Origin: an uncultured Lentisphaera sp.
GTDB lineage: Bacteria; Verrucomicrobiota; Lentisphaeria; Victivallales; GWF2-50-93
Direction of reading: 5' to 3'
NCBI GenBank assembly: GCA_964638335.1
Contig: CAZXAC010000002.1
Location: 1-33,592, forward strand
Length of the DNA stretch: 33,592 bases
The notes beneath the pieces were generated by a model. That model searched no databases. It was not told the DNA's origin and saw only the letters and a program-made list of their open reading frames with translations. The position numbers were made by a program, and so were the translations under genes. Below, one piece after another: positions 1 through 33,592 of this stretch; within the stretch, counting starts at the first letter, position 1; the number at the start of each line of letters is the position of its first letter.

Positions 1-525
1 CATTGCGTTGGCGAAATCCACTACGACCTTGAGTTTTCGGTTAAGTTTAGCGAATTTTCTCAAATGTTCCCCATATTCCTTGGATATGTCGTATTTGGAT
101 ATGCATCCTTTTTTTGTTGGTTTTTTCCATTTTTCTTCAATGACTAATTTTTGTATATCCGCTATCCCAGTAGCGCCGCTTATCGGTATGGCTTCTTTGC
201 GGCAAAGTTTAAAACCGTTCCATTCCGCTGGGTTGTGAGATGCTGTTATTATTATGCTCCCTTCTGCTCCCAGTCTGCCATTCGCGAAGTATGACATTGG
301 TGTGGAGCACATGCCCAGATCTATTACGTCGGCGCCTTGTTCTATGATTCCCTTTGCAAGAGCGTCAAATATTGGTTTTGAATGTGGACGCATATCGCGG
401 CCAACGACAATTTTTTTCGCTCCTAGGAAGTCGGTGAAAGCTCTTCCTATCTTTTCCGCTGTCGACTCATTGAGCTGATCCGGATATATTCCTCTGATGT
501 CATAGGCCTTGAAAATACCGCTCAT
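1..525 (-). CDS. phosphomannomutase/phosphoglucomutase (alpha-D-phosphohexomutase family), first 175 codons; the 3' end runs off the left edge
   Basis: Absent from the ORF track because it is open at the window edge. Reverse translation from the ATG at 525-523 gives MSGIFKAYDIRGIYPDQLNESTAEKIGRAFTDFLGAKKIVVGRDMRPHSKPIFDALAKGIIEQGADVIDLGMCSTPMSYF...IIITASHNPAEWNGFK. The FKAYDIRG start and the TASHNP phosphoserine loop are hallmark PMM/PGM motifs. Confidence 0.85.
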   Translation of the reverse strand, partial: MSGIFKAYDIRGIYPDQLNESTAEKIGRAFTDFLGAKKIVVGRDMRPHSKPIFDALAKGIIEQGADVIDLGMCSTPMSYFANGRLGAEGSIIITASHNPAEWNGFKLCRKEAIPISGATGIADIQKLVIEEKWKKPTKKGCISKYDISKEYGEHLRKFAKLNRKLKVVVDFANAM

Positions 526-626
526 CGCGAGTTCTCCTGTTTTTATAGGATAAAAAATTAAAAAATAGTTGTGGAATTAAGTTAGGCGCGTGGCATGATT
601 TTGCAAACTGGTCGCGATGCCGCACG

Positions 627-3152
627 TCAGCCGTTTGTCTGCTCAGTCCCTTCGCTTGCGGTCCCATCTTCCGCCTTTACTTCGATGACTTTTACGACGC
701 CGGTGATTTTGTCGTCCGAATTAAGGCGCATAATCCTGACTCCCTTTGTTGCCCTGCCTACCAGTCTGATTTCAGAAACTGGAACTCTGACGGTTTGTCC
801 TTTTTCGGTCATGACGAGTATTTCGTCATTTTCTGCTACTTGCAGCGCTGCTATGACGGATTCGCCGTCACGAAGTTTCATGTTTGTGACGCCTTTCGCT
901 CCGCGGCGGGTTTTTCTATATGTGCTGAAGAAGCTTCTCTTGCCCATTCCTCCACTGCTGAGTACCAGTATTTGTGGGCCACCTTTTTCTGCGGCTTCCT
1001 CGTCGGTTTCGGTTTCTTCACTGCTGTCGACCGCTTCCATGCTGATTACGTAATCATCCTTCAATTTGAATTTCATACCTGTTACGCCGGTGGCGGCTCT
1101 GCCCATGGATCTCACATCTTGTTCGTTGAATCTGCAAGCCATTCCCTTTGCGGTGGAGAGGATTATATCTTCAAAACCGTTTGTTATAGCGACCCCTATT
1201 AGGTCGTCTGTTTCTTCGATATTCAGTGCTCTTATACCGGTTTTTCTCAGATTTTTGAATGCTGACAGGACGGTTTTCTTTATGACGCCGTCCTTTGTCG
1301 CCATTACGACATACATATCTTCGCGTTCCAGATCTTTTTCGCTTACCGTGATCATTGCCTTGATGAGTTCGCCAGGTTCCACCTTGATGAGGTTGATTAT
1401 TGCCTTGCCCTTTCCGGTTCTTTGTCCTTCCGGTATTTCGTAGACGTATAGCCAGTACATGGTTCCCTTGTCTGAGAAGAAGAAGATTATGTCATGGCTG
1501 TCAGCGTTGAAAAGGTGTTCGACGTAGTCATCGTCTTTTGTTTCCATTGCTCTTATGCCTTTGCCGCCTTTGTGTTGTACGTCAAATTCCTCGATATTCA
1601 CTCTCTTTATGTATCCGCTTTTAGATACTGTTATCAGGCATGAATGGCGTTGTATCAGGTCGGCTATCTGGAAGTCCGTGCTTGCGTGAGTTATTTCTGT
1701 CCGTCTTGGATTCCCGTATTTTTGTTTTATCTGTTCGAGTTCCGATTTTATCAGATCTATTCTGAGTTGTTTATCGGCGAGGAGAGCTTTTAATTCGGCG
1801 ATTCTCTTCATGAGTTCTTCGAATTCGGCGCGCAGCTCTTCAATTTCGAGACCTGTGAGCTGGTGCAGGCGCATGTCGAGTATTGCGTCGGCCTGTATTT
1901 TGCTAAGATTATATTTCCCGATCAGTGAGATCGAAGCGTCTTCCTTATTCTTAGATTCTCTTATTATTCTCACGACATCGTCTATATTTGTGACGGCGAT
2001 CAACAGTCCTTCCAGGATGTGGGCTCTGGCTTCGGCCTTGTCGAGTTCGAATTTCGCTCTTCTAGTGACAACTTCGAGGCGATGTTCTACGTATGCTTGA
2101 AGTATTTCTTTCAGGTTCATCATCTTTGGGCGTTTTTGATCCACGAGCATCATTCCCGCTCCGAAGACTGTTTCCAGCGCGGTATGCGCGAATAGCTGGT
2201 TCAATACTACGTCCGGGATGAATCCTCTCTTTATTTCTACGACTATCCTTATTCCGGCTCTCTTACTGCTTTCGTCTCTTACGGCGGATATTCCGGTTAT
2301 CTTTTTTTCGTTTACCAGATCTGCGATTTTCGCGATAAGATTTTCTTTATTGACCGCGTATGGAATCTCAGTGAATATTATCTGTTCCCTGTTTTCATTT
2401 TTTGCGATTATTTCGTATTTGGACCTGATCTTTATGCTTCCTCTGCCGGTCTCGTATAGATTTTTTATTTCTCCGATTCCGCAGATCTGCGCCCCGGTGG
2501 GGAAATCGGGTCCGGGAATAAAATGCATAAGTTCAGTTATTGAGATGTCGGGATTTTTCAAAAGCGCAACAGTGGCGTCAATGACTTCGGAGAGATTATG
2601 AGGGGGTATATTCGTTGCCATGCCGACGCCGATTCCGGTGGATCCGTTTACAAGCACATTTGGGAAGGCCGCTGGTAAGACTTCCGGTTCAACGGTCGAT
2701 TCGTCGAAAGTGGGAAGCATCCCAACCGTGTTCTTGTCTATGTCCGCGAGAAGTTCTTCGGCCAGTCTTTCGAGACGACATTCGGTATAACGATATGCCG
2801 CCGGAGGGTCGCCGTCTATACTACCGAAGTTGCCTTGTCCGTCTATCAACGGTTCGCGCATTGAAAAGTCCTGAGCCATTCTGACCAGTGTGTCGTATAC
2901 CGAAGCATCTCCGTGGGGGTGGTAGTTACCGATCACTTCACCGACCACTTTTGCGCTCTTTGTGTATGCGTGTCCTTTGCCGAGACCGAGCTTTTGCATG
3001 GCGTAGAGAATTCTTCTGTTTGCCGGCTTAAGTCCGTCGCGGACATCCGGTATTGCGCGGCCTATGTTGACGCTGAGAGAATACTGCAGATAAGCAGTAT
3101 GCATAATATCTTCAATATTAACGGGATAGTCGTTTCTGTTTATGTCGCTCAT
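627..3152 (-). CDS. gyrA: DNA gyrase subunit A
   Basis: 841-aa ORF. It has the QRDR YHPHGDASVYDTLVRMAQ, the catalytic-Tyr motif AAYRYTECRL, a GyrA-box-like HKGGKG, and repeated beta-pinwheel C-terminal blades with an acidic tail. Confidence 0.97.
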   Translation of the reverse strand: MSDINRNDYPVNIEDIMHTAYLQYSLSVNIGRAIPDVRDGLKPANRRILYAMQKLGLGKGHAYTKSAKVVGEVIGNYHPHGDASVYDTLVRMAQDFSMREPLIDGQGNFGSIDGDPPAAYRYTECRLERLAEELLADIDKNTVGMLPTFDESTVEPEVLPAAFPNVLVNGSTGIGVGMATNIPPHNLSEVIDATVALLKNPDISITELMHFIPGPDFPTGAQICGIGEIKNLYETGRGSIKIRSKYEIIAKNENREQIIFTEIPYAVNKENLIAKIADLVNEKKITGISAVRDESSKRAGIRIVVEIKRGFIPDVVLNQLFAHTALETVFGAGMMLVDQKRPKMMNLKEILQAYVEHRLEVVTRRAKFELDKAEARAHILEGLLIAVTNIDDVVRIIRESKNKEDASISLIGKYNLSKIQADAILDMRLHQLTGLEIEELRAEFEELMKRIAELKALLADKQLRIDLIKSELEQIKQKYGNPRRTEITHASTDFQIADLIQRHSCLITVSKSGYIKRVNIEEFDVQHKGGKGIRAMETKDDDYVEHLFNADSHDIIFFFSDKGTMYWLYVYEIPEGQRTGKGKAIINLIKVEPGELIKAMITVSEKDLEREDMYVVMATKDGVIKKTVLSAFKNLRKTGIRALNIEETDDLIGVAITNGFEDIILSTAKGMACRFNEQDVRSMGRAATGVTGMKFKLKDDYVISMEAVDSSEETETDEEAAEKGGPQILVLSSGGMGKRSFFSTYRKTRRGAKGVTNMKLRDGESVIAALQVAENDEILVMTEKGQTVRVPVSEIRLVGRATKGVRIMRLNSDDKITGVVKVIEVKAEDGTASEGTEQTNG

Positions 3153-3337
3153 ATTTTAATTTCCATATTGTTTGAGTGTTAAAAAATTAAAGAATTTGAA
3201 TATAACATTTCAAGCGGATTTAACAACACGAAAAACGGGAAAAAATGAAGTTCCGGACTTGTGGTGGACTTGGATTTTAAGAACTGGAAATCATATGAGC
3301 CGAGAGTCTCAATCTTTTGGATCGAAAAATGTGATTT

Positions 3338-4189
3338 TCAGGAGAACACAACCGTTCTGCCTTGGAATACTATGATTCTGTTTTCCAGTTGGGCTTTCAG
3401 CGCCCTTGCCAGGACTATGCGTTCGATGTCTTTGCCTATCTGCTTCAATTCTTCGGGGTCGTTTTCGTGGTTGACTCTTTCGACATCCTGTTCTATAATC
3501 GGCCCCTCATCGAGGTCGGCTGTTACATAATGGGCTGTGGCGCCTATCATTTTTACGCCTCTTTCATATGCCTTGCGGTATGGATTTGCGCCTTGGAAAG
3601 CCGGAAGGAACGCATGGTGTATGTTTATTATCCTGCTGGAGTATTTTTGGACGAAATTTTTGCTTAGTATTCTCATGTATTTTGCGAGAACTAGGAGGTC
3701 TATGTGGTTTTTTGACAGCAGTTCGAGCACCTTCTCCTCCTGCGACTCCTTGTCTTCGTTCACAACCGGTACGCAGTAGAACGGCAACCTGAATTGCGTG
3801 GCGACGTATTCGAGGTCCGGGTGATTTGAGATTATTAAAGGAATTTCGCAGGGGAATTCTCCTTCCTTCCAGCGAAGTATTATGTCATACAGGCAATGCG
3901 ATTCCTTTGTCGCGAGTATCGCAATCCTTCTGGTGATATCGGAGTAGTGTGCCGACCATTCAAGAGAGTTTTTTCTTGCGAAATCCGCAAATTCTTTCTC
4001 AAGCTGTTCGCGGGTTGTCTTCATTCCGGCCAGATCAAGTTTCAGTCTCATGAAATATCTTGAGTTGGCGCTATCGGTATGTTGCTGGCAGTTTACGATG
4101 TTAAAGCCCTTATTAAAGAAAAATGACGTTATTTCGCAAACGAGCCCCTTGCGATCTTCGCATTGGATCAGAAACACTACGTTCTTCAT
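3338..4189 (-). CDS. purU: formyltetrahydrofolate deformylase
   Basis: 283 aa. An N-terminal ACT-like domain (VFLIQCEDRKGLVCEITSFF) is followed by a formyltransferase core (INIHHAFLPAFQGANPY, GATAHYVTADLDEGPII). Confidence 0.9.
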   Translation of the reverse strand: MKNVVFLIQCEDRKGLVCEITSFFFNKGFNIVNCQQHTDSANSRYFMRLKLDLAGMKTTREQLEKEFADFARKNSLEWSAHYSDITRRIAILATKESHCLYDIILRWKEGEFPCEIPLIISNHPDLEYVATQFRLPFYCVPVVNEDKESQEEKVLELLSKNHIDLLVLAKYMRILSKNFVQKYSSRIINIHHAFLPAFQGANPYRKAYERGVKMIGATAHYVTADLDEGPIIEQDVERVNHENDPEELKQIGKDIERIVLARALKAQLENRIIVFQGRTVVFS

Positions 4190-4301
4190 GACGACCCCTG
4201 TTTTTCTACTGTATTTGAAGCCTTACATTTGCACGGGAATCCTTAATTTCAATTTAAGAATAAACAAGAGGATCGGAATTGTTATGAAGGGAAGGGGAAT
4301 T

Positions 4302-4898
4302 TTACTTTTCTGCCAGGCTACGGAATTCTTTCATGAAAAACCAGTATCTGATGAATGCCACCAGCGGGATGCTTATCGCGCCGTAGGCAGGTAGAAGTTG
4401 GAACAAGGCTAGAAACAGTACTATCAGTTTCAATAACCACTGCGTGCGTATCCTCCTGCCGAAGGGCAGATACGAAGCAAAAGGATTTATTATCGCCGCC
4501 CTTATGTAAAAAAACCCTATTACGGATCCTATTAGAGGGAAGAAACTTAGCGCGACGCATACCGGTATGGTCTGAAACAAATATCTCTTGTGTATATAGT
4601 TCAGGTAGGAAAAATACTCCGAATCGCCCTTCATAAGCTCATGTCCGCATTTTCCGCATTTTTGCTTGGGACAATTTTCCCTCATGCGATTTTCGCATTC
4701 CGGACATAGTTTTCGCTCGATTCGGGACATTTTTTTTAGATCCGTCTCTTCGCCGTCTTCGATCCATTTGAGAAAGTCTGAACCGAGCTTGCTCATCATG
4801 TGCTTGGATAAAAGTATTATGCTTGTCAATACCGCTGCCAGCAAAATCAACGGAGGGATGAGGTTTTTAATTTGAATATCTGAAAAAAGATTAGACAA
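4302..4898 (-). CDS. hypothetical membrane protein with a central CxxC...CxxC zinc ribbon
   Basis: 198 aa. It has an N-terminal TM segment, then CPECENRMRENCPKQKCGKCGHEL, then 3-4 C-terminal hydrophobic helices. It starts 4 nt after the rsmB-like stop, on the same strand. Confidence 0.6.
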   Translation of the reverse strand: MSNLFSDIQIKNLIPPLILLAAVLTSIILLSKHMMSKLGSDFLKWIEDGEETDLKKMSRIERKLCPECENRMRENCPKQKCGKCGHELMKGDSEYFSYLNYIHKRYLFQTIPVCVALSFFPLIGSVIGFFYIRAAIINPFASYLPFGRRIRTQWLLKLIVLFLALFQLLPAYGAISIPLVAFIRYWFFMKEFRSLAEK

Positions 4899-4901
4899 AT
4901 T

Positions 4902-6173
4902 TCAACTCCTTTTAAGTTTTGCCACGAATACGGCGTCGGAATCCATTTCGGATGGGTTTACGTTTAGAATGCCCTCAAATATTTTTCCGCTGATAGGATC
5001 AGGAAATGTGCAGAGTTTGAAGGAAGGATTCGAAGCGGTGAACTCGGATATCACGCCTTCATTCTCCTTTCCGAATACCGAACATGTGGCATATACTAGC
5101 GTCCCGCCGCTTCTGACAGATTGAGAGGTTGCTTCGAGGATCGAGAGCTGATTTTTGTGGAATCTATCTATTTCGCTCTCCTGAGTGCGCCATCTGCCAT
5201 CCGGATTTCGTCTCCATGTGCCTGAGCAGGAGCATGGAGCGTCGACGAGCACACCGTCGAAAAATGACTCATGCCGTTTATCTCTTTTTGAAGCATCGGC
5301 TATTCGTGTACGCACATTGGATAATGAGGCTCTTGCCGTCCTTCTTTTGAGCTCTTCTATTTTTTTTTCGTCAAAGTCTTGGGAAAGGATTGAGCCTTTT
5401 CCGTTCATCATATCTGCCATTTGCAGGGTTTTTCCTCCTGCGCCGGCGCAGGCATCAAGCCACTTTTCCCCTGGCTTAGGGGCGGCAATGAGTCCTATCA
5501 TTTGTGAAGCTATGTCTTGGACCTCGAAGAGGCCGTTTTTGAATTCTGGCATTGAGTAGAGGCTGGTTTCCGATTTTAGAATTTTTACGGCATTTGGGAA
5601 ATTTTCCGGCATATTGAATTTTGCGTTTTGTCTTCTTAGCTCTGAAACTACTTTTTCTCTAGCGCCATTCTTTGTTCTTATCCATATTGGGGGGCGAGTC
5701 TGGAAGCTTTGCGTCAGATCATTAATCTTCAAGGCATCCGAAAGATTTGAAGTGAAGAATCCGGGAAGAAGTTCTTGCTGCTTGAAATTGGAAATGGGGA
5801 GGGAGAATTCCTGGGAAAGTTTTGCTGGCAACTCGCAGAAACTTAGTTTTTCCAAGGACTCATTTATGAAAGAAGCATTATCGAGGGCATTTCCGAGAAG
5901 ATCAGGGAAAGCCGCGAGTTTGCGAATTTCGCATTCCGCTTTGAGGCATTTTTTTATCCATCCCCACCAACGAAAAAGGGAGAAAATACTTTCGCTTATA
6001 AATCTCCTGTCCCTTGATCCGAGAAATTTTCTGGCTCTCAGGGACGAAGACAGGGATCTATCTGCCGGATAGCCGGATGAGAACCTGTCTAGGACCTCTT
6101 TCGCTATTTCATTCCGAGCTTTTTTGATTGCGGAAATCTTGTTTTCCGACAGCTTTGATATATCTTTTGTCAT
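4902..6173 (-). CDS. rsmB: 16S rRNA (cytosine-C5)-methyltransferase, NOL1/NOP2/Sun (RsmB-like) family
   Basis: SAM motif DACAGAGGKT, catalytic motifs DAPCSCSGTWRRNPD and YATCS, and a NusB-like N-terminal region. The track ORF extends to a TTG at 6296, but those 41 extra codons overlap acyP and look like noise. I prefer the ATG at 6173; an ATG at 6221 is also possible. Confidence 0.8.
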   Translation of the reverse strand: MTKDISKLSENKISAIKKARNEIAKEVLDRFSSGYPADRSLSSSLRARKFLGSRDRRFISESIFSLFRWWGWIKKCLKAECEIRKLAAFPDLLGNALDNASFINESLEKLSFCELPAKLSQEFSLPISNFKQQELLPGFFTSNLSDALKINDLTQSFQTRPPIWIRTKNGAREKVVSELRRQNAKFNMPENFPNAVKILKSETSLYSMPEFKNGLFEVQDIASQMIGLIAAPKPGEKWLDACAGAGGKTLQMADMMNGKGSILSQDFDEKKIEELKRRTARASLSNVRTRIADASKRDKRHESFFDGVLVDAPCSCSGTWRRNPDGRWRTQESEIDRFHKNQLSILEATSQSVRSGGTLVYATCSVFGKENEGVISEFTASNPSFKLCTFPDPISGKIFEGILNVNPSEMDSDAVFVAKLKRS

Positions 6174-6219
6174 TGCGGTTACTAAAACGTATTCGGGTTC
6201 AAAAGGCAAATAGACTTTC

Positions 6220-6498
6220 ATGAAAAAAAAGGCTTTTCTTATCAACATAAGAGGCAGAGTGACCGGAGTTGGCTTTCGTTGGGCTACTTTGGACAAGAGC
6301 GAGGATTTTTCGACGATTTCCGGATATGTGAGGAATCTTGCCCGTGGCGAGGTTGAGGTGTTTATTCAAGGCGAGGAGGGCGAGGTTGATGCGATGGCTG
6401 ACTGGCTGAAGAGCGGTCCGCCTCTTGCTGTTGTGGAAAATTTTAATAAAATATCATGCCCTTTAAATGAGGATTATAAGTCTTTTTCTATCATATGA
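6220..6498 (+). CDS. acyP: acylphosphatase
   Basis: 92 aa. INIRGRVTGVGFRWAT matches the acylphosphatase V.G.VQGVGFR signature. A YVRNLARGEVEVFIQGEEGEV..M..WL core is also present. Confidence 0.85.
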   Translation: MKKKAFLINIRGRVTGVGFRWATLDKSEDFSTISGYVRNLARGEVEVFIQGEEGEVDAMADWLKSGPPLAVVENFNKISCPLNEDYKSFSII

Positions 6499-6609
6499 GA
6501 TTTTGATTTTACGTTATATGACTTAAAAAAGATTCCCAGTGTTTGAAAAAGATTGATTGCGGTGCTATTTTCAGCTCAATATTTTAAAATGTTTTTCTGA
6601 AGGCTCTTT

Positions 6610-7071
6610 ATGTTATGTCCGCATTGCGATTGTGCTGATGATAAAGTGGTAGACAGCAGGACGACCCTTGAGGGGGCTGGAATCCGCAGGCGCAGGGAAT
6701 GCCTTAAGTGTGGTCATCGTTTTACGACTTATGAGACGATAACCCGGGAAGAACTCAAGGTGATAAAGAGAAATTCTTCCGTCCGTGAGGATTTTGACCG
6801 TGCCAAGCTGAGGGACGGTGTGGAAAGGGCATGCTGGAAACGTCCGATTGGGGACGATGATATAGATAAGATTGTTGATGACGTTGTAGCCGGAATAGAG
6901 AAGGATTACGACAAAGAAGTTACGAGTCGTGAAATAGGCAAGAGGGTGATGTTGGCGTTGAGCAAGATTGATGAGGTCGCCTACGTAAGGTTTGCTTCGG
7001 TTTACAGGCGTTTTAAGGATGTTGAGGAATTCATAAGCGAAATAAAGAAGATTGGCGAGGAACAAGAATGA
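6610..7071 (+). CDS. nrdR: transcriptional repressor NrdR (zinc ribbon plus ATP-cone)
   Basis: 153 aa. MLCPHCDCADDKVVDSRTTLEGAGIRRRRECLKCGHRFTTYE is the canonical NrdR N-terminus. It is followed by an ATP-cone (VIKRNSSVREDFDRAKL...VAYVRFASVYR). Confidence 0.95.
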   Translation: MLCPHCDCADDKVVDSRTTLEGAGIRRRRECLKCGHRFTTYETITREELKVIKRNSSVREDFDRAKLRDGVERACWKRPIGDDDIDKIVDDVVAGIEKDYDKEVTSREIGKRVMLALSKIDEVAYVRFASVYRRFKDVEEFISEIKKIGEEQE

Positions 7072-8018
7072 TAAGTCCAAGCGGAGAGCAAATTCTTATA
7101 TCCTGCGGAGATGGTTCGGTGAGTTCCTTCAGGGTGGAGGAACTTCAATCCAAAATATACCAGGCGTGCTTGGAATGTGGTTTCGAGGATTGTTGGCTTT
7201 CCGAGGATCTCGCTCTATCGGTGGAATATTTGATTTTGGGCACAGGAGAGAGAAGGGAATTCTCAATGGAAGAGATCTTCTCTTTCACCTCACGTCTTTT
7301 GGAAGATACCGGGCATCACAACATAGCGCTCCGCTTCAGGAGGAACTGTGGCGTGCTTCAGGCTAGTCATACTTCGCAGATCGAATCGGTACGACTTCTC
7401 ATATCGCAGCGCATCCCGGGGATCGGTCAACGGGATCTGGAAAGGATAGCTTCTCTAGTGTCATCAAGTCTGAAGTCTTTGGGTATTGAAAGGGTGGAAG
7501 AGGATCTTATACTAAGTTTTGCGAAACACTATCTTAGGAATGCCCTTGCCGAAATCGTCCCCAAAGCTGAACTCTCTCCGGATCAAGCAGTTATAATTCT
7601 ATCAAAATCTCAAATAAAAGATATACTAGTGTCTTTCTCCGGAGGTGGGAAATATGTTTCGGGAGGAGTCCTCTCGTTGCATCCGATCAGTAGGCTTTTC
7701 CCTTCTCTGAAGATTTCCATAAGTCTTGCGAGATTCGCTGAAGTCAACTGCCTTTGTCCACCTCTTACCGAGCTTGCTCTTGCTCCGCGTTTTGCGGAAT
7801 TCTCAGAATTTATGTGCGAAGCCAAGACAAAGATTGTCGCTTTGGTGTCTTCAGAGCTTGGTCTTCTTCCTGTTGACATACCGGTTGTGCTAAGGATAAC
7901 GGATTCGATTGAATTCGCTCGGAAATATATGGGTGTGGCATCGGACGAGGATGAGTTCATGCGCGGGATACTGTCCTGCATGAGAGATTTCATCCCCGGC
8001 GAGCTCATAATAAAATAA
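7068..8018 (+). CDS. hypothetical protein with an ATP-cone-like N-terminus, translationally coupled to nrdR
   Basis: 316 aa with an ATGA start/stop overlap with nrdR. The N-terminal ~90 aa (ILISCGDGSVSSFRVEELQSKIYQACLECGF...LSEDLALSVEYL...FSMEEIFSFTSRLLEDTGHHNIALRFRRN) follow the ATP-cone pattern V.krDG....F...ki...i..A......l...la..V.......i..eeI...V...L...g....A..f. I do not recognise the C-terminal ~220 aa. Confidence 0.7.
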   Translation: MISPSGEQILISCGDGSVSSFRVEELQSKIYQACLECGFEDCWLSEDLALSVEYLILGTGERREFSMEEIFSFTSRLLEDTGHHNIALRFRRNCGVLQASHTSQIESVRLLISQRIPGIGQRDLERIASLVSSSLKSLGIERVEEDLILSFAKHYLRNALAEIVPKAELSPDQAVIILSKSQIKDILVSFSGGGKYVSGGVLSLHPISRLFPSLKISISLARFAEVNCLCPPLTELALAPRFAEFSEFMCEAKTKIVALVSSELGLLPVDIPVVLRITDSIEFARKYMGVASDEDEFMRGILSCMRDFIPGELIIK

Positions 8019-8032
8019 GAGGAGAACTCAAG

Positions 8033-9748
8033 ATGGCCGACAGACTTAGAGATTTTGGCGATACCCTCATCAAGGTCATAGGTGGTTCCATGAAGGGAAC
8101 CGAGTTTAACGCGAAGAAGGGGGAAATTAGTTTCGGCCGAGGACAAGAGGCGGATATACAAATACATGATCAACTCATATCGAGAGTTCACTGCAAACTG
8201 ACTTGGGAGGGCGGAAACTGGTATGTCGAGGATCTGAACAGCACAAACGGCACTTGGATGATGGGCAGGAAGTTGACCAAAAAATCCATATTGCCTCTAC
8301 GAACTTCAGTCAGGGTCGGCAATTCCATATTTGAATTGTTTAACATGCACAGCCGTGATGATACGCAGTCAGTCAGCATGCCGCTAGTGACCTACAGGAT
8401 ACAACCCCAGACCTTGGCATCGTCACAGCCGATGCAGGCTACCGAGGCACATAAGGAAATGACGAGGCTTATAGAGGAGGAGAACAAGCGTCTATCCCTG
8501 ATATACAAGTTTCAAAATCAGATAAGTTCGATATTTAAGGAAAATGAGCTTTATCCCAGAATTACAAAAGCCGTCATGGGGTCGATAAAATCTGATGAAG
8601 TGTTTTTGCTTGTTTACGACGTTGATAATGGTCGTTTCTCTCCTGTAGCCTGCCGCAAGGGAGATCAGGACCTGACCGATATATCTAAAAATGCCATCAA
8701 CAACAATATTGTTGATTTCGTGCAGGAGAACCATGAAGCCGTGCTTTCAACTGGCAACAGGATAGGCGATCCTTTTAAGGCGGCCAGCGAGGGGCTTGCG
8801 GCTCCGACAATGAATATAATGTGCGTCCCGATGTTCGGCAAGCAGCAGCTTAACGGGATGATCTACACGACAATGACCAGCGCGGAACGCCAGTACAACG
8901 AGAACGACCTCAGAATCCTTACGGTGCTCGGCCATATAGCCGGTATGGCGCTTGAGAATGTCCGCCTCATAGAGTTCAATTTAAAAAATGAAAGGCTCGT
9001 CGCCACGGGGACAACTGCGGCAAGCCTGTCTCACTGCATAAAGAACATTATAGCTGGATTGGACGGAAGCCTTAATCTTTTAAAGATGGGAATAGATGAG
9101 AACGACATCAACCTTGCGAACGAAGCTCTTGGCATACTTAGCAAGAATCATCGCCGCTTGGGCAATCTCGCTCTTGACCTGCTTAATCTCACCACGGACC
9201 AAAAACTTAACCTCAAGCTTATAGACCTAGGTGATGTGATAGCCGAGTTGACTGAAACTATGGCGGTTCAGTTTAAGCAGGATGGAATCACTATATCCGC
9301 AACTCTTGATCCGTCTGGAATACCGCTTTGCGCGGAAGTTGACGAGAAGGGCATACACAGAGTGATATTGAATCTTCTTACCAACGCCGAGCATGCCGTG
9401 CTAGAGAGAATAGAAAAAATGGGAGCGGAACCTCCCGGCAACATCACTATATCTGCAAAATTCAATGAACAAAAAGACCAGATCCTTGTTTCTGTTTCAG
9501 ATAATGGAATAGGAATAGAGTCAGATAGAGCTGCAACACTTTTTGATATGTTCAACACTACAAAGGGAATGGGCGGTAGCGGTCTGGGACTTGCTGTTTC
9601 AAAAAAGATAGTGGAAGCCCACGCTGGGACTATATATGCGACAGGACAGAAGGACAAGGGATGTACGATGACCTTTTCCCTTCCTGTAGGTGTGGAAGAA
9701 TCTACCACGTCCACCAGAACAATAAGAAAAATCTTCAGGGAATCCTGA
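8033..9748 (+). CDS. FHA-GAF sensor histidine kinase (no receiver domain)
   Basis: 571 aa. FHA domain: FGRGQEADIQIHDQLISRVHCKLTWEGGNWYVEDLNSTNGTW. A central GAF-like region follows, then the H-box AASLSHCIKNII and the HATPase motifs NLLTNAEHAV, DNGIGI and GGSGLGLAVSKKIVEAHAGTI. Confidence 0.9.
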   Translation: MADRLRDFGDTLIKVIGGSMKGTEFNAKKGEISFGRGQEADIQIHDQLISRVHCKLTWEGGNWYVEDLNSTNGTWMMGRKLTKKSILPLRTSVRVGNSIFELFNMHSRDDTQSVSMPLVTYRIQPQTLASSQPMQATEAHKEMTRLIEEENKRLSLIYKFQNQISSIFKENELYPRITKAVMGSIKSDEVFLLVYDVDNGRFSPVACRKGDQDLTDISKNAINNNIVDFVQENHEAVLSTGNRIGDPFKAASEGLAAPTMNIMCVPMFGKQQLNGMIYTTMTSAERQYNENDLRILTVLGHIAGMALENVRLIEFNLKNERLVATGTTAASLSHCIKNIIAGLDGSLNLLKMGIDENDINLANEALGILSKNHRRLGNLALDLLNLTTDQKLNLKLIDLGDVIAELTETMAVQFKQDGITISATLDPSGIPLCAEVDEKGIHRVILNLLTNAEHAVLERIEKMGAEPPGNITISAKFNEQKDQILVSVSDNGIGIESDRAATLFDMFNTTKGMGGSGLGLAVSKKIVEAHAGTIYATGQKDKGCTMTFSLPVGVEESTTSTRTIRKIFRES

Positions 9749-9779
9749 GAAATTGCTTACCAGCCAAGCGGAGCCTTCT

Positions 9780-10520
9780 TCAGAACGATACCTTTACATC
9801 TCCGCTGACTTTGATAGGAGGAGGTATTATTCTGACTCCACCATTATTATCCCAGTCGTGATCCCATTTGCGGAACATTAGAGGAGATGTAGGGTCCCCC
9901 CAGGGATTTATATCAACTATCAGTATTCTTCCGCTCGCTGTAAAATATATGTCAACCGCGGAACTCACCGTCGGCAAGAGCCAGCTTACTTCTCCAAAAA
10001 ACGCACTAGCCTTTTTCCAGAATCTTTCCTTCACCCCCTCCAGCCTCCTGAAGTGTCTTGTGAGCCACAGCTGGCTCATTCCGACAAGTTTTTTATCCTT
10101 TATAAAAAGACGGAATTCCTTTGGTCTGCTCATCCTGCGATATGGTCGTACGCAGATATGATCTGAATTCCCAGAGGCGACCGATTTCCTGACTTTTTCG
10201 CTGAGAGCCAAAAATCTCCAAGCGCTTTCTGCTGAGATGACCGCTCCATATTTGGATTCAAATCTTTCAGTGTCAGTTGGCGCTGCGCAGTCTACTGATA
10301 CAAATTTGCTTCCGAAAAAGATTTTCATCGCTCCATTAAGACGGTGGATCGCGCCCTGAACGCTTTCCCCCTCGCAGACTCCTTCAATTATAAGTTTCTT
10401 ATCCTCTTCATTAAGCTTCATGAAGCTCGTCGGAAAAGTATAATTCGCCAAGGAATCATACCATGCGGAAGTTTTGAATACTTGCAGATTCTGTTCAGAA
10501 GATTTCATCGTCACTGTCAT
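9780..10520 (-). CDS. Cdc123/D123-family ATP-grasp protein (bacterial homologue)
   Basis: 246 aa with block-wise similarity to eukaryotic CDC123, recalled from memory. SAWY lies near the N-terminus. KFVSVDCAAPTD resembles VFPKLNWSAPRD. CVRPYRRMSRPKEFRLFIKDKKLVGMSQ resembles LVLRKW..IPGAEFRCFVKENKLIGISQ. VDIYFTASGRILIVDINPWGDPTSPLMF resembles FDIYRDSRGKVWLIDFNPFGEVTDSLLF. The start could instead be the ATG at 10508. Confidence 0.8.
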   Translation of the reverse strand: MTVTMKSSEQNLQVFKTSAWYDSLANYTFPTSFMKLNEEDKKLIIEGVCEGESVQGAIHRLNGAMKIFFGSKFVSVDCAAPTDTERFESKYGAVISAESAWRFLALSEKVRKSVASGNSDHICVRPYRRMSRPKEFRLFIKDKKLVGMSQLWLTRHFRRLEGVKERFWKKASAFFGEVSWLLPTVSSAVDIYFTASGRILIVDINPWGDPTSPLMFRKWDHDWDNNGGVRIIPPPIKVSGDVKVSF

Positions 10521-11424
10521 CTTCCTCCTCTTTAGATGGATTGAGTTTTTTCTGAAGGCTGTTTATGACTACAAAAGTGTAAATAGAGAAACAGATGAAG
10601 CAAACTGTTTTGAAATCCAAAAAAGGAAGAGAAAGCCCGCTGTATAGAGTCGCTATGATAATTGCCGGAAAACTTGAATAAATAATAATTGAAAGGAAAT
10701 TCAATGCTTTTATTTTTTCGAGAATTTGACTGCCAAAAACACTGGAAACGGTTAAGATCATCACAGCATAGAGCGGTATCGAAAAGATTATGTCAAAAAT
10801 TATTCCTCCAAAATGTATGATTAAAACCAGAAGGAAAATTGGGATTTTGGCCTCGGAGAAGTCAAAGTATTCCTTGTCTTGGTATATTGATACATCGAAG
10901 CTGTCTTTTCTTGCTGTATCAAGTACAGATTCGAGCTTTCGAGAGCTTCCCTTTGAACTTTGCATTTTTGCAAGTCCGGAAAGAAGGGGGAAGTATTCAT
11001 ATTTGGAGTCTTTTTTGACCCAGAAATACAACGAATCGGGCATCCAGATGACCCCATTGATTGCGCCAGAATCTTCTATTTTATGCTCAGTTAACTTATC
11101 CGGGATGTAATCCACTTTTGTCTTTCCGAGTTTTATTTTTTTTGGCACAGCTTCCTCTCTGATTGGAAGCATTCCTTTGGAGTCGAACTTTATGCCGCCA
11201 AAACAACGGTAAAGAGCGTCGCAGTAGGCGAAGCTTGTCTTCATCAAAGGAGGAGCTTTGATGAGAACGTAGATGCAGGAGCACAATACTGACAATATCA
11301 AAAAATGACTAATAGTACGGGAAAACGGGAACTTGCTTATACGGGAGAAAACGTCGGTCCCGGAACACACACCCAGCGTAGTCTCAAGGAAACCCTCTGC
11401 GATTTTGGCGTTTTCTATTTTCAT
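10495..11424 (-). CDS. hypothetical polytopic membrane protein with an acidic C-terminal tail
   Basis: 309 aa. One N-terminal TM segment is followed by a ~140-aa loop and 4-5 C-terminal TM helices. It ends in SKEEEDDSDDEIF. It overlaps def by 4 nt upstream and the ATP-grasp gene by 14-26 nt downstream. Confidence 0.7.
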   Translation of the reverse strand: MKIENAKIAEGFLETTLGVCSGTDVFSRISKFPFSRTISHFLILSVLCSCIYVLIKAPPLMKTSFAYCDALYRCFGGIKFDSKGMLPIREEAVPKKIKLGKTKVDYIPDKLTEHKIEDSGAINGVIWMPDSLYFWVKKDSKYEYFPLLSGLAKMQSSKGSSRKLESVLDTARKDSFDVSIYQDKEYFDFSEAKIPIFLLVLIIHFGGIIFDIIFSIPLYAVMILTVSSVFGSQILEKIKALNFLSIIIYSSFPAIIIATLYSGLSLPFLDFKTVCFICFSIYTFVVINSLQKKLNPSKEEEDDSDDEIF

Positions 11425-12014
11425 TTCACTGTTCTTATGAAATTGTTCTGAGCGGAATTTTTCTTAAGCAAATCCATTTCCGATTTTATTTTGGAGAACG
11501 CTTTTTTCCCAAGACGATCGACGAACAGAACCCCATCAAGGTGGTCAATTTCGTGTTGGATTGCCCTGGAAAGAAGTCCCGCGCATTCTATGGTGATCTT
11601 TTCTTCGTAGTTGACTATTCCCTCAAAAACTATTTGGGCAGGTCTCTCAACTTCGGAAAATATTCCGGGGACGCTGAGGCACCCCTCTTCACGGATGGAG
11701 AGTTCTTCCCCGAAAGATATTATTCGGGGATTTATTATTACAGCCGGCATTTTTCTGGGAAGAAGTTCTTCCCCTGGGCTTAAAGGACGACCAAGTTTGA
11801 CCGGATCAGGGCTGGGAACGCACAGCGCTATCATTCTCAATTTTACCCCCAATTGCGTTGCCGCCAATCCAACACCATCATACTCCAGCATCATCCTGAT
11901 AAGCTCATCTCCGAAGCGCTTTATCTCTCCGTCTATTTTTTTTACGGGGACAGCCTTCTCAGAAAGTTTCGGGTGTCCATATACAAGTATGTTTAATTTT
12001 GAATCTATTTTCAT
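11421..12014 (-). CDS. def: peptide deformylase
   Basis: 197 aa with all three PDF motifs: GVGLAATQLG, EGCLSVPG and QHEIDHLDG. Confidence 0.95.
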   Translation of the reverse strand: MKIDSKLNILVYGHPKLSEKAVPVKKIDGEIKRFGDELIRMMLEYDGVGLAATQLGVKLRMIALCVPSPDPVKLGRPLSPGEELLPRKMPAVIINPRIISFGEELSIREEGCLSVPGIFSEVERPAQIVFEGIVNYEEKITIECAGLLSRAIQHEIDHLDGVLFVDRLGKKAFSKIKSEMDLLKKNSAQNNFIRTVK

Positions 12015-12063
12015 TTGGATTTTGAATCTATTTTTCAGTTTTCAAATATTGCCTTATGATCTT

Positions 12064-12828
12064 CTACAAACCGCCAGTCACTTCATAAGTTGAGCCGCTT
12101 ATGTAAGATGCCTCCTTTGAGGCGAGGAAAAGAACCGCGTTTGCAACCTCTTCGGGTTTCCCGAAACGTTTTAAGGGGACTTGATCTCTATAAGCTTTTT
12201 TTTGTTCTTCTGATAGATCTGCTATAAGTTCAGTATCTATGAAGCCGGGAGATACGCAATTCACGGTTATGTTTTTCCTCGCCGCCTCTTTGCAGAGGGA
12301 TTTCGCAAAGGCTTCCTGAGCCGCCTTTGACGAAGCGTAGTTCGCCTGACCCGCGAAACCATATTTGCCAGAGGGAGAACATATATTGATAATCCGTCCA
12401 AATTTTGATTCCATCATCTTCATCAGAGCGAACTTGCTCATGTTAAATGTTCCAGTGATGTTTACATCAAGAACCTTCTTCCAGTCATGAAAACTCATCA
12501 TTCCAACTATCGAGTCCTTCCGGATCCCGGCACAGTTCACAAGAATATCCAAAGAAGCGTGCCCAGAATTGAATTCCTTGAAAAAAATCTCCACTGCATT
12601 GTAGTCTGAGACGTCGAGTTGACGGGTCTTCAGAGGGAAGCCTTTCCAATCCTCAACGAATCGCTCTGCCGAAACGGAGTCTCCTGCGAAAATCGCAGTT
12701 ACCGAGGCTCCAGCTTTCAAAAAAGCCTCACTTATGGAGCGCCCTATGCCGCGCGTGCCACCGGTTACGATTGCGCAAGATCCACTAAAATCAAAATTCG
12801 TATTTTTATTGTCCGGCATGATGACCAT
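12064..12828 (-). CDS. fabG: short-chain dehydrogenase/reductase, 3-oxoacyl-ACP reductase (FabG)-like
   Basis: 254 aa. TGGTRGIGRS Rossmann motif, NCAG, and catalytic YASSKAA (YxxxK). The specific substrate cannot be read from the sequence. Confidence 0.75.
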   Translation of the reverse strand: MVIMPDNKNTNFDFSGSCAIVTGGTRGIGRSISEAFLKAGASVTAIFAGDSVSAERFVEDWKGFPLKTRQLDVSDYNAVEIFFKEFNSGHASLDILVNCAGIRKDSIVGMMSFHDWKKVLDVNITGTFNMSKFALMKMMESKFGRIINICSPSGKYGFAGQANYASSKAAQEAFAKSLCKEAARKNITVNCVSPGFIDTELIADLSEEQKKAYRDQVPLKRFGKPEEVANAVLFLASKEASYISGSTYEVTGGL

Positions 12829-12995
12829 TCTCTTTTGGACGGTTTCACTAAATGCTCAGGCGGGGAATATACCTCAGGAAGAGGATAAATCAAAACAATC
12901 ACATCGTTGAGATATTCTTGTGTTTCATTATGGAAATCGCCCGTCAGACAGGATATATTAGAAAATAATTTTAACAACAAAAAAAATCACGATTA

Positions 12996-15188
12996 ATGAA
13001 ATTCCAATGCCAGATGTGCAGCTGCGCCATTCATGATGTCAAGCCGTGGATGCTTGGCAAGAAGATTGTCTGCCCTAATTGCTCCAAGAACGTGGCGATG
13101 CCATCGAGTCCTTTCGGCGTTGGACGAATGATAGGCGACTATATAATAGAAGAGAAGCTGGGAGAAGGATCAATAGGAACAGTCTATCTAGCTCATCAGG
13201 CGTCTCTTGACAGGAAGGTCGCACTTAAAATTCTCTCCGAACAGTATGCTAATGCTAAAGGCATGTCGGCTTTCCTTTCAGAAGCGAGATCGGCGGCGAA
13301 ACTTTTGCATCCTAATCTTGTTCAGTGTTTCGGCGTCGGAGAAGAGAATGGCGTATGCTATATGGCGATGAACTACATAAAAGGGAAAACTCTTAAAGAT
13401 AAGATCAAGTCGAACGGAAAGATTGACGTTGATGAAGCTCTTCACATAACTCAGCAGGTCGCAGAGGCCCTTCACTGCGCCTGGGAGGAAGCCAGACTGA
13501 TACACCGCGACGTAAAACCTGAGAATATAATGATAGATGACGACGGCGTGGTGAAGCTTACTGACCTTGGACTTGCCATGCCTCAGACGGCTTGGCACGA
13601 AAATATGGAAATATCGGGCAGCCCCTCTTACATGAGTCCAGAGCAGTTTACAGGAGAGAAACTCGATTCGAGAAGCGATATATACAGCCTAGGAGTTTCA
13701 TTGTATCAGATGCTATGCGGAAAATTGCCATTTGTAGGTAAGACTTTGAATTCCGTAGCCAGGCAGCACTTCAAGGAAAAGGCCGTCCCTATAAACAAAC
13801 TTGTGCCAACCACGCCTAGGGCAGTATCAGATCTTGTCGGGAAAATGATGGCAAAAAATCCGGACGACAGGTTCAAAAGTATGGAGGACTTGCTCCAGGA
13901 GATATGGCGCATACGCCAGACAACAGCCCCGGAAAGGGAGCTTGTGCCCGAAGTGCACACTGTGACAATGAAAAAACTCGATTATGACCTGCAACTTCAA
14001 TCGAAGGCGAGAAAGATTCAGATACAAATGTCCGAACATGAGGAGAGGAAGAAGTCCGAAGTCCTCATAAAGATAGTCGCAATTACCGTGCCAATAGTCG
14101 TAATCGCGGTGATTCTACTGATAGCAATGTTCAGTCACAACGACGTGAAAAATCAAGAGGGAAATAAACTTATTGAAAATCTGGAGTCCATGCTTGCGGA
14201 TGAGGATGAGAGTTTGGTCGCTCTTGACGATGAGTTTGAGAAAACCAAGAAAGCCTTGGGAAAACTCGTACAAAAGCCAGATCCGTATATGATGACAAGG
14301 TTGAGCCTCTGCGAAACAAAAATCGAAAATATCAGGATAAAAGAAAAGAATAAGCTGCTGGAAGCCCAGGTTTCGTCAAGCGGGCAGAGGCTTCGTGAAA
14401 TCGAAAACAAAATGCAGGAAACTTCAAACGTAGCGAATGATTCCAAAGAAAAGGAGAAACGGATAAAACAGCTCGAAAGCAAGATCCAATCTATCCAAAA
14501 AGATTTGGAAAAAGAAAGGGAAATCGTACAGAATTTGAGAAACAGGATAAATTCAATGCGGGAAAGAGAAATGAAACTTTGGATTGATGATCTGCGAGTA
14601 AAGACGGCAATACTCATAAGAAATGGTAAGTTTTTAGATGTTTACGCATTGCTCAAGATTTCTTCCCAGGGAGTTTCTGCAAAACAAGAAAGATGGATAG
14701 ACGATAAAAAAGAAGAAGTTGAAAACATAGAAAAGATCTTTACCAGTATCGAGAATAGCGGTCAACGTTTTGCGGGATTGGCTCTGAAAGAAGGCAAACT
14801 GAAGGAAATAAATGGAGCAACTGCCACAGTCATTAACAATTCAAACGTTGCTGAAAACATATCTTGGAGAAATCTTTCCACGGAAAGCCTTAAAATGATA
14901 ATCCCCCCTGACGTCTTGTCAGCATGCGGAGATAAACTTCCGTACTATCTCGCAATGCTTAACGGAAGATTTTCAGAAGCAAACGAAATTATTGTCAAGG
15001 AGACAGAACTAAAAGATACTATGTTGGCGGTGAGGAATTACGTTTACGAAAATATAAGATATCTGGCGGCTACAGACAAGAAAAAGGCCGCCGCAAGATC
15101 CGAGGATTTTTTTAGGGATTTCGATAAAACGCAAGACCTCGACAAACTGAAAAAAGAGCTGAAATCCGTTCTAGATAACGTCAACTGA
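12996..15188 (+). CDS. Ser/Thr protein kinase with an N-terminal zinc ribbon, one TM segment and a long coiled-coil C-terminal region
   Basis: 730 aa. Zinc ribbon: CQMCSC...CPNCSK. Hanks kinase motifs: GEGSIGTVY, VALKIL, HRDVKPENIM, DLGLA and SPSYMSPEQ. TM segment: VAITVPIVVIAVILLIAMF. A KE-rich heptad-like region follows. Confidence 0.9.
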   Translation: MKFQCQMCSCAIHDVKPWMLGKKIVCPNCSKNVAMPSSPFGVGRMIGDYIIEEKLGEGSIGTVYLAHQASLDRKVALKILSEQYANAKGMSAFLSEARSAAKLLHPNLVQCFGVGEENGVCYMAMNYIKGKTLKDKIKSNGKIDVDEALHITQQVAEALHCAWEEARLIHRDVKPENIMIDDDGVVKLTDLGLAMPQTAWHENMEISGSPSYMSPEQFTGEKLDSRSDIYSLGVSLYQMLCGKLPFVGKTLNSVARQHFKEKAVPINKLVPTTPRAVSDLVGKMMAKNPDDRFKSMEDLLQEIWRIRQTTAPERELVPEVHTVTMKKLDYDLQLQSKARKIQIQMSEHEERKKSEVLIKIVAITVPIVVIAVILLIAMFSHNDVKNQEGNKLIENLESMLADEDESLVALDDEFEKTKKALGKLVQKPDPYMMTRLSLCETKIENIRIKEKNKLLEAQVSSSGQRLREIENKMQETSNVANDSKEKEKRIKQLESKIQSIQKDLEKEREIVQNLRNRINSMREREMKLWIDDLRVKTAILIRNGKFLDVYALLKISSQGVSAKQERWIDDKKEEVENIEKIFTSIENSGQRFAGLALKEGKLKEINGATATVINNSNVAENISWRNLSTESLKMIIPPDVLSACGDKLPYYLAMLNGRFSEANEIIVKETELKDTMLAVRNYVYENIRYLAATDKKKAAARSEDFFRDFDKTQDLDKLKKELKSVLDNVN

Positions 15189-15264
15189 GCCGTAAATATC
15201 TTGTAACCAAGCGCCAATCAAATCGTTTAAACGCTAAAAACATGTAATAAATCCGTTGGCTTTG

Positions 15265-15293
15265 TTGACTTTTTACGGCGGACAGTTTAGCTT
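15265..15293 (+). promoter_or_regulatory. sigma70-like promoter candidate (TTGACT-17 nt-TAGCTT) for the flavoprotein gene
   Basis: TTGACT at 15265-15270 and TAGCTT at 15288-15293, about 30 nt upstream of the GGAG RBS and the ATG at 15323. The hexamer style matches the riboswitch promoter at 22142-22169. Confidence 0.4.
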
Positions 15294-15322
15294 AAAACAA
15301 AAACAACCTGGAGATCCTATAA

Positions 15323-15892
15323 ATGAAAGTTGCCTGCCTAATGGCAAGCCCGAGAAAAAAGGGCAACAGTGTGCATATAGCAAAAAGGATATGCGAAAAG
15401 GCTGCCTCAAAGGGCGCGGAAATTAAATATTTCTATCTTAATGAGATGAAATATGTCGGTTGCCAGGCATGTATGGCATGTAAGACTGGCAGTGAAAAAT
15501 GCGTGATAAATGATGACCTTGAAGAAGTCCTTGATGCCGTAGCGGAGGCGGATGTCCTCGTCCTAGCTTCCCCAGTTTATTTTGGCGACGTGAACGCCCA
15601 GATGAAAGGATTTATAGACAGGGCGTTCTCATTCCTTGTACCTGATTTTTATTTTGCTGATAACAAGAGCAGGCTTAAGCCGGGAAAGAAACTCATATTT
15701 GTATTGACCCAGGGACATGAGGATATGAACTCTTTCGCCGACATATTCCCCAGATATGAATTTTTCTTCAGCTGGTATGGATACACAAAACAGGTCGCGA
15801 TACGCGGAGCAGGGTTGCTCGACGAAGAAGACGTTGCAGCAAAGAAAGATATAATAAAAGAAGCAGACAAGGTCGCCGAAGATTTCTTTTAG
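15323..15892 (+). CDS. NADPH-dependent FMN reductase / iron-sulfur-flavoprotein-like flavodoxin-fold protein
   Basis: 189 aa. The MKVACLMASPRKKGNS start is typical of the FMN_red family. A Cys cluster (CQACMACKTGSEKC) and SPVYFGDVNAQMKGFIDR are also present. Confidence 0.75.
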   Translation: MKVACLMASPRKKGNSVHIAKRICEKAASKGAEIKYFYLNEMKYVGCQACMACKTGSEKCVINDDLEEVLDAVAEADVLVLASPVYFGDVNAQMKGFIDRAFSFLVPDFYFADNKSRLKPGKKLIFVLTQGHEDMNSFADIFPRYEFFFSWYGYTKQVAIRGAGLLDEEDVAAKKDIIKEADKVAEDFF

Positions 15893-15926
15893 TACTTCCT
15901 GTTCCGTTTGCAGAAGAGAATTTGAT

Positions 15927-15937
15927 GCGAAATTCGC
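15927..15937. repeat. intergenic copy of the iterated interrupted palindrome TGCGA-N3-TCGCA (exact GCGAAATTCGC)
   Basis: aTGCGAAATTCGCAa lies between the flavoprotein stop (15892) and the GH13 start (15965). It is one of at least 19 GCGA-N3-TCGC sites in the window (see findings). Confidence 0.8.
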
Positions 15938-15964
15938 AAAATCACCATAAGTAGTGGCAATATC

Positions 15965-17443
15965 ATGAGAACATGGCCCGCCAAACCGTCAATTTACGAA
16001 ATCAATACCTTCGTATGGTTGAATGAACTCAGCCTTAAATACAAGAGGCCTATATCTCTCGGCACAGTGCCTGAAGAAGAATGGGATTCCTTGGCTTCTC
16101 TAGGTTTTGATGCGGTCTGGCTAATGGGGGTTTGGGAAAGAAGCCCTGCTGGTATAAGGATAGCTTCTGGAAATGGCGCACTAATGGCCGAATTTCGAAA
16201 AGTCCTGCCCGATTTCAGGGACGGCGATCTTGTTGGCTCAGCATACTGCGTAAAAAATTATATCGTTGATGCGAAAATCGGAGGAGCTAAAGGTCTTGCG
16301 GTTGCAAGAAAGATGCTTGCCGGTCGCGGTCTCGGACTGATACTTGACTTCGTTCCTAATCATGTATCTCCTGACCATCCTTGGACAATTTCCCATCCCG
16401 AATATTTTATAAGAGGGAGCGACGAAGATATCAAAAATGACCCATCATCATTTATTAAAATTGGTGGGAACGTAATTGCGCTAGGTAGAGACCCTTATTT
16501 TCCTGCTTGGCCGGATGTTGTTCAGCTCAATGTTTTTAACGCGAGTTTGAGGAAGGAAATAGTCGATACAGTTTCTGGAATAGCCAAGCAGTGCGATGGA
16601 GTAAGATGTGATATGGCGATGTTAACCATGAATAAAATATTCCAGCGCACCTGGGGAGTGAGGGCGGGTCAGATGCCATGTTCCGACTACTGGTCCAATC
16701 TGATTACGGCAATCAAATCTAAGTTTCAAGATTTTCTGTTTATCGCCGAAGCATACTGGGATATGGAATTGGAACTACAACAGCAGGGATTTGATTTCTG
16801 CTACGACAAGAAACTTTATGACAGGATGGAACATTGCCGAGCGGAGGATATCAGGCTTCACCTTCTAGCCGACATGTCATACCAGGATAGGCTTATACGA
16901 TTTATTGAAAATCACGATGAACCTCGCGCCGCGTCCTCATTTCCCAAAGAGAAGGCGAAGATGGCGGCTGTCATCTTCTCCACCCTGCCGGGTGCTAAAC
17001 TTTTCCACGAGGGACAACTACAGGGGCGTAAAATCAGAGTGCCGGTTTTCCTCGGGAGGCGTCCGGAGGAAAATCCGGATTATGATAATGAAAAATTCTA
17101 TCACGCGCTTCTTTCCGCGTTAGATTCTGACATCTTCCACAAGGGCGTCTGGCGGGGTTGCGAGATTCGCGGATGGCCGGACAACCCTAGTTCCAGAAAT
17201 ATTTTAGCCTGGACTTGGACTAATGAGTCCCGGCGCAATCTGATAATAGTGAACTTCAGTGAAATTCATTCCCAGGCGATGATAAAAGTCCCTTGGGACG
17301 ATATATACGGAAAATCCGTCCAGTTGACGGATCTTCTCTGTTGGGAGAAATACGACCGCCTAGGAACTGATATGATTAACGAAGGACTATATGTGGACCT
17401 CAAACCTTGGTCTTGCCACTTCTTCAATCTAAATCAAATTTAA
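15965..17443 (+). CDS. alpha-amylase-family glycoside hydrolase (GH13), cytoplasmic
   Basis: 492 aa with no signal peptide. GH13 conserved regions are present: DFVPNHVSPDH, GVRCDMA, AEAYW and FIENHDEPR. Confidence 0.85.
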   Translation: MRTWPAKPSIYEINTFVWLNELSLKYKRPISLGTVPEEEWDSLASLGFDAVWLMGVWERSPAGIRIASGNGALMAEFRKVLPDFRDGDLVGSAYCVKNYIVDAKIGGAKGLAVARKMLAGRGLGLILDFVPNHVSPDHPWTISHPEYFIRGSDEDIKNDPSSFIKIGGNVIALGRDPYFPAWPDVVQLNVFNASLRKEIVDTVSGIAKQCDGVRCDMAMLTMNKIFQRTWGVRAGQMPCSDYWSNLITAIKSKFQDFLFIAEAYWDMELELQQQGFDFCYDKKLYDRMEHCRAEDIRLHLLADMSYQDRLIRFIENHDEPRAASSFPKEKAKMAAVIFSTLPGAKLFHEGQLQGRKIRVPVFLGRRPEENPDYDNEKFYHALLSALDSDIFHKGVWRGCEIRGWPDNPSSRNILAWTWTNESRRNLIIVNFSEIHSQAMIKVPWDDIYGKSVQLTDLLCWEKYDRLGTDMINEGLYVDLKPWSCHFFNLNQI

Positions 17444-17734
17444 CGCTGAGTTTTGTCCAACAATATAATAAAGATTGCGAAATATTCAGATGCAGAACTG
17501 CACAGTGGAATTCTGCTGTAAGTGTCCATCGACTTCCCGATGAGGAAAAGGACTAAGATTTGTTGGTTTTGTAGGACGAAATCCGTTTGAGATATTCGGC
17601 ATGAAAAGGTACAACATCTATAATAATAACGGCATAACCTATATTAGAGGAAGAAAATGCCTTTAATTTATTATTTTAAGCATTATTATTTACTCCAAAT
17701 TAACGCAATTTACGTATCAAATAAGTATCTGACT

Positions 17735-17791
17735 CCAATGCAAATAAATACCCAATGCAAATAATCGTTGGATACTTTCGTTGGATACTTT
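17735..17791. repeat. two adjacent pairs of 13-nt direct repeats in an AT-rich intergenic islet
   Basis: CCAATGCAAATAA occurs at 17735-17747 and 17752-17764 (17-nt period). It is followed directly by a perfect tandem CGTTGGATACTTT at 17766-17778 and 17779-17791. Confidence 0.85.
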
Positions 17792-17877
17792 GAAACACTA
17801 TGCTAAATTAACCATCGTTGATTTGAAGAAGACCCACAGGAAATGCCATCCGGGGGAGAAGCAGGGACAGCATGAAC

Positions 17878-18051
17878 ATGAAAATCACAGTCAAGAAGAT
17901 ACACGACAGGAATGCCAACGACTGGGACATCCCGAAAAGCCCAGAGAAGAGATTGGACATACTCGAACATTTGAGATTGGAAGCAGGAAAGTTCCTATAT
18001 GAATACCCAGCCAGACTTCGAAGAACTGTTAAGGTTGTTAGAGCAAAATAA
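17878..18051 (+). CDS. small hypothetical protein (57 aa), partner of the downstream nucleotidyltransferase
   Basis: Below the ORF-track size cut-off. Translation: MKITVKKIHDRNANDWDIPKSPEKRLDILEHLRLEAGKFLYEYPARLRRTVKVVRAK. The ...ERLD.L..LR......Y...RL.R..K.V pattern resembles small proteins I recall seeing next to this nucleotidyltransferase class. It overlaps the next gene by 53 nt in another frame. Confidence 0.45.
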   Translation: MKITVKKIHDRNANDWDIPKSPEKRLDILEHLRLEAGKFLYEYPARLRRTVKVVRAK

Positions 18052-18451
18052 AGTCCGTTACATGGTTGTCGGTGGATATGCGGTGGCATTCCACGGATTT
18101 CCACGCTTCACCAAGGACATTGACATATTCTTCCTGAATTCCGGGGAGAACATAATACTTGTCAGAAAATGCCTTTCCGATTTCGGATTCCCACAGGACA
18201 GGATTCCAAGAAAGCTGTTCACTGAAAAAGGTAACATAATCCAGTTCGGCATGGCTCCAGTAAGAGTTGATTTGATTAATGAGATTGACGGTGTTTCATT
18301 CGAGGAAGCCGAAAGACGCATAGTCCGTGGAAAATATGGGAAGGTGGAGGTCAATTTCATAGGTAAGACAGACCTGATTAAGAACAAGGTTGCTTCAGGA
18401 AGACCACAGGATGAGTTGGATGCTAAAACTTTGAAGAAAGCTAAAAAGTAG
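17999..18451 (+). CDS. small nucleotidyltransferase-fold protein (DUF2204/DUF6036-like, toxin-antitoxin-type)
   Basis: 150 aa. FEELLRLLEQNKVRYMVVGGYAVAFHGFPRFTKDIDIFF matches the GG.A...HG..R.T.DiDi minimal nucleotidyltransferase N-terminus. Confidence 0.75.
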   Translation: MNTQPDFEELLRLLEQNKVRYMVVGGYAVAFHGFPRFTKDIDIFFLNSGENIILVRKCLSDFGFPQDRIPRKLFTEKGNIIQFGMAPVRVDLINEIDGVSFEEAERRIVRGKYGKVEVNFIGKTDLIKNKVASGRPQDELDAKTLKKAKK

Positions 18452-18779
18452 CATGGGATGTCCAGATCTTCCAATTGAATATTACTTCTGTAACGGTACA
18501 TCGAATTCCGGACGGTAAACACTGACATACGTTAGCGCAAGTCATGAAAAAGTGTTTGTTTTCAGGGACGAGTGTTCATTTCAAAATTGAACGTGCTGAA
18601 AATGAAGGGTTAAGCTTTCAGGAAGCGCAGATGCGACATTTTGGCAGCAAGGTTCTTTTGAGTTTGTTTTGATAAATTGCCCACGGAAAATATTTATGTC
18701 GCCCTTCAATCAAATTAGCAAAACATCCCTCAAAATATCTCTTGTCTTTTCTAACTCTTTCAACGCAATTCAGTATGAG

Positions 18780-20084
18780 TCAATTCCATTCTGTCGGTTG
18801 CCCTGTTGATGCTATAACAGTTCCCCAAAGCCTTTCCCCAAAGACATTGATTTGTTTTTTTCTGCCGTGTATTGCGGAAAGCGGAACGTGAGTGAAGTAT
18901 CCGTTGCAAAAACCTATCAGCATGTCGGTCTTCCCTGACATCCCGGCATGAACCGCGAATCTCGCAAGATCCGAACAGAAAATACTGTCATCCCCGCTGG
19001 CTGGAACACTTCTTATAATGTAACTCGGATCGAAGTATTTTATATTTATCTTGATCCCAAGCTCTCCGAAAAATTTCTTGATTTCATCCTTGAGAAAATT
19101 GCCTATGTCCTTGTGTATGGTATTGCCACCAGCATCTTTTATGTCTCCTTTGCCGATCAGGTGTGTGCCAGCTCCTTCGGCTATCACTATCACAGCGTGG
19201 TTCTTGCTGGAAAAACGTTTTTTAAGATCATCTAGTAGACCTCCCTTTCCGTATAGGGGAAACTTTATCTCCGGAATAAGACAATAATTGACATTCCCAG
19301 AAGCCTTGGTGGCGTAGGCGGCAATATATCCGGCATCCCTTCCCATCAGTTTTACAAGTCCTATGCAGTTGTCTGCACCTTTTGCCTCAACGTGCGCACA
19401 GTCCAAAACCTTTTTTGCCTCCTCTATAGACGTATGGAAACCAAAGCTCCTTTCAACATGGAATATATCGTTGTCAATAGTCTTCGGAACCCCGATTACT
19501 GATATCTGCAGATTTCTCTTTTGAATTTCTTCGTATATTTTGTGAGCTCCGCGCAATGTACCATCACCGCCAATGCAAAAAAGTATGTCAACTTTCATTT
19601 TGACAAGCGTGTCAACCATCTCTTCAACCGGAGGATTCCCCCTTGCTGTCCCCAGAAAAGAACCTCCCTTCTCTTGTATTTCAGATAAAGTCTCTGGGTT
19701 CAGGTGCAATGGTTTGTATTTAGTGTCTTTGGCGAGACCTGAGTATCCGTATCTTATGCCTAGGATATTTTTTACGTCATACCAGTAGAAAAGAGAAGTA
19801 ACAATTCCCCATATGACGTCGTTTAATCCAGGGCACAACCCTCCGCATGTTACGATTGCCGCTTTTGTATTCTCCGGCTTAAAGAAAACTTTCTCCCTCG
19901 CACCTGCAAGCTCGAAAGATATGTCTTCATCCTTTTTTACTTTGAGACCTTTTATCAAGTTTGAAGGGAGCTCATACTTATCAGAAGTGAAAGGCATCTT
20001 CTTCCCAGGCGGAAGTTTTACGTGTTTCAGAATCGGCGAGATGTACTTAGCCGGTTTAAACTGTTTTATCTTCAGCTTTCCCAT
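18780..20084 (-). CDS. pfk: 6-phosphofructokinase (long, about 430-aa clade)
   Basis: 434 aa with GGLCPGLNDVI, CIGGDGTLRGA, VPKTIDNDI and MGRDAGYIA. A GGAGG RBS lies 5 nt upstream of the ATG. Confidence 0.92.
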   Translation of the reverse strand: MGKLKIKQFKPAKYISPILKHVKLPPGKKMPFTSDKYELPSNLIKGLKVKKDEDISFELAGAREKVFFKPENTKAAIVTCGGLCPGLNDVIWGIVTSLFYWYDVKNILGIRYGYSGLAKDTKYKPLHLNPETLSEIQEKGGSFLGTARGNPPVEEMVDTLVKMKVDILFCIGGDGTLRGAHKIYEEIQKRNLQISVIGVPKTIDNDIFHVERSFGFHTSIEEAKKVLDCAHVEAKGADNCIGLVKLMGRDAGYIAAYATKASGNVNYCLIPEIKFPLYGKGGLLDDLKKRFSSKNHAVIVIAEGAGTHLIGKGDIKDAGGNTIHKDIGNFLKDEIKKFFGELGIKINIKYFDPSYIIRSVPASGDDSIFCSDLARFAVHAGMSGKTDMLIGFCNGYFTHVPLSAIHGRKKQINVFGERLWGTVIASTGQPTEWN

Positions 20085-20288
20085 GGAGCCTCCATTTGCT
20101 TTGTTTCTCTAGAATTCAAACAATTTTTTGCCTCTGATGACTCATTAGCAATAAAAAGAAGATGCATGTAATTGAATCCGAGTTTACCCTCTTTCAAGCG
20201 TAAATGGAAACAGCTCTACAAAATTTGTGTGGCTTGGGAAATCCTGTTCCTATTGCCAGATAAAATCAAAAACGCCATCGAAAGACGA

Positions 20289-21653
20289 CTATATGTCTAT
20301 CGCATTATCGGTCATATCCTTGTCCCAGTTGTCCATTAGGAAATCATCTTGAATCCCATCGGCGATCAGCCTGAATGCGTATCTTACTTGTTCTTCGTAG
20401 AATTCGCAAAAGGCTCCGCGCTTGTCCATGCCTCCATTCATTGTGTGCGCCTCCGCCGGACATGGAGAGCCGCAAAAATTTCTTATCGCGCAATCTTTGC
20501 AAAACTTAATGTTTTCAACCATCCTGCCAGTTATGTCTTGGAAAGGCTTTGAAGAAAGAATTTTAGGAATTTTATCCTCGAAGATGTTGCCTCCTTTGAA
20601 CTCTGGGACCCCTATGAATTCACTGCATGGAAATACATCTCCGGATGCCGCCACGGCGAAAAAGCACCTTCCTCCTCCACAGGGTGATATGTCGCACATA
20701 AGTTTTCTGCCGGATGGAGCGAGAATAGCAAGAAGAATATTTGCGAAATTCGCTACGACTATCTTCCTTCCTGTTTTTAGATAAAGATCTCTGCTCCTGT
20801 CAAGAGCCCGTATGAAGTGTTCAGCGTTCTTCTTCTCATCTGGTTTTATTGTCCGTGAAAGCGGCTGGGTGCATCTGATTGTGTTCAGAAGGCATGTCCG
20901 GACCCCATTTTCATGAAAGAATTCAACGGTCGAGGACAGGCAATCCATGTTAAGCGACGACATAGTGCAAATAACGCTCAAACCTTCGTAAGCGGAAAAT
21001 TTATCAAGCGTTTTGCAGACTTCCGAGAATGTCCCTTTGCCGGACCATTTTTTTCGGCTTTTGTCAGATACTTTCGATGAAGGCCCATCCATGGACAATC
21101 CTATCATCACTCCATTATCTTTGATGAAACGAACATCATCGTCATCTAGTAAAGTGCCGTTGCTTTGAATTCCAAATAAAAAATCACTTCCAAATTTACT
21201 TATGATATTGAACATAGCCTCTTTGTTGACAGTTGGCTCTGCTCCGTGAAATATAATCTGCGCCTTCCTCCCCTTTGGAAGTGTCAATTTGAAGAAATCT
21301 CTTATTCTCGACATGGCATCATACATCTTGGCTTCGCTCATATTCCTGCCGTTGCGCCTCATCTTTTCCGGGATGTAACAGTACTTGCAGTTTAAATTGC
21401 ATCTGTCGGTGGGATTGAAATACACCGCCGAAGGCTTGAGGTTGAAACGCAAATCATTCATTTCCTTTCGGTAGTCTGCGATTTTCGCTGAAAAAGACTT
21501 TGACAGCTTGGAGTCGAAGAGATGTTTTCCTAGATCGTTTTTTTCAACTAAAGCCCAAAACGCTGAGTCGGGTTCTATCACTGCGCAGTACTTCTTATGA
21601 GATATGTCTAGTGGAAGAAGCCGCGGATTTTCGCCAGTATTAAAATTTTTCAT
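20289..21653 (-). CDS. radical SAM/SPASM-domain enzyme (peptide-maturase / anSME-like)
   Basis: 454 aa. The CNLNCKYCY radical SAM cluster lies about 85 aa from the N-terminus. C-terminal auxiliary-cluster cysteines (CDISPCGGGRCFFAVAASGDVFPCSEF...CKDCAIRNFCGSPCPAEA...CEF) are typical of SPASM/twitch domains. Confidence 0.9.
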   Translation of the reverse strand: MKNFNTGENPRLLPLDISHKKYCAVIEPDSAFWALVEKNDLGKHLFDSKLSKSFSAKIADYRKEMNDLRFNLKPSAVYFNPTDRCNLNCKYCYIPEKMRRNGRNMSEAKMYDAMSRIRDFFKLTLPKGRKAQIIFHGAEPTVNKEAMFNIISKFGSDFLFGIQSNGTLLDDDDVRFIKDNGVMIGLSMDGPSSKVSDKSRKKWSGKGTFSEVCKTLDKFSAYEGLSVICTMSSLNMDCLSSTVEFFHENGVRTCLLNTIRCTQPLSRTIKPDEKKNAEHFIRALDRSRDLYLKTGRKIVVANFANILLAILAPSGRKLMCDISPCGGGRCFFAVAASGDVFPCSEFIGVPEFKGGNIFEDKIPKILSSKPFQDITGRMVENIKFCKDCAIRNFCGSPCPAEAHTMNGGMDKRGAFCEFYEEQVRYAFRLIADGIQDDFLMDNWDKDMTDNAIDI

Positions 21654-21740
21654 CTTGATAATTGGTTGAGAATACGACGCAGGAGTGAGCCGTTGCTATT
21701 GCCGACCCCAAATCCTGCGCCGCATACTGTCCATGTTTCC

Positions 21741-21833
21741 TTATTCTTTTACCATTATGTAGTGAGAGAGCCCAGTTCCTTTCGCCTTGCATTTCTTCCT
21801 TGTCGCGACCACTTTTCCATTTTTCTTTTTCAT
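21741..21833 (-). CDS. 30-codon Lys-rich small ORF between the riboswitch terminator and the radical SAM gene (candidate precursor peptide)
   Basis: MKKKNGKVVATRKKCKAKGTGLSHYIMVKE. The strongest Shine-Dalgarno site I saw in this region (GAGGAG, 6 nt before the ATG) precedes it. It starts about 35 nt after the terminator and ends 87 nt before the rSAM ATG. I recognise no homology. Confidence 0.35.
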   Translation of the reverse strand: MKKKNGKVVATRKKCKAKGTGLSHYIMVKE

Positions 21834-21867
21834 TTTCTTCTCCTCATGTTGGATTTTGTTTTTTTGC

Positions 21868-21912
21868 AAAAAAAAAGGATTCCGAAAAAGGTATGACCCT
21901 CTTTCGGAATCC
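21868..21912 (-). terminator. intrinsic terminator (riboswitch expression platform)
   Basis: The 11-bp stem GGATTCCGAAA (21877-21887) / TTTCGGAATCC (21902-21912) encloses a 14-nt loop. On the minus strand it is followed by a U9 tract (A9 at 21868-21876 on the plus strand). Confidence 0.8.
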
Positions 21913-21936
21913 TTTTCCTTCAGATCCCAGTTTTTT

Positions 21937-22135
21937 GTCTCAGCAGGTCTTCTGGCTTCCGGATCAAGTCCTTGAATTCAACCTTCCCGGAAGCATATCG
22001 AAATTTCGACCAAGCTCCAGTGGTCCCCTGCAAAATCGCAAATACGATTAAATTTAGCAGGAACAAATTCAAGAATCCCCAGTTACAGCGGTGGGTCCGC
22101 CGCGGATTTTAACCGCGTTCCATTTATACTGAAAC
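21937..22135 (-). promoter_or_regulatory. cobalamin (B12) riboswitch aptamer
   Basis: The minus-strand RNA reads GUUUCAGUAUAAAUGGAACGCGGUUAAAAUCCGCGGCGGACCCACCGCUGUAACUGGGG...GGGGACCACUGG...UCCGGGAAGGU...GGAAGCCAGAAGACCUGCUGAGAC. These blocks match the conserved cobalamin-riboswitch cores: AGGGAA, the GGUGAAAAUCC-type hairpin, CGC..CUGUAA, GCCACUG, GGGAAGG, and the B12 box rAGYCMGgAgaCCkGCc at 21943-21958. P1 pairs GUUUCAG (22135-22129) with CUGAGAC (21943-21937). The layout resembles the E. coli btuB leader as I recall it. Confidence 0.85.
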
Positions 22136-22141
22136 GGACAT

Positions 22142-22169
22142 AATCTAAATCAGTGCCCCAAAAAGTCAA
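22142..22169 (-). promoter_or_regulatory. sigma70-like promoter candidate (TTGACT-16 nt-TAGATT) driving the riboswitch
   Basis: On the minus strand, TTGACT sits at 22169-22164 and TAGATT at 22147-22142. The predicted start near 22135 coincides with the 5' strand of P1. Confidence 0.5.
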
Positions 22170-22266
22170 GATAAGAAAAACAAAAGCCAGAAATACTGTT
22201 GGATTCAAAAAATATATACAATTTGTCCGGTGATACATTGCCTAAAATATTTATTTTTTCAGTCGA

Positions 22267-22365
22267 GCCGATTGCAAAATTGCCGTTGGAACGCCGGTCT
22301 CATGACCGGCTTAAGAGCCAGCCATAAGGCTGGCGGTCCTTTTAAAAGGCGATTTTGCAATCGGC
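22267..22365 (+). ncRNA. candidate structured RNA (three-way junction, unknown class) upstream of radC
   Basis: The 18-bp closing helix pairs GCCGAUUGCAAAAUUGCC (22267-22284) with GGCGAUUUUGCAAUCGGC (22348-22365). It has one U-G wobble that would be an A-C mismatch on the other strand, which favours the plus strand. Two 7-bp hairpins lie inside: GCCGGUC-UCAU-GACCGGC (22293-22310) and GCCAGCC-AUAA-GGCUGGC (22317-22334). A U5 run follows at 22373-22377. Confidence 0.4.
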
Positions 22366-22467
22366 GCCAGTCATTTTTAGGACTAGCTCCTGATGAATCA
22401 TTCAGATGGCTTGATTAGCTTATGCTATGGAGCTATACTTAGAGAAAACAAATAGAAGGGACCCAAA

Positions 22468-23142
22468 GTGAAAAATGATTGCGATGGGCATAGAAAACGT
22501 TTGAGAGGTAAATTGCTCGAAAGAGGAGCATCTTCCCTTGCAGATTACGAGTTAATAGAACTGATCCTTTCTTATTCCATTCCAAGGCGCGACGTAAAAC
22601 CCCTCGCAAAGGAACTTTTGAAAAAATTCAACTCGATATCATCTTTATTTTCAGCCGAATCTAAGGATATCTGCTCCGTAAATGGAATCGGTGAAAGAAG
22701 TGCGGGATTGATAAAGTTGATTTATGCATGTCATGTAAAGTATTTCGAGGAAAAAATGTTGGATATGGATCCAATATCCAATCCTGAAACGGTGGTGAAT
22801 TTCTCGATCGCCAGCCTGCTCGGCAAAACAGATGAAAATCTAATGGCAATATTTGTGAACTCTAAAAATAGAGTCCAGGATTATGAGATAATAAGCGAGG
22901 GAACAGTTGATATGGCTGTTGTCTACCCTAGGAAAATAATAAAAAAAACCCTCGAAAAAAACGCAAACGGAATAATATTGGTGCATAATCATCCCAGCGG
23001 AGATCCGGATCCCTCAGGAGAAGACATGAAACTTACAAGAGCGGCAAAAGAAGCCGCTGCTCCAATGGATATAAGAGTCCTCGATCATATAATAATCGGG
23101 AAAGGAAACTACTTCAGTTTCCTATCAAAAGGAATACTCTAA
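22468..23142 (+). CDS. radC: RadC-family (UPF0758) JAB/MPN-domain protein
   Basis: 224 aa with a GTG start. GHRKRLRGKLLERGASSLADYELIELILSYSIPRRDVKPLAKELLKKFNSI...VNGIGERSA is the HhH N-terminus. HNHPSGDPDPSGEDMKLT is the JAMM motif. Confidence 0.9.
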   Translation: MKNDCDGHRKRLRGKLLERGASSLADYELIELILSYSIPRRDVKPLAKELLKKFNSISSLFSAESKDICSVNGIGERSAGLIKLIYACHVKYFEEKMLDMDPISNPETVVNFSIASLLGKTDENLMAIFVNSKNRVQDYEIISEGTVDMAVVYPRKIIKKTLEKNANGIILVHNHPSGDPDPSGEDMKLTRAAKEAAAPMDIRVLDHIIIGKGNYFSFLSKGIL

Positions 23143-23222
23143 AAAAAAGCTTTAATTGTACATTGTGGGATATATATTAAAAAAAGCTGTTTTTTTTCAC
23201 TGGCGGTTTACATCGGGAATAT

Positions 23223-24185
23223 ATGAATTATAAACTAAAATCTCTATACACAGTCTCGCTCTTCCTTGCTGTAGGGCTTTCATGTTGCCTTGCGGAATAC
23301 GATTATGCAATTCGCTTCAGATCCGGAAGGATTATCGCGGCAGAACTTTTCCCGGGAGACAGCGCTTCAATGATGGTCAAGAACGTCAATAAGTACGATC
23401 CACCCTCAAAGATCAACTCAGATGTGGGGTATGTGGCTCTGATAGTCAATCTCGATCCAGGTAGAAGCATAAGCGTCTACGATTATGTCTTGAAAGATGC
23501 CGCAGGGAGAACTTACCCGTGCGTCGCGATAAAAGAAAGAAATGGAGAATTCGATGCGTCAAAGTGGATATATGAAAACGCCCCGCAGTCAAACAGATAC
23601 GTAATGCTTTTCAGGGTCCAACAACCCCCACCGAATAAACCACAAGAGTATAAACTAGATTTGAATCTAATAAGGACTCAAACTGATTCTGTAACGGTTC
23701 CAGTTGTAAGACTTAATAATATTCCTTTTTCAGATCCGGCAAGCTTCCCAGAGTCCGGACTCGCGCTTGCACCACCAGAAGACGTAAAAGCGTTCTACGG
23801 AAAGATCTACAAGGAAATAGAAGATAAAAAGGCGCTGGAAATAAAGAAAAAACAAGAGGCTGAGGAAAAAAGAATAGCCGAGGAAACAGCCAAAAGAGAA
23901 GCCGAAGAAAAATTAAAGGCCGAAAAGGAAAAACAGGAAAAAGAAAAGGAAAAGAAAGCTGAGAAAAAGACGGAAAAGAAAGAGCCTGTTGCGGAGGGGA
24001 AAGGCGAGATAAAAACCTTTGTAAAATTAACTCCGGCAAGATTGAGACGCCTTGAAGGAAAAACCGAAAAAGAGAAGGCTGAAATTATTAAGGCCTGGGA
24101 AAAGAACGAAATGGAAAAGCAAAGACTGGCCAAGGAAAAACTGGAAAAGAAAAAAACAGAAGATTCCGCAGAAACTAAAAAATAG
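23223..24185 (+). CDS. secreted or lipoprotein-like hypothetical protein with a Lys/Glu-rich C-terminal half
   Basis: 320 aa. The signal or lipobox-like N-terminus is SLFLAVGLSCC. A ~190-aa beta-rich domain is followed by KE-rich low complexity (KKKQEAEEKRIAEETAKREAEEKLKAEKEKQEKEKEKK...). Confidence 0.7.
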   Translation: MNYKLKSLYTVSLFLAVGLSCCLAEYDYAIRFRSGRIIAAELFPGDSASMMVKNVNKYDPPSKINSDVGYVALIVNLDPGRSISVYDYVLKDAAGRTYPCVAIKERNGEFDASKWIYENAPQSNRYVMLFRVQQPPPNKPQEYKLDLNLIRTQTDSVTVPVVRLNNIPFSDPASFPESGLALAPPEDVKAFYGKIYKEIEDKKALEIKKKQEAEEKRIAEETAKREAEEKLKAEKEKQEKEKEKKAEKKTEKKEPVAEGKGEIKTFVKLTPARLRRLEGKTEKEKAEIIKAWEKNEMEKQRLAKEKLEKKKTEDSAETKK

Positions 24186-24211
24186 AAAAATAAAGAAAAA
24201 TCCTCATTCAA

Positions 24212-24580
24212 ATGTTTGAAGTTGAAATAACAAGAAATTTTTCCGCCGCACATAAGCTTGATCAGTACAAGGGTGACTGTTCCAGACTTCATGGACACAA
24301 CTGGATTGTGAAGGTATTTGCTCAATCAAAAGAACTTGACGATATAGGCATAGCGGTGGATTTCAGGAAAATGAAGCAGACCCTCGATTCGATACTCTCA
24401 TCCATGGATCACCACAATCTGAATGAAATTACTGTTTTCAAGGGACGAAATCCGACGAGCGAAAACCTCGCAAGGCATATATACTGTGAAATGTCCAAGG
24501 TGCTAAACACAGCCTCGCTGAAAATATCCAAGGTAAGCGTGTCCGAATCTCAGGACTCAGTTGCGTCATATTTCGAATGA
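24212..24580 (+). CDS. queD: 6-carboxy-5,6,7,8-tetrahydropterin synthase
   Basis: 122 aa with FSAAHKL...CSRLHGHNW, the PTPS/QueD Zn-binding motifs. Confidence 0.9.
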   Translation: MFEVEITRNFSAAHKLDQYKGDCSRLHGHNWIVKVFAQSKELDDIGIAVDFRKMKQTLDSILSSMDHHNLNEITVFKGRNPTSENLARHIYCEMSKVLNTASLKISKVSVSESQDSVASYFE

Positions 24581-25260
24581 GAAGGATAAAAGAAAAAAGA
24601 ATCTCTAAATCCGCGAAATTCGCAGTATCAGAACTCTTCACAAGCATACAGGGAGAATCTTCATACGCAGGCCGCATATGCTTTTTCATACGCCTCGCCG
24701 GATGCAACTTAAATTGCTCCTGGTGTGATACCGAATATGCGAGAAGTAAAATTAAACCCAATCTGACAATACATGAAATCATTAGAAACGCTGAACTCTC
24801 TGGAGCAAAGATTGTGGAAATAACCGGCGGAGAGCCGCTTGTGCATGATGGTGTATTCGATTTATGCGCAGAACTTATAAAAAAAGGATTCGAAGTCCTC
24901 GTGGAAACTAATGGCAGCATATCCATAAAAGCCCTCCCAAGGCAGGTGAAAGTGATAATGGACTGCAAATGTCCTTCAAGCGGAGAATCCTCAAAAATGC
25001 TATTTAAAAATTTCAAACTATTGAATAAGAAGGATGAAGTGAAATTTGTGATAGCCGACCGAATCGATTATGATTATTCTAATAAGATATTAAAAAAATA
25101 TTCTCTTTTGAATAAGACGAAAAAAGTGTTCTTTTGTCCAGTGGCAAATCTATTGAGACCGAAAAAACTCGCCGGATGGATGATAGAGGATAAATGTCCT
25201 GCGATCTTCGCAGTGCAACTGCATAAGATAATATGGGGAAAAGATGCGAAAGGAAGATAA
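24577..25260 (+). CDS. queE: 7-carboxy-7-deazaguanine synthase (radical SAM)
   Basis: 227 aa. FTSIQGESSYAGRICFFIRLAGCNLNCSWCDTEY carries the QueE CX14CX2C-type cluster context. It overlaps queD by 4 nt. Confidence 0.92.
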   Translation: MRRIKEKRISKSAKFAVSELFTSIQGESSYAGRICFFIRLAGCNLNCSWCDTEYARSKIKPNLTIHEIIRNAELSGAKIVEITGGEPLVHDGVFDLCAELIKKGFEVLVETNGSISIKALPRQVKVIMDCKCPSSGESSKMLFKNFKLLNKKDEVKFVIADRIDYDYSNKILKKYSLLNKTKKVFFCPVANLLRPKKLAGWMIEDKCPAIFAVQLHKIIWGKDAKGR

Positions 25261-25927
25261 AAAAAAAGCTGTTGTGCTCCTAAGCGGCGGGATTGATTCC
25301 GCCACCTGTCTAGCTTATGCCACGTCGAGAGGATACGAATGCCATGCGCTGAGTTTTGACTATCGACAGAGACACAGAATTGAGCTCAAATGCGCGAAAA
25401 AGATTGCAAAACGTTTTAACTCCCACGAGCATATCGTCGTAAATCTTGACCTCCGCAAATGGGGAGGCTCGGCTTTGACAAGTTCCTCGATTAAAGTTCC
25501 GAAGGGAGGACTAAAACCTGGAATTCCTATCACTTACGTTCCCGCTAGAAATATGATATTCCTGTCAGTCGCCTGCGCTTTTGCGGAAGCCCGTGGAATC
25601 AAGGAAATTTTCATCGGAGTAAATTCTCTGGACTATTCAGGATATCCCGACTGCCGCCCGCAGTTCATACGCTCCTTCGAAAAAACAGCCAATCTTGGAA
25701 CTAAATCAGGACTTGAAAAGAAAAAGATAATAATAAGAACTCCGCTGCAGAAAATGGAAAAATGGCAGATAATAAAACTTGCATTGTCCCTAGGCGTCGA
25801 TATAGGAGAGACGAACAGCTGCTACGACCCCGGGAAAAACGGATCTCCTTGCGGGAAATGCGACAGTTGCCAAATTCGCAGCAATGCTATAAAAAGACTT
25901 GGGAATTCTAAAACCCGGATTTTCTGA
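25244..25927 (+). CDS. queC: 7-cyano-7-deazaguanine (preQ0) synthase
   Basis: 227 aa. VVLLSGGIDSATC is the PP-loop. The C-terminal Zn cysteines are CYDPGKNGSPCGKCDSC. Confidence 0.93.
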   Translation: MRKEDKKKAVVLLSGGIDSATCLAYATSRGYECHALSFDYRQRHRIELKCAKKIAKRFNSHEHIVVNLDLRKWGGSALTSSSIKVPKGGLKPGIPITYVPARNMIFLSVACAFAEARGIKEIFIGVNSLDYSGYPDCRPQFIRSFEKTANLGTKSGLEKKKIIIRTPLQKMEKWQIIKLALSLGVDIGETNSCYDPGKNGSPCGKCDSCQIRSNAIKRLGNSKTRIF

Positions 25928-27047
25928 TCTGCTTCACTATTTCGTCTATCGCTTCCACGGTTTTTCTTATTTCATCTTCAGTGTTTTCATGACCGATTGA
26001 TATCCTTATTGAAGAATGGAGGAATTCGATAGGGACTTTCATCGCCTTGAGCACGTGAGATGTTTTTGTAAGCCCAGCACACGCCGAACCGCTTGAAACG
26101 CATATTCCTTTCATGTCGAGCCTCGTAAGCAAGGCCTCCGATGCTACGTCCCTGAACCCGATATTCAGAGTGCTGCATACGCTATTTTTCAGGTCTGTGT
26201 TCACCCTGATTCCATCTATCTTTTTTTGAATAAGAGCCAAGAGAAGTTGGCGTAGTCTTTCGCATTTAGACATTCTATCGGTCAGTTCTTTCCTCGCAAG
26301 TTCGCAGGCTTTGCCGAATCCTACCAAAGCGGGGACATTTTCAGTGCCTGCTCTAAGCCTTCTTTCTTGGGACCCTCCGAATATGAGGGCTGAAATCTTC
26401 AGTCCTTTTCTGATGAAGAGAGCACCTGCGCCTTTGGGACCGTAAAATTTATGCGAGGAGATGGAGAGCATGTCAACTCCGAGCTCCCTCACGTCTAGTT
26501 TTATTTTCCCGGCAGCTTGGACGGCATCACTGTGAATCAAAATCTTTGCCTCCCTTGCGAATTTCGCAATATCGGCAATTGGCTGTATCGCTCCAGTCTC
26601 ATTATTGGCTGTCATCACGCTTATAAGCCCAGTATCAGAACTTGCGAATTTCGCAATTGAGCTGGCATCCACAATACAATCCTTGTCGTTAGGCAGATAT
26701 TTTGTCCTTATACCGCGATTGGAGAGATTCTTGCACACGGAAAGAACTGCGCTGTGCTCAATCTCCGAGCTTAGTATTTCATTTTTTCCGGAACTCTCAA
26801 TTCCACGAATTATAGCTTGGTTGTTGGCTTCCGTTCCGCCGGATGTGAATACGATTTCTTCTGGAGACGCGTTTATGAGCGAAGCTACCTGCTCGCGGGT
26901 CCTTTCAATCGCGAAATTCGCATCCCTCCCTGCTGAATGCGCGCTGGAAGGATTGCCGAACTTATCTGATAAAAACGGAAGCATCGCGTCAAATGCCTCT
27001 TTCGAACATGGAGTGGTCGCATTATGATCTAGGTATATGGGCTTCAT
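25908..27047 (-). CDS. cysteine desulfurase (NifS/IscS class, PLP-dependent)
   Basis: 379 aa. SSHKFYGPKG is the PLP-lysine motif and SSGSACA is the catalytic Cys loop. Its 3' end overlaps the queC 3' end by 20 nt (convergent). Confidence 0.9.
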   Translation of the reverse strand: MKPIYLDHNATTPCSKEAFDAMLPFLSDKFGNPSSAHSAGRDANFAIERTREQVASLINASPEEIVFTSGGTEANNQAIIRGIESSGKNEILSSEIEHSAVLSVCKNLSNRGIRTKYLPNDKDCIVDASSIAKFASSDTGLISVMTANNETGAIQPIADIAKFAREAKILIHSDAVQAAGKIKLDVRELGVDMLSISSHKFYGPKGAGALFIRKGLKISALIFGGSQERRLRAGTENVPALVGFGKACELARKELTDRMSKCERLRQLLLALIQKKIDGIRVNTDLKNSVCSTLNIGFRDVASEALLTRLDMKGICVSSGSACAGLTKTSHVLKAMKVPIEFLHSSIRISIGHENTEDEIRKTVEAIDEIVKQIRKSGF

Positions 27048-28555
27048 TTTTTGTGGGAGTAAGAGGACTCATTAATTTTCTGCATTATCGCATCGGCCGC
27101 CACTTTGTGACCGTCTGGAGTCCAATGCTGATCATATGTATAATAACATTGAATATCCTCTACAGTTTTTTCCCTGAGCTTAGCCTTGAGGCTTATAAAT
27201 TCTATTCCTTTCTCGGAGCAAAATTCTGAAATTGTATTCTCAATTACGGCTGATTTTGATATAAGTTCCGAATAGAGTGATTCCTCGGGAGGAATGTCAG
27301 ACCTGTCTAGAAGCAGAAAATCTCTGAATTCAGCCGCTGGGACTTTCTCTGCTATGAAGGGGAGCAGTACATTTGCCGCAGTGGGAGCGTAAACGACAAT
27401 CATTTTTATCCCGTTTCTGTCGCATGCGTCCTTCATCCTAAGCATCGTCATTGAGACGCTTTTCCAAGGGTTGGATGTTTCAAAATCGCTCTTTTCCACA
27501 AAGAAGGAAAGAAAACGCTTGGGCTTAAAACTATAATTTTTTGTTCTCGGGAATGTAAAAGGAATCCATGAAAGCCCCTTAACATTTGTCTGCTCAGTTT
27601 GAGATTGGGATGCCGCTGTATTGCCTAATTTCTCAATTAATAATCTCTTTCCGTTTACAATAAAAGGGGATTGTTTCACATAGTCCCTTATAATTCTTGA
27701 TATGGCTCTCGTCTCGCTTCTATGATCAGGGGCATTATCTTTTTTCTCTTCTGCCGCAGGCAAAGAATTATCCCAATTCTTATTGTCCTGAAGATATTTA
27801 AGTTCTTTTTTGCTTGGCTCTCTGAAATCATTTCCCTCATAGAACATGCATATCAGATACTTGGGTTTCATCGGAATTCCGACTTCAATGAAATTGTTCA
27901 GGTACTGTATCGGAGATGAGCCGCTCATTCCTAAATTATAAACGCTCAGACCGCTGTCGTTCGCAATTAAGGCCGCCCAAATATCGTCATCCGACACCCT
28001 TGATCCTTCCACGAAAGAGTCCCCTAAGGTGACTATATCGCATGAATCGAGGCTTGATTTGTTTCTGAATCCTCTGGAATCAACTGTCAGGGTGCATGCC
28101 TGGTCAGGATATCCATTTTTTATTTTAGGGCCCGGGATGGATGATTCTGGTGTATCCTCATAGGTCACTTTTATCTGCTGATTTGGAGGTCTGTGATATG
28201 TTTTTTGTGTTTGTACATATCTTGGTTTTCGCAATATTCTCGCGGCCGTATCAGCGACAGGAAGAGTTATCAGTATTGATATGAGTACAAGGACAACCGC
28301 GAAAAGACGTTTTTTGAAATTTTTATTATCGGAAGTCAGGAGGTATATAAGCATGAGTGATATTGGGACGAGGAAAAATAGTAAAGTGACTCTCTCGACG
28401 GAATATCTTCCTAGAAGTATGGGTCTGTCTTTTGATATCAATTTGCTTATGTTGCTTGGCAGAACCCAGTAGAATATGTTTAGGAGAAATATTGCCAGAA
28501 TAGATATTTTACGCCAATATCTTGAGAAGAAATTCATTCTTGAAACGAGCCTCAT
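27044..28555 (-). CDS. membrane-anchored SGNH / AlgJ-AlgX (DHHW)-like protein, possible O-acyltransferase or esterase
   Basis: 503 aa. Three N-terminal TM helices are followed by TLGDSFVEGS (a GDS block) and a C-terminal YYTYDQHWTPDGH (a D.HW..DG motif as in AlgJ/AlgX-type proteins). It overlaps the cysteine desulfurase start by 4 nt. Confidence 0.55.
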   Translation of the reverse strand: MRLVSRMNFFSRYWRKISILAIFLLNIFYWVLPSNISKLISKDRPILLGRYSVERVTLLFFLVPISLMLIYLLTSDNKNFKKRLFAVVLVLISILITLPVADTAARILRKPRYVQTQKTYHRPPNQQIKVTYEDTPESSIPGPKIKNGYPDQACTLTVDSRGFRNKSSLDSCDIVTLGDSFVEGSRVSDDDIWAALIANDSGLSVYNLGMSGSSPIQYLNNFIEVGIPMKPKYLICMFYEGNDFREPSKKELKYLQDNKNWDNSLPAAEEKKDNAPDHRSETRAISRIIRDYVKQSPFIVNGKRLLIEKLGNTAASQSQTEQTNVKGLSWIPFTFPRTKNYSFKPKRFLSFFVEKSDFETSNPWKSVSMTMLRMKDACDRNGIKMIVVYAPTAANVLLPFIAEKVPAAEFRDFLLLDRSDIPPEESLYSELISKSAVIENTISEFCSEKGIEFISLKAKLREKTVEDIQCYYTYDQHWTPDGHKVAADAIMQKINESSYSHKK

Positions 28556-28765
28556 ATTGATGCCGCCTAATATAACAAAGGAAGCCTGATCGTCAAACGA
28601 TGTATAAATTGTTTGAAAAATATCTTTTCGGAGTTAATCTGGCAACAGTTCTAATTAGGGATATTGTCTCGCAATGTTATGAATCTTATCTTGAAACTTT
28701 TATCCATTAAAATTGTCTCTTAATTTCAGTGTTTCGTTTTTTTTAACCTGTAAATCCGGTTTTTT

Positions 28766-30775
28766 ATGGGCTTTCTTGATTTAGAAATACTATGGCATTT
28801 GCTCTGGATGCTACCCCTTGTCCTTTTGGCTATCAAGTACGCGGGCAGTAGAAGGTCAAATGCAATGGCTCTTGTCCTGGGACCAAGAAAAGATTCTCCT
28901 GAATGCCATACTTTGAACCCAAAGGCGCGGATGCTAAGAAATATCTTGTTGATTTCCGGACTTTGTCTTGCCGTTGTAGCTGTCGCGCGACCCAGTTGGG
29001 GAAAAAAAATATTGCCCTTCACCAGTTCCGGACGAGATATCGTGCTTGTGGTAGATGTATCCAAAAGCATGCTTGCAACGGACATACAGCCTTCAAGAAT
29101 AGAACACACCAAGTGGCTTTTGAGAGAGGTCATATCATCTTGCGGGGGAGACAGATTTGGTTTGGTGGCTTTCTCAGGCATGGCATTTTTGGAATGTCCT
29201 CTTACGATAGATAAAACGACTTTGTTTCAGGCGATAGATGAACTTAAGCCGGGTTACATCCCGCTTGGTGGCACAAACATGCAAAAGGCGCTTGAGACCG
29301 CACTGAAATCCTTTGATGCCGCTGAAGGCGGGCACAGGGCTATCTTGCTCATAGGTGATGGTGATGAATTGCAAGGAGATACAAGCTCCATCCTTGACAA
29401 GCTTAAGGAGTCGGGAATTCCGATATTTGTTGTGGGGGTTGGTAACCCGGATCAAAAAGTCCCTATATCGGTGAAAGGCGAGGGAGGAGAGACTACATTT
29501 TTGCGAGATTCGCAAGGCGAGATTGCAAGCTCCAAGCTGAACGAAGATCTCTTGGCGAAGATAGCTGTTTCCTCAGGCGGAATATATGTACGCTCAACAT
29601 CAGTGGAGCCCGGTTTGAAAGAAATTCTTCCAAGGATCAAAGCCCTTTCTCAAGAAAAATATTCTTCGGGTCAAAACACCAGGCCAGTGGAAAAATTTCA
29701 GATTCCGTTAGCCATCGCGGTAATTATTCTTCTTTCAAGGCTTGCGATAAGCGAAAGACGAAAGCCGATGAATCTTGCGATCGGAATATTAATATTGCTC
29801 TTCCCGAACTTTTGCCCAGGAGCGCCAGAAGCTGATGAAAACATTAAAACCTATAGACCGGAAAAGGTTCAGGACTTGAAAACTGAGAATAGCGGCAAGA
29901 AAGATCCAAGAAAGATGTACAACGAAGGCTTTGATAAACACTCAAAAAACGAATTGGATTCCGCTTCTCAGCTTTATCAGAATGCGGCTGGAAGCAGTCT
30001 GTCTGATGTCGAAACAAGAAAAAAATCATTTCAGAATTTGGGCGCTATTGAACATTCAAAGGGACGTGAAATTATAAATTCAGATCCGCATAAGGCGATG
30101 GAGTTTTTTAAATCTGCTGAAAATATGTACAGAGAATCTATGAAGGAAGATTTTAATTCTCGGGACGTATCTGAAAATCAGCAGATATTGTTGAAGGACA
30201 TGGAAAAAGCCAAAAAAGCTATTGAAAAGCAAAAAGAACAGCAGGAAAAAAAGGACAAGGCCCGTAAGGAACTTGAGAAAGCGGCGCAGGAAAACAAAGA
30301 GGCTAGCAATAATCCCGGAAACCAAAAAGAAAAAGAACAGGCGAAATCTCAGACGGAAAAGGCCAAAGATGCCATGGAGCAACATATGAATCAAACCCCC
30401 GATGAAGACAAAAATGAGAAAGATAAAACGGGAAAAGCCAAGTCGGAGATAAAAAACGCCATGGATGAGCAGAAGAAAGGCGATTTTGATAAGGCTCAGG
30501 AACACCTTGAAAAAGCCTTGAAGGAATTTTCTAAGAATGAAAAAAACGATAAGGACGAAAAACAACAAGAAAAACAGCCTGAAAAGCGAAAATCGGATGA
30601 AGAGCAGAAGAAGGCGGGCGCTGATAAAAAACCAGAAGAAGAGAAGAATATAGACCCTGAACAGGCTGCTTCTATTCTAGATTTAATGGCGCAAGATGAA
30701 AATAAGCTGAGAGAAGAACTCAAGAACAGAGTTCAGGAGAATTCCAAGATAAAAGAAGTGGATAAGGATTGGTGA
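28766..30775 (+). CDS. BatB-like aerotolerance protein: N-terminal TM, vWA domain, TM, TPR-like region and KE-rich tail
   Basis: 669 aa. DIVLVVDVSKSM is the MIDAS DxSxS motif. FGLVAFSG and LIGDGDE are also present. A second TM segment (IPLAIAVIILL) is followed by a helical-repeat and KE-rich region. Confidence 0.75.
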   Translation: MGFLDLEILWHLLWMLPLVLLAIKYAGSRRSNAMALVLGPRKDSPECHTLNPKARMLRNILLISGLCLAVVAVARPSWGKKILPFTSSGRDIVLVVDVSKSMLATDIQPSRIEHTKWLLREVISSCGGDRFGLVAFSGMAFLECPLTIDKTTLFQAIDELKPGYIPLGGTNMQKALETALKSFDAAEGGHRAILLIGDGDELQGDTSSILDKLKESGIPIFVVGVGNPDQKVPISVKGEGGETTFLRDSQGEIASSKLNEDLLAKIAVSSGGIYVRSTSVEPGLKEILPRIKALSQEKYSSGQNTRPVEKFQIPLAIAVIILLSRLAISERRKPMNLAIGILILLFPNFCPGAPEADENIKTYRPEKVQDLKTENSGKKDPRKMYNEGFDKHSKNELDSASQLYQNAAGSSLSDVETRKKSFQNLGAIEHSKGREIINSDPHKAMEFFKSAENMYRESMKEDFNSRDVSENQQILLKDMEKAKKAIEKQKEQQEKKDKARKELEKAAQENKEASNNPGNQKEKEQAKSQTEKAKDAMEQHMNQTPDEDKNEKDKTGKAKSEIKNAMDEQKKGDFDKAQEHLEKALKEFSKNEKNDKDEKQQEKQPEKRKSDEEQKKAGADKKPEEEKNIDPEQAASILDLMAQDENKLREELKNRVQENSKIKEVDKDW

Positions 30776-30812
30776 TATTATTTCATATCTATATATATTG
30801 CCTGAAGTTAAA

Positions 30813-33350
30813 ATGAAAAAATTATTATATAAAATTAATTTGATTGTCTTCGCGTCCTTGTCGGGATTTGCGATTTTCGCGGCTGACCCTGAACTTAGAG
30901 TCAGTCCTGATCCGCTTGTGAAGGGAGGAAATGGGGAAATTAATATAAGCAGTTCTCAAGGGCTTCCAGAATTACTTGAAATGCCGGACGTGGACGGAAT
31001 CAGATGGCTTGGTAGGAGGGGGCAGTCTTCAAAGACGGAAATAATAAATTTCAAGACCAGTACACAACACACGGTATCATATGGTTTCTCTGTAGAAAAA
31101 GAAGGCGACATAAAATTCCCCGCATTGAAATTGAAGCTTGGAAACAAAAAGGTAGCCTGCGATCCTTTTACCGTTAAATCAATAACACCAAGTGTAGGCA
31201 CTTTGTCATCGTCTGATTCAGAAGAAGGTCTTGAAAAATATATTTTCGCGAAAGTTTTCCCGTTAACCGATAAAAATGAATTCTATTTGGGAGAAGAAAT
31301 CCCTTTTGAGATAGCCGTATTTTGTGGAAATGGAATAAGGACGGAATATTCTTGGCCTGAAATAAACGTTCCCAACATCGTATTTAAAGATTTCGGACAG
31401 GTCAACAAAGATAATCCCAAATTCGCAGGCTTCAGCACAACGACGGAAAATCTGTCAGGCAAGAGTTTCAACACGTATAGGTTTCGCACGACCTTCAAGG
31501 CTATAACTCCCGGAACGCTTTCTGGTACCGTGACTGTGCCTTGTCGAATTTTCCTGCCAAGGAGCCGGGAGCAAAGGCGTAGGCCTTCCGGTTTCGGGGA
31601 TTCGTTCTTTGACAGTTTTTTTGATGATGCGTTTTCAAGTTACGAAAGGGTTGATCATACGATCTCGTGCGATATGCCTAATTTGCGCATAGTTCCTCTT
31701 CCTGAAAAACCGGCGAACTCTATTTTTACCGGTCTTGTTGGAGATTGGAAATTCTCTTTCAGGCTTTCATCAAGTAAATTCAATTTGGGAGAAAGCTTCA
31801 TACTGAAGATTGAGCTGGAAGGGAAAGGAGGAATGGACAATCTTAGAGCGCCAGAATTATCTATAGAGGGATTCAGAATTTATCCGCCTGAGATAAGGAG
31901 GTTCTCATCTCCTTCGGAAATCGTCGAAAAAGCTTCTGTCGAATATGTGATTGTTCCTTTGGAGGAGGGTGAGGCCTCGCTGGACGTATCATTGTTGAGT
32001 TTCTCCTCAAGCAAAAAAGAATATGAAAAATGGACTTTTGCCAGAAAAATAACAGTGGGGAAAGCTGAAAATATCTCAAAACCTTCCGTAATGCTCGGGA
32101 CGGAAACAATTCGGAGGTCAGAGGAGCCTGATAAGAAAACGCCAGATACCATGTCAGATATATTGTATCTTAAAAGAAATTCATACGGATCCGTGTCAAC
32201 GCCAGTCTGGACAAACAACTTATACTTCGCCATAATCGTATTTTTTGTTGGTCCTTTTTTTCTTCTTATATCCAAAATTGTCTTTATTTTTTTCAGAGGC
32301 TCAGACAGCGTTGGGAATAGGAAGTCAAAAGCTATAAAAAGAAAGAAGTACATTATGGGAAAAATCAGAAAACTAAACGGTGAAACTTCGAACGTATTTA
32401 TAAGAGATGAGCTTTGCCCTTGGTTGAACGATGTCAAAGGTTACCCGCCAGGCACAAGCGCCGAAGAGATTGCAGAAAAAATTGACGATAAGGAACTTGC
32501 TGAACTTATTTCGAACTCAGCCAAAGGAGCTTATATGCCGGAACCTCACAATAAAGATGATGAGAACGTTAGAAAAATCCTATCGAATGGGGTGAAAAGG
32601 ATTGTCGGAGCGATCGTAATCGCCCTTGTCATGTTCTCAAATTTATTGTCTGCCCAGGATGTATCGACAACGGCGCTTAATAAAGATCCTTTCCAGTTAT
32701 ATGACGCGGGAATGTTCCAAGAGGCCGGAGCGGCTTTTGCGGAACAACTCTCAAAGAGCCCCAACGATCCGTATTTGCTTTACAACATCGGATGCTGCTC
32801 ATATAGGTATGGAAGACTGTCGGAAGCCCTTTACTTTTTTGAGAAGGCCAATATGCTGGCCCCGAGGGACAGCGATATCAGGGAGAATATGAATCACACT
32901 AGGAGAAAACTGAACATTCCGGAAAAAGGCTTGACCGATAACCCAAAAGAATTGCTCCTACGCCTTAGAGATACTTTCAGACCTGATGAATGGATCCTAA
33001 TATTTTCAATTTTTTCTTCGTCCGCATTGGTGGTTCTCGCGATAAGGAAAAGAATATCATACGATAAATTGTGTGTGATTTTGCTGTTCTGCTCCACCTG
33101 CGTTGCAATAGCGGTCCTTGCAATTTTTTCCCAGTTGACCGGAGATTACAACTCTGATGCAGGAATCGTCGTAAGGCGTGGAAGCGCTTTGTTTATATTG
33201 CCGTCAGAGAATTCAGAAAAGACCGAGATTCGCCCCTTTGAAGGACAAAGGGTGAAAGTTGTAGAGGAAAGAAGCGACTGGAGCATAATCAGGCTGGAAT
33301 CTGGAGAGGGTTGGACTAGGAAGGAGAATGTCAGAAAATTCTGGGAATGA
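30813..33350 (+). CDS. BatD-like oxygen-tolerance protein fused to a BatE-like TPR and SH3 module
   Basis: The track ORF starts at a TTG at 30798; I prefer the ATG at 30813 (MKKLLYKINLIVFASLSGFAIFA signal). About 460 aa of BatD-like beta-rich region are followed by a TM segment, then TPR repeats (QLYDAGMFQEAGAAFAEQL...LLYNIGCCSYRYGRLSEALYFFEKA). Two more TM segments follow, then an SH3b-like end (GQRVKVVEERSDWSIIRLESGEGWTRKENV). Confidence 0.75.
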   Translation: MKKLLYKINLIVFASLSGFAIFAADPELRVSPDPLVKGGNGEINISSSQGLPELLEMPDVDGIRWLGRRGQSSKTEIINFKTSTQHTVSYGFSVEKEGDIKFPALKLKLGNKKVACDPFTVKSITPSVGTLSSSDSEEGLEKYIFAKVFPLTDKNEFYLGEEIPFEIAVFCGNGIRTEYSWPEINVPNIVFKDFGQVNKDNPKFAGFSTTTENLSGKSFNTYRFRTTFKAITPGTLSGTVTVPCRIFLPRSREQRRRPSGFGDSFFDSFFDDAFSSYERVDHTISCDMPNLRIVPLPEKPANSIFTGLVGDWKFSFRLSSSKFNLGESFILKIELEGKGGMDNLRAPELSIEGFRIYPPEIRRFSSPSEIVEKASVEYVIVPLEEGEASLDVSLLSFSSSKKEYEKWTFARKITVGKAENISKPSVMLGTETIRRSEEPDKKTPDTMSDILYLKRNSYGSVSTPVWTNNLYFAIIVFFVGPFFLLISKIVFIFFRGSDSVGNRKSKAIKRKKYIMGKIRKLNGETSNVFIRDELCPWLNDVKGYPPGTSAEEIAEKIDDKELAELISNSAKGAYMPEPHNKDDENVRKILSNGVKRIVGAIVIALVMFSNLLSAQDVSTTALNKDPFQLYDAGMFQEAGAAFAEQLSKSPNDPYLLYNIGCCSYRYGRLSEALYFFEKANMLAPRDSDIRENMNHTRRKLNIPEKGLTDNPKELLLRLRDTFRPDEWILIFSIFSSSALVVLAIRKRISYDKLCVILLFCSTCVAIAVLAIFSQLTGDYNSDAGIVVRRGSALFILPSENSEKTEIRPFEGQRVKVVEERSDWSIIRLESGEGWTRKENVRKFWE

Positions 33351-33388
33351 TCCTTGGTCAGATATCTAAATCGGATTCAGGTGTCTGT

Positions 33389-33592
33389 TCAGTTGTCGAT
33401 CCAGAAAACATCAGTTTCAGAGTAGGGAATTTCAGCCTCTCTCATTCCAGTTACGTGTCCATCTGCGAAAAGTATGTTGGCAGAGTCATTATGACGGAAT
33501 GCGGTCAGGCGATGATAATAGTCCGATGGAGTTGGACGTGCGAAAACCCATCCAGTAGCCATCCAAAGGTAGTAATCACATTCACCGACAAC
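33389..33592 (-). CDS. C-terminal 67 codons of a DUF1559 / H-X9-DG-type pseudopilin-like protein; the 5' end lies beyond the right edge
   Basis: Not in the ORF track. Reverse translation gives VVGECDYYLWMATGWVFARPTPSDYYHRLTAFRHNDSANILFADGHVTGMREAEIPYSETDVFWIDN*. The H-(9 aa)-DGHV motif is typical of the expanded prepilin-like families of Planctomycetes, Lentisphaerae, Verrucomicrobia and Kiritimatiellae. Confidence 0.7.
   Translation of the reverse strand, partial: VVGECDYYLWMATGWVFARPTPSDYYHRLTAFRHNDSANILFADGHVTGMREAEIPYSETDVFWIDN

Follow-up and report, generated by a model that had tools for sequence, protein, structure and literature searches.

Short DNA words that occur in great excess are rare, and what they are for is mostly unsettled. 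For HIP1 (GCGATCGC), some 30 years of study have yielded no firm function; the word exceeds its compositional expectation 15- to 300-fold, shows periodicity at 10–90 kb, and has outer positions softer than its core. The uptake sequences of Haemophilus (USS) and Neisseria (DUS) occur about once per 1–2 kb, keep an exact core, are tolerated in genes by amino-acid accommodation, and are specific to their clades. Their sequences are asymmetric, and their link to competence has been demonstrated. Palindromic sites scattered in genes also serve the dimeric proteins MatP, Noc, and SlmA, with tens of sites per genome in one region; matS (GTGAC-N3-GTCAC) shares its 5-N3-5 layout with the word described here. 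Lrp-like FFRPs bind sites of the form abcdeWWWe'd'c'b'a', whose centre is uncontacted but needed for bending (Yokoyama 2009, PMC2715240), and the SELEX optimum of the FL10[T36S] mutant is TGCGAWWWTCGCA (PMC2715240).

The window analyzed here, a stretch of 33,592 nucleotides from a Lentisphaerota MAG, is rich in a gapped palindrome, GCGANNNTCGC, which shares features with these systems. Like HIP1, it is a palindromic, GC-rich word in tens- to hundreds-fold excess, lies in and between genes and in all frames, is conserved between genomes, and has outer positions softer than the core. Moreover, its half-sites are those of the extended HIP1 TGCGA|TCGCA of Acaryochloris and others. In contrast to HIP1, a word of cyanobacteria, it resides in Lentisphaerota, its dyad is split by a 3-bp A/T-rich gap, GATC and CGATCG are missing, and one-mismatch variants, common for HIP1, are not enriched. 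GCGATCGC, the form with spacer 0, has no copy in the window compared with 19 at spacer 3. The density of one copy per 1.8 kb in the window, with further copies on unlinked second contigs (L204 and L206), is that of USS and DUS, which differ in their asymmetry and their tie to competence. Sites of the matS/MatP, Noc, and SlmA type are about 100 times rarer. Like Lrp/AsnC (FFRP) sites, the word is a dyad of 13 bp whose 5-bp half-sites flank an A/T-rich centre; spacers with one G/C are tolerated, and position −1 is more weakly constrained. It also equals TGCGAWWWTCGCA, the SELEX optimum of FL10[T36S]. Lrp regulons, however, comprise few promoter sites, whereas the word extrapolates to thousands of mostly genic copies per genome, which display neither the intergenic excess nor the phasing of promoter boxes. 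Among the papers searched, we found none with the strings GCGANNNTCGC, TGCGANNNTCGCA, or GCGAN3TCGC, and none linking Lentisphaerae with over-represented palindromes.

Abundance and sharpness of the word

The excess of the word in the window is confirmed. Its 19 copies correspond to one word per about 1.8–2 kb, whereas dinucleotide-preserving shuffles average 0.62 copies and never exceed 2 (observed/expected ~31). An earlier note on this DNA had listed at least 19 GCGA-N3-TCGC sites against an expectation below one copy, and both statements hold. Its seven copies of GCGAAWTTCGC are right, and 17 of its start coordinates are exact, while two are typing errors (4152 for 4151 and 5932 for 5922). 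The sites, with the peptides they encode, are as follows.

2323..2333: GCGATTTTCGC, in gyrA (gene on the minus strand), I-A-K-I-A
3912..3922: GCGAGTATCGC, in a purU-like gene, A-I-L-A
4151..4161: GCGATCTTCGC, in the purU-like gene, C-E-D-R register
4686..4696: GCGATTTTCGC, in a 198-aa ORF without family match, C-E-N-R
5922..5932: GCGAATTTCGC, in an rsmB-like gene, C-E-I-R
7728..7738: GCGAGATTCGC, in a 316-aa ORF, A-R-F-A
12686..12696: GCGAAAATCGC, in a fabG-like SDR gene, A-I-F-A
15927..15937: ATGCGAAATTCGCAA, sole intergenic site, in the gap between a flavodoxin-like gene and a GH13 gene
17160..17170: GCGAGATTCGC, in the GH13 gene, C-E-I-R
18955..18965: GCGAATCTCGC, in pfk, A-R-F-A
20743..20753: GCGAAATTCGC, in a radical-SAM/SPASM gene, A-N-F-A
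21478..21488: GCGATTTTCGC, in a radical-SAM/SPASM gene, A-K-I-A
24613..24623: GCGAAATTCGC, in a queE-like gene, A-K-F-A
25201..25211: GCGATCTTCGC, in a queE-like gene, A-I-F-A
26557..26567: GCGAATTTCGC, in a cysteine desulfurase gene, A-K-F-A
26644..26654: GCGAATTTCGC, in a cysteine desulfurase gene, A-K-F-A
26911..26921: GCGAAATTCGC, in a cysteine desulfurase gene, A-N-F-A, confined to the lineage of the window
29503..29513: GCGAGATTCGC, in a VWA/BatB-like gene, L-R-D-S register
30870..30880: GCGATTTTCGC, in a BatD-like gene, A-I-F-A

Of the 19 sites, 12 are read as A-x-[FIL]-A, 5 as C-E-x-R, and 1 as L-R-D-S, and 1 is intergenic. This assignment agrees with the use of three codon registers and both coding strands, and with the single intergenic copy at 15927, as described before.

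The word is sharply defined. In a scan of spacers from 0 to 11 nt in the window, 3 nt yields 19 sites and any other length 0–2. Over nine core Lentisphaerota loci, the exact word is observed 72 times compared with 3.4 expected (~21-fold), whereas one-mismatch variants stay at background (observed/expected 0.2–2.3); near-sites of the transition type are ~2-fold above it. Lone half-sites are not enriched. Neither regular spacing nor helical phasing of the sites is significant; their spacing is near-random with a coefficient of variation of 0.77. About 85% of the sites lie within genes, and there is no sign of an intergenic excess or operator role (15% of sites intergenic vs 14% non-coding DNA).

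The full motif is yTGCGA-WWW-TCGCAr, spanning 13–15 bp, with weaker base preferences at positions −1 and −2 and no conservation past ±2 around the word. WWW spacers make up 68% of the sites but 18% of the controls, and spacers with two or three G/C account for 3% of sites compared with 45% in controls (p ~1e-16). One G/C is tolerated, two occur in 2/74 sites, and three are absent. This A/T bias also holds in genomes of 55–57% GC. The spacer length of 3 nt in the earlier description of a HIP-like element is borne out, but the freedom of the N3 is not. The proposed T...A flanks are found in part: T at −1 in 15/19 sites, A at +1 in 13/19, and at least one of them in 19/19, but both in only 9/19.

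The word is a signal at the DNA level

At the DNA level, the word is kept against codon preference, and at some sites an amino acid was given up for it. Synonymous-codon shuffles that keep the proteins produce 2.63 ± 1.50 sites (maximum 9 in 1000) and codon permutation 0.42, compared with 18 coding sites observed. Half of the peptide-compatible positions in the window carry the word (18/36; 13/17 in the main register), as do 8/11 in L204, where GCG, TTC, and ATC are minority codons; across carriers, 40–80% of the permitted positions are occupied. Outside the word, only 27% of the window's Ala codons are GCG and 22% of its Ile codons are ATC; the corresponding shares in a relative with 35% GC are 11% and 14%. 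In ribosomal-protein and translation genes, 0/5 permitted positions are used, compared with 8/11 next door.

An explanation by codon usage plus a frequent Ala-x-Phe/Ile-Ala peptide, with no signal in the DNA, could draw on the A-x-[FIL]-A register, which comprises two thirds of the sites, and on a modest surplus of permitted peptides over shuffled proteins (36 vs 22.6 ± 4.8). However, the 2.6 sites in protein-preserving shuffles fall far short of 18, three registers and an intergenic site are in use, the required codons are a minority in the 35%-GC relative, and spacer 3 alone is enriched. We therefore regard such an artefact as having practically no chance of being correct; both kinds of shuffle and the codon tables rule it out. 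The codon-shuffle comparison had been put forward in the earlier note together with GCG-Ala plus TTC/ATC preference as a possible full cause. This preference is excluded in that role by the frequencies outside the word, and the view of a DNA-level signal rather than a protein motif accords with shuffles, occupancy, and codon tables alike.

Distribution among Lentisphaerota and shared sites

The word is a trait of an uncultured Lentisphaerota lineage. The closest relatives of the window, with GC contents of 32–57%, rank it first among gapped palindromes. It holds this rank in L005 (8 observed vs 0.01 expected), L012 (9 vs 0.82), and L003. Strong enrichment also occurs in L008 and L207 (9 vs 0.28), and the second contigs of two MAGs are enriched as well (L204, 8 vs 0.11; L206, 6 vs 0.56). 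In five relative loci, the excess is about 11- to 800-fold. In contrast, most other Lentisphaerota sampled are without the word, non-carriers being, for example, GWF2_45_14 (L007), L010, L011, and L013. A GyrA tree groups the carriers into a single clade, with L012 as the one addition. The pair pattern further matches five large contigs of sample Ga0209417, two of which trace back to the Lentisphaerae MAGs GWF2_49_21 and GWF2_50_93. The comparison with related genomes thus supports the earlier label of a lineage-specific element, which ranks at the top in the window and in its nearest kin but is missing in most of the other Lentisphaerota sampled. Calling it HIP-like is likewise justified by the strong excess, the use of all reading frames, the orthologous sites in common, and the half-sites of extended HIP1.

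Individual sites are shared between genomes. At the gyrA site (2323), the orthologous codon keeps the word in L003, L004, and L005, and the site is conserved in four genomes of 32–57% GC, while neighbouring synonymous positions vary; relative to other Lentisphaerota, this site arose via a Lys-to-Ala change. Sites in RhaA, ARMT1, ROK, and CysD are common to 2–3 genomes, and in CysD a Cys or Arg is brought in at a variable position, completing a site. In the cysteine desulfurase gene, the 26557 site has an orthologous copy in L207 and is one mismatch off in L206, and the 26644 site has an orthologous copy in L204 and is one mismatch off in L206, L207, and L208. Because the word nearly saturates the permitted peptides, this sharing is compatible with selection and with parallel gain alike.

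Outside chromosomal loci, a 4.2-kb circular rolling-circle plasmid (L133) carries a phased array of 26 sites plus 5 dispersed sites. Viral contigs give 14 pair matches, of which only L215 looks host-like (8.5 kb, 40% GC, 4 dispersed sites); other viral matches, L213 and L220 among them, are arrays reminiscent of operators or centromeres. The metagenome scan queried the pattern itself, so that many or most of its arrays are tandem repeats in unrelated replicons. Intergenic clusters in the metagenomes adjoin housekeeping genes or unknowns. L290 contains a secretin gene.

Forces that may maintain the word

The word is best explained as a genomic signature of the HIP1/USS class rather than as a gene regulator, peptide motif, or mobile element. 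Among the origins considered in the earlier note (methylation or repair bias, a DNA-binding protein, and an uptake signal), the spacer bias and the plasmid arrays point to a protein that reads the dyad, and we favour this reading. We consider it our leading but tentative proposal, at somewhat below an even chance, that the word belongs to the HIP1/USS class and has as its reader a dimeric DNA-binding protein specific to the clade. Such a reader would be abundant and symmetric, would touch the two 5-bp half-sites, and would need a bendable, A/T-rich centre of 3 bp, a geometry that would be of the Lrp/AsnC (FFRP) type. New copies might be favoured by weak selection for occupancy, serving nucleoid organisation or the marking of own DNA, or by a drive linked to the reader, and copies would not be kept in highly expressed translation genes.

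No reader protein was found in the loci examined. A tblastn search of all these loci for Lrp/AsnC genes gave one match only, L207:11040-11588, within roughly 150 kb of carrier DNA. A cognate Lrp-family protein would be expected to have contact residues of the Ser34/Glu35/Ser36/Thr-Ala37/Arg39 type; those of the L207 protein (Y24, N34, T35, K36, I37, and E39) lie outside the published code for TGCGA, which makes it an improbable reader. Several observations count against the reader model. The sites are mostly genic without intergenic excess, unlike ordinary Lrp regulons; the missing halo of near-sites makes the word sharper than most protein-binding motifs; the spacing is near-random; the plasmid need not come from a carrier; and many metagenome arrays are tandem repeats of unrelated replicons. 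Since neither a reader protein nor a methyltransferase was found, the function of the word stays inferred.

A competence or recombination machinery that prefers word-bearing DNA, with uptake and subsequent recombination spreading the copies through the core genome as molecular drive, a mechanism now also put forward for HIP1, could account for the density, the sharpness, the use of all frames, and the amino-acid changes, which are as in USS/DUS. For HIP1, a 7- to >100-fold gain in transformation and co-variation with DNA-uptake genes have been reported. A plasmid with 31 copies would profit if word-bearing DNA were taken up preferentially, kinking of the DNA could be eased by an A/T-rich centre, and the secretin gene in L290 is a very weak hint in the same direction. 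Yet known uptake words are asymmetric, competence is not known to be documented in Lentisphaerota, no competence genes are linked to the word in the loci examined, and non-use in translation genes is not specifically predicted, so that we judge an uptake or recombination signal unlikely, if still a serious candidate. A lower likelihood, best called improbable, applies to a functionless by-product of a methyltransferase and biased mismatch or very-short-patch repair that turns near-sites into sites (Elhai's ratchet). This ratchet was proposed for cyanobacteria, where HIP words co-occur with cognate orphan methyltransferases, and it fits the GC at both ends of the word, the ~2-fold surplus of transition near-sites, and, given efficient conversion, the missing halo. 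It is at odds with the A/T-biased spacer, to which an N3-gap enzyme would presumably be indifferent, with the lack of GATC and CGATCG, the targets of HIP1 methylases, and with orthologous sites that last across deep divergence. The earlier note had suggested looking for a cognate methyltransferase, Vsr-like, or HNH gene; none of the window's 26 ORFs encodes a DNA methyltransferase, restriction enzyme, Vsr, or HNH protein (Pfam; unknowns also NCBIfam). A regular-expression screen for methylase motifs in 458 ORFs of carrier-like loci recovered a single true m5C methylase (L149), which adjoins a split HindVP-type (GRCGYC) endonuclease and was therefore set aside as unrelated. Nor does the word behave as a restriction-modification target, as its spacer is biased and it is ~31-fold enriched, not avoided.

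Remnants of a small mobile repeat (REP/MITE) or an RNA-hairpin signal are very improbable. The palindrome could give a 5-bp stem with a 3-nt loop, but such a stem would be too short for stability, conservation stops at ±2, an intergenic location as in REP/MITE is lacking, lone half-sites are not enriched, and sites lie in frame in conserved genes and at orthologous codons.

A bolder version of the dimeric-reader proposal, which we hold to be a long shot, is a second, independently evolved HIP system outside cyanobacteria, in which a chromatin-like dimer (Lrp/FFRP-type or similar) would read thousands of exact dyads as a scaffold or own-DNA barcode. Because the 5-nt half-site equals that of extended HIP1, the readers in both phyla may belong to one family.

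Implications

The word provides an independent HIP-like case from another phylum, in which identical half-sites form a gapped, A/T-centred dyad. Consequently, any explanation of HIP must do without GATC and CGATCG as methylation targets and must cover a constraint on the spacer of the kind typical for dimers that bend DNA. As carriers span 32–57% GC, it is measurable how strongly the word is maintained, and since the trait is restricted to a clade, phylogenetic profiling of public MAGs could directly reveal which protein reads it. In practice, the word can also serve as a marker in binning and in matching plasmids and phages to hosts in this uncultured group. If the reader family were indeed shared, it would offer a handle on the 30-year-old HIP1 puzzle.

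A single gapped palindrome dominates the window

The core GCGA-N3-TCGC (GCGANNNTCGC) occurs exactly 19 times in the window, in agreement with the at least 19 sites of the earlier note, compared with 0.62 on average, and never more than 2, in dinucleotide-preserving shuffles of the 33,592 bases. Seventeen start coordinates reported there are exact, while two carried typing errors (the sites lie at 4151, not 4152, and at 5922, not 5932). When the spacer between the same two tetramers is varied from 0 to 11 nt, only spacer 3 yields 19 copies and every other length 0–2. Moreover, the reversed order TCGC..GCGA is not enriched in the window, which holds only 12 one-mismatch variants. In 153 kb of pooled DNA from carriers, the Lentisphaerota loci enriched in this word, its exact form is observed 72 times versus 3.4 expected, and none of the 12 one-off classes is enriched in this way (observed/expected 0.2–2.3 each). 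The signal is real, very strong, and very specific.

Codon usage does not account for the word

Eighteen sites are genic and one is intergenic; the genic copies fall into the registers A-x-[FIL]-A (12), C-E-x-R (5), and L-R-D-S (1). Comparison with codon-preserving shuffles, as proposed in the earlier note, bears out the enrichment: shuffling synonymous codons per gene with proteins unchanged leaves 2.63 ± 1.50 sites (maximum 9 in 1000) versus the 18 found, and a codon permutation control leaves 0.42. The window proteins offer 36 positions at which the peptide permits the word, somewhat more than shuffled proteins (22.6 ± 4.8), and 18 of these are used; in the main register, A-x-[FIL]-A, the word fills 13 of 17. 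Codon preference as the cause is ruled out by codon shares in two loci. Outside the motif, the window uses GCG for 27% of its Ala codons and ATC for 22% of its Ile codons. In L204, a carrier contig of 35% GC, the shares are 11% for GCG, 27% for TTC, and 14% for ATC, and despite these low values the word occupies 8 of 11 permitted positions. Unusually, ATA is the codon for 55% of isoleucines across all CDS of the window.

The word is spread within one Lentisphaerota clade

The window and MAG GCA_035399925.1 share an identical GyrA. A GyrA-based scan with one genome per species matched Lentisphaerota; because all its loci adjoin gyrA, unlinked contigs were obtained via cysteine desulfurase (CysD) homologues.

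Occurrence of the word in individual loci (observed versus expected copies)
L005: 8 versus 0.01; 32% GC; top-ranked palindrome
L012: 9 versus 0.82; 57% GC; top-ranked palindrome
L003: 5 in 8.7 kb versus 0.43; 57% GC; top-ranked palindrome
L008: 5 in 15.3 kb versus 0.30; ranks second, overlapping TGCGN5CGCA first
L004: 3 in 5.5 kb versus 0.17
L204 (same MAG as L005): 8 versus 0.11
L206 (same MAG as L003): 6 versus 0.56
L207 (Logan assembly): 9 versus 0.28

In the GyrA neighbor-joining tree, carriers form one clade (L009, L008, (L006, (L005, (window, (L003, L004))))), and L012 lies nearby on poorly resolved branches. The comparison with related genomes thus upholds the earlier proposal, with enrichment in this clade versus 0–1 copies in 22 kb in the majority of loci from Victivallales and Lentisphaerales. 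When metagenomes were scanned for pairs of copies 60–90 bp apart, at least 120 matches were returned. Among those listed, 116 non-array loci, none of which overlaps the window, contain 138 further sites versus 21.5 expected, and those of 30–50% GC contain 83 versus 3.8. Also among the matches listed, five large contigs of one sample each carry a pair, and two of them could be traced to Lentisphaerae bacteria GWF2_49_21 and GWF2_50_93. At an unbiased locus, the first of these two is more weakly enriched (2 sites versus 0.20). From the locus counts and the metagenome scan, the word is therefore spread over unlinked contigs within one Lentisphaerota clade, and its density varies between lineages.

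The sister-lineage locus L066 (Lentisphaeria CB6_AW.108, 58% GC) contains 12 copies of GCGGNNNCCGC versus 2.2 expected, including three GCGGASTCCGC, and may have a different iterated palindrome.

Anatomy, placement, and retention of sites

The consensus of 51 pooled sites is Y-T-GCGA-[A>T>G]-W-[T>A>C]-TCGC-A-R. The gap length of 3 suggested earlier holds, but its bases are not free: the spacer is WWW in 68% of 74 sites versus 18% of controls flanking GCGA or TCGC, and spacers with two or three G/C account for 3% versus 45% (p about 1e-16). This bias extends to genomes of 55–57% GC (52% versus 10%). Isolated half-sites are not enriched, so the dyad appears to be read as a whole. Spacing is close to random, with no enrichment between genes (15% of sites versus 14% non-coding DNA). 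The ribosomal-protein, tuf, and nusG block of L204 (11388–21158) has no motif copy and uses none of five permitted positions, and the adjacent metabolic genes, at 8 of 11, are near saturation; the syntenic translation-gene block of L208 has one copy in 11 kb.

GyrA residues 274–277 read K-K-I-A in almost all Lentisphaerota. In the window, L003, L004, and L005 they read A-K-I-A, encoded by GCG AAA ATC GC[A/G], and this motif is kept while neighboring synonymous positions vary; L006 is one mismatch off. All four sites in RhaA, ARMT1, and a ROK-like gene recur in two or three genomes (35%, 39%, and 57% GC). CysD sites are common to genome pairs, with other genomes in one-mismatch states, and a Cys or Arg codon at a variable position completes a site. 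Judged from these alignments, shared sites fit long-term retention; parallel gain is a possible alternative, since the word is close to saturation at the peptides that permit it.

Plasmid, viral, and other arrays

L133 (and L153) is a 4203-bp circular rolling-circle replicon (Rep_1). Its array at 2704–3402 comprises 26 copies of CTGCGAAGTTCGCAA with alternating 23/32-bp spacing, and five further dispersed copies have varied A/T-rich spacers. This plasmid lends circumstantial backing to a dyad read by a protein.

Unrelated, often high-GC or viral contigs (L183/L220, L188, L123, L213, L124, L141, L180, L108) carry tandem arrays built from 33–84-bp units with a TTGCGA-N3-TCGCAA-type palindrome in every unit; these resemble arrays of operators, iterons, or centromeres. 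The viral contig L215 (IMGVR_UViG_3300037087_000031, 40% GC) has four dispersed copies of TTGCGAAATTCGCA in 8.5 kb versus 0.03 expected and could belong to a phage or prophage whose host is a carrier.

Other elements

Window 21925–22148, minus strand: cobalamin riboswitch scoring 63 bits against Rfam RF00174, upstream of the radical-SAM/SPASM gene 20289–21653
Window 22263–22335: element of ~75 nt with hairpins CCGGTC..GACCGG and GCCAGCC..GGCTGGC, upstream of radC
L149, 6289–8436: m5C DNA methyltransferase adjoining a HindVP-type restriction endonuclease split into two ORFs, with Cas3 and Cas5 genes nearby on the same contig

The ~75-nt element has no Rfam match and is 94.5% identical to positions 3–75 of L145, a second contig of the same ENA study; it could represent a small RNA or an intergenic repeat.

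Possible mechanisms and relation to HIP1

The two-fold symmetry of the word, its strict 4–5-bp half-sites, softer outer positions, and A/T-rich center are the features that a symmetric dimer would select if it bent the DNA at the dyad. Lrp-like FFRPs bind sites of the form abcdeWWWe'd'c'b'a' (Yokoyama et al, 2009, PMC2715240). The center of these sites is uncontacted, yet required for bending; AAT/ATT and AAA/TTT are favored, one G/C is tolerated, more than one is essentially absent, and the mutant FL10[T36S] selects TGCGAWWWTCGCA (PMC2715240). The symmetric dyad and A/T-rich center thus strongly resemble Lrp/FFRP sites, a resemblance rather than a membership: the genomic distribution is unlike an Lrp regulon, and the sole AsnC-family gene in the carrier loci examined lacks matching contact residues. 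From the FFRP resemblance and the plasmid array, a protein-read dyad is therefore the most likely mechanism.

An uptake or recombination signal and a methylase-linked repair ratchet are live rivals, and both have counterparts among proposals for HIP1, the hyper-abundant palindromic word of cyanobacteria: methylation-dependent enhancement of transformation and a repair ratchet, besides selection with a role in chromosome structure. HIP1 is the nearest known system, and its extended form in some cyanobacteria has identical half-sites, TGCGA|TCGCA. In contrast to HIP1, the present word lies in a different host phylum, its near-sites are not enriched, and, with three A/T-rich base pairs between its half-sites, it lacks the methylase targets GATC and CGATCG. 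A search of the window for the cognate methyltransferase, Vsr, or HNH gene proposed in the earlier note was carried out and gave no DNA methyltransferase or nuclease candidate among its genes, which are ordinary housekeeping genes.

A literature search found no paper with the strings GCGANNNTCGC, TGCGANNNTCGCA, or GCGAN3TCGC, and none on over-represented palindromes in Lentisphaerae. The word is a previously undescribed signal, and it lets the HIP question be tested by comparison.

Follow-up and report, generated by a model that had tools for sequence, protein, structure and literature searches.

CDC123 is essential in eukaryotes and is an ATP-grasp protein without a known ligation reaction; it binds domain III of eIF2-gamma, promotes the assembly of eIF2 alpha with eIF2 gamma, and both binds and hydrolyses ATP. 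To our knowledge bacteria have no eIF2, and consequently the client of any bacterial relative must differ from that of CDC123. Such bacterial relatives have so far reportedly been read as mobile conflict effectors. Eukaryotic Cdc123 itself has been shown only as an ATP-binding protein and an ATPase chaperone, never as a ligase (PMC8844851, PMC12860950). The bacterial homologues are known computationally, with lentisphaerae already present in the published alignments (Burroughs, Zhang and Aravind 2015, PMC4431377). In the available text of that paper the bacterial contexts are type VI secretion and Legionella only, and the conflict-type proteins it describes there are sporadic, horizontally transferred, located in conflict loci, and in possession of two conserved lysines; as far as this text goes, it agrees with the original prediction made from the present DNA, namely that bacterial homologues were known by computation only. 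The subject here is a Cdc123 subfamily that resides in a housekeeping operon, either with def and a membrane protein or with map and the gene for SRP54.

The locus and its Cdc123-fold protein

The locus lies in a stretch of 33,592 nucleotides (the window) from a Lentisphaera-like bacterium, and it holds a full-length Cdc123 relative, D123, in an operon with a 309-residue membrane protein, MEM, and peptide deformylase (Table 1). The ORF list of the window places def, MEM, and D123 on the minus strand as a series of overlapping frames, exactly as had first been described: def and MEM share 4 nt (ATGA), and MEM and D123 share 26 nt if D123 begins at its first ATG (10520) or 14 nt if it begins at the second (10508), in which case the protein would measure 242 residues. 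MEM ends in ...SKEEEDDSDDEIF, and the Shine-Dalgarno-like run that lies just 5' of the first D123 ATG falls within the Glu codons of this same tail. The deformylase scores 134.9 against the TIGR00079 equivalog cut-off of 103.95, and its translation contains all three catalytic motifs (GLAATQ, EGCLS, HEIDH). Sites combining a hairpin and a T-run, like the weak one downstream of D123, are no commoner in a consensus scan of this DNA than in shuffled sequence.

Table 1. Positions of genes, motifs, and signals at the D123 locus, numbered along the window
Feature	Position	Strand	Basis
Weak terminator-like hairpin and T-run, 32 nt past the D123 stop	9735..9748	-	Consensus scan only
D123, Cdc123/D123-type ATP-grasp-fold protein, 246 aa	9780..10520	-	Pfam, AF2, Foldseek
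D123 subfamily-specific C-terminal extension PPPIKVSGDVKVSF	9783..9824	-	Alignment
D123 D190 and D203-I-N205, Mg2+/phosphate-binding Asp and DxN	9906..9953	-	Alignment to CDC123
D123 E135-F-R137, ExR motif of peptide-ligase-type ATP-grasps	10110..10118	-	Alignment
D123 strand 2 and next loop, aa 73-86 FVSVDCAAPTDTER	10263..10304	-	Alignment to CDC123 and outgroups
MEM, 309-aa DUF1189-like (Yip1 clan) membrane protein	10495..11424	-	Orthologue Pfam matches, AF2
MEM disordered cytoplasmic tail, acidic, Phe-ending, aa 291-309 QKKLNPSKEEEDDSDDEIF	10498..10554	-	AF2, orthologue alignment
GAGGAGG Shine-Dalgarno-like run for the D123 start	10524..10530	-	Sequence reading
MEM N-terminal cytoplasmic motif FLxxxxxVCxGTxxF, aa 12-26	11347..11391	-	Orthologue alignment
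def, peptide deformylase, 197 aa	11421..12014	-	Pfam PF01327, E=3e-42
FabG-like short-chain dehydrogenase	12064..12828	-	adh_short_C2, E=7e-55

D123 is a full-length Cdc123-fold ATP-grasp protein, and its similarity to CDC123 is far above chance. It matches Pfam PF07065 with 63.7 bits (cut-off 24; E=2.1e-17) over residues 111-219, and the profile of its family matches human CDC123 (8phd) at E=3.6e-15. The AlphaFold (AF2) model has a pLDDT of 91.7 and, in Foldseek, superposes on Cdc123 over its full length, N-terminal domain included (TM 0.78, E=3e-15). Against 4zgq and 8phd the TMq is 0.78 with an E of about 1e-15 over 250-270 columns; the best 10 matches are all Cdc123 chains (TMq 0.75-0.78), and ATP-grasps other than Cdc123 reach a TMq of 0.44 at most. 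The original prediction had proposed a Cdc123/D123-type ATP-grasp protein sharing four ordered blocks with CDC123. Pfam, the family profile, the AF2 model, and Foldseek all bear this out, the PF07065 match being above the gathering score and the model recovering the Cdc123 fold; likewise, the four blocks are real and all lie within conserved parts of the family alignment, in which W20, Y21, P81-T82-D83, E135-F-R137, D190, D203, and N205 are invariant.

Eukaryotic CDC123 (R2K.1; 4ZGN-4ZGQ, 8PHD) and D123 thus have in common the fold over about 250 columns, the ordered motifs WY..., AP.D, EFR.F,.SQ, and D.Y...D.NP., the ExR motif with the Asp/DxN metal ligands, and a tie to the translation apparatus, which for D123 comes from gene context. 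The bacterial protein is shorter (246 residues against 336) and lacks the low-complexity inserts, has S/F in place of K104 and T in place of R111, carries a conserved C-terminal PPPxKxSGDVxVSF of its own, and, unlike CDC123, is coupled to a membrane protein.

The nucleotide pocket and the limits of the subfamily

D123 is a discrete subfamily, set off from every other relative by an abrupt drop in score: in an exhaustive search 26 representatives reach E<=1e-30, P0146 is the weakest of those assigned to the subfamily (1.7e-46), and the outgroups begin at 1.5e-25. The C-terminal extension follows the same boundary, as it is conserved to its last residue in the main group and the deep branches and is absent from the outgroups.

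Residues 73-86 form the region in which the two R2K basic residues are found in CDC123 and nearly all outgroups. Human K104 corresponds to D123 S75, a position at which none of 81 orthologues has K: 49 have S, 17 F, 8 C, 5 A, and 2 T. Past strand 2, human R111 (in the SAP[KR]D loop) corresponds to T82, a Thr in all 81 (APTDT), and D77, D83, T84, and R86 are invariant in the same set. The outgroups read F-x-[KR]-x...SPKD, with K or R at the first basic position in 11 of 11; 10 of the 11 keep both basic residues, and the remaining one has Thr at the second. Neither of the residues characteristic of the R2K clade, the strand-2 Lys and the second Lys/Arg, is therefore found in the D123 subfamily, although the invariant R86, four residues after T82, might compensate for the missing second one. 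The other side of the site is intact. E135 and R137, the ExR motif as defined in PMC4431377, are present in 81 of 81 orthologues, as are D190, D203, and N205, the counterparts of human D233 and D246xN248 (the VFDIY...IDFNPF segment). Given that the metal- and phosphate-side residues are kept while both R2K basic residues are replaced, the nucleotide pocket of the subfamily appears to have been remodelled rather than to have decayed.

Loss of both basic residues, and the Phe that occupies the lysine position in 17 of the 81 orthologues, might instead be taken to mean that D123 has kept the Cdc123 fold and nothing more, as a pseudo-enzyme serving as a scaffold independently of any nucleotide. 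This we regard as improbable. E135, R137, D190, D203, and N205 are invariant in the deep branches as well as in the main group, and new invariant polar or basic residues (D77, T82, T84, R86, K90) have arisen around the site; taken together, these two sets of invariant residues indicate selection on a working pocket. As a separate observation, the missing ATP-binding lysine could mean that ATP is no longer used, which would speak against the role proposed below. That this clade has lost both R2K residues yet retains the metal ligands is in any case a natural experiment on the workings of the pocket.

The membrane protein and its acidic tail

MEM is probably a divergent DUF1189 protein of the Yip1 clan. 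DUF1189 (PF06691) is matched by 32 of 41 orthologues (best E=2.2e-10) and is listed in precomputed Pfam assignments for 5 of 9 database homologues; the window copy itself yields only Yip1, at 16.7 bits, below the cut-off of 28.6. Like the DUF1189/Yip1-clan proteins MEM is multi-pass and helical, but it differs from DUF1189 in being very divergent, in its conserved cytoplasmic Cys-x-Gly-Thr motif, and in the acidic Phe-ending tail carried by half of its family. We know of no DUF1189 protein with a known function, and the pairing of MEM with D123 may offer the first functional lead for this group. The family diverges fast, and word-indexed database searches consequently returned only 4 and 9 proteins; the orthologue set was drawn from D123 loci.

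The AF2 model of MEM was built on an alignment of nine sequences, and its pLDDT is therefore moderate (76.5). It places helices at residues 34-75, 193-229, 240-263, and 271-294, in the order cytoplasmic N-terminus, TM1, beta-rich outside domain, three more TM helices, and cytoplasmic tail, and the positive-inside tally over 70 orthologues agrees with this topology. A fold search found no PDB match below E=0.3. Within the N-terminal motif F12, C20, and F26 are conserved in at least 90% of orthologues, and H40, where TM1 meets the cytoplasm, does not vary. Apparent fusions of MEM with D123 in two loci (L038, L053) were rejected, the tblastn match having crossed an in-frame stop codon.

The last residues of MEM (297-309) have a pLDDT below 50. 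Of 70 orthologues, 31 have a net acidic tail and 39 do not; 21 of the 70 have Phe as their final residue, and 8 more have it one position earlier. About half of the orthologues carry an acidic run that ends in Phe, a motif spread across about half of the D123 tree. Whole clades are without an acidic tail, for example Victivallis, where MEM ends ...GESNE or ...DKLK, and D123 is equally conserved there. That the acidity is merely a by-product of a purine-rich ribosome-binding site for D123 was considered and rejected, as the motif is commoner without gene overlap (24 of 34 pairs separated by 12 nt or more versus 11 of 31 overlapping pairs). A scan of D123 columns for covariation with the tail motif, confounded as it is by phylogeny, gave no basic patch and nothing convincing, and its top column varied in the wrong direction for charge complementarity.

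These data bear directly on the idea, contained in the original prediction, that the tail is an obvious substrate of D123. In that case D123 would be an ATP-dependent amino-acid ligase like RimK or tubulin-tyrosine ligase (TTL), extending or re-capping the acidic tail of MEM. D123 and these ligases belong to the ATP-grasp superfamily and have the ExR motif, with D and DxN also retained in D123, and the acidic-tailed neighbour suggests a possible C-terminal substrate: the tail is modelled as cytoplasmic and disordered, Phe closes the acidic run far above its background frequency, and the embedded ribosome-binding site does not account for the motif. Further, many of the other MEM tails end in D or E, which by analogy recalls detyrosinated tubulin. 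Nevertheless, the structural relationship to RimK/TTL-type ligases is distant (TMq 0.31-0.41), the strand-2 lysine with which ATP-grasp ligases bind ATP is absent along with the second R2K basic residue, and the tail is not conserved across orthologues. D123 persists both in the clades without an acidic tail and in branches without MEM, charge-complementary covariation was not seen in the D123 scan, and no Cdc123 is reported to show ligase activity (PMC8844851). A tail ligase is, on balance, distinctly unlikely. The acidic tail makes more sense as a docking motif than as a ligase substrate, and it is less likely that MEM supplies a substrate than that it is a partner. The prediction had left room for the latter, and this half of it stands: the gene pairing is conserved and MEM as a partner of D123 is well supported, with physical partnership the presumed form.

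Gene neighbourhood and a proposed role

In Lentisphaerota D123 is translationally coupled to MEM. The two genes are neighbours at 77 of 80 loci from genomes of this phylum, and the order def-MEM-D123 is present in 69. An independent metagenome scan found the same gene order, with MEM adjoining D123 in 62 of 80 loci and most of the others too short upstream to tell; over 65 pairs the median gap between the two genes is 15 nt. The pairing with MEM and def seen in the window is thus conserved, contrary to the outcome that the original prediction had named as a refutation. The recurrent neighbours are OEP, gltX, def, and MEM, with gltX preceding def in 35 loci or more and an OEP/TolC-like gene upstream in 49, and the chromosomal setting is one of housekeeping genes such as gyrA, rsmB, nrdR, and pfk. 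In two loci prfB follows D123. At about 50% identity the family holds a fixed chromosomal position in at least 163 species genomes. The subfamily is a housekeeping one and appears to be vertically inherited.

Conflict-type bacterial CDC123 proteins belong to the same Pfam family, and the nearest outgroups of D123 do lie in phage-like or island-like contexts (L081, L084). That D123 is itself a conflict-system effector or accessory, like the type VI polymorphic-toxin or Legionella CDC123 types, has only the slightest probability and was rejected on gene context and distribution. Unlike those types, D123 is phylum-wide, occupies a housekeeping operon (gltX-def-MEM-D123 or map-ffh-D123), and is without both lysines; its identity level, fixed position, and range of genomes argue the same way, as does the score gap that separates it from other homologues, and VgrG, Hcp, PAAR, SUKH, other type VI secretion genes, and toxin genes were not observed among its neighbours.

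The second context comes from the deeper D123 branches, which are without MEM and in which D123 directly follows map-ffh (L087, L090). One locus (L083) reads ffh-D123-rseP. In L097, L098, L099, and L103 the gene immediately upstream is ffh, two of these loci (L098, L099) having map as well, and efp lies near D123 in L090. In different lineages, the subfamily is linked to three ribosome-exit factors, PDF, MAP, and SRP54/Ffh, whose genes are its immediate operon neighbours; D123 has no sequence relationship to these proteins, and the connection is one of gene context only. The link to translation or N-terminal processing, originally drawn from def, is strengthened by these deeper branches. About half of the deep-branch contexts (L088, L089, L091, L092, L093) contain no translation gene, and there the commonest downstream neighbour is an AMP-binding, FadD-like enzyme; genes for polyprenyl synthase, MurJ, and ExbD are also found beside deep-branch copies.

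Such neighbours raise the question of whether MEM and D123 form a real module for envelope, lipid, or transport functions, the position beside def, gltX, map, or ffh being no more than inherited housekeeping synteny. The OEP/TolC-like gene upstream, the AMP-binding, polyprenyl synthase, MurJ, and ExbD neighbours, the large outside-facing domain of MEM, and six loci with enough upstream sequence in which MEM-D123 occurs without def would all fit. We consider this somewhat unlikely, however, since three ribosome-exit factors (def, or map plus ffh) are linked to D123 in lineages in which it shares less than 50% identity, so that a single ancestral arrangement is not an easy explanation. Likewise, start and stop codons overlap or abut between ffh and D123 (L083, L087) and between def and MEM. 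With regard to the neighbours as such, a gene order shared inside a single phylum need not mean that the genes work together, the AMP-binding genes may point to acyl or lipid chemistry, and an envelope role would accord just as well with the OEP, polyprenyl synthase, and MurJ genes. Each of these points speaks against the role proposed below, as do the deep-branch contexts that contain no translation gene and the lack of convincing covariation between D123 columns and the tail motif.

In light of the def linkage and the map-ffh context, we tentatively propose, with a little less than even confidence, that D123 works at the ribosome exit and the membrane in co-translational protein biogenesis, with MEM as its anchor or partner. 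By analogy with Cdc123, D123 might assemble or regulate some component of the biogenesis machinery in a nucleotide-dependent manner; as a less likely variant, it might be a protein ligase with such a component as its substrate. MEM would provide the membrane anchor or partner, and the acidic Phe-ending tail, where present, could serve as a short docking motif. More speculative, and doubtful, is the suggestion that D123 is a fourth player at the ribosome exit beside PDF, MAP, and SRP, tethered in Lentisphaeria by a Yip1-clan protein, with a remodelled pocket that assembles or modifies the co-translational machinery. If this were true, the translation role of eukaryotic CDC123 would derive from a translation-linked bacterial ancestor and not from the conflict effector proposed in 2015. 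More broadly, the context of D123 suggests that the link of the Cdc123 family to translation is older than eukaryotes, and the locus offers a bacterial system for Cdc123-fold function, for which Victivallis vadensis and Lentisphaera araneosa are among the cultured hosts.

At the upstream end of the operon in the window, the FabG-like gene lies on the same strand as def and 49 nt upstream of it. In this lineage alone the transcription unit probably starts with this gene, which is syntenic in just three Lentisphaera loci (L001-L003), whereas elsewhere gltX occupies that position.

A Cdc123-fold protein with an altered pocket

The 246-aa protein (D123) belongs to a known family and is not a new kind of system. 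It matches Pfam D123 at 63.7 bits (cut-off 24, E=2e-17), the match being confined to its C-terminal kinase-like half, and a family profile of 31 sequences matches human CDC123 (8phd, E=3.6e-15) and S. pombe Cdc123 (about 5e-7). Its AlphaFold2 model is confident (pLDDT 91.7, pTM 0.85), and the ten best fold matches in the PDB are all Cdc123 chains (TMq 0.75-0.78); the next class, Ddl, LysX and RimK, reaches only 0.31-0.44. Given that the Cdc123 matches extend over about 250 aligned columns, the entire modelled protein, N-terminal domain included, has the Cdc123 fold. The ATP-grasp identity first proposed from sequence blocks is thus solid, and the comparative signal around it is unusually clean. 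Burroughs, Zhang and Aravind 2015 (PMC4431377) already catalogue lentisphaerae members, with a Lentisphaera araneosa sequence as search seed, and describe bacterial members as 'of two distinct types', type VI-associated and Legionella-type effectors. No paper mentioning both Cdc123 and deformylase was found in the literature searched; as far as that search extends, the housekeeping operon context, the membrane partner, the map-ffh variant and the clade-specific loss of the R2K dyad are new.

Searched exhaustively with HMMER, 1.84 billion cluster representatives yielded 2056 matches at E<=1e-3, of which only 26 reached E<=1e-30; a sharp gap separates the weakest subfamily member (1.7e-46) from the first outgroup homologue (1.5e-25). 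Two basic residues, human K104 and R111, define the R2K clade in PMC4431377 (R111 numbering from PMC12860950). In a profile alignment, human FPKLNWSAPRDA corresponds to FVSVDCAAPTDT of D123; across 81 orthologues the first R2K position is S, F, C, A or T, never K, and the second is T in every one. Deep subfamily members show the same pattern with one exception per position (P0146 retains the first K, P0133 carries K at the second). Since 10 of 11 outgroup homologues, among them an amoebozoan, a Brevibacillus protein and metagenomic proteins, keep both residues in the motif F-x-[KR]-x...SPKD (the eleventh, P0165, carries Thr in place of the second), the sequences indicate that the loss is derived and clade-specific.

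The subfamily combines a conserved metal site with a remodelled nucleotide pocket. E135, R137, D190, D203, N205, D77, T82, D83, T84, R86, K90, K109 and R128 are invariant across the 81 orthologues, and the subfamily has a C-terminus of its own, PPPxKxSGDVxVSF. That the metal ligands never vary, and that new polar residues have become equally fixed, speaks for a pocket that is altered yet probably working, and against decay; that the lysine-less D123 is a nucleotide-independent pseudo-enzyme is accordingly quite improbable. Outgroup homologues with the lysines lie in phage-like or island-like settings, fitting the conflict-system picture in PMC4431377; a conflict-system effector is an extremely unlikely identity for D123 itself. 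One such lysine-retaining homologue (L081) shares a phage-like stretch with an HNH endonuclease and lies near a gene for an eRF1-like protein. Lentisphaera araneosa appears, from the PMC4431377 supplement (gi 494490064), to have two family members, an orthologue of the window protein and a more divergent paralogue, CVVGLDSCMPTDS, also without lysines.

Operon context in and beyond Lentisphaerota

As the original prediction held, def (peptide deformylase), the gene for a membrane protein (MEM) and D123 follow one another on the minus strand (see table). The def and MEM genes overlap by 4 nt (ATGA); MEM and D123 overlap by 26 nt if D123 starts at its first ATG and by 14 nt if it starts at its second. 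The sensor kinase and the 316-aa ORF are not syntenic in related Lentisphaera loci; the Ser/Thr kinase, which combines a CxxC...CxxC segment at its N-terminus with a single transmembrane helix and a long tail of coiled coil, is syntenic in three of them (L001-L003, 62-68% identity). The remaining window is ordinary chromosome (gyrA, purU, rsmB, nrdR, the Ser/Thr kinase, pfk, queC and others). The classic E. coli order is def-fmt-rsmB; the window, in contrast, has def and rsmB with fmt nowhere in it, purU and rsmB lying ~5-8 kb from def.

Features of the window and of loci carrying D123 relatives
Feature	Sequence	Positions	Strand	Remarks
purU (ACT + formyl transferase)	window	3338-4189	-	
rsmB	window	4902-6296	-	
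nrdR	window	6610-7071		immediately before 316-aa ORF
316-aa ORF	window	7068-8018	+	faint ATP-cone match alone; precedes sensor kinase
FHA-GAF-HisKA-HATPase sensor kinase	window	8033-9748	+	unusual domain set; convergent with D123
D123	window	9780-10520	-	246 aa
MEM	window	10495-11424	-	309 aa; C-terminus ...SKEEEDDSDDEIF
GAGGAGG run	window	10524-10530		within Glu codons of MEM tail; can be a ribosome-binding site for D123
MEM aa 20-40	window	11305-11367	-	
def	window	11421-12014	-	197 aa
FabG-like dehydrogenase (SDR)	window	12064-12828	-	strand of def, 49 nt upstream of it
Ser/Thr protein kinase	window	12996-15188	+	730 aa; divergent from SDR-def-MEM-D123 unit
radical-SAM/SPASM gene	window	20289-21653	-	downstream of riboswitch
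cobalamin riboswitch	window	21925-22148	-	Rfam RF00174, 63.3 bits
prfB (release factor 2)	L025	6739-7860		
prfB (release factor 2)	L080	6699-7811		
acVLRF1 / eRF1-like release-factor domain protein	L081	7983-8363	+	126 aa
AMP-binding enzyme	L088	5739-7559		
AMP-binding enzyme	L090	4696-6408		
362-aa gene	L087	9144-10232	-	weak Tubulin Pfam match
Peptidase_U32 + DUF3656 protein	L091	120-2219	-	
Peptidase_U32 + DUF3656 protein	L093	4762-7017	+	

The coupling of D123 to MEM is tight and conserved. One genome per GTDB species was scanned, giving 163 genomes with a relative; among the best 80, whose named taxa are all Lentisphaerota (Lentisphaera, Lentisphaeria, Victivallales), MEM lies immediately upstream of D123 on one strand in 77, the others being a truncated locus (L004) and two lacking MEM (L005, L030). 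The order def-MEM-D123 recurs in 69 of these 80; in six others that are long enough to judge, MEM-D123 stands without def. Between MEM and D123 the median gap measures 15 nt, and in 30 of 65 pairs the two genes overlap or lie at most 5 nt apart. Within the same best 80, gltX precedes def in at least 35 and an OEP/TolC-like gene lies farther upstream in 49. An independent scan of metagenome contigs agrees: 62 of 80 loci have MEM upstream, and the rest are mostly too short on that side to judge. In two of the best 80 genome loci (L025, L080) prfB begins a few nt past the D123 stop; these have no def upstream and a Skp/OmpH-like gene ahead of MEM.

Deep branches, meaning members of the subfamily that share less than 50% identity with its main group, were examined one by one. 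Their layouts are map-ffh-D123-pdxJ with overlapping or abutting boundaries (L087), map-ffh-D123-AMP-binding-pdxJ-efp (L090) and ffh-D123-rseP with overlaps at both ends of D123 (L083); ffh precedes D123 by 9-22 nt in L097, L098, L099 and L103, and map is there too in L098 and L099. Five further contexts contain no translation gene, and their neighbours include DAHP synthase, polyprenyl synthase, Peptidase_U32/DUF3656 (twice) and rubrerythrin. None of the individually examined deep-branch loci encodes a MEM homologue. One large lineage thus has the lysine-less subfamily next to Def, and other lineages have it next to MAP plus SRP54. Def, MAP and SRP54 all work on nascent chains as these leave the ribosome. 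The link to translation or N-terminal processing, first drawn from def, agrees with these branches, and operon linkage with def/gltX or map/ffh is recurrent. A genuine module with an envelope or lipid role, for which this linkage would be merely syntenic, is a credible but unlikely alternative.

The membrane protein and a possible mechanism

MEM diverges fast (18-30% identity among orthologues), so that word-indexed search recovers few relatives. Genome loci supplied 41 orthologues, of which 32 have a match to DUF1189 (PF06691), the best at E=2.2e-10, and 14 to Yip1, the window copy itself falling under the Pfam cut-off; no function for DUF1189 was found in the literature searched. An AlphaFold2 model from 9 sequences (pLDDT 76.5) has helices at 34-75, 193-229, 240-263 and 271-294, a beta-rich domain at 77-149 and a disordered tail at 297-309, and a fold search against the PDB returned no similar solved structure. 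A positive-inside tally over 70 orthologues agrees with this layout: net charge is +1.7 ahead of TM1 and +2.4 in the TM2-TM3 loop, and turns negative in the TM3-TM4 loop and to either side of the large domain. These values favour a predicted N-in, four-helix, C-in topology, which would place the tail and a conserved N-terminal motif (F12, C20-x-G-T, F26, H40) in the cytoplasm, on D123's side. Cys20 and His40 are among the most conserved residues of the otherwise fast-evolving MEM and, given their predicted position at the cytoplasmic face, could form a metal, acyl or interaction site.

MEM, with its acidic tail, was originally proposed as a candidate substrate or partner of D123, the tail being of a kind that ATP-grasp ligases extend. 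The last 12 residues, however, carry a net charge of -3 or lower in only 31 of 70 orthologues. Phe is final in 21 of the 70 and second-to-last in 8 more; the acidic run plus Phe spans several major clades on the D123 tree, and other clades lack it, among them that of Victivallis (...GESNE) and the one with ...DKLK. Classic docking peptides include acidic-aromatic C-termini, for instance the SSB tail and the EEY/F motif. A motif that is selected yet dispensable is better explained as a docking peptide than as a substrate which an invariant enzyme would need throughout the family, and a tail ligase is now quite improbable. A comparison of MEM-D123 gaps led us to reject the motif as a by-product of an embedded ribosome-binding site; covariation with a basic patch on D123, a weak test, was not found.

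The observation behind the original prediction therefore stands, and its interpretation stands in part. Cdc123 is an assembly chaperone that binds and hydrolyses ATP and for which no ligase activity is known (PMC8844851, PMC12860950). By analogy, and from gene context, D123 and MEM may form a complex on the membrane's inner face that would work in co-translational protein biogenesis, assembling or regulating a client rather than ligating amino acids; we hold this joint reading tentatively, at a little short of an even chance. The subfamily offers a bacterial route into the unsolved biochemistry of Cdc123.

In MEM-less lineages the D123 stop lies within a few nt of the start of an AMP-binding enzyme, adenylate-forming and FadD-like, with a length of about 570-606 aa (L088, L090, L095, L097-L099, L103). 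Given that it recurs across D123 clusters of less than 50% mutual identity, it may be a functional counterpart of MEM or a hint of acyl chemistry. The 362-aa gene on the map-ffh-D123 contig L087 could, from its sequence, be BtubA/B-like or divergent FtsZ-like and hints at a PVC-type lineage. A Peptidase_U32 plus DUF3656 protein lies beside or near D123 on two unrelated deep-branch contigs.

Follow-up and report, generated by a model that had tools for sequence, protein, structure and literature searches.

The minus strand of the window analysed here, a 33,592-nt stretch of a contig from an uncultured Lentisphaera sp., carries a compact unit in which a cobalamin riboswitch and an intrinsic terminator precede the gene for a 30-aa peptide, cbpA, and that for a radical SAM/SPASM enzyme, cbpB (Table 1). 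Judged by its sequence, the locus is an ordinary member of the CbpA/CbpB (“cobopep”) family, with nothing different in kind about it, and the explanation that we regard as probable for the observations as a whole is that of a corrinoid-repressed, RiPP-like cassette serving cobamide or cobalt supply. The minus-strand elements listed in a preliminary description of this DNA were all recovered at or near the places assigned to them, and its count of 814 bp for the intergenic region upstream of the radical SAM gene (21654..22467) is correct.

Table 1. Features of the cbpAB unit, listed in the direction of transcription.
Feature	Position	Strand	Basis or remark
Sigma-70-like promoter candidate TTGACT-16-TAGATT	22142..22169	(-)	9/12 positions match
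Cobalamin riboswitch aptamer (RF00174)	21925..22148	(-)	Covariance-model search
B12 box AAGCCAGAAGACCUGC	21958..21943	(-)	Sequence read
Candidate antiterminator strand UGGGAUCU	21922..21929	(-)	Can pair with GGAUUCCG in terminator 5′ arm
Intrinsic terminator (stem with at most 24 pairs, U9 at 21876..21868)	21868..21921	(-)	Folding
Shine-Dalgarno GAGGAG of cbpA	21840..21845	(-)	Sequence read; 6 nt before ATG 21833
cbpA, 30-aa precursor peptide MKKKNGKVVATRKKCKAKGTGLSHYIMVKE	21741..21833	(-)	TIGR04164; ATG 21833, stop 21741, 30 codons
cbpB, 454-aa radical SAM/SPASM enzyme, predicted peptide maturase	20289..21653	(-)	TIGR04163, PF04055, PF13186
RRE-like N-terminal domain, CbpB residues 1-75	21429..21653	(-)	AF2 model
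Radical SAM motif C85-x3-C89-x2-C92	21378..21401	(-)	Invariant in 59-sequence alignment
SPASM region, 7-Cys motif plus extra invariant C320	20406..20696	(-)	Alignment
Weak terminator-like hairpin right after cbpB stop	20274..20289	(-)	Folding

The aptamer, running from 22148 to 21925, matches RF00174 over the full model (positions 1-189 of 189) with 63.3 bits, well above the gathering score of 31.5 (E = 1.4e-13), and is the sole Rfam match within the window. Its assignment to this family is further supported by the B12 box, listed in the preliminary description, and by the expression platform downstream. The promoter candidate is present and fittingly placed, since transcription from it would begin around G22135, where P1 has its base; its match count, however, does not exceed expectation, since six such sites were counted versus 4.4 ± 2.3 in shuffled sequences. 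A homologous RF00174 aptamer was found on the same strand upstream of cbpAB in 63 of the 74 orthologous loci scanned, across phyla. The preliminary description had asked whether orthologues share both the riboswitch and the adjacent short ORF, and most of them do. Eight loci gave no RF00174 match within ±4 kb in the Rfam scan, even at a permissive threshold, and five loci with short flanks are uninformative in this respect.

The hairpin that follows the aptamer had been described as an 11-bp stem with U9, which correctly identified the terminator but understated it, as up to 24 pairs can form, with a ΔG of -34 kcal/mol, U9 tract included. A hairpin and a T-run occupy the same place before cbpA in 60 of the 63 orthologous leaders, consistent with a terminator-type platform, and the 3′-arm sequence CGGAAC/UCC is kept across phyla. 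From its pairing potential, UGGGAUCU may serve as the antiterminator. An exact direct repeat between the terminator 3′ arm and the upstream sequence, sharing at least 6 nt, is seen in only 7 of 59 loci; this test being too strict, duplex energies were compared with those of shuffled sequences in its place. Over 47 loci the pairing averaged -12.6 kcal/mol versus -9.8 in shuffles, with z below zero in 44 of the 47 and equal to -2.2 in the window, although in most single loci it is non-significant, so that the support is collective. The window duplex, at -8 to -10 kcal/mol, is weak against the -34 kcal/mol of the terminator. An element related to the candidate strand, (C)GGAAUC(C/U), occurs at the same position in many loci.

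The 30-codon ORF with its own Shine-Dalgarno sequence, noticed in the preliminary description, proves to be a real gene by its match to TIGR04164 (“cobo_pep”), a narrow pass at 37.5 bits over a cutoff of 35, and by its conservation in nearly all orthologous loci; the peptide was found in every such locus with enough upstream DNA, and the same 30-aa cbpA has been called as a gene on a public contig. The 71 CbpA copies carry, without exception, the core R-x2-C-x3-G-x-G-L-S-H-[YF], which in the window consists of R12, C15, G19, G21, L22, S23, H24 and Y25, and this conservation holds at the amino-acid level across genomes of 42-70% GC. One locus (L073) has two tandem copies of the core within a single ORF. 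CbpA has neither a signal sequence nor a double-glycine leader, and both of its ends are Lys-rich; the C-terminus of the window copy (IMVKE) is slightly unusual. The spacer between cbpA and cbpB measures 87 nt in the window and roughly 40-120 nt in most loci, and here the two genes share a reading frame, in which a read-through translation meets two stop codons.

cbpB lies directly downstream of cbpA on the same strand, an order that is identical in the orthologous loci. Its product matches TIGR04163 (“rSAM_cobopep”) with 649.5 bits against a cutoff of 375, over profile positions 2-428 of 428, and in Pfam it matches PF04055 and PF13186 (SPASM), with only a sub-threshold match to PF13353. The enzyme features that had been read from the sequence, namely the CxxxCxxC cluster, the SPASM C-terminus and the lack of a cobalamin-binding domain, were all borne out; with no such domain detected by Pfam, CbpB does not qualify as a class B radical SAM enzyme. 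The seven SPASM cysteines (C325, C343, C385, C388, C394, C398 and C416) are invariant among 59 sequences. In the AF2 model (pLDDT 90.4), the N-terminus folds as E13-15, E22-27, E32-37, H38-46, H48-55 and H58-70, a beta-beta-beta-alpha-alpha-alpha order of winged-helix-type topology, with no Pfam match to PqqD and with a Foldseek alignment to the RRE-bearing CteB that spans 474 columns. The recognition-type domain previously suspected at this end thus corresponds to an RRE-like topology in residues 13-70, and among full-length structural matches to CbpB in Foldseek CteB ranks first, followed by anSME, ChlB, SkfB, TigE and SuiB. Co-transcription of the downstream PFK gene with cbpB was rejected in view of the 204-nt gap, the weak hairpin after cbpB and the lack of PFK conservation in other lineages; PFK recurs as a neighbour only in L081, an identical or near-identical contig.

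TIGR04163 and TIGR04164 form a curated NCBIfam equivalog pair, and both window ORFs pass their cutoffs with matches that span the whole profile, as do orthologues from other phyla their cutoffs. Relatives are encoded by at least 578 species-representative genomes from more than 10 phyla, and the name CbpB already stands on public NCBI records. The earlier statements that no system of this architecture had been described, and that the gene is not a known B12-regulon member, therefore do not hold, the first being contradicted by this pair of models and by the public records, and the second by the match to the curated CbpA/CbpB models. Post-translational modification of CbpA by CbpB is a database prediction, and “cobopep” would, by its form, refer to cobalamin. 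Our literature search found no paper on cobopep/CbpAB or on any riboswitch-controlled radical SAM peptide maturase, and no published chemistry or phenotype for CbpA/CbpB.

Genes for cobamide supply are found in the flanks of 21 of the 81 cbpAB loci. By Pfam, the flanking genes encode CobT, CobS, CobU, CobC-like, CbiB, CbiC, CbiA, CobO, CbiD, CbiM, CbiQ and BtuC/BtuF-like proteins, and the linked operons, which include cobT/U/S/C, cbiA/B/C/D, cobO, cbiMNQO and btuFC-like genes, have cbpAB beside or inside them. Gaps between cbpB and cobT amount to 17-77 nt on the same strand, and three Verrucomicrobiota loci show the arrangement cbiC-cbpA-cbpB-cbiM with overlapping ORF ends. In addition, a second, divergent RF00174 element lies upstream of cob genes in four loci, with cobC-cobU-cobT-cobS behind it in three of them (L004, L023 and L046) and cobT as the only gene identified in L043. 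In about three-quarters of the loci, including the window, cbpAB stand alone among unrelated genes. In 80 loci, cbpAB have no conserved companion gene for export, proteolysis or immunity, and neither a B12-independent isozyme nor a B12-dependent enzyme recurs as a neighbour in the orthologous loci. Any functional reading of these neighbourhoods amounts to guilt by association; taken in this way, they make an accessory role in cobamide/cobalt supply the most likely one.

According to the model that we propose, a class-I-type cobalamin riboswitch would control, from its leader, a self-contained two-gene cassette. With corrinoid bound, the aptamer would keep its 3′ sequences, the 24-pair/U9 hairpin would form and transcription would stop before cbpA; when corrinoid is scarce, the 3′ edge of the aptamer could instead act as an antiterminator by pairing with the terminator 5′ arm, which would let transcription run on through cbpA-cbpB. 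The Lys-rich peptide of about 30 aa, with its invariant core, would then be bound via the RRE-like domain of CbpB, whose radical SAM chemistry would modify it with the help of two auxiliary Fe-S clusters. The likeliest target would be the single invariant Cys, which might either be joined through a thioether to the GLSHY segment or undergo anSME-type oxidation. The presence of C320 points to full ligation of auxiliary cluster I, in contrast to CteB, which has no equivalent cysteine, and this pattern weakens the case for a CteB-style thioether mechanism. Given the lack of conserved genes for proteolysis, export or immunity, the modified product probably stays inside the cell, where it would most likely act as an accessory of cobamide/cobalt supply, for example by handling cobalt or corrinoid through its Cys and His or by giving rise to a peptide-derived cofactor. 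More specifically, we can suggest, tentatively and with somewhat less than even confidence, that the CbpA-derived peptide is an unrecognised but widely conserved component of anaerobic cobamide supply, which could handle cobalt or corrinoid within the cell via its invariant Cys and His, or could be a peptide-derived cofactor for a step in assembling the corrin, in salvage or in inserting cobalt. The idea that the product is a phenolic lower ligand derived from tyrosine was rejected, as the aromatic core position is Phe in 4 of the 71 copies.

The preliminary description had left two options, of which a modified peptide tied to corrinoid scarcity fits these results, the short ORF being the conserved precursor CbpA. 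The other, in which the peptide or the enzyme would, under corrinoid scarcity, replace or bypass a reaction that depends on B12, is disfavoured, and we consider it unlikely. B12-independent isozymes such as metE and nrdD are typically placed behind cobalamin riboswitches, and the regulatory logic of cbpAB matches theirs; moreover, CbpB has no B12-binding domain, and most loci, the window among them, are stand-alone riboswitch units without cob genes, as is usual for isozymes. However, about one-quarter of the loci lie within or next to operons for cobamide biosynthesis, salvage or transport, abutting them with overlapping or very short spacing, which is not the way in which known isozymes are arranged; B12-dependent enzymes and their alternatives are absent from the recurring neighbours, no isozyme context recurs, and it is not obvious which known B12 enzyme a 30-aa peptide with one maturase would stand in for.

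The same precursor and maturase could also be taken for those of a secreted competitive or signalling RiPP made under corrinoid starvation, such as an antimicrobial or a scavenger of corrinoid or cobalt acting outside the cell, which unlinked machinery would export. An RRE-like domain, a radical SAM/SPASM maturase and a short precursor indeed make up the standard architecture of RiPP natural products, and methanobactin (mentioned in PMC3531188), a RiPP metallophore whose regulation responds to scarcity of the metal, provides a precedent. Nevertheless, a secreted role appears quite improbable, given the 80 loci without a conserved exporter, leader protease or immunity gene, a precursor devoid of signal sequence or double-glycine leader, and a core that is invariant over more than 10 phyla, whereas antimicrobial RiPPs diversify. 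Alternatively, the short ORF may not be a substrate at all, acting as a regulatory leader/uORF or as a small partner protein, with CbpB working on another molecule, such as a corrinoid intermediate or a protein. The cysteine pattern of CbpB is anSME-like, and anSME substrates are encoded elsewhere; furthermore, the window peptide passes its model only narrowly, and the role of CbpA as substrate is a prediction, its modified product never having been observed. We nonetheless hold this to be very unlikely: the ORF is conserved as an amino-acid sequence over a wide range of GC content, the tandem cores of L073 are typical of RiPP precursors, and CbpB carries an RRE-like domain at its N-terminus. 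Lying downstream of the terminator with a Shine-Dalgarno sequence of its own, cbpA is also outside the attenuator. A corrinoid-repressed precursor and maturase acting in cobamide/cobalt supply accordingly remains our preferred reading.

Routine annotation would be enough to put a name to this locus, which is therefore not the discovery of a new kind of system, yet the CbpA/CbpB family is still a blind spot: the CbpA core is invariant from Lentisphaerota to Dehalococcoidia, conservation extends to the riboswitch and the terminator in the leader, and the genes repeatedly lie within cob/cbi/btu operons. Should the peptide indeed help to handle cobalt or corrinoid, it would fill the place of a missing accessory in anaerobic B12 metabolism and be the first RiPP under riboswitch control with a role in physiology; the B12 pathway of at least 578 species from more than 10 phyla would then include a RiPP. 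With two genes and a 30-aa substrate, the system should be easy to test.

Among characterised enzymes, the best PDB match to CbpB in both sequence and structure is the SCIFF thioether maturase CteB (PDB 5WGG; phmmer 1.8e-23, profile 2.4e-32, Foldseek TM 0.70 at full length, identity about 20%). Both proteins consist of the same three parts, an N-terminal RRE (RRE-like in CbpB), a radical SAM barrel and a SPASM domain; the sequence match begins only at CbpB residue 76, whereas the structural match spans the whole length. The SCIFF precursor has six cysteines and CbpA one that is invariant, which, together with a TIGR03974 score of 103.3 bits versus a cutoff of 425, excludes identity with a SCIFF maturase. 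The anSME structures (PDB 4K36-4K39) align with TM values of 0.69-0.70 (query) and 0.83-0.85 (target) at an rmsd of about 3.2, and anSME shares with CbpB the extra upstream cysteine of auxiliary cluster I; it lacks, however, an RRE domain and a peptide of its own encoded beside it, and TIGR03942 gives 126.1 bits versus a cutoff of 349.45. The sulfatase motif is C/S-x-P/A-x-R, to which the C-x-A-x-G of CbpA bears a loose resemblance, minus the Arg.

The second-best NCBIfam match is the PapB-type ranthipeptide maturase (NF047865), at 142.2 bits versus a cutoff of 340. PapB is likewise a radical SAM/SPASM enzyme that forms Cys-dependent thioethers on a short precursor, one of the two reactions considered for CbpB, but its targets, according to PMC9413430, are repeated Cys-X3-Asp/Glu motifs, which are absent from CbpA. 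The PapB, DynA, anSME and SCIFF models each give CbpB 100-145 bits, far under their cutoffs, and DynA and HxsB identities were rejected on such scores. No AhbD/NirJ model is among the best 25 of the 70 NCBIfam families matching CbpB (E ≤ 0.01), and among the models listed for an orthologue the Ahb pathway is represented only by the deacetylase TIGR04546 (60 bits versus a cutoff of 650); the clean fit to anSME or AhbD/NirJ that the preliminary description had held out as an ordinary explanation was thus not obtained, scores being far below cutoffs.

PqqA/PqqE and MftA/MftC resemble the pair described here in their tiny invariant-core precursor, radical SAM/SPASM maturase with peptide recognition, wide spread and housekeeping-like conservation, but they need several more dedicated genes and have no riboswitch control. 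PqqE is a weaker structural match to CbpB, and identity with PqqE or MftC was rejected on scores far below cutoff (about 59 versus 265 bits for the mycofactocin radical SAM model in orthologues). Finally, cbpAB share with the classical cobalamin-riboswitch regulon (cob/cbi, btuB/btuFCD, cbiMNQO, metE and nrd) the aptamer family and a terminator-type, presumably OFF, platform. To our knowledge, reviews do not list a RiPP-like peptide and its maturase among the members of that regulon, and it is in yielding such a product that cbpAB differ from them.

Both open reading frames behind the cobalamin riboswitch were found to match curated NCBIfam equivalog models. The 454-aa product scored 649.5 bits over the full profile of TIGR04163 ("rSAM_cobopep", peptide-modifying radical SAM enzyme CbpB; cutoff 375), and the 30-aa product scored 37.5 bits against TIGR04164 ("cobo_pep", modified peptide precursor CbpA; cutoff 35). 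Public NCBI records from Victivallales, Planctomycetota, Thermodesulfobacteriota and Syntrophales already bear the CbpB name. As far as curated annotation goes, the preliminary description was thus mistaken in holding that no such system had been described: the window locus is an unexceptional member of a family that is already curated and named, and whose existing annotation already implies the cobalamin link. The arrangement recurs identically on a second public contig, where the 30-aa gene is already annotated. No paper on the CbpA/CbpB system, its chemistry or phenotype was found in the literature searched, and it is a known kind that is experimentally uncharacterised as far as that literature shows. 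The individual genes were otherwise read correctly, including the Shine-Dalgarno-led short ORF and a radical SAM/SPASM enzyme in which the domain search detected no B12-binding domain. CbpB did not fall cleanly into anSME or AhbD/NirJ; its next-best models, PapB (142 bits), DynA (130), anSME (126) and SCIFF (103), were all far under their cutoffs. In the 87-nt spacer between the two genes in the window (21654-21740, minus strand; roughly 40-120 nt in most other loci), no Shine-Dalgarno sequence is evident ahead of the cbpB ATG, and the two genes share a reading frame.

The riboswitch, with its B12 box, is the sole Rfam match in the whole window, and aligns with the full RF00174 model (1-189) at 63.3 bits (gathering score 31.5, E 1.4e-13). 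The terminator, originally put at 11 bp and nine U's, has the U-run but was understated in its stem; it lies immediately 3′ of the aptamer (dG about -34 kcal/mol), and the leader as a whole folds with a z of -4.4 versus shuffles. The promoter that had been proposed is present as a sequence, although as a consensus match it does not rise beyond shuffle expectation; judged by its placement, the transcript would begin at the base of P1.

Features of the cbpAB leader and genes in the window, and divergent second aptamers in orthologous loci (handles beginning with L)
Feature	Position	Strand	Basis or content
Promoter-like TTGACT-16-TAGATT	22169..22142	-	consensus match
RF00174 aptamer	22148..21925	-	Rfam scan
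B12 box AAGCCAGAAGACCUGC	21958..21943	-	sequence read
Candidate antiterminator element UGGGAUCU	21929..21922	-	folding of truncated transcript
Terminator hairpin, up to 24 pairs, then nine U's	21921..21868	-	RNA folding
cbpA, 30-codon ORF	ATG 21833 to end 21741	-	GAGGAG six bases before ATG
cbpB, 454-aa ORF	21653..20289	-	CxxxCxxC, PF04055, PF13186 SPASM
Divergent aptamer, L004	3279-3455	-	
Divergent aptamer, L014	3113-3306	-	
Divergent aptamer, L023	3298-3471	-	
Divergent aptamer, L043	3299-3489	-	
Divergent aptamer, L046	3298-3483	-	
Divergent aptamer, L049	3206-3389	-	

The CbpB family comprises 2438 proteins at E<=1e-30, with relatives encoded in at least 578 species-representative genomes from Lentisphaerota, Planctomycetota, Verrucomicrobiota, Kiritimatiellota, Desulfobacterota/Syntrophales, Nitrospinota, Dehalococcoidia, Elusimicrobiota, Bacillota, Myxococcota and other groups. 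The window protein is still 55-59% identical to its cross-phylum relatives, the mean column identity of the alignment is 71%, and peptides and enzymes from distant phyla also score above the NCBIfam cutoffs. As the preliminary description had asked of the orthologues, most of those scanned do follow RF00174: 74 of the 80 fetched loci were scanned with Rfam at gathering thresholds, and 63 carry a same-strand match just 5′ of the genes. In eight of the remaining loci even a permissive threshold gave no match within 4 kb; at least three of these eight sit within longer cob operons. Five loci with <220 nt 5′ of cbpA are uninformative in this respect. The short Lys-rich ORF recurs as well, cbpA lying 5′ of cbpB in every locus with sufficient upstream DNA. 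In its core, [VI][IV]A-x-R-[KR]-x-C-x3-G-[T]-G-L-S-H-[YF]-[IV]-[LM], the residues R, C, G, G, L, S and H are the same in 71/71 copies; on either side lie variable ends rich in Lys. One orthologous locus (L073, 3765-3950, plus strand) has a single ORF with two tandem cores (…VIAYRSKCDAKGTGLSHYILPEDKKEVVAFRRKCDSKGTGLSHYILPEDK…), matching TIGR04164 in two stretches at 72.6 bits.

A stable hairpin and T-run separate aptamer and cbpA in 60 of the 63 riboswitch-bearing leaders, in genomes from 42 to 70% GC. The stem is conserved across phyla in sequence as well as structure, its 3′ arm ending in CGGAAC/UCC ahead of the U-run, and therefore the leader, expression platform included, behaves as a conserved unit with cbpAB. 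Among about 59 loci, the 3′ arm ends in CGGAACCC in 17, CGGAATCC in 7 and CGAAACCC in 5. When transcripts were folded after being cut before this arm, the 5′ arm paired instead with upstream sequence in 47/48, its partner often being (C)GGAAUC(C/U) at the 3′ edge of the aptamer and otherwise the P1 3′ strand. This pairing was stronger than with shuffled upstream sequence in 44/47 loci (on average -12.6 against -9.8 kcal/mol; window z -2.2). Collectively, and weakly at any single locus, these results support a terminator/antiterminator OFF switch, the OFF polarity being what the behaviour of known cobalamin riboswitches would suggest.

No universal neighbour, and no conserved exporter, protease or immunity gene, was found beside cbpAB among the loci compared. 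All recurrent neighbours belong to cobamide supply, as Pfam confirmed: CobT, CobS, CobU, a CobC-like phosphatase, CbiB, CbiC, CbiA, CobO, CbiD, CbiM, CbiQ, a CobD-type aminotransferase and BtuC/BtuF-like importer parts, with one or more within about 4 kb in at least 21/81 loci. In Syntrophales, Kiritimatiellota and Dehalococcoidales, cobT follows cbpB after a gap of 17-77 nt, and three Verrucomicrobiota loci share the order cbiB-cobO-cbiA-cbiC-cbpA-cbpB-cbiM-cbiN-cbiQ-cbiO-cbiD with overlapping ORF ends (cobO or cbiQ undetected in one locus each; cbiN without a Pfam match, cbiO by Pfam just an ABC ATPase). Six loci have a second, opposite-strand RF00174 back-to-back with the cbpAB riboswitch (Table), which in L004, L023 and L046 lies 5′ of a divergent cobC-cobU-cobT-cobS; in L043, cobT is the only gene identified behind it. 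Replacement of a B12-dependent step by cbpAB, sparing B12, is the less favoured reading, as no B12-independent isozyme recurs among the neighbours. Given the supply genes, their tight coupling and this lack of isozymes, we favour, on neighbourhood association, the reading that cbpAB would serve as an accessory to cobamide/cobalt supply in times of scarcity.

Other elements also occur 3′ of cbpAB: a TPP riboswitch directly follows cbpB in two Syntrophales/Syntrophaceae loci (L037 5159-5256 and L040 5604-5699, plus strand), two Acido-Lenti-1 sRNA matches lie in L051 (6592-6637 and 8285-8330, minus strand), and a group II intron domain match lies just past cbpB in L067 from Chthoniobacteraceae (5388-5493, minus strand). 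The window cassette stands alone amid housekeeping genes (gyrA, formyltransferase, rsmB-like, kinases, PFK, radC, queD/E/C). A 320-aa ORF without a Pfam match (23223-24185, plus strand) lies between radC and the cluster queD-queE-queC (24212-25927); it has a hydrophobic segment at the N-terminus, and its long C-terminal half is rich in Lys and Glu. A DUF6036 nucleotidyltransferase-like ORF (17999-18451, plus strand) is one of few long ORFs in 17444-18779 and may belong to a toxin-antitoxin-type pair, and 28766-33350 (plus strand) holds a Bat (aerotolerance-operon-like) cluster of a VWA-domain protein followed by a BatD-like protein.

The AF2 model of CbpB, built with 59 homologues as input, is confident (pLDDT 90.4, pTM 0.90). 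Residues 13-70 are modelled as three strands leading into three helices, a topology like that of a RiPP recognition element, and precede the radical SAM barrel and SPASM domain. The most economical guess is that modification centres on the single invariant Cys of CbpA, perhaps through an oxidation like that of anSME or a thioether reaching into the GLSHY segment. CteB and anSME, the solved structures nearest in sequence, are also the closest in structure (TM 0.70 over the full length and 0.69-0.70, respectively), followed by ChlB, SkfB, TigE, SuiB and PqqE. All seven cysteines of the SPASM 7-Cys motif are present (C325, C343, C385, C388, C394, C398 and C416), and with the extra invariant C320 added, two auxiliary clusters in CbpB are probably fully ligated; C320 aligns with the additional auxiliary-cluster-I cysteine of anSME, whereas CteB has no cysteine at this position.
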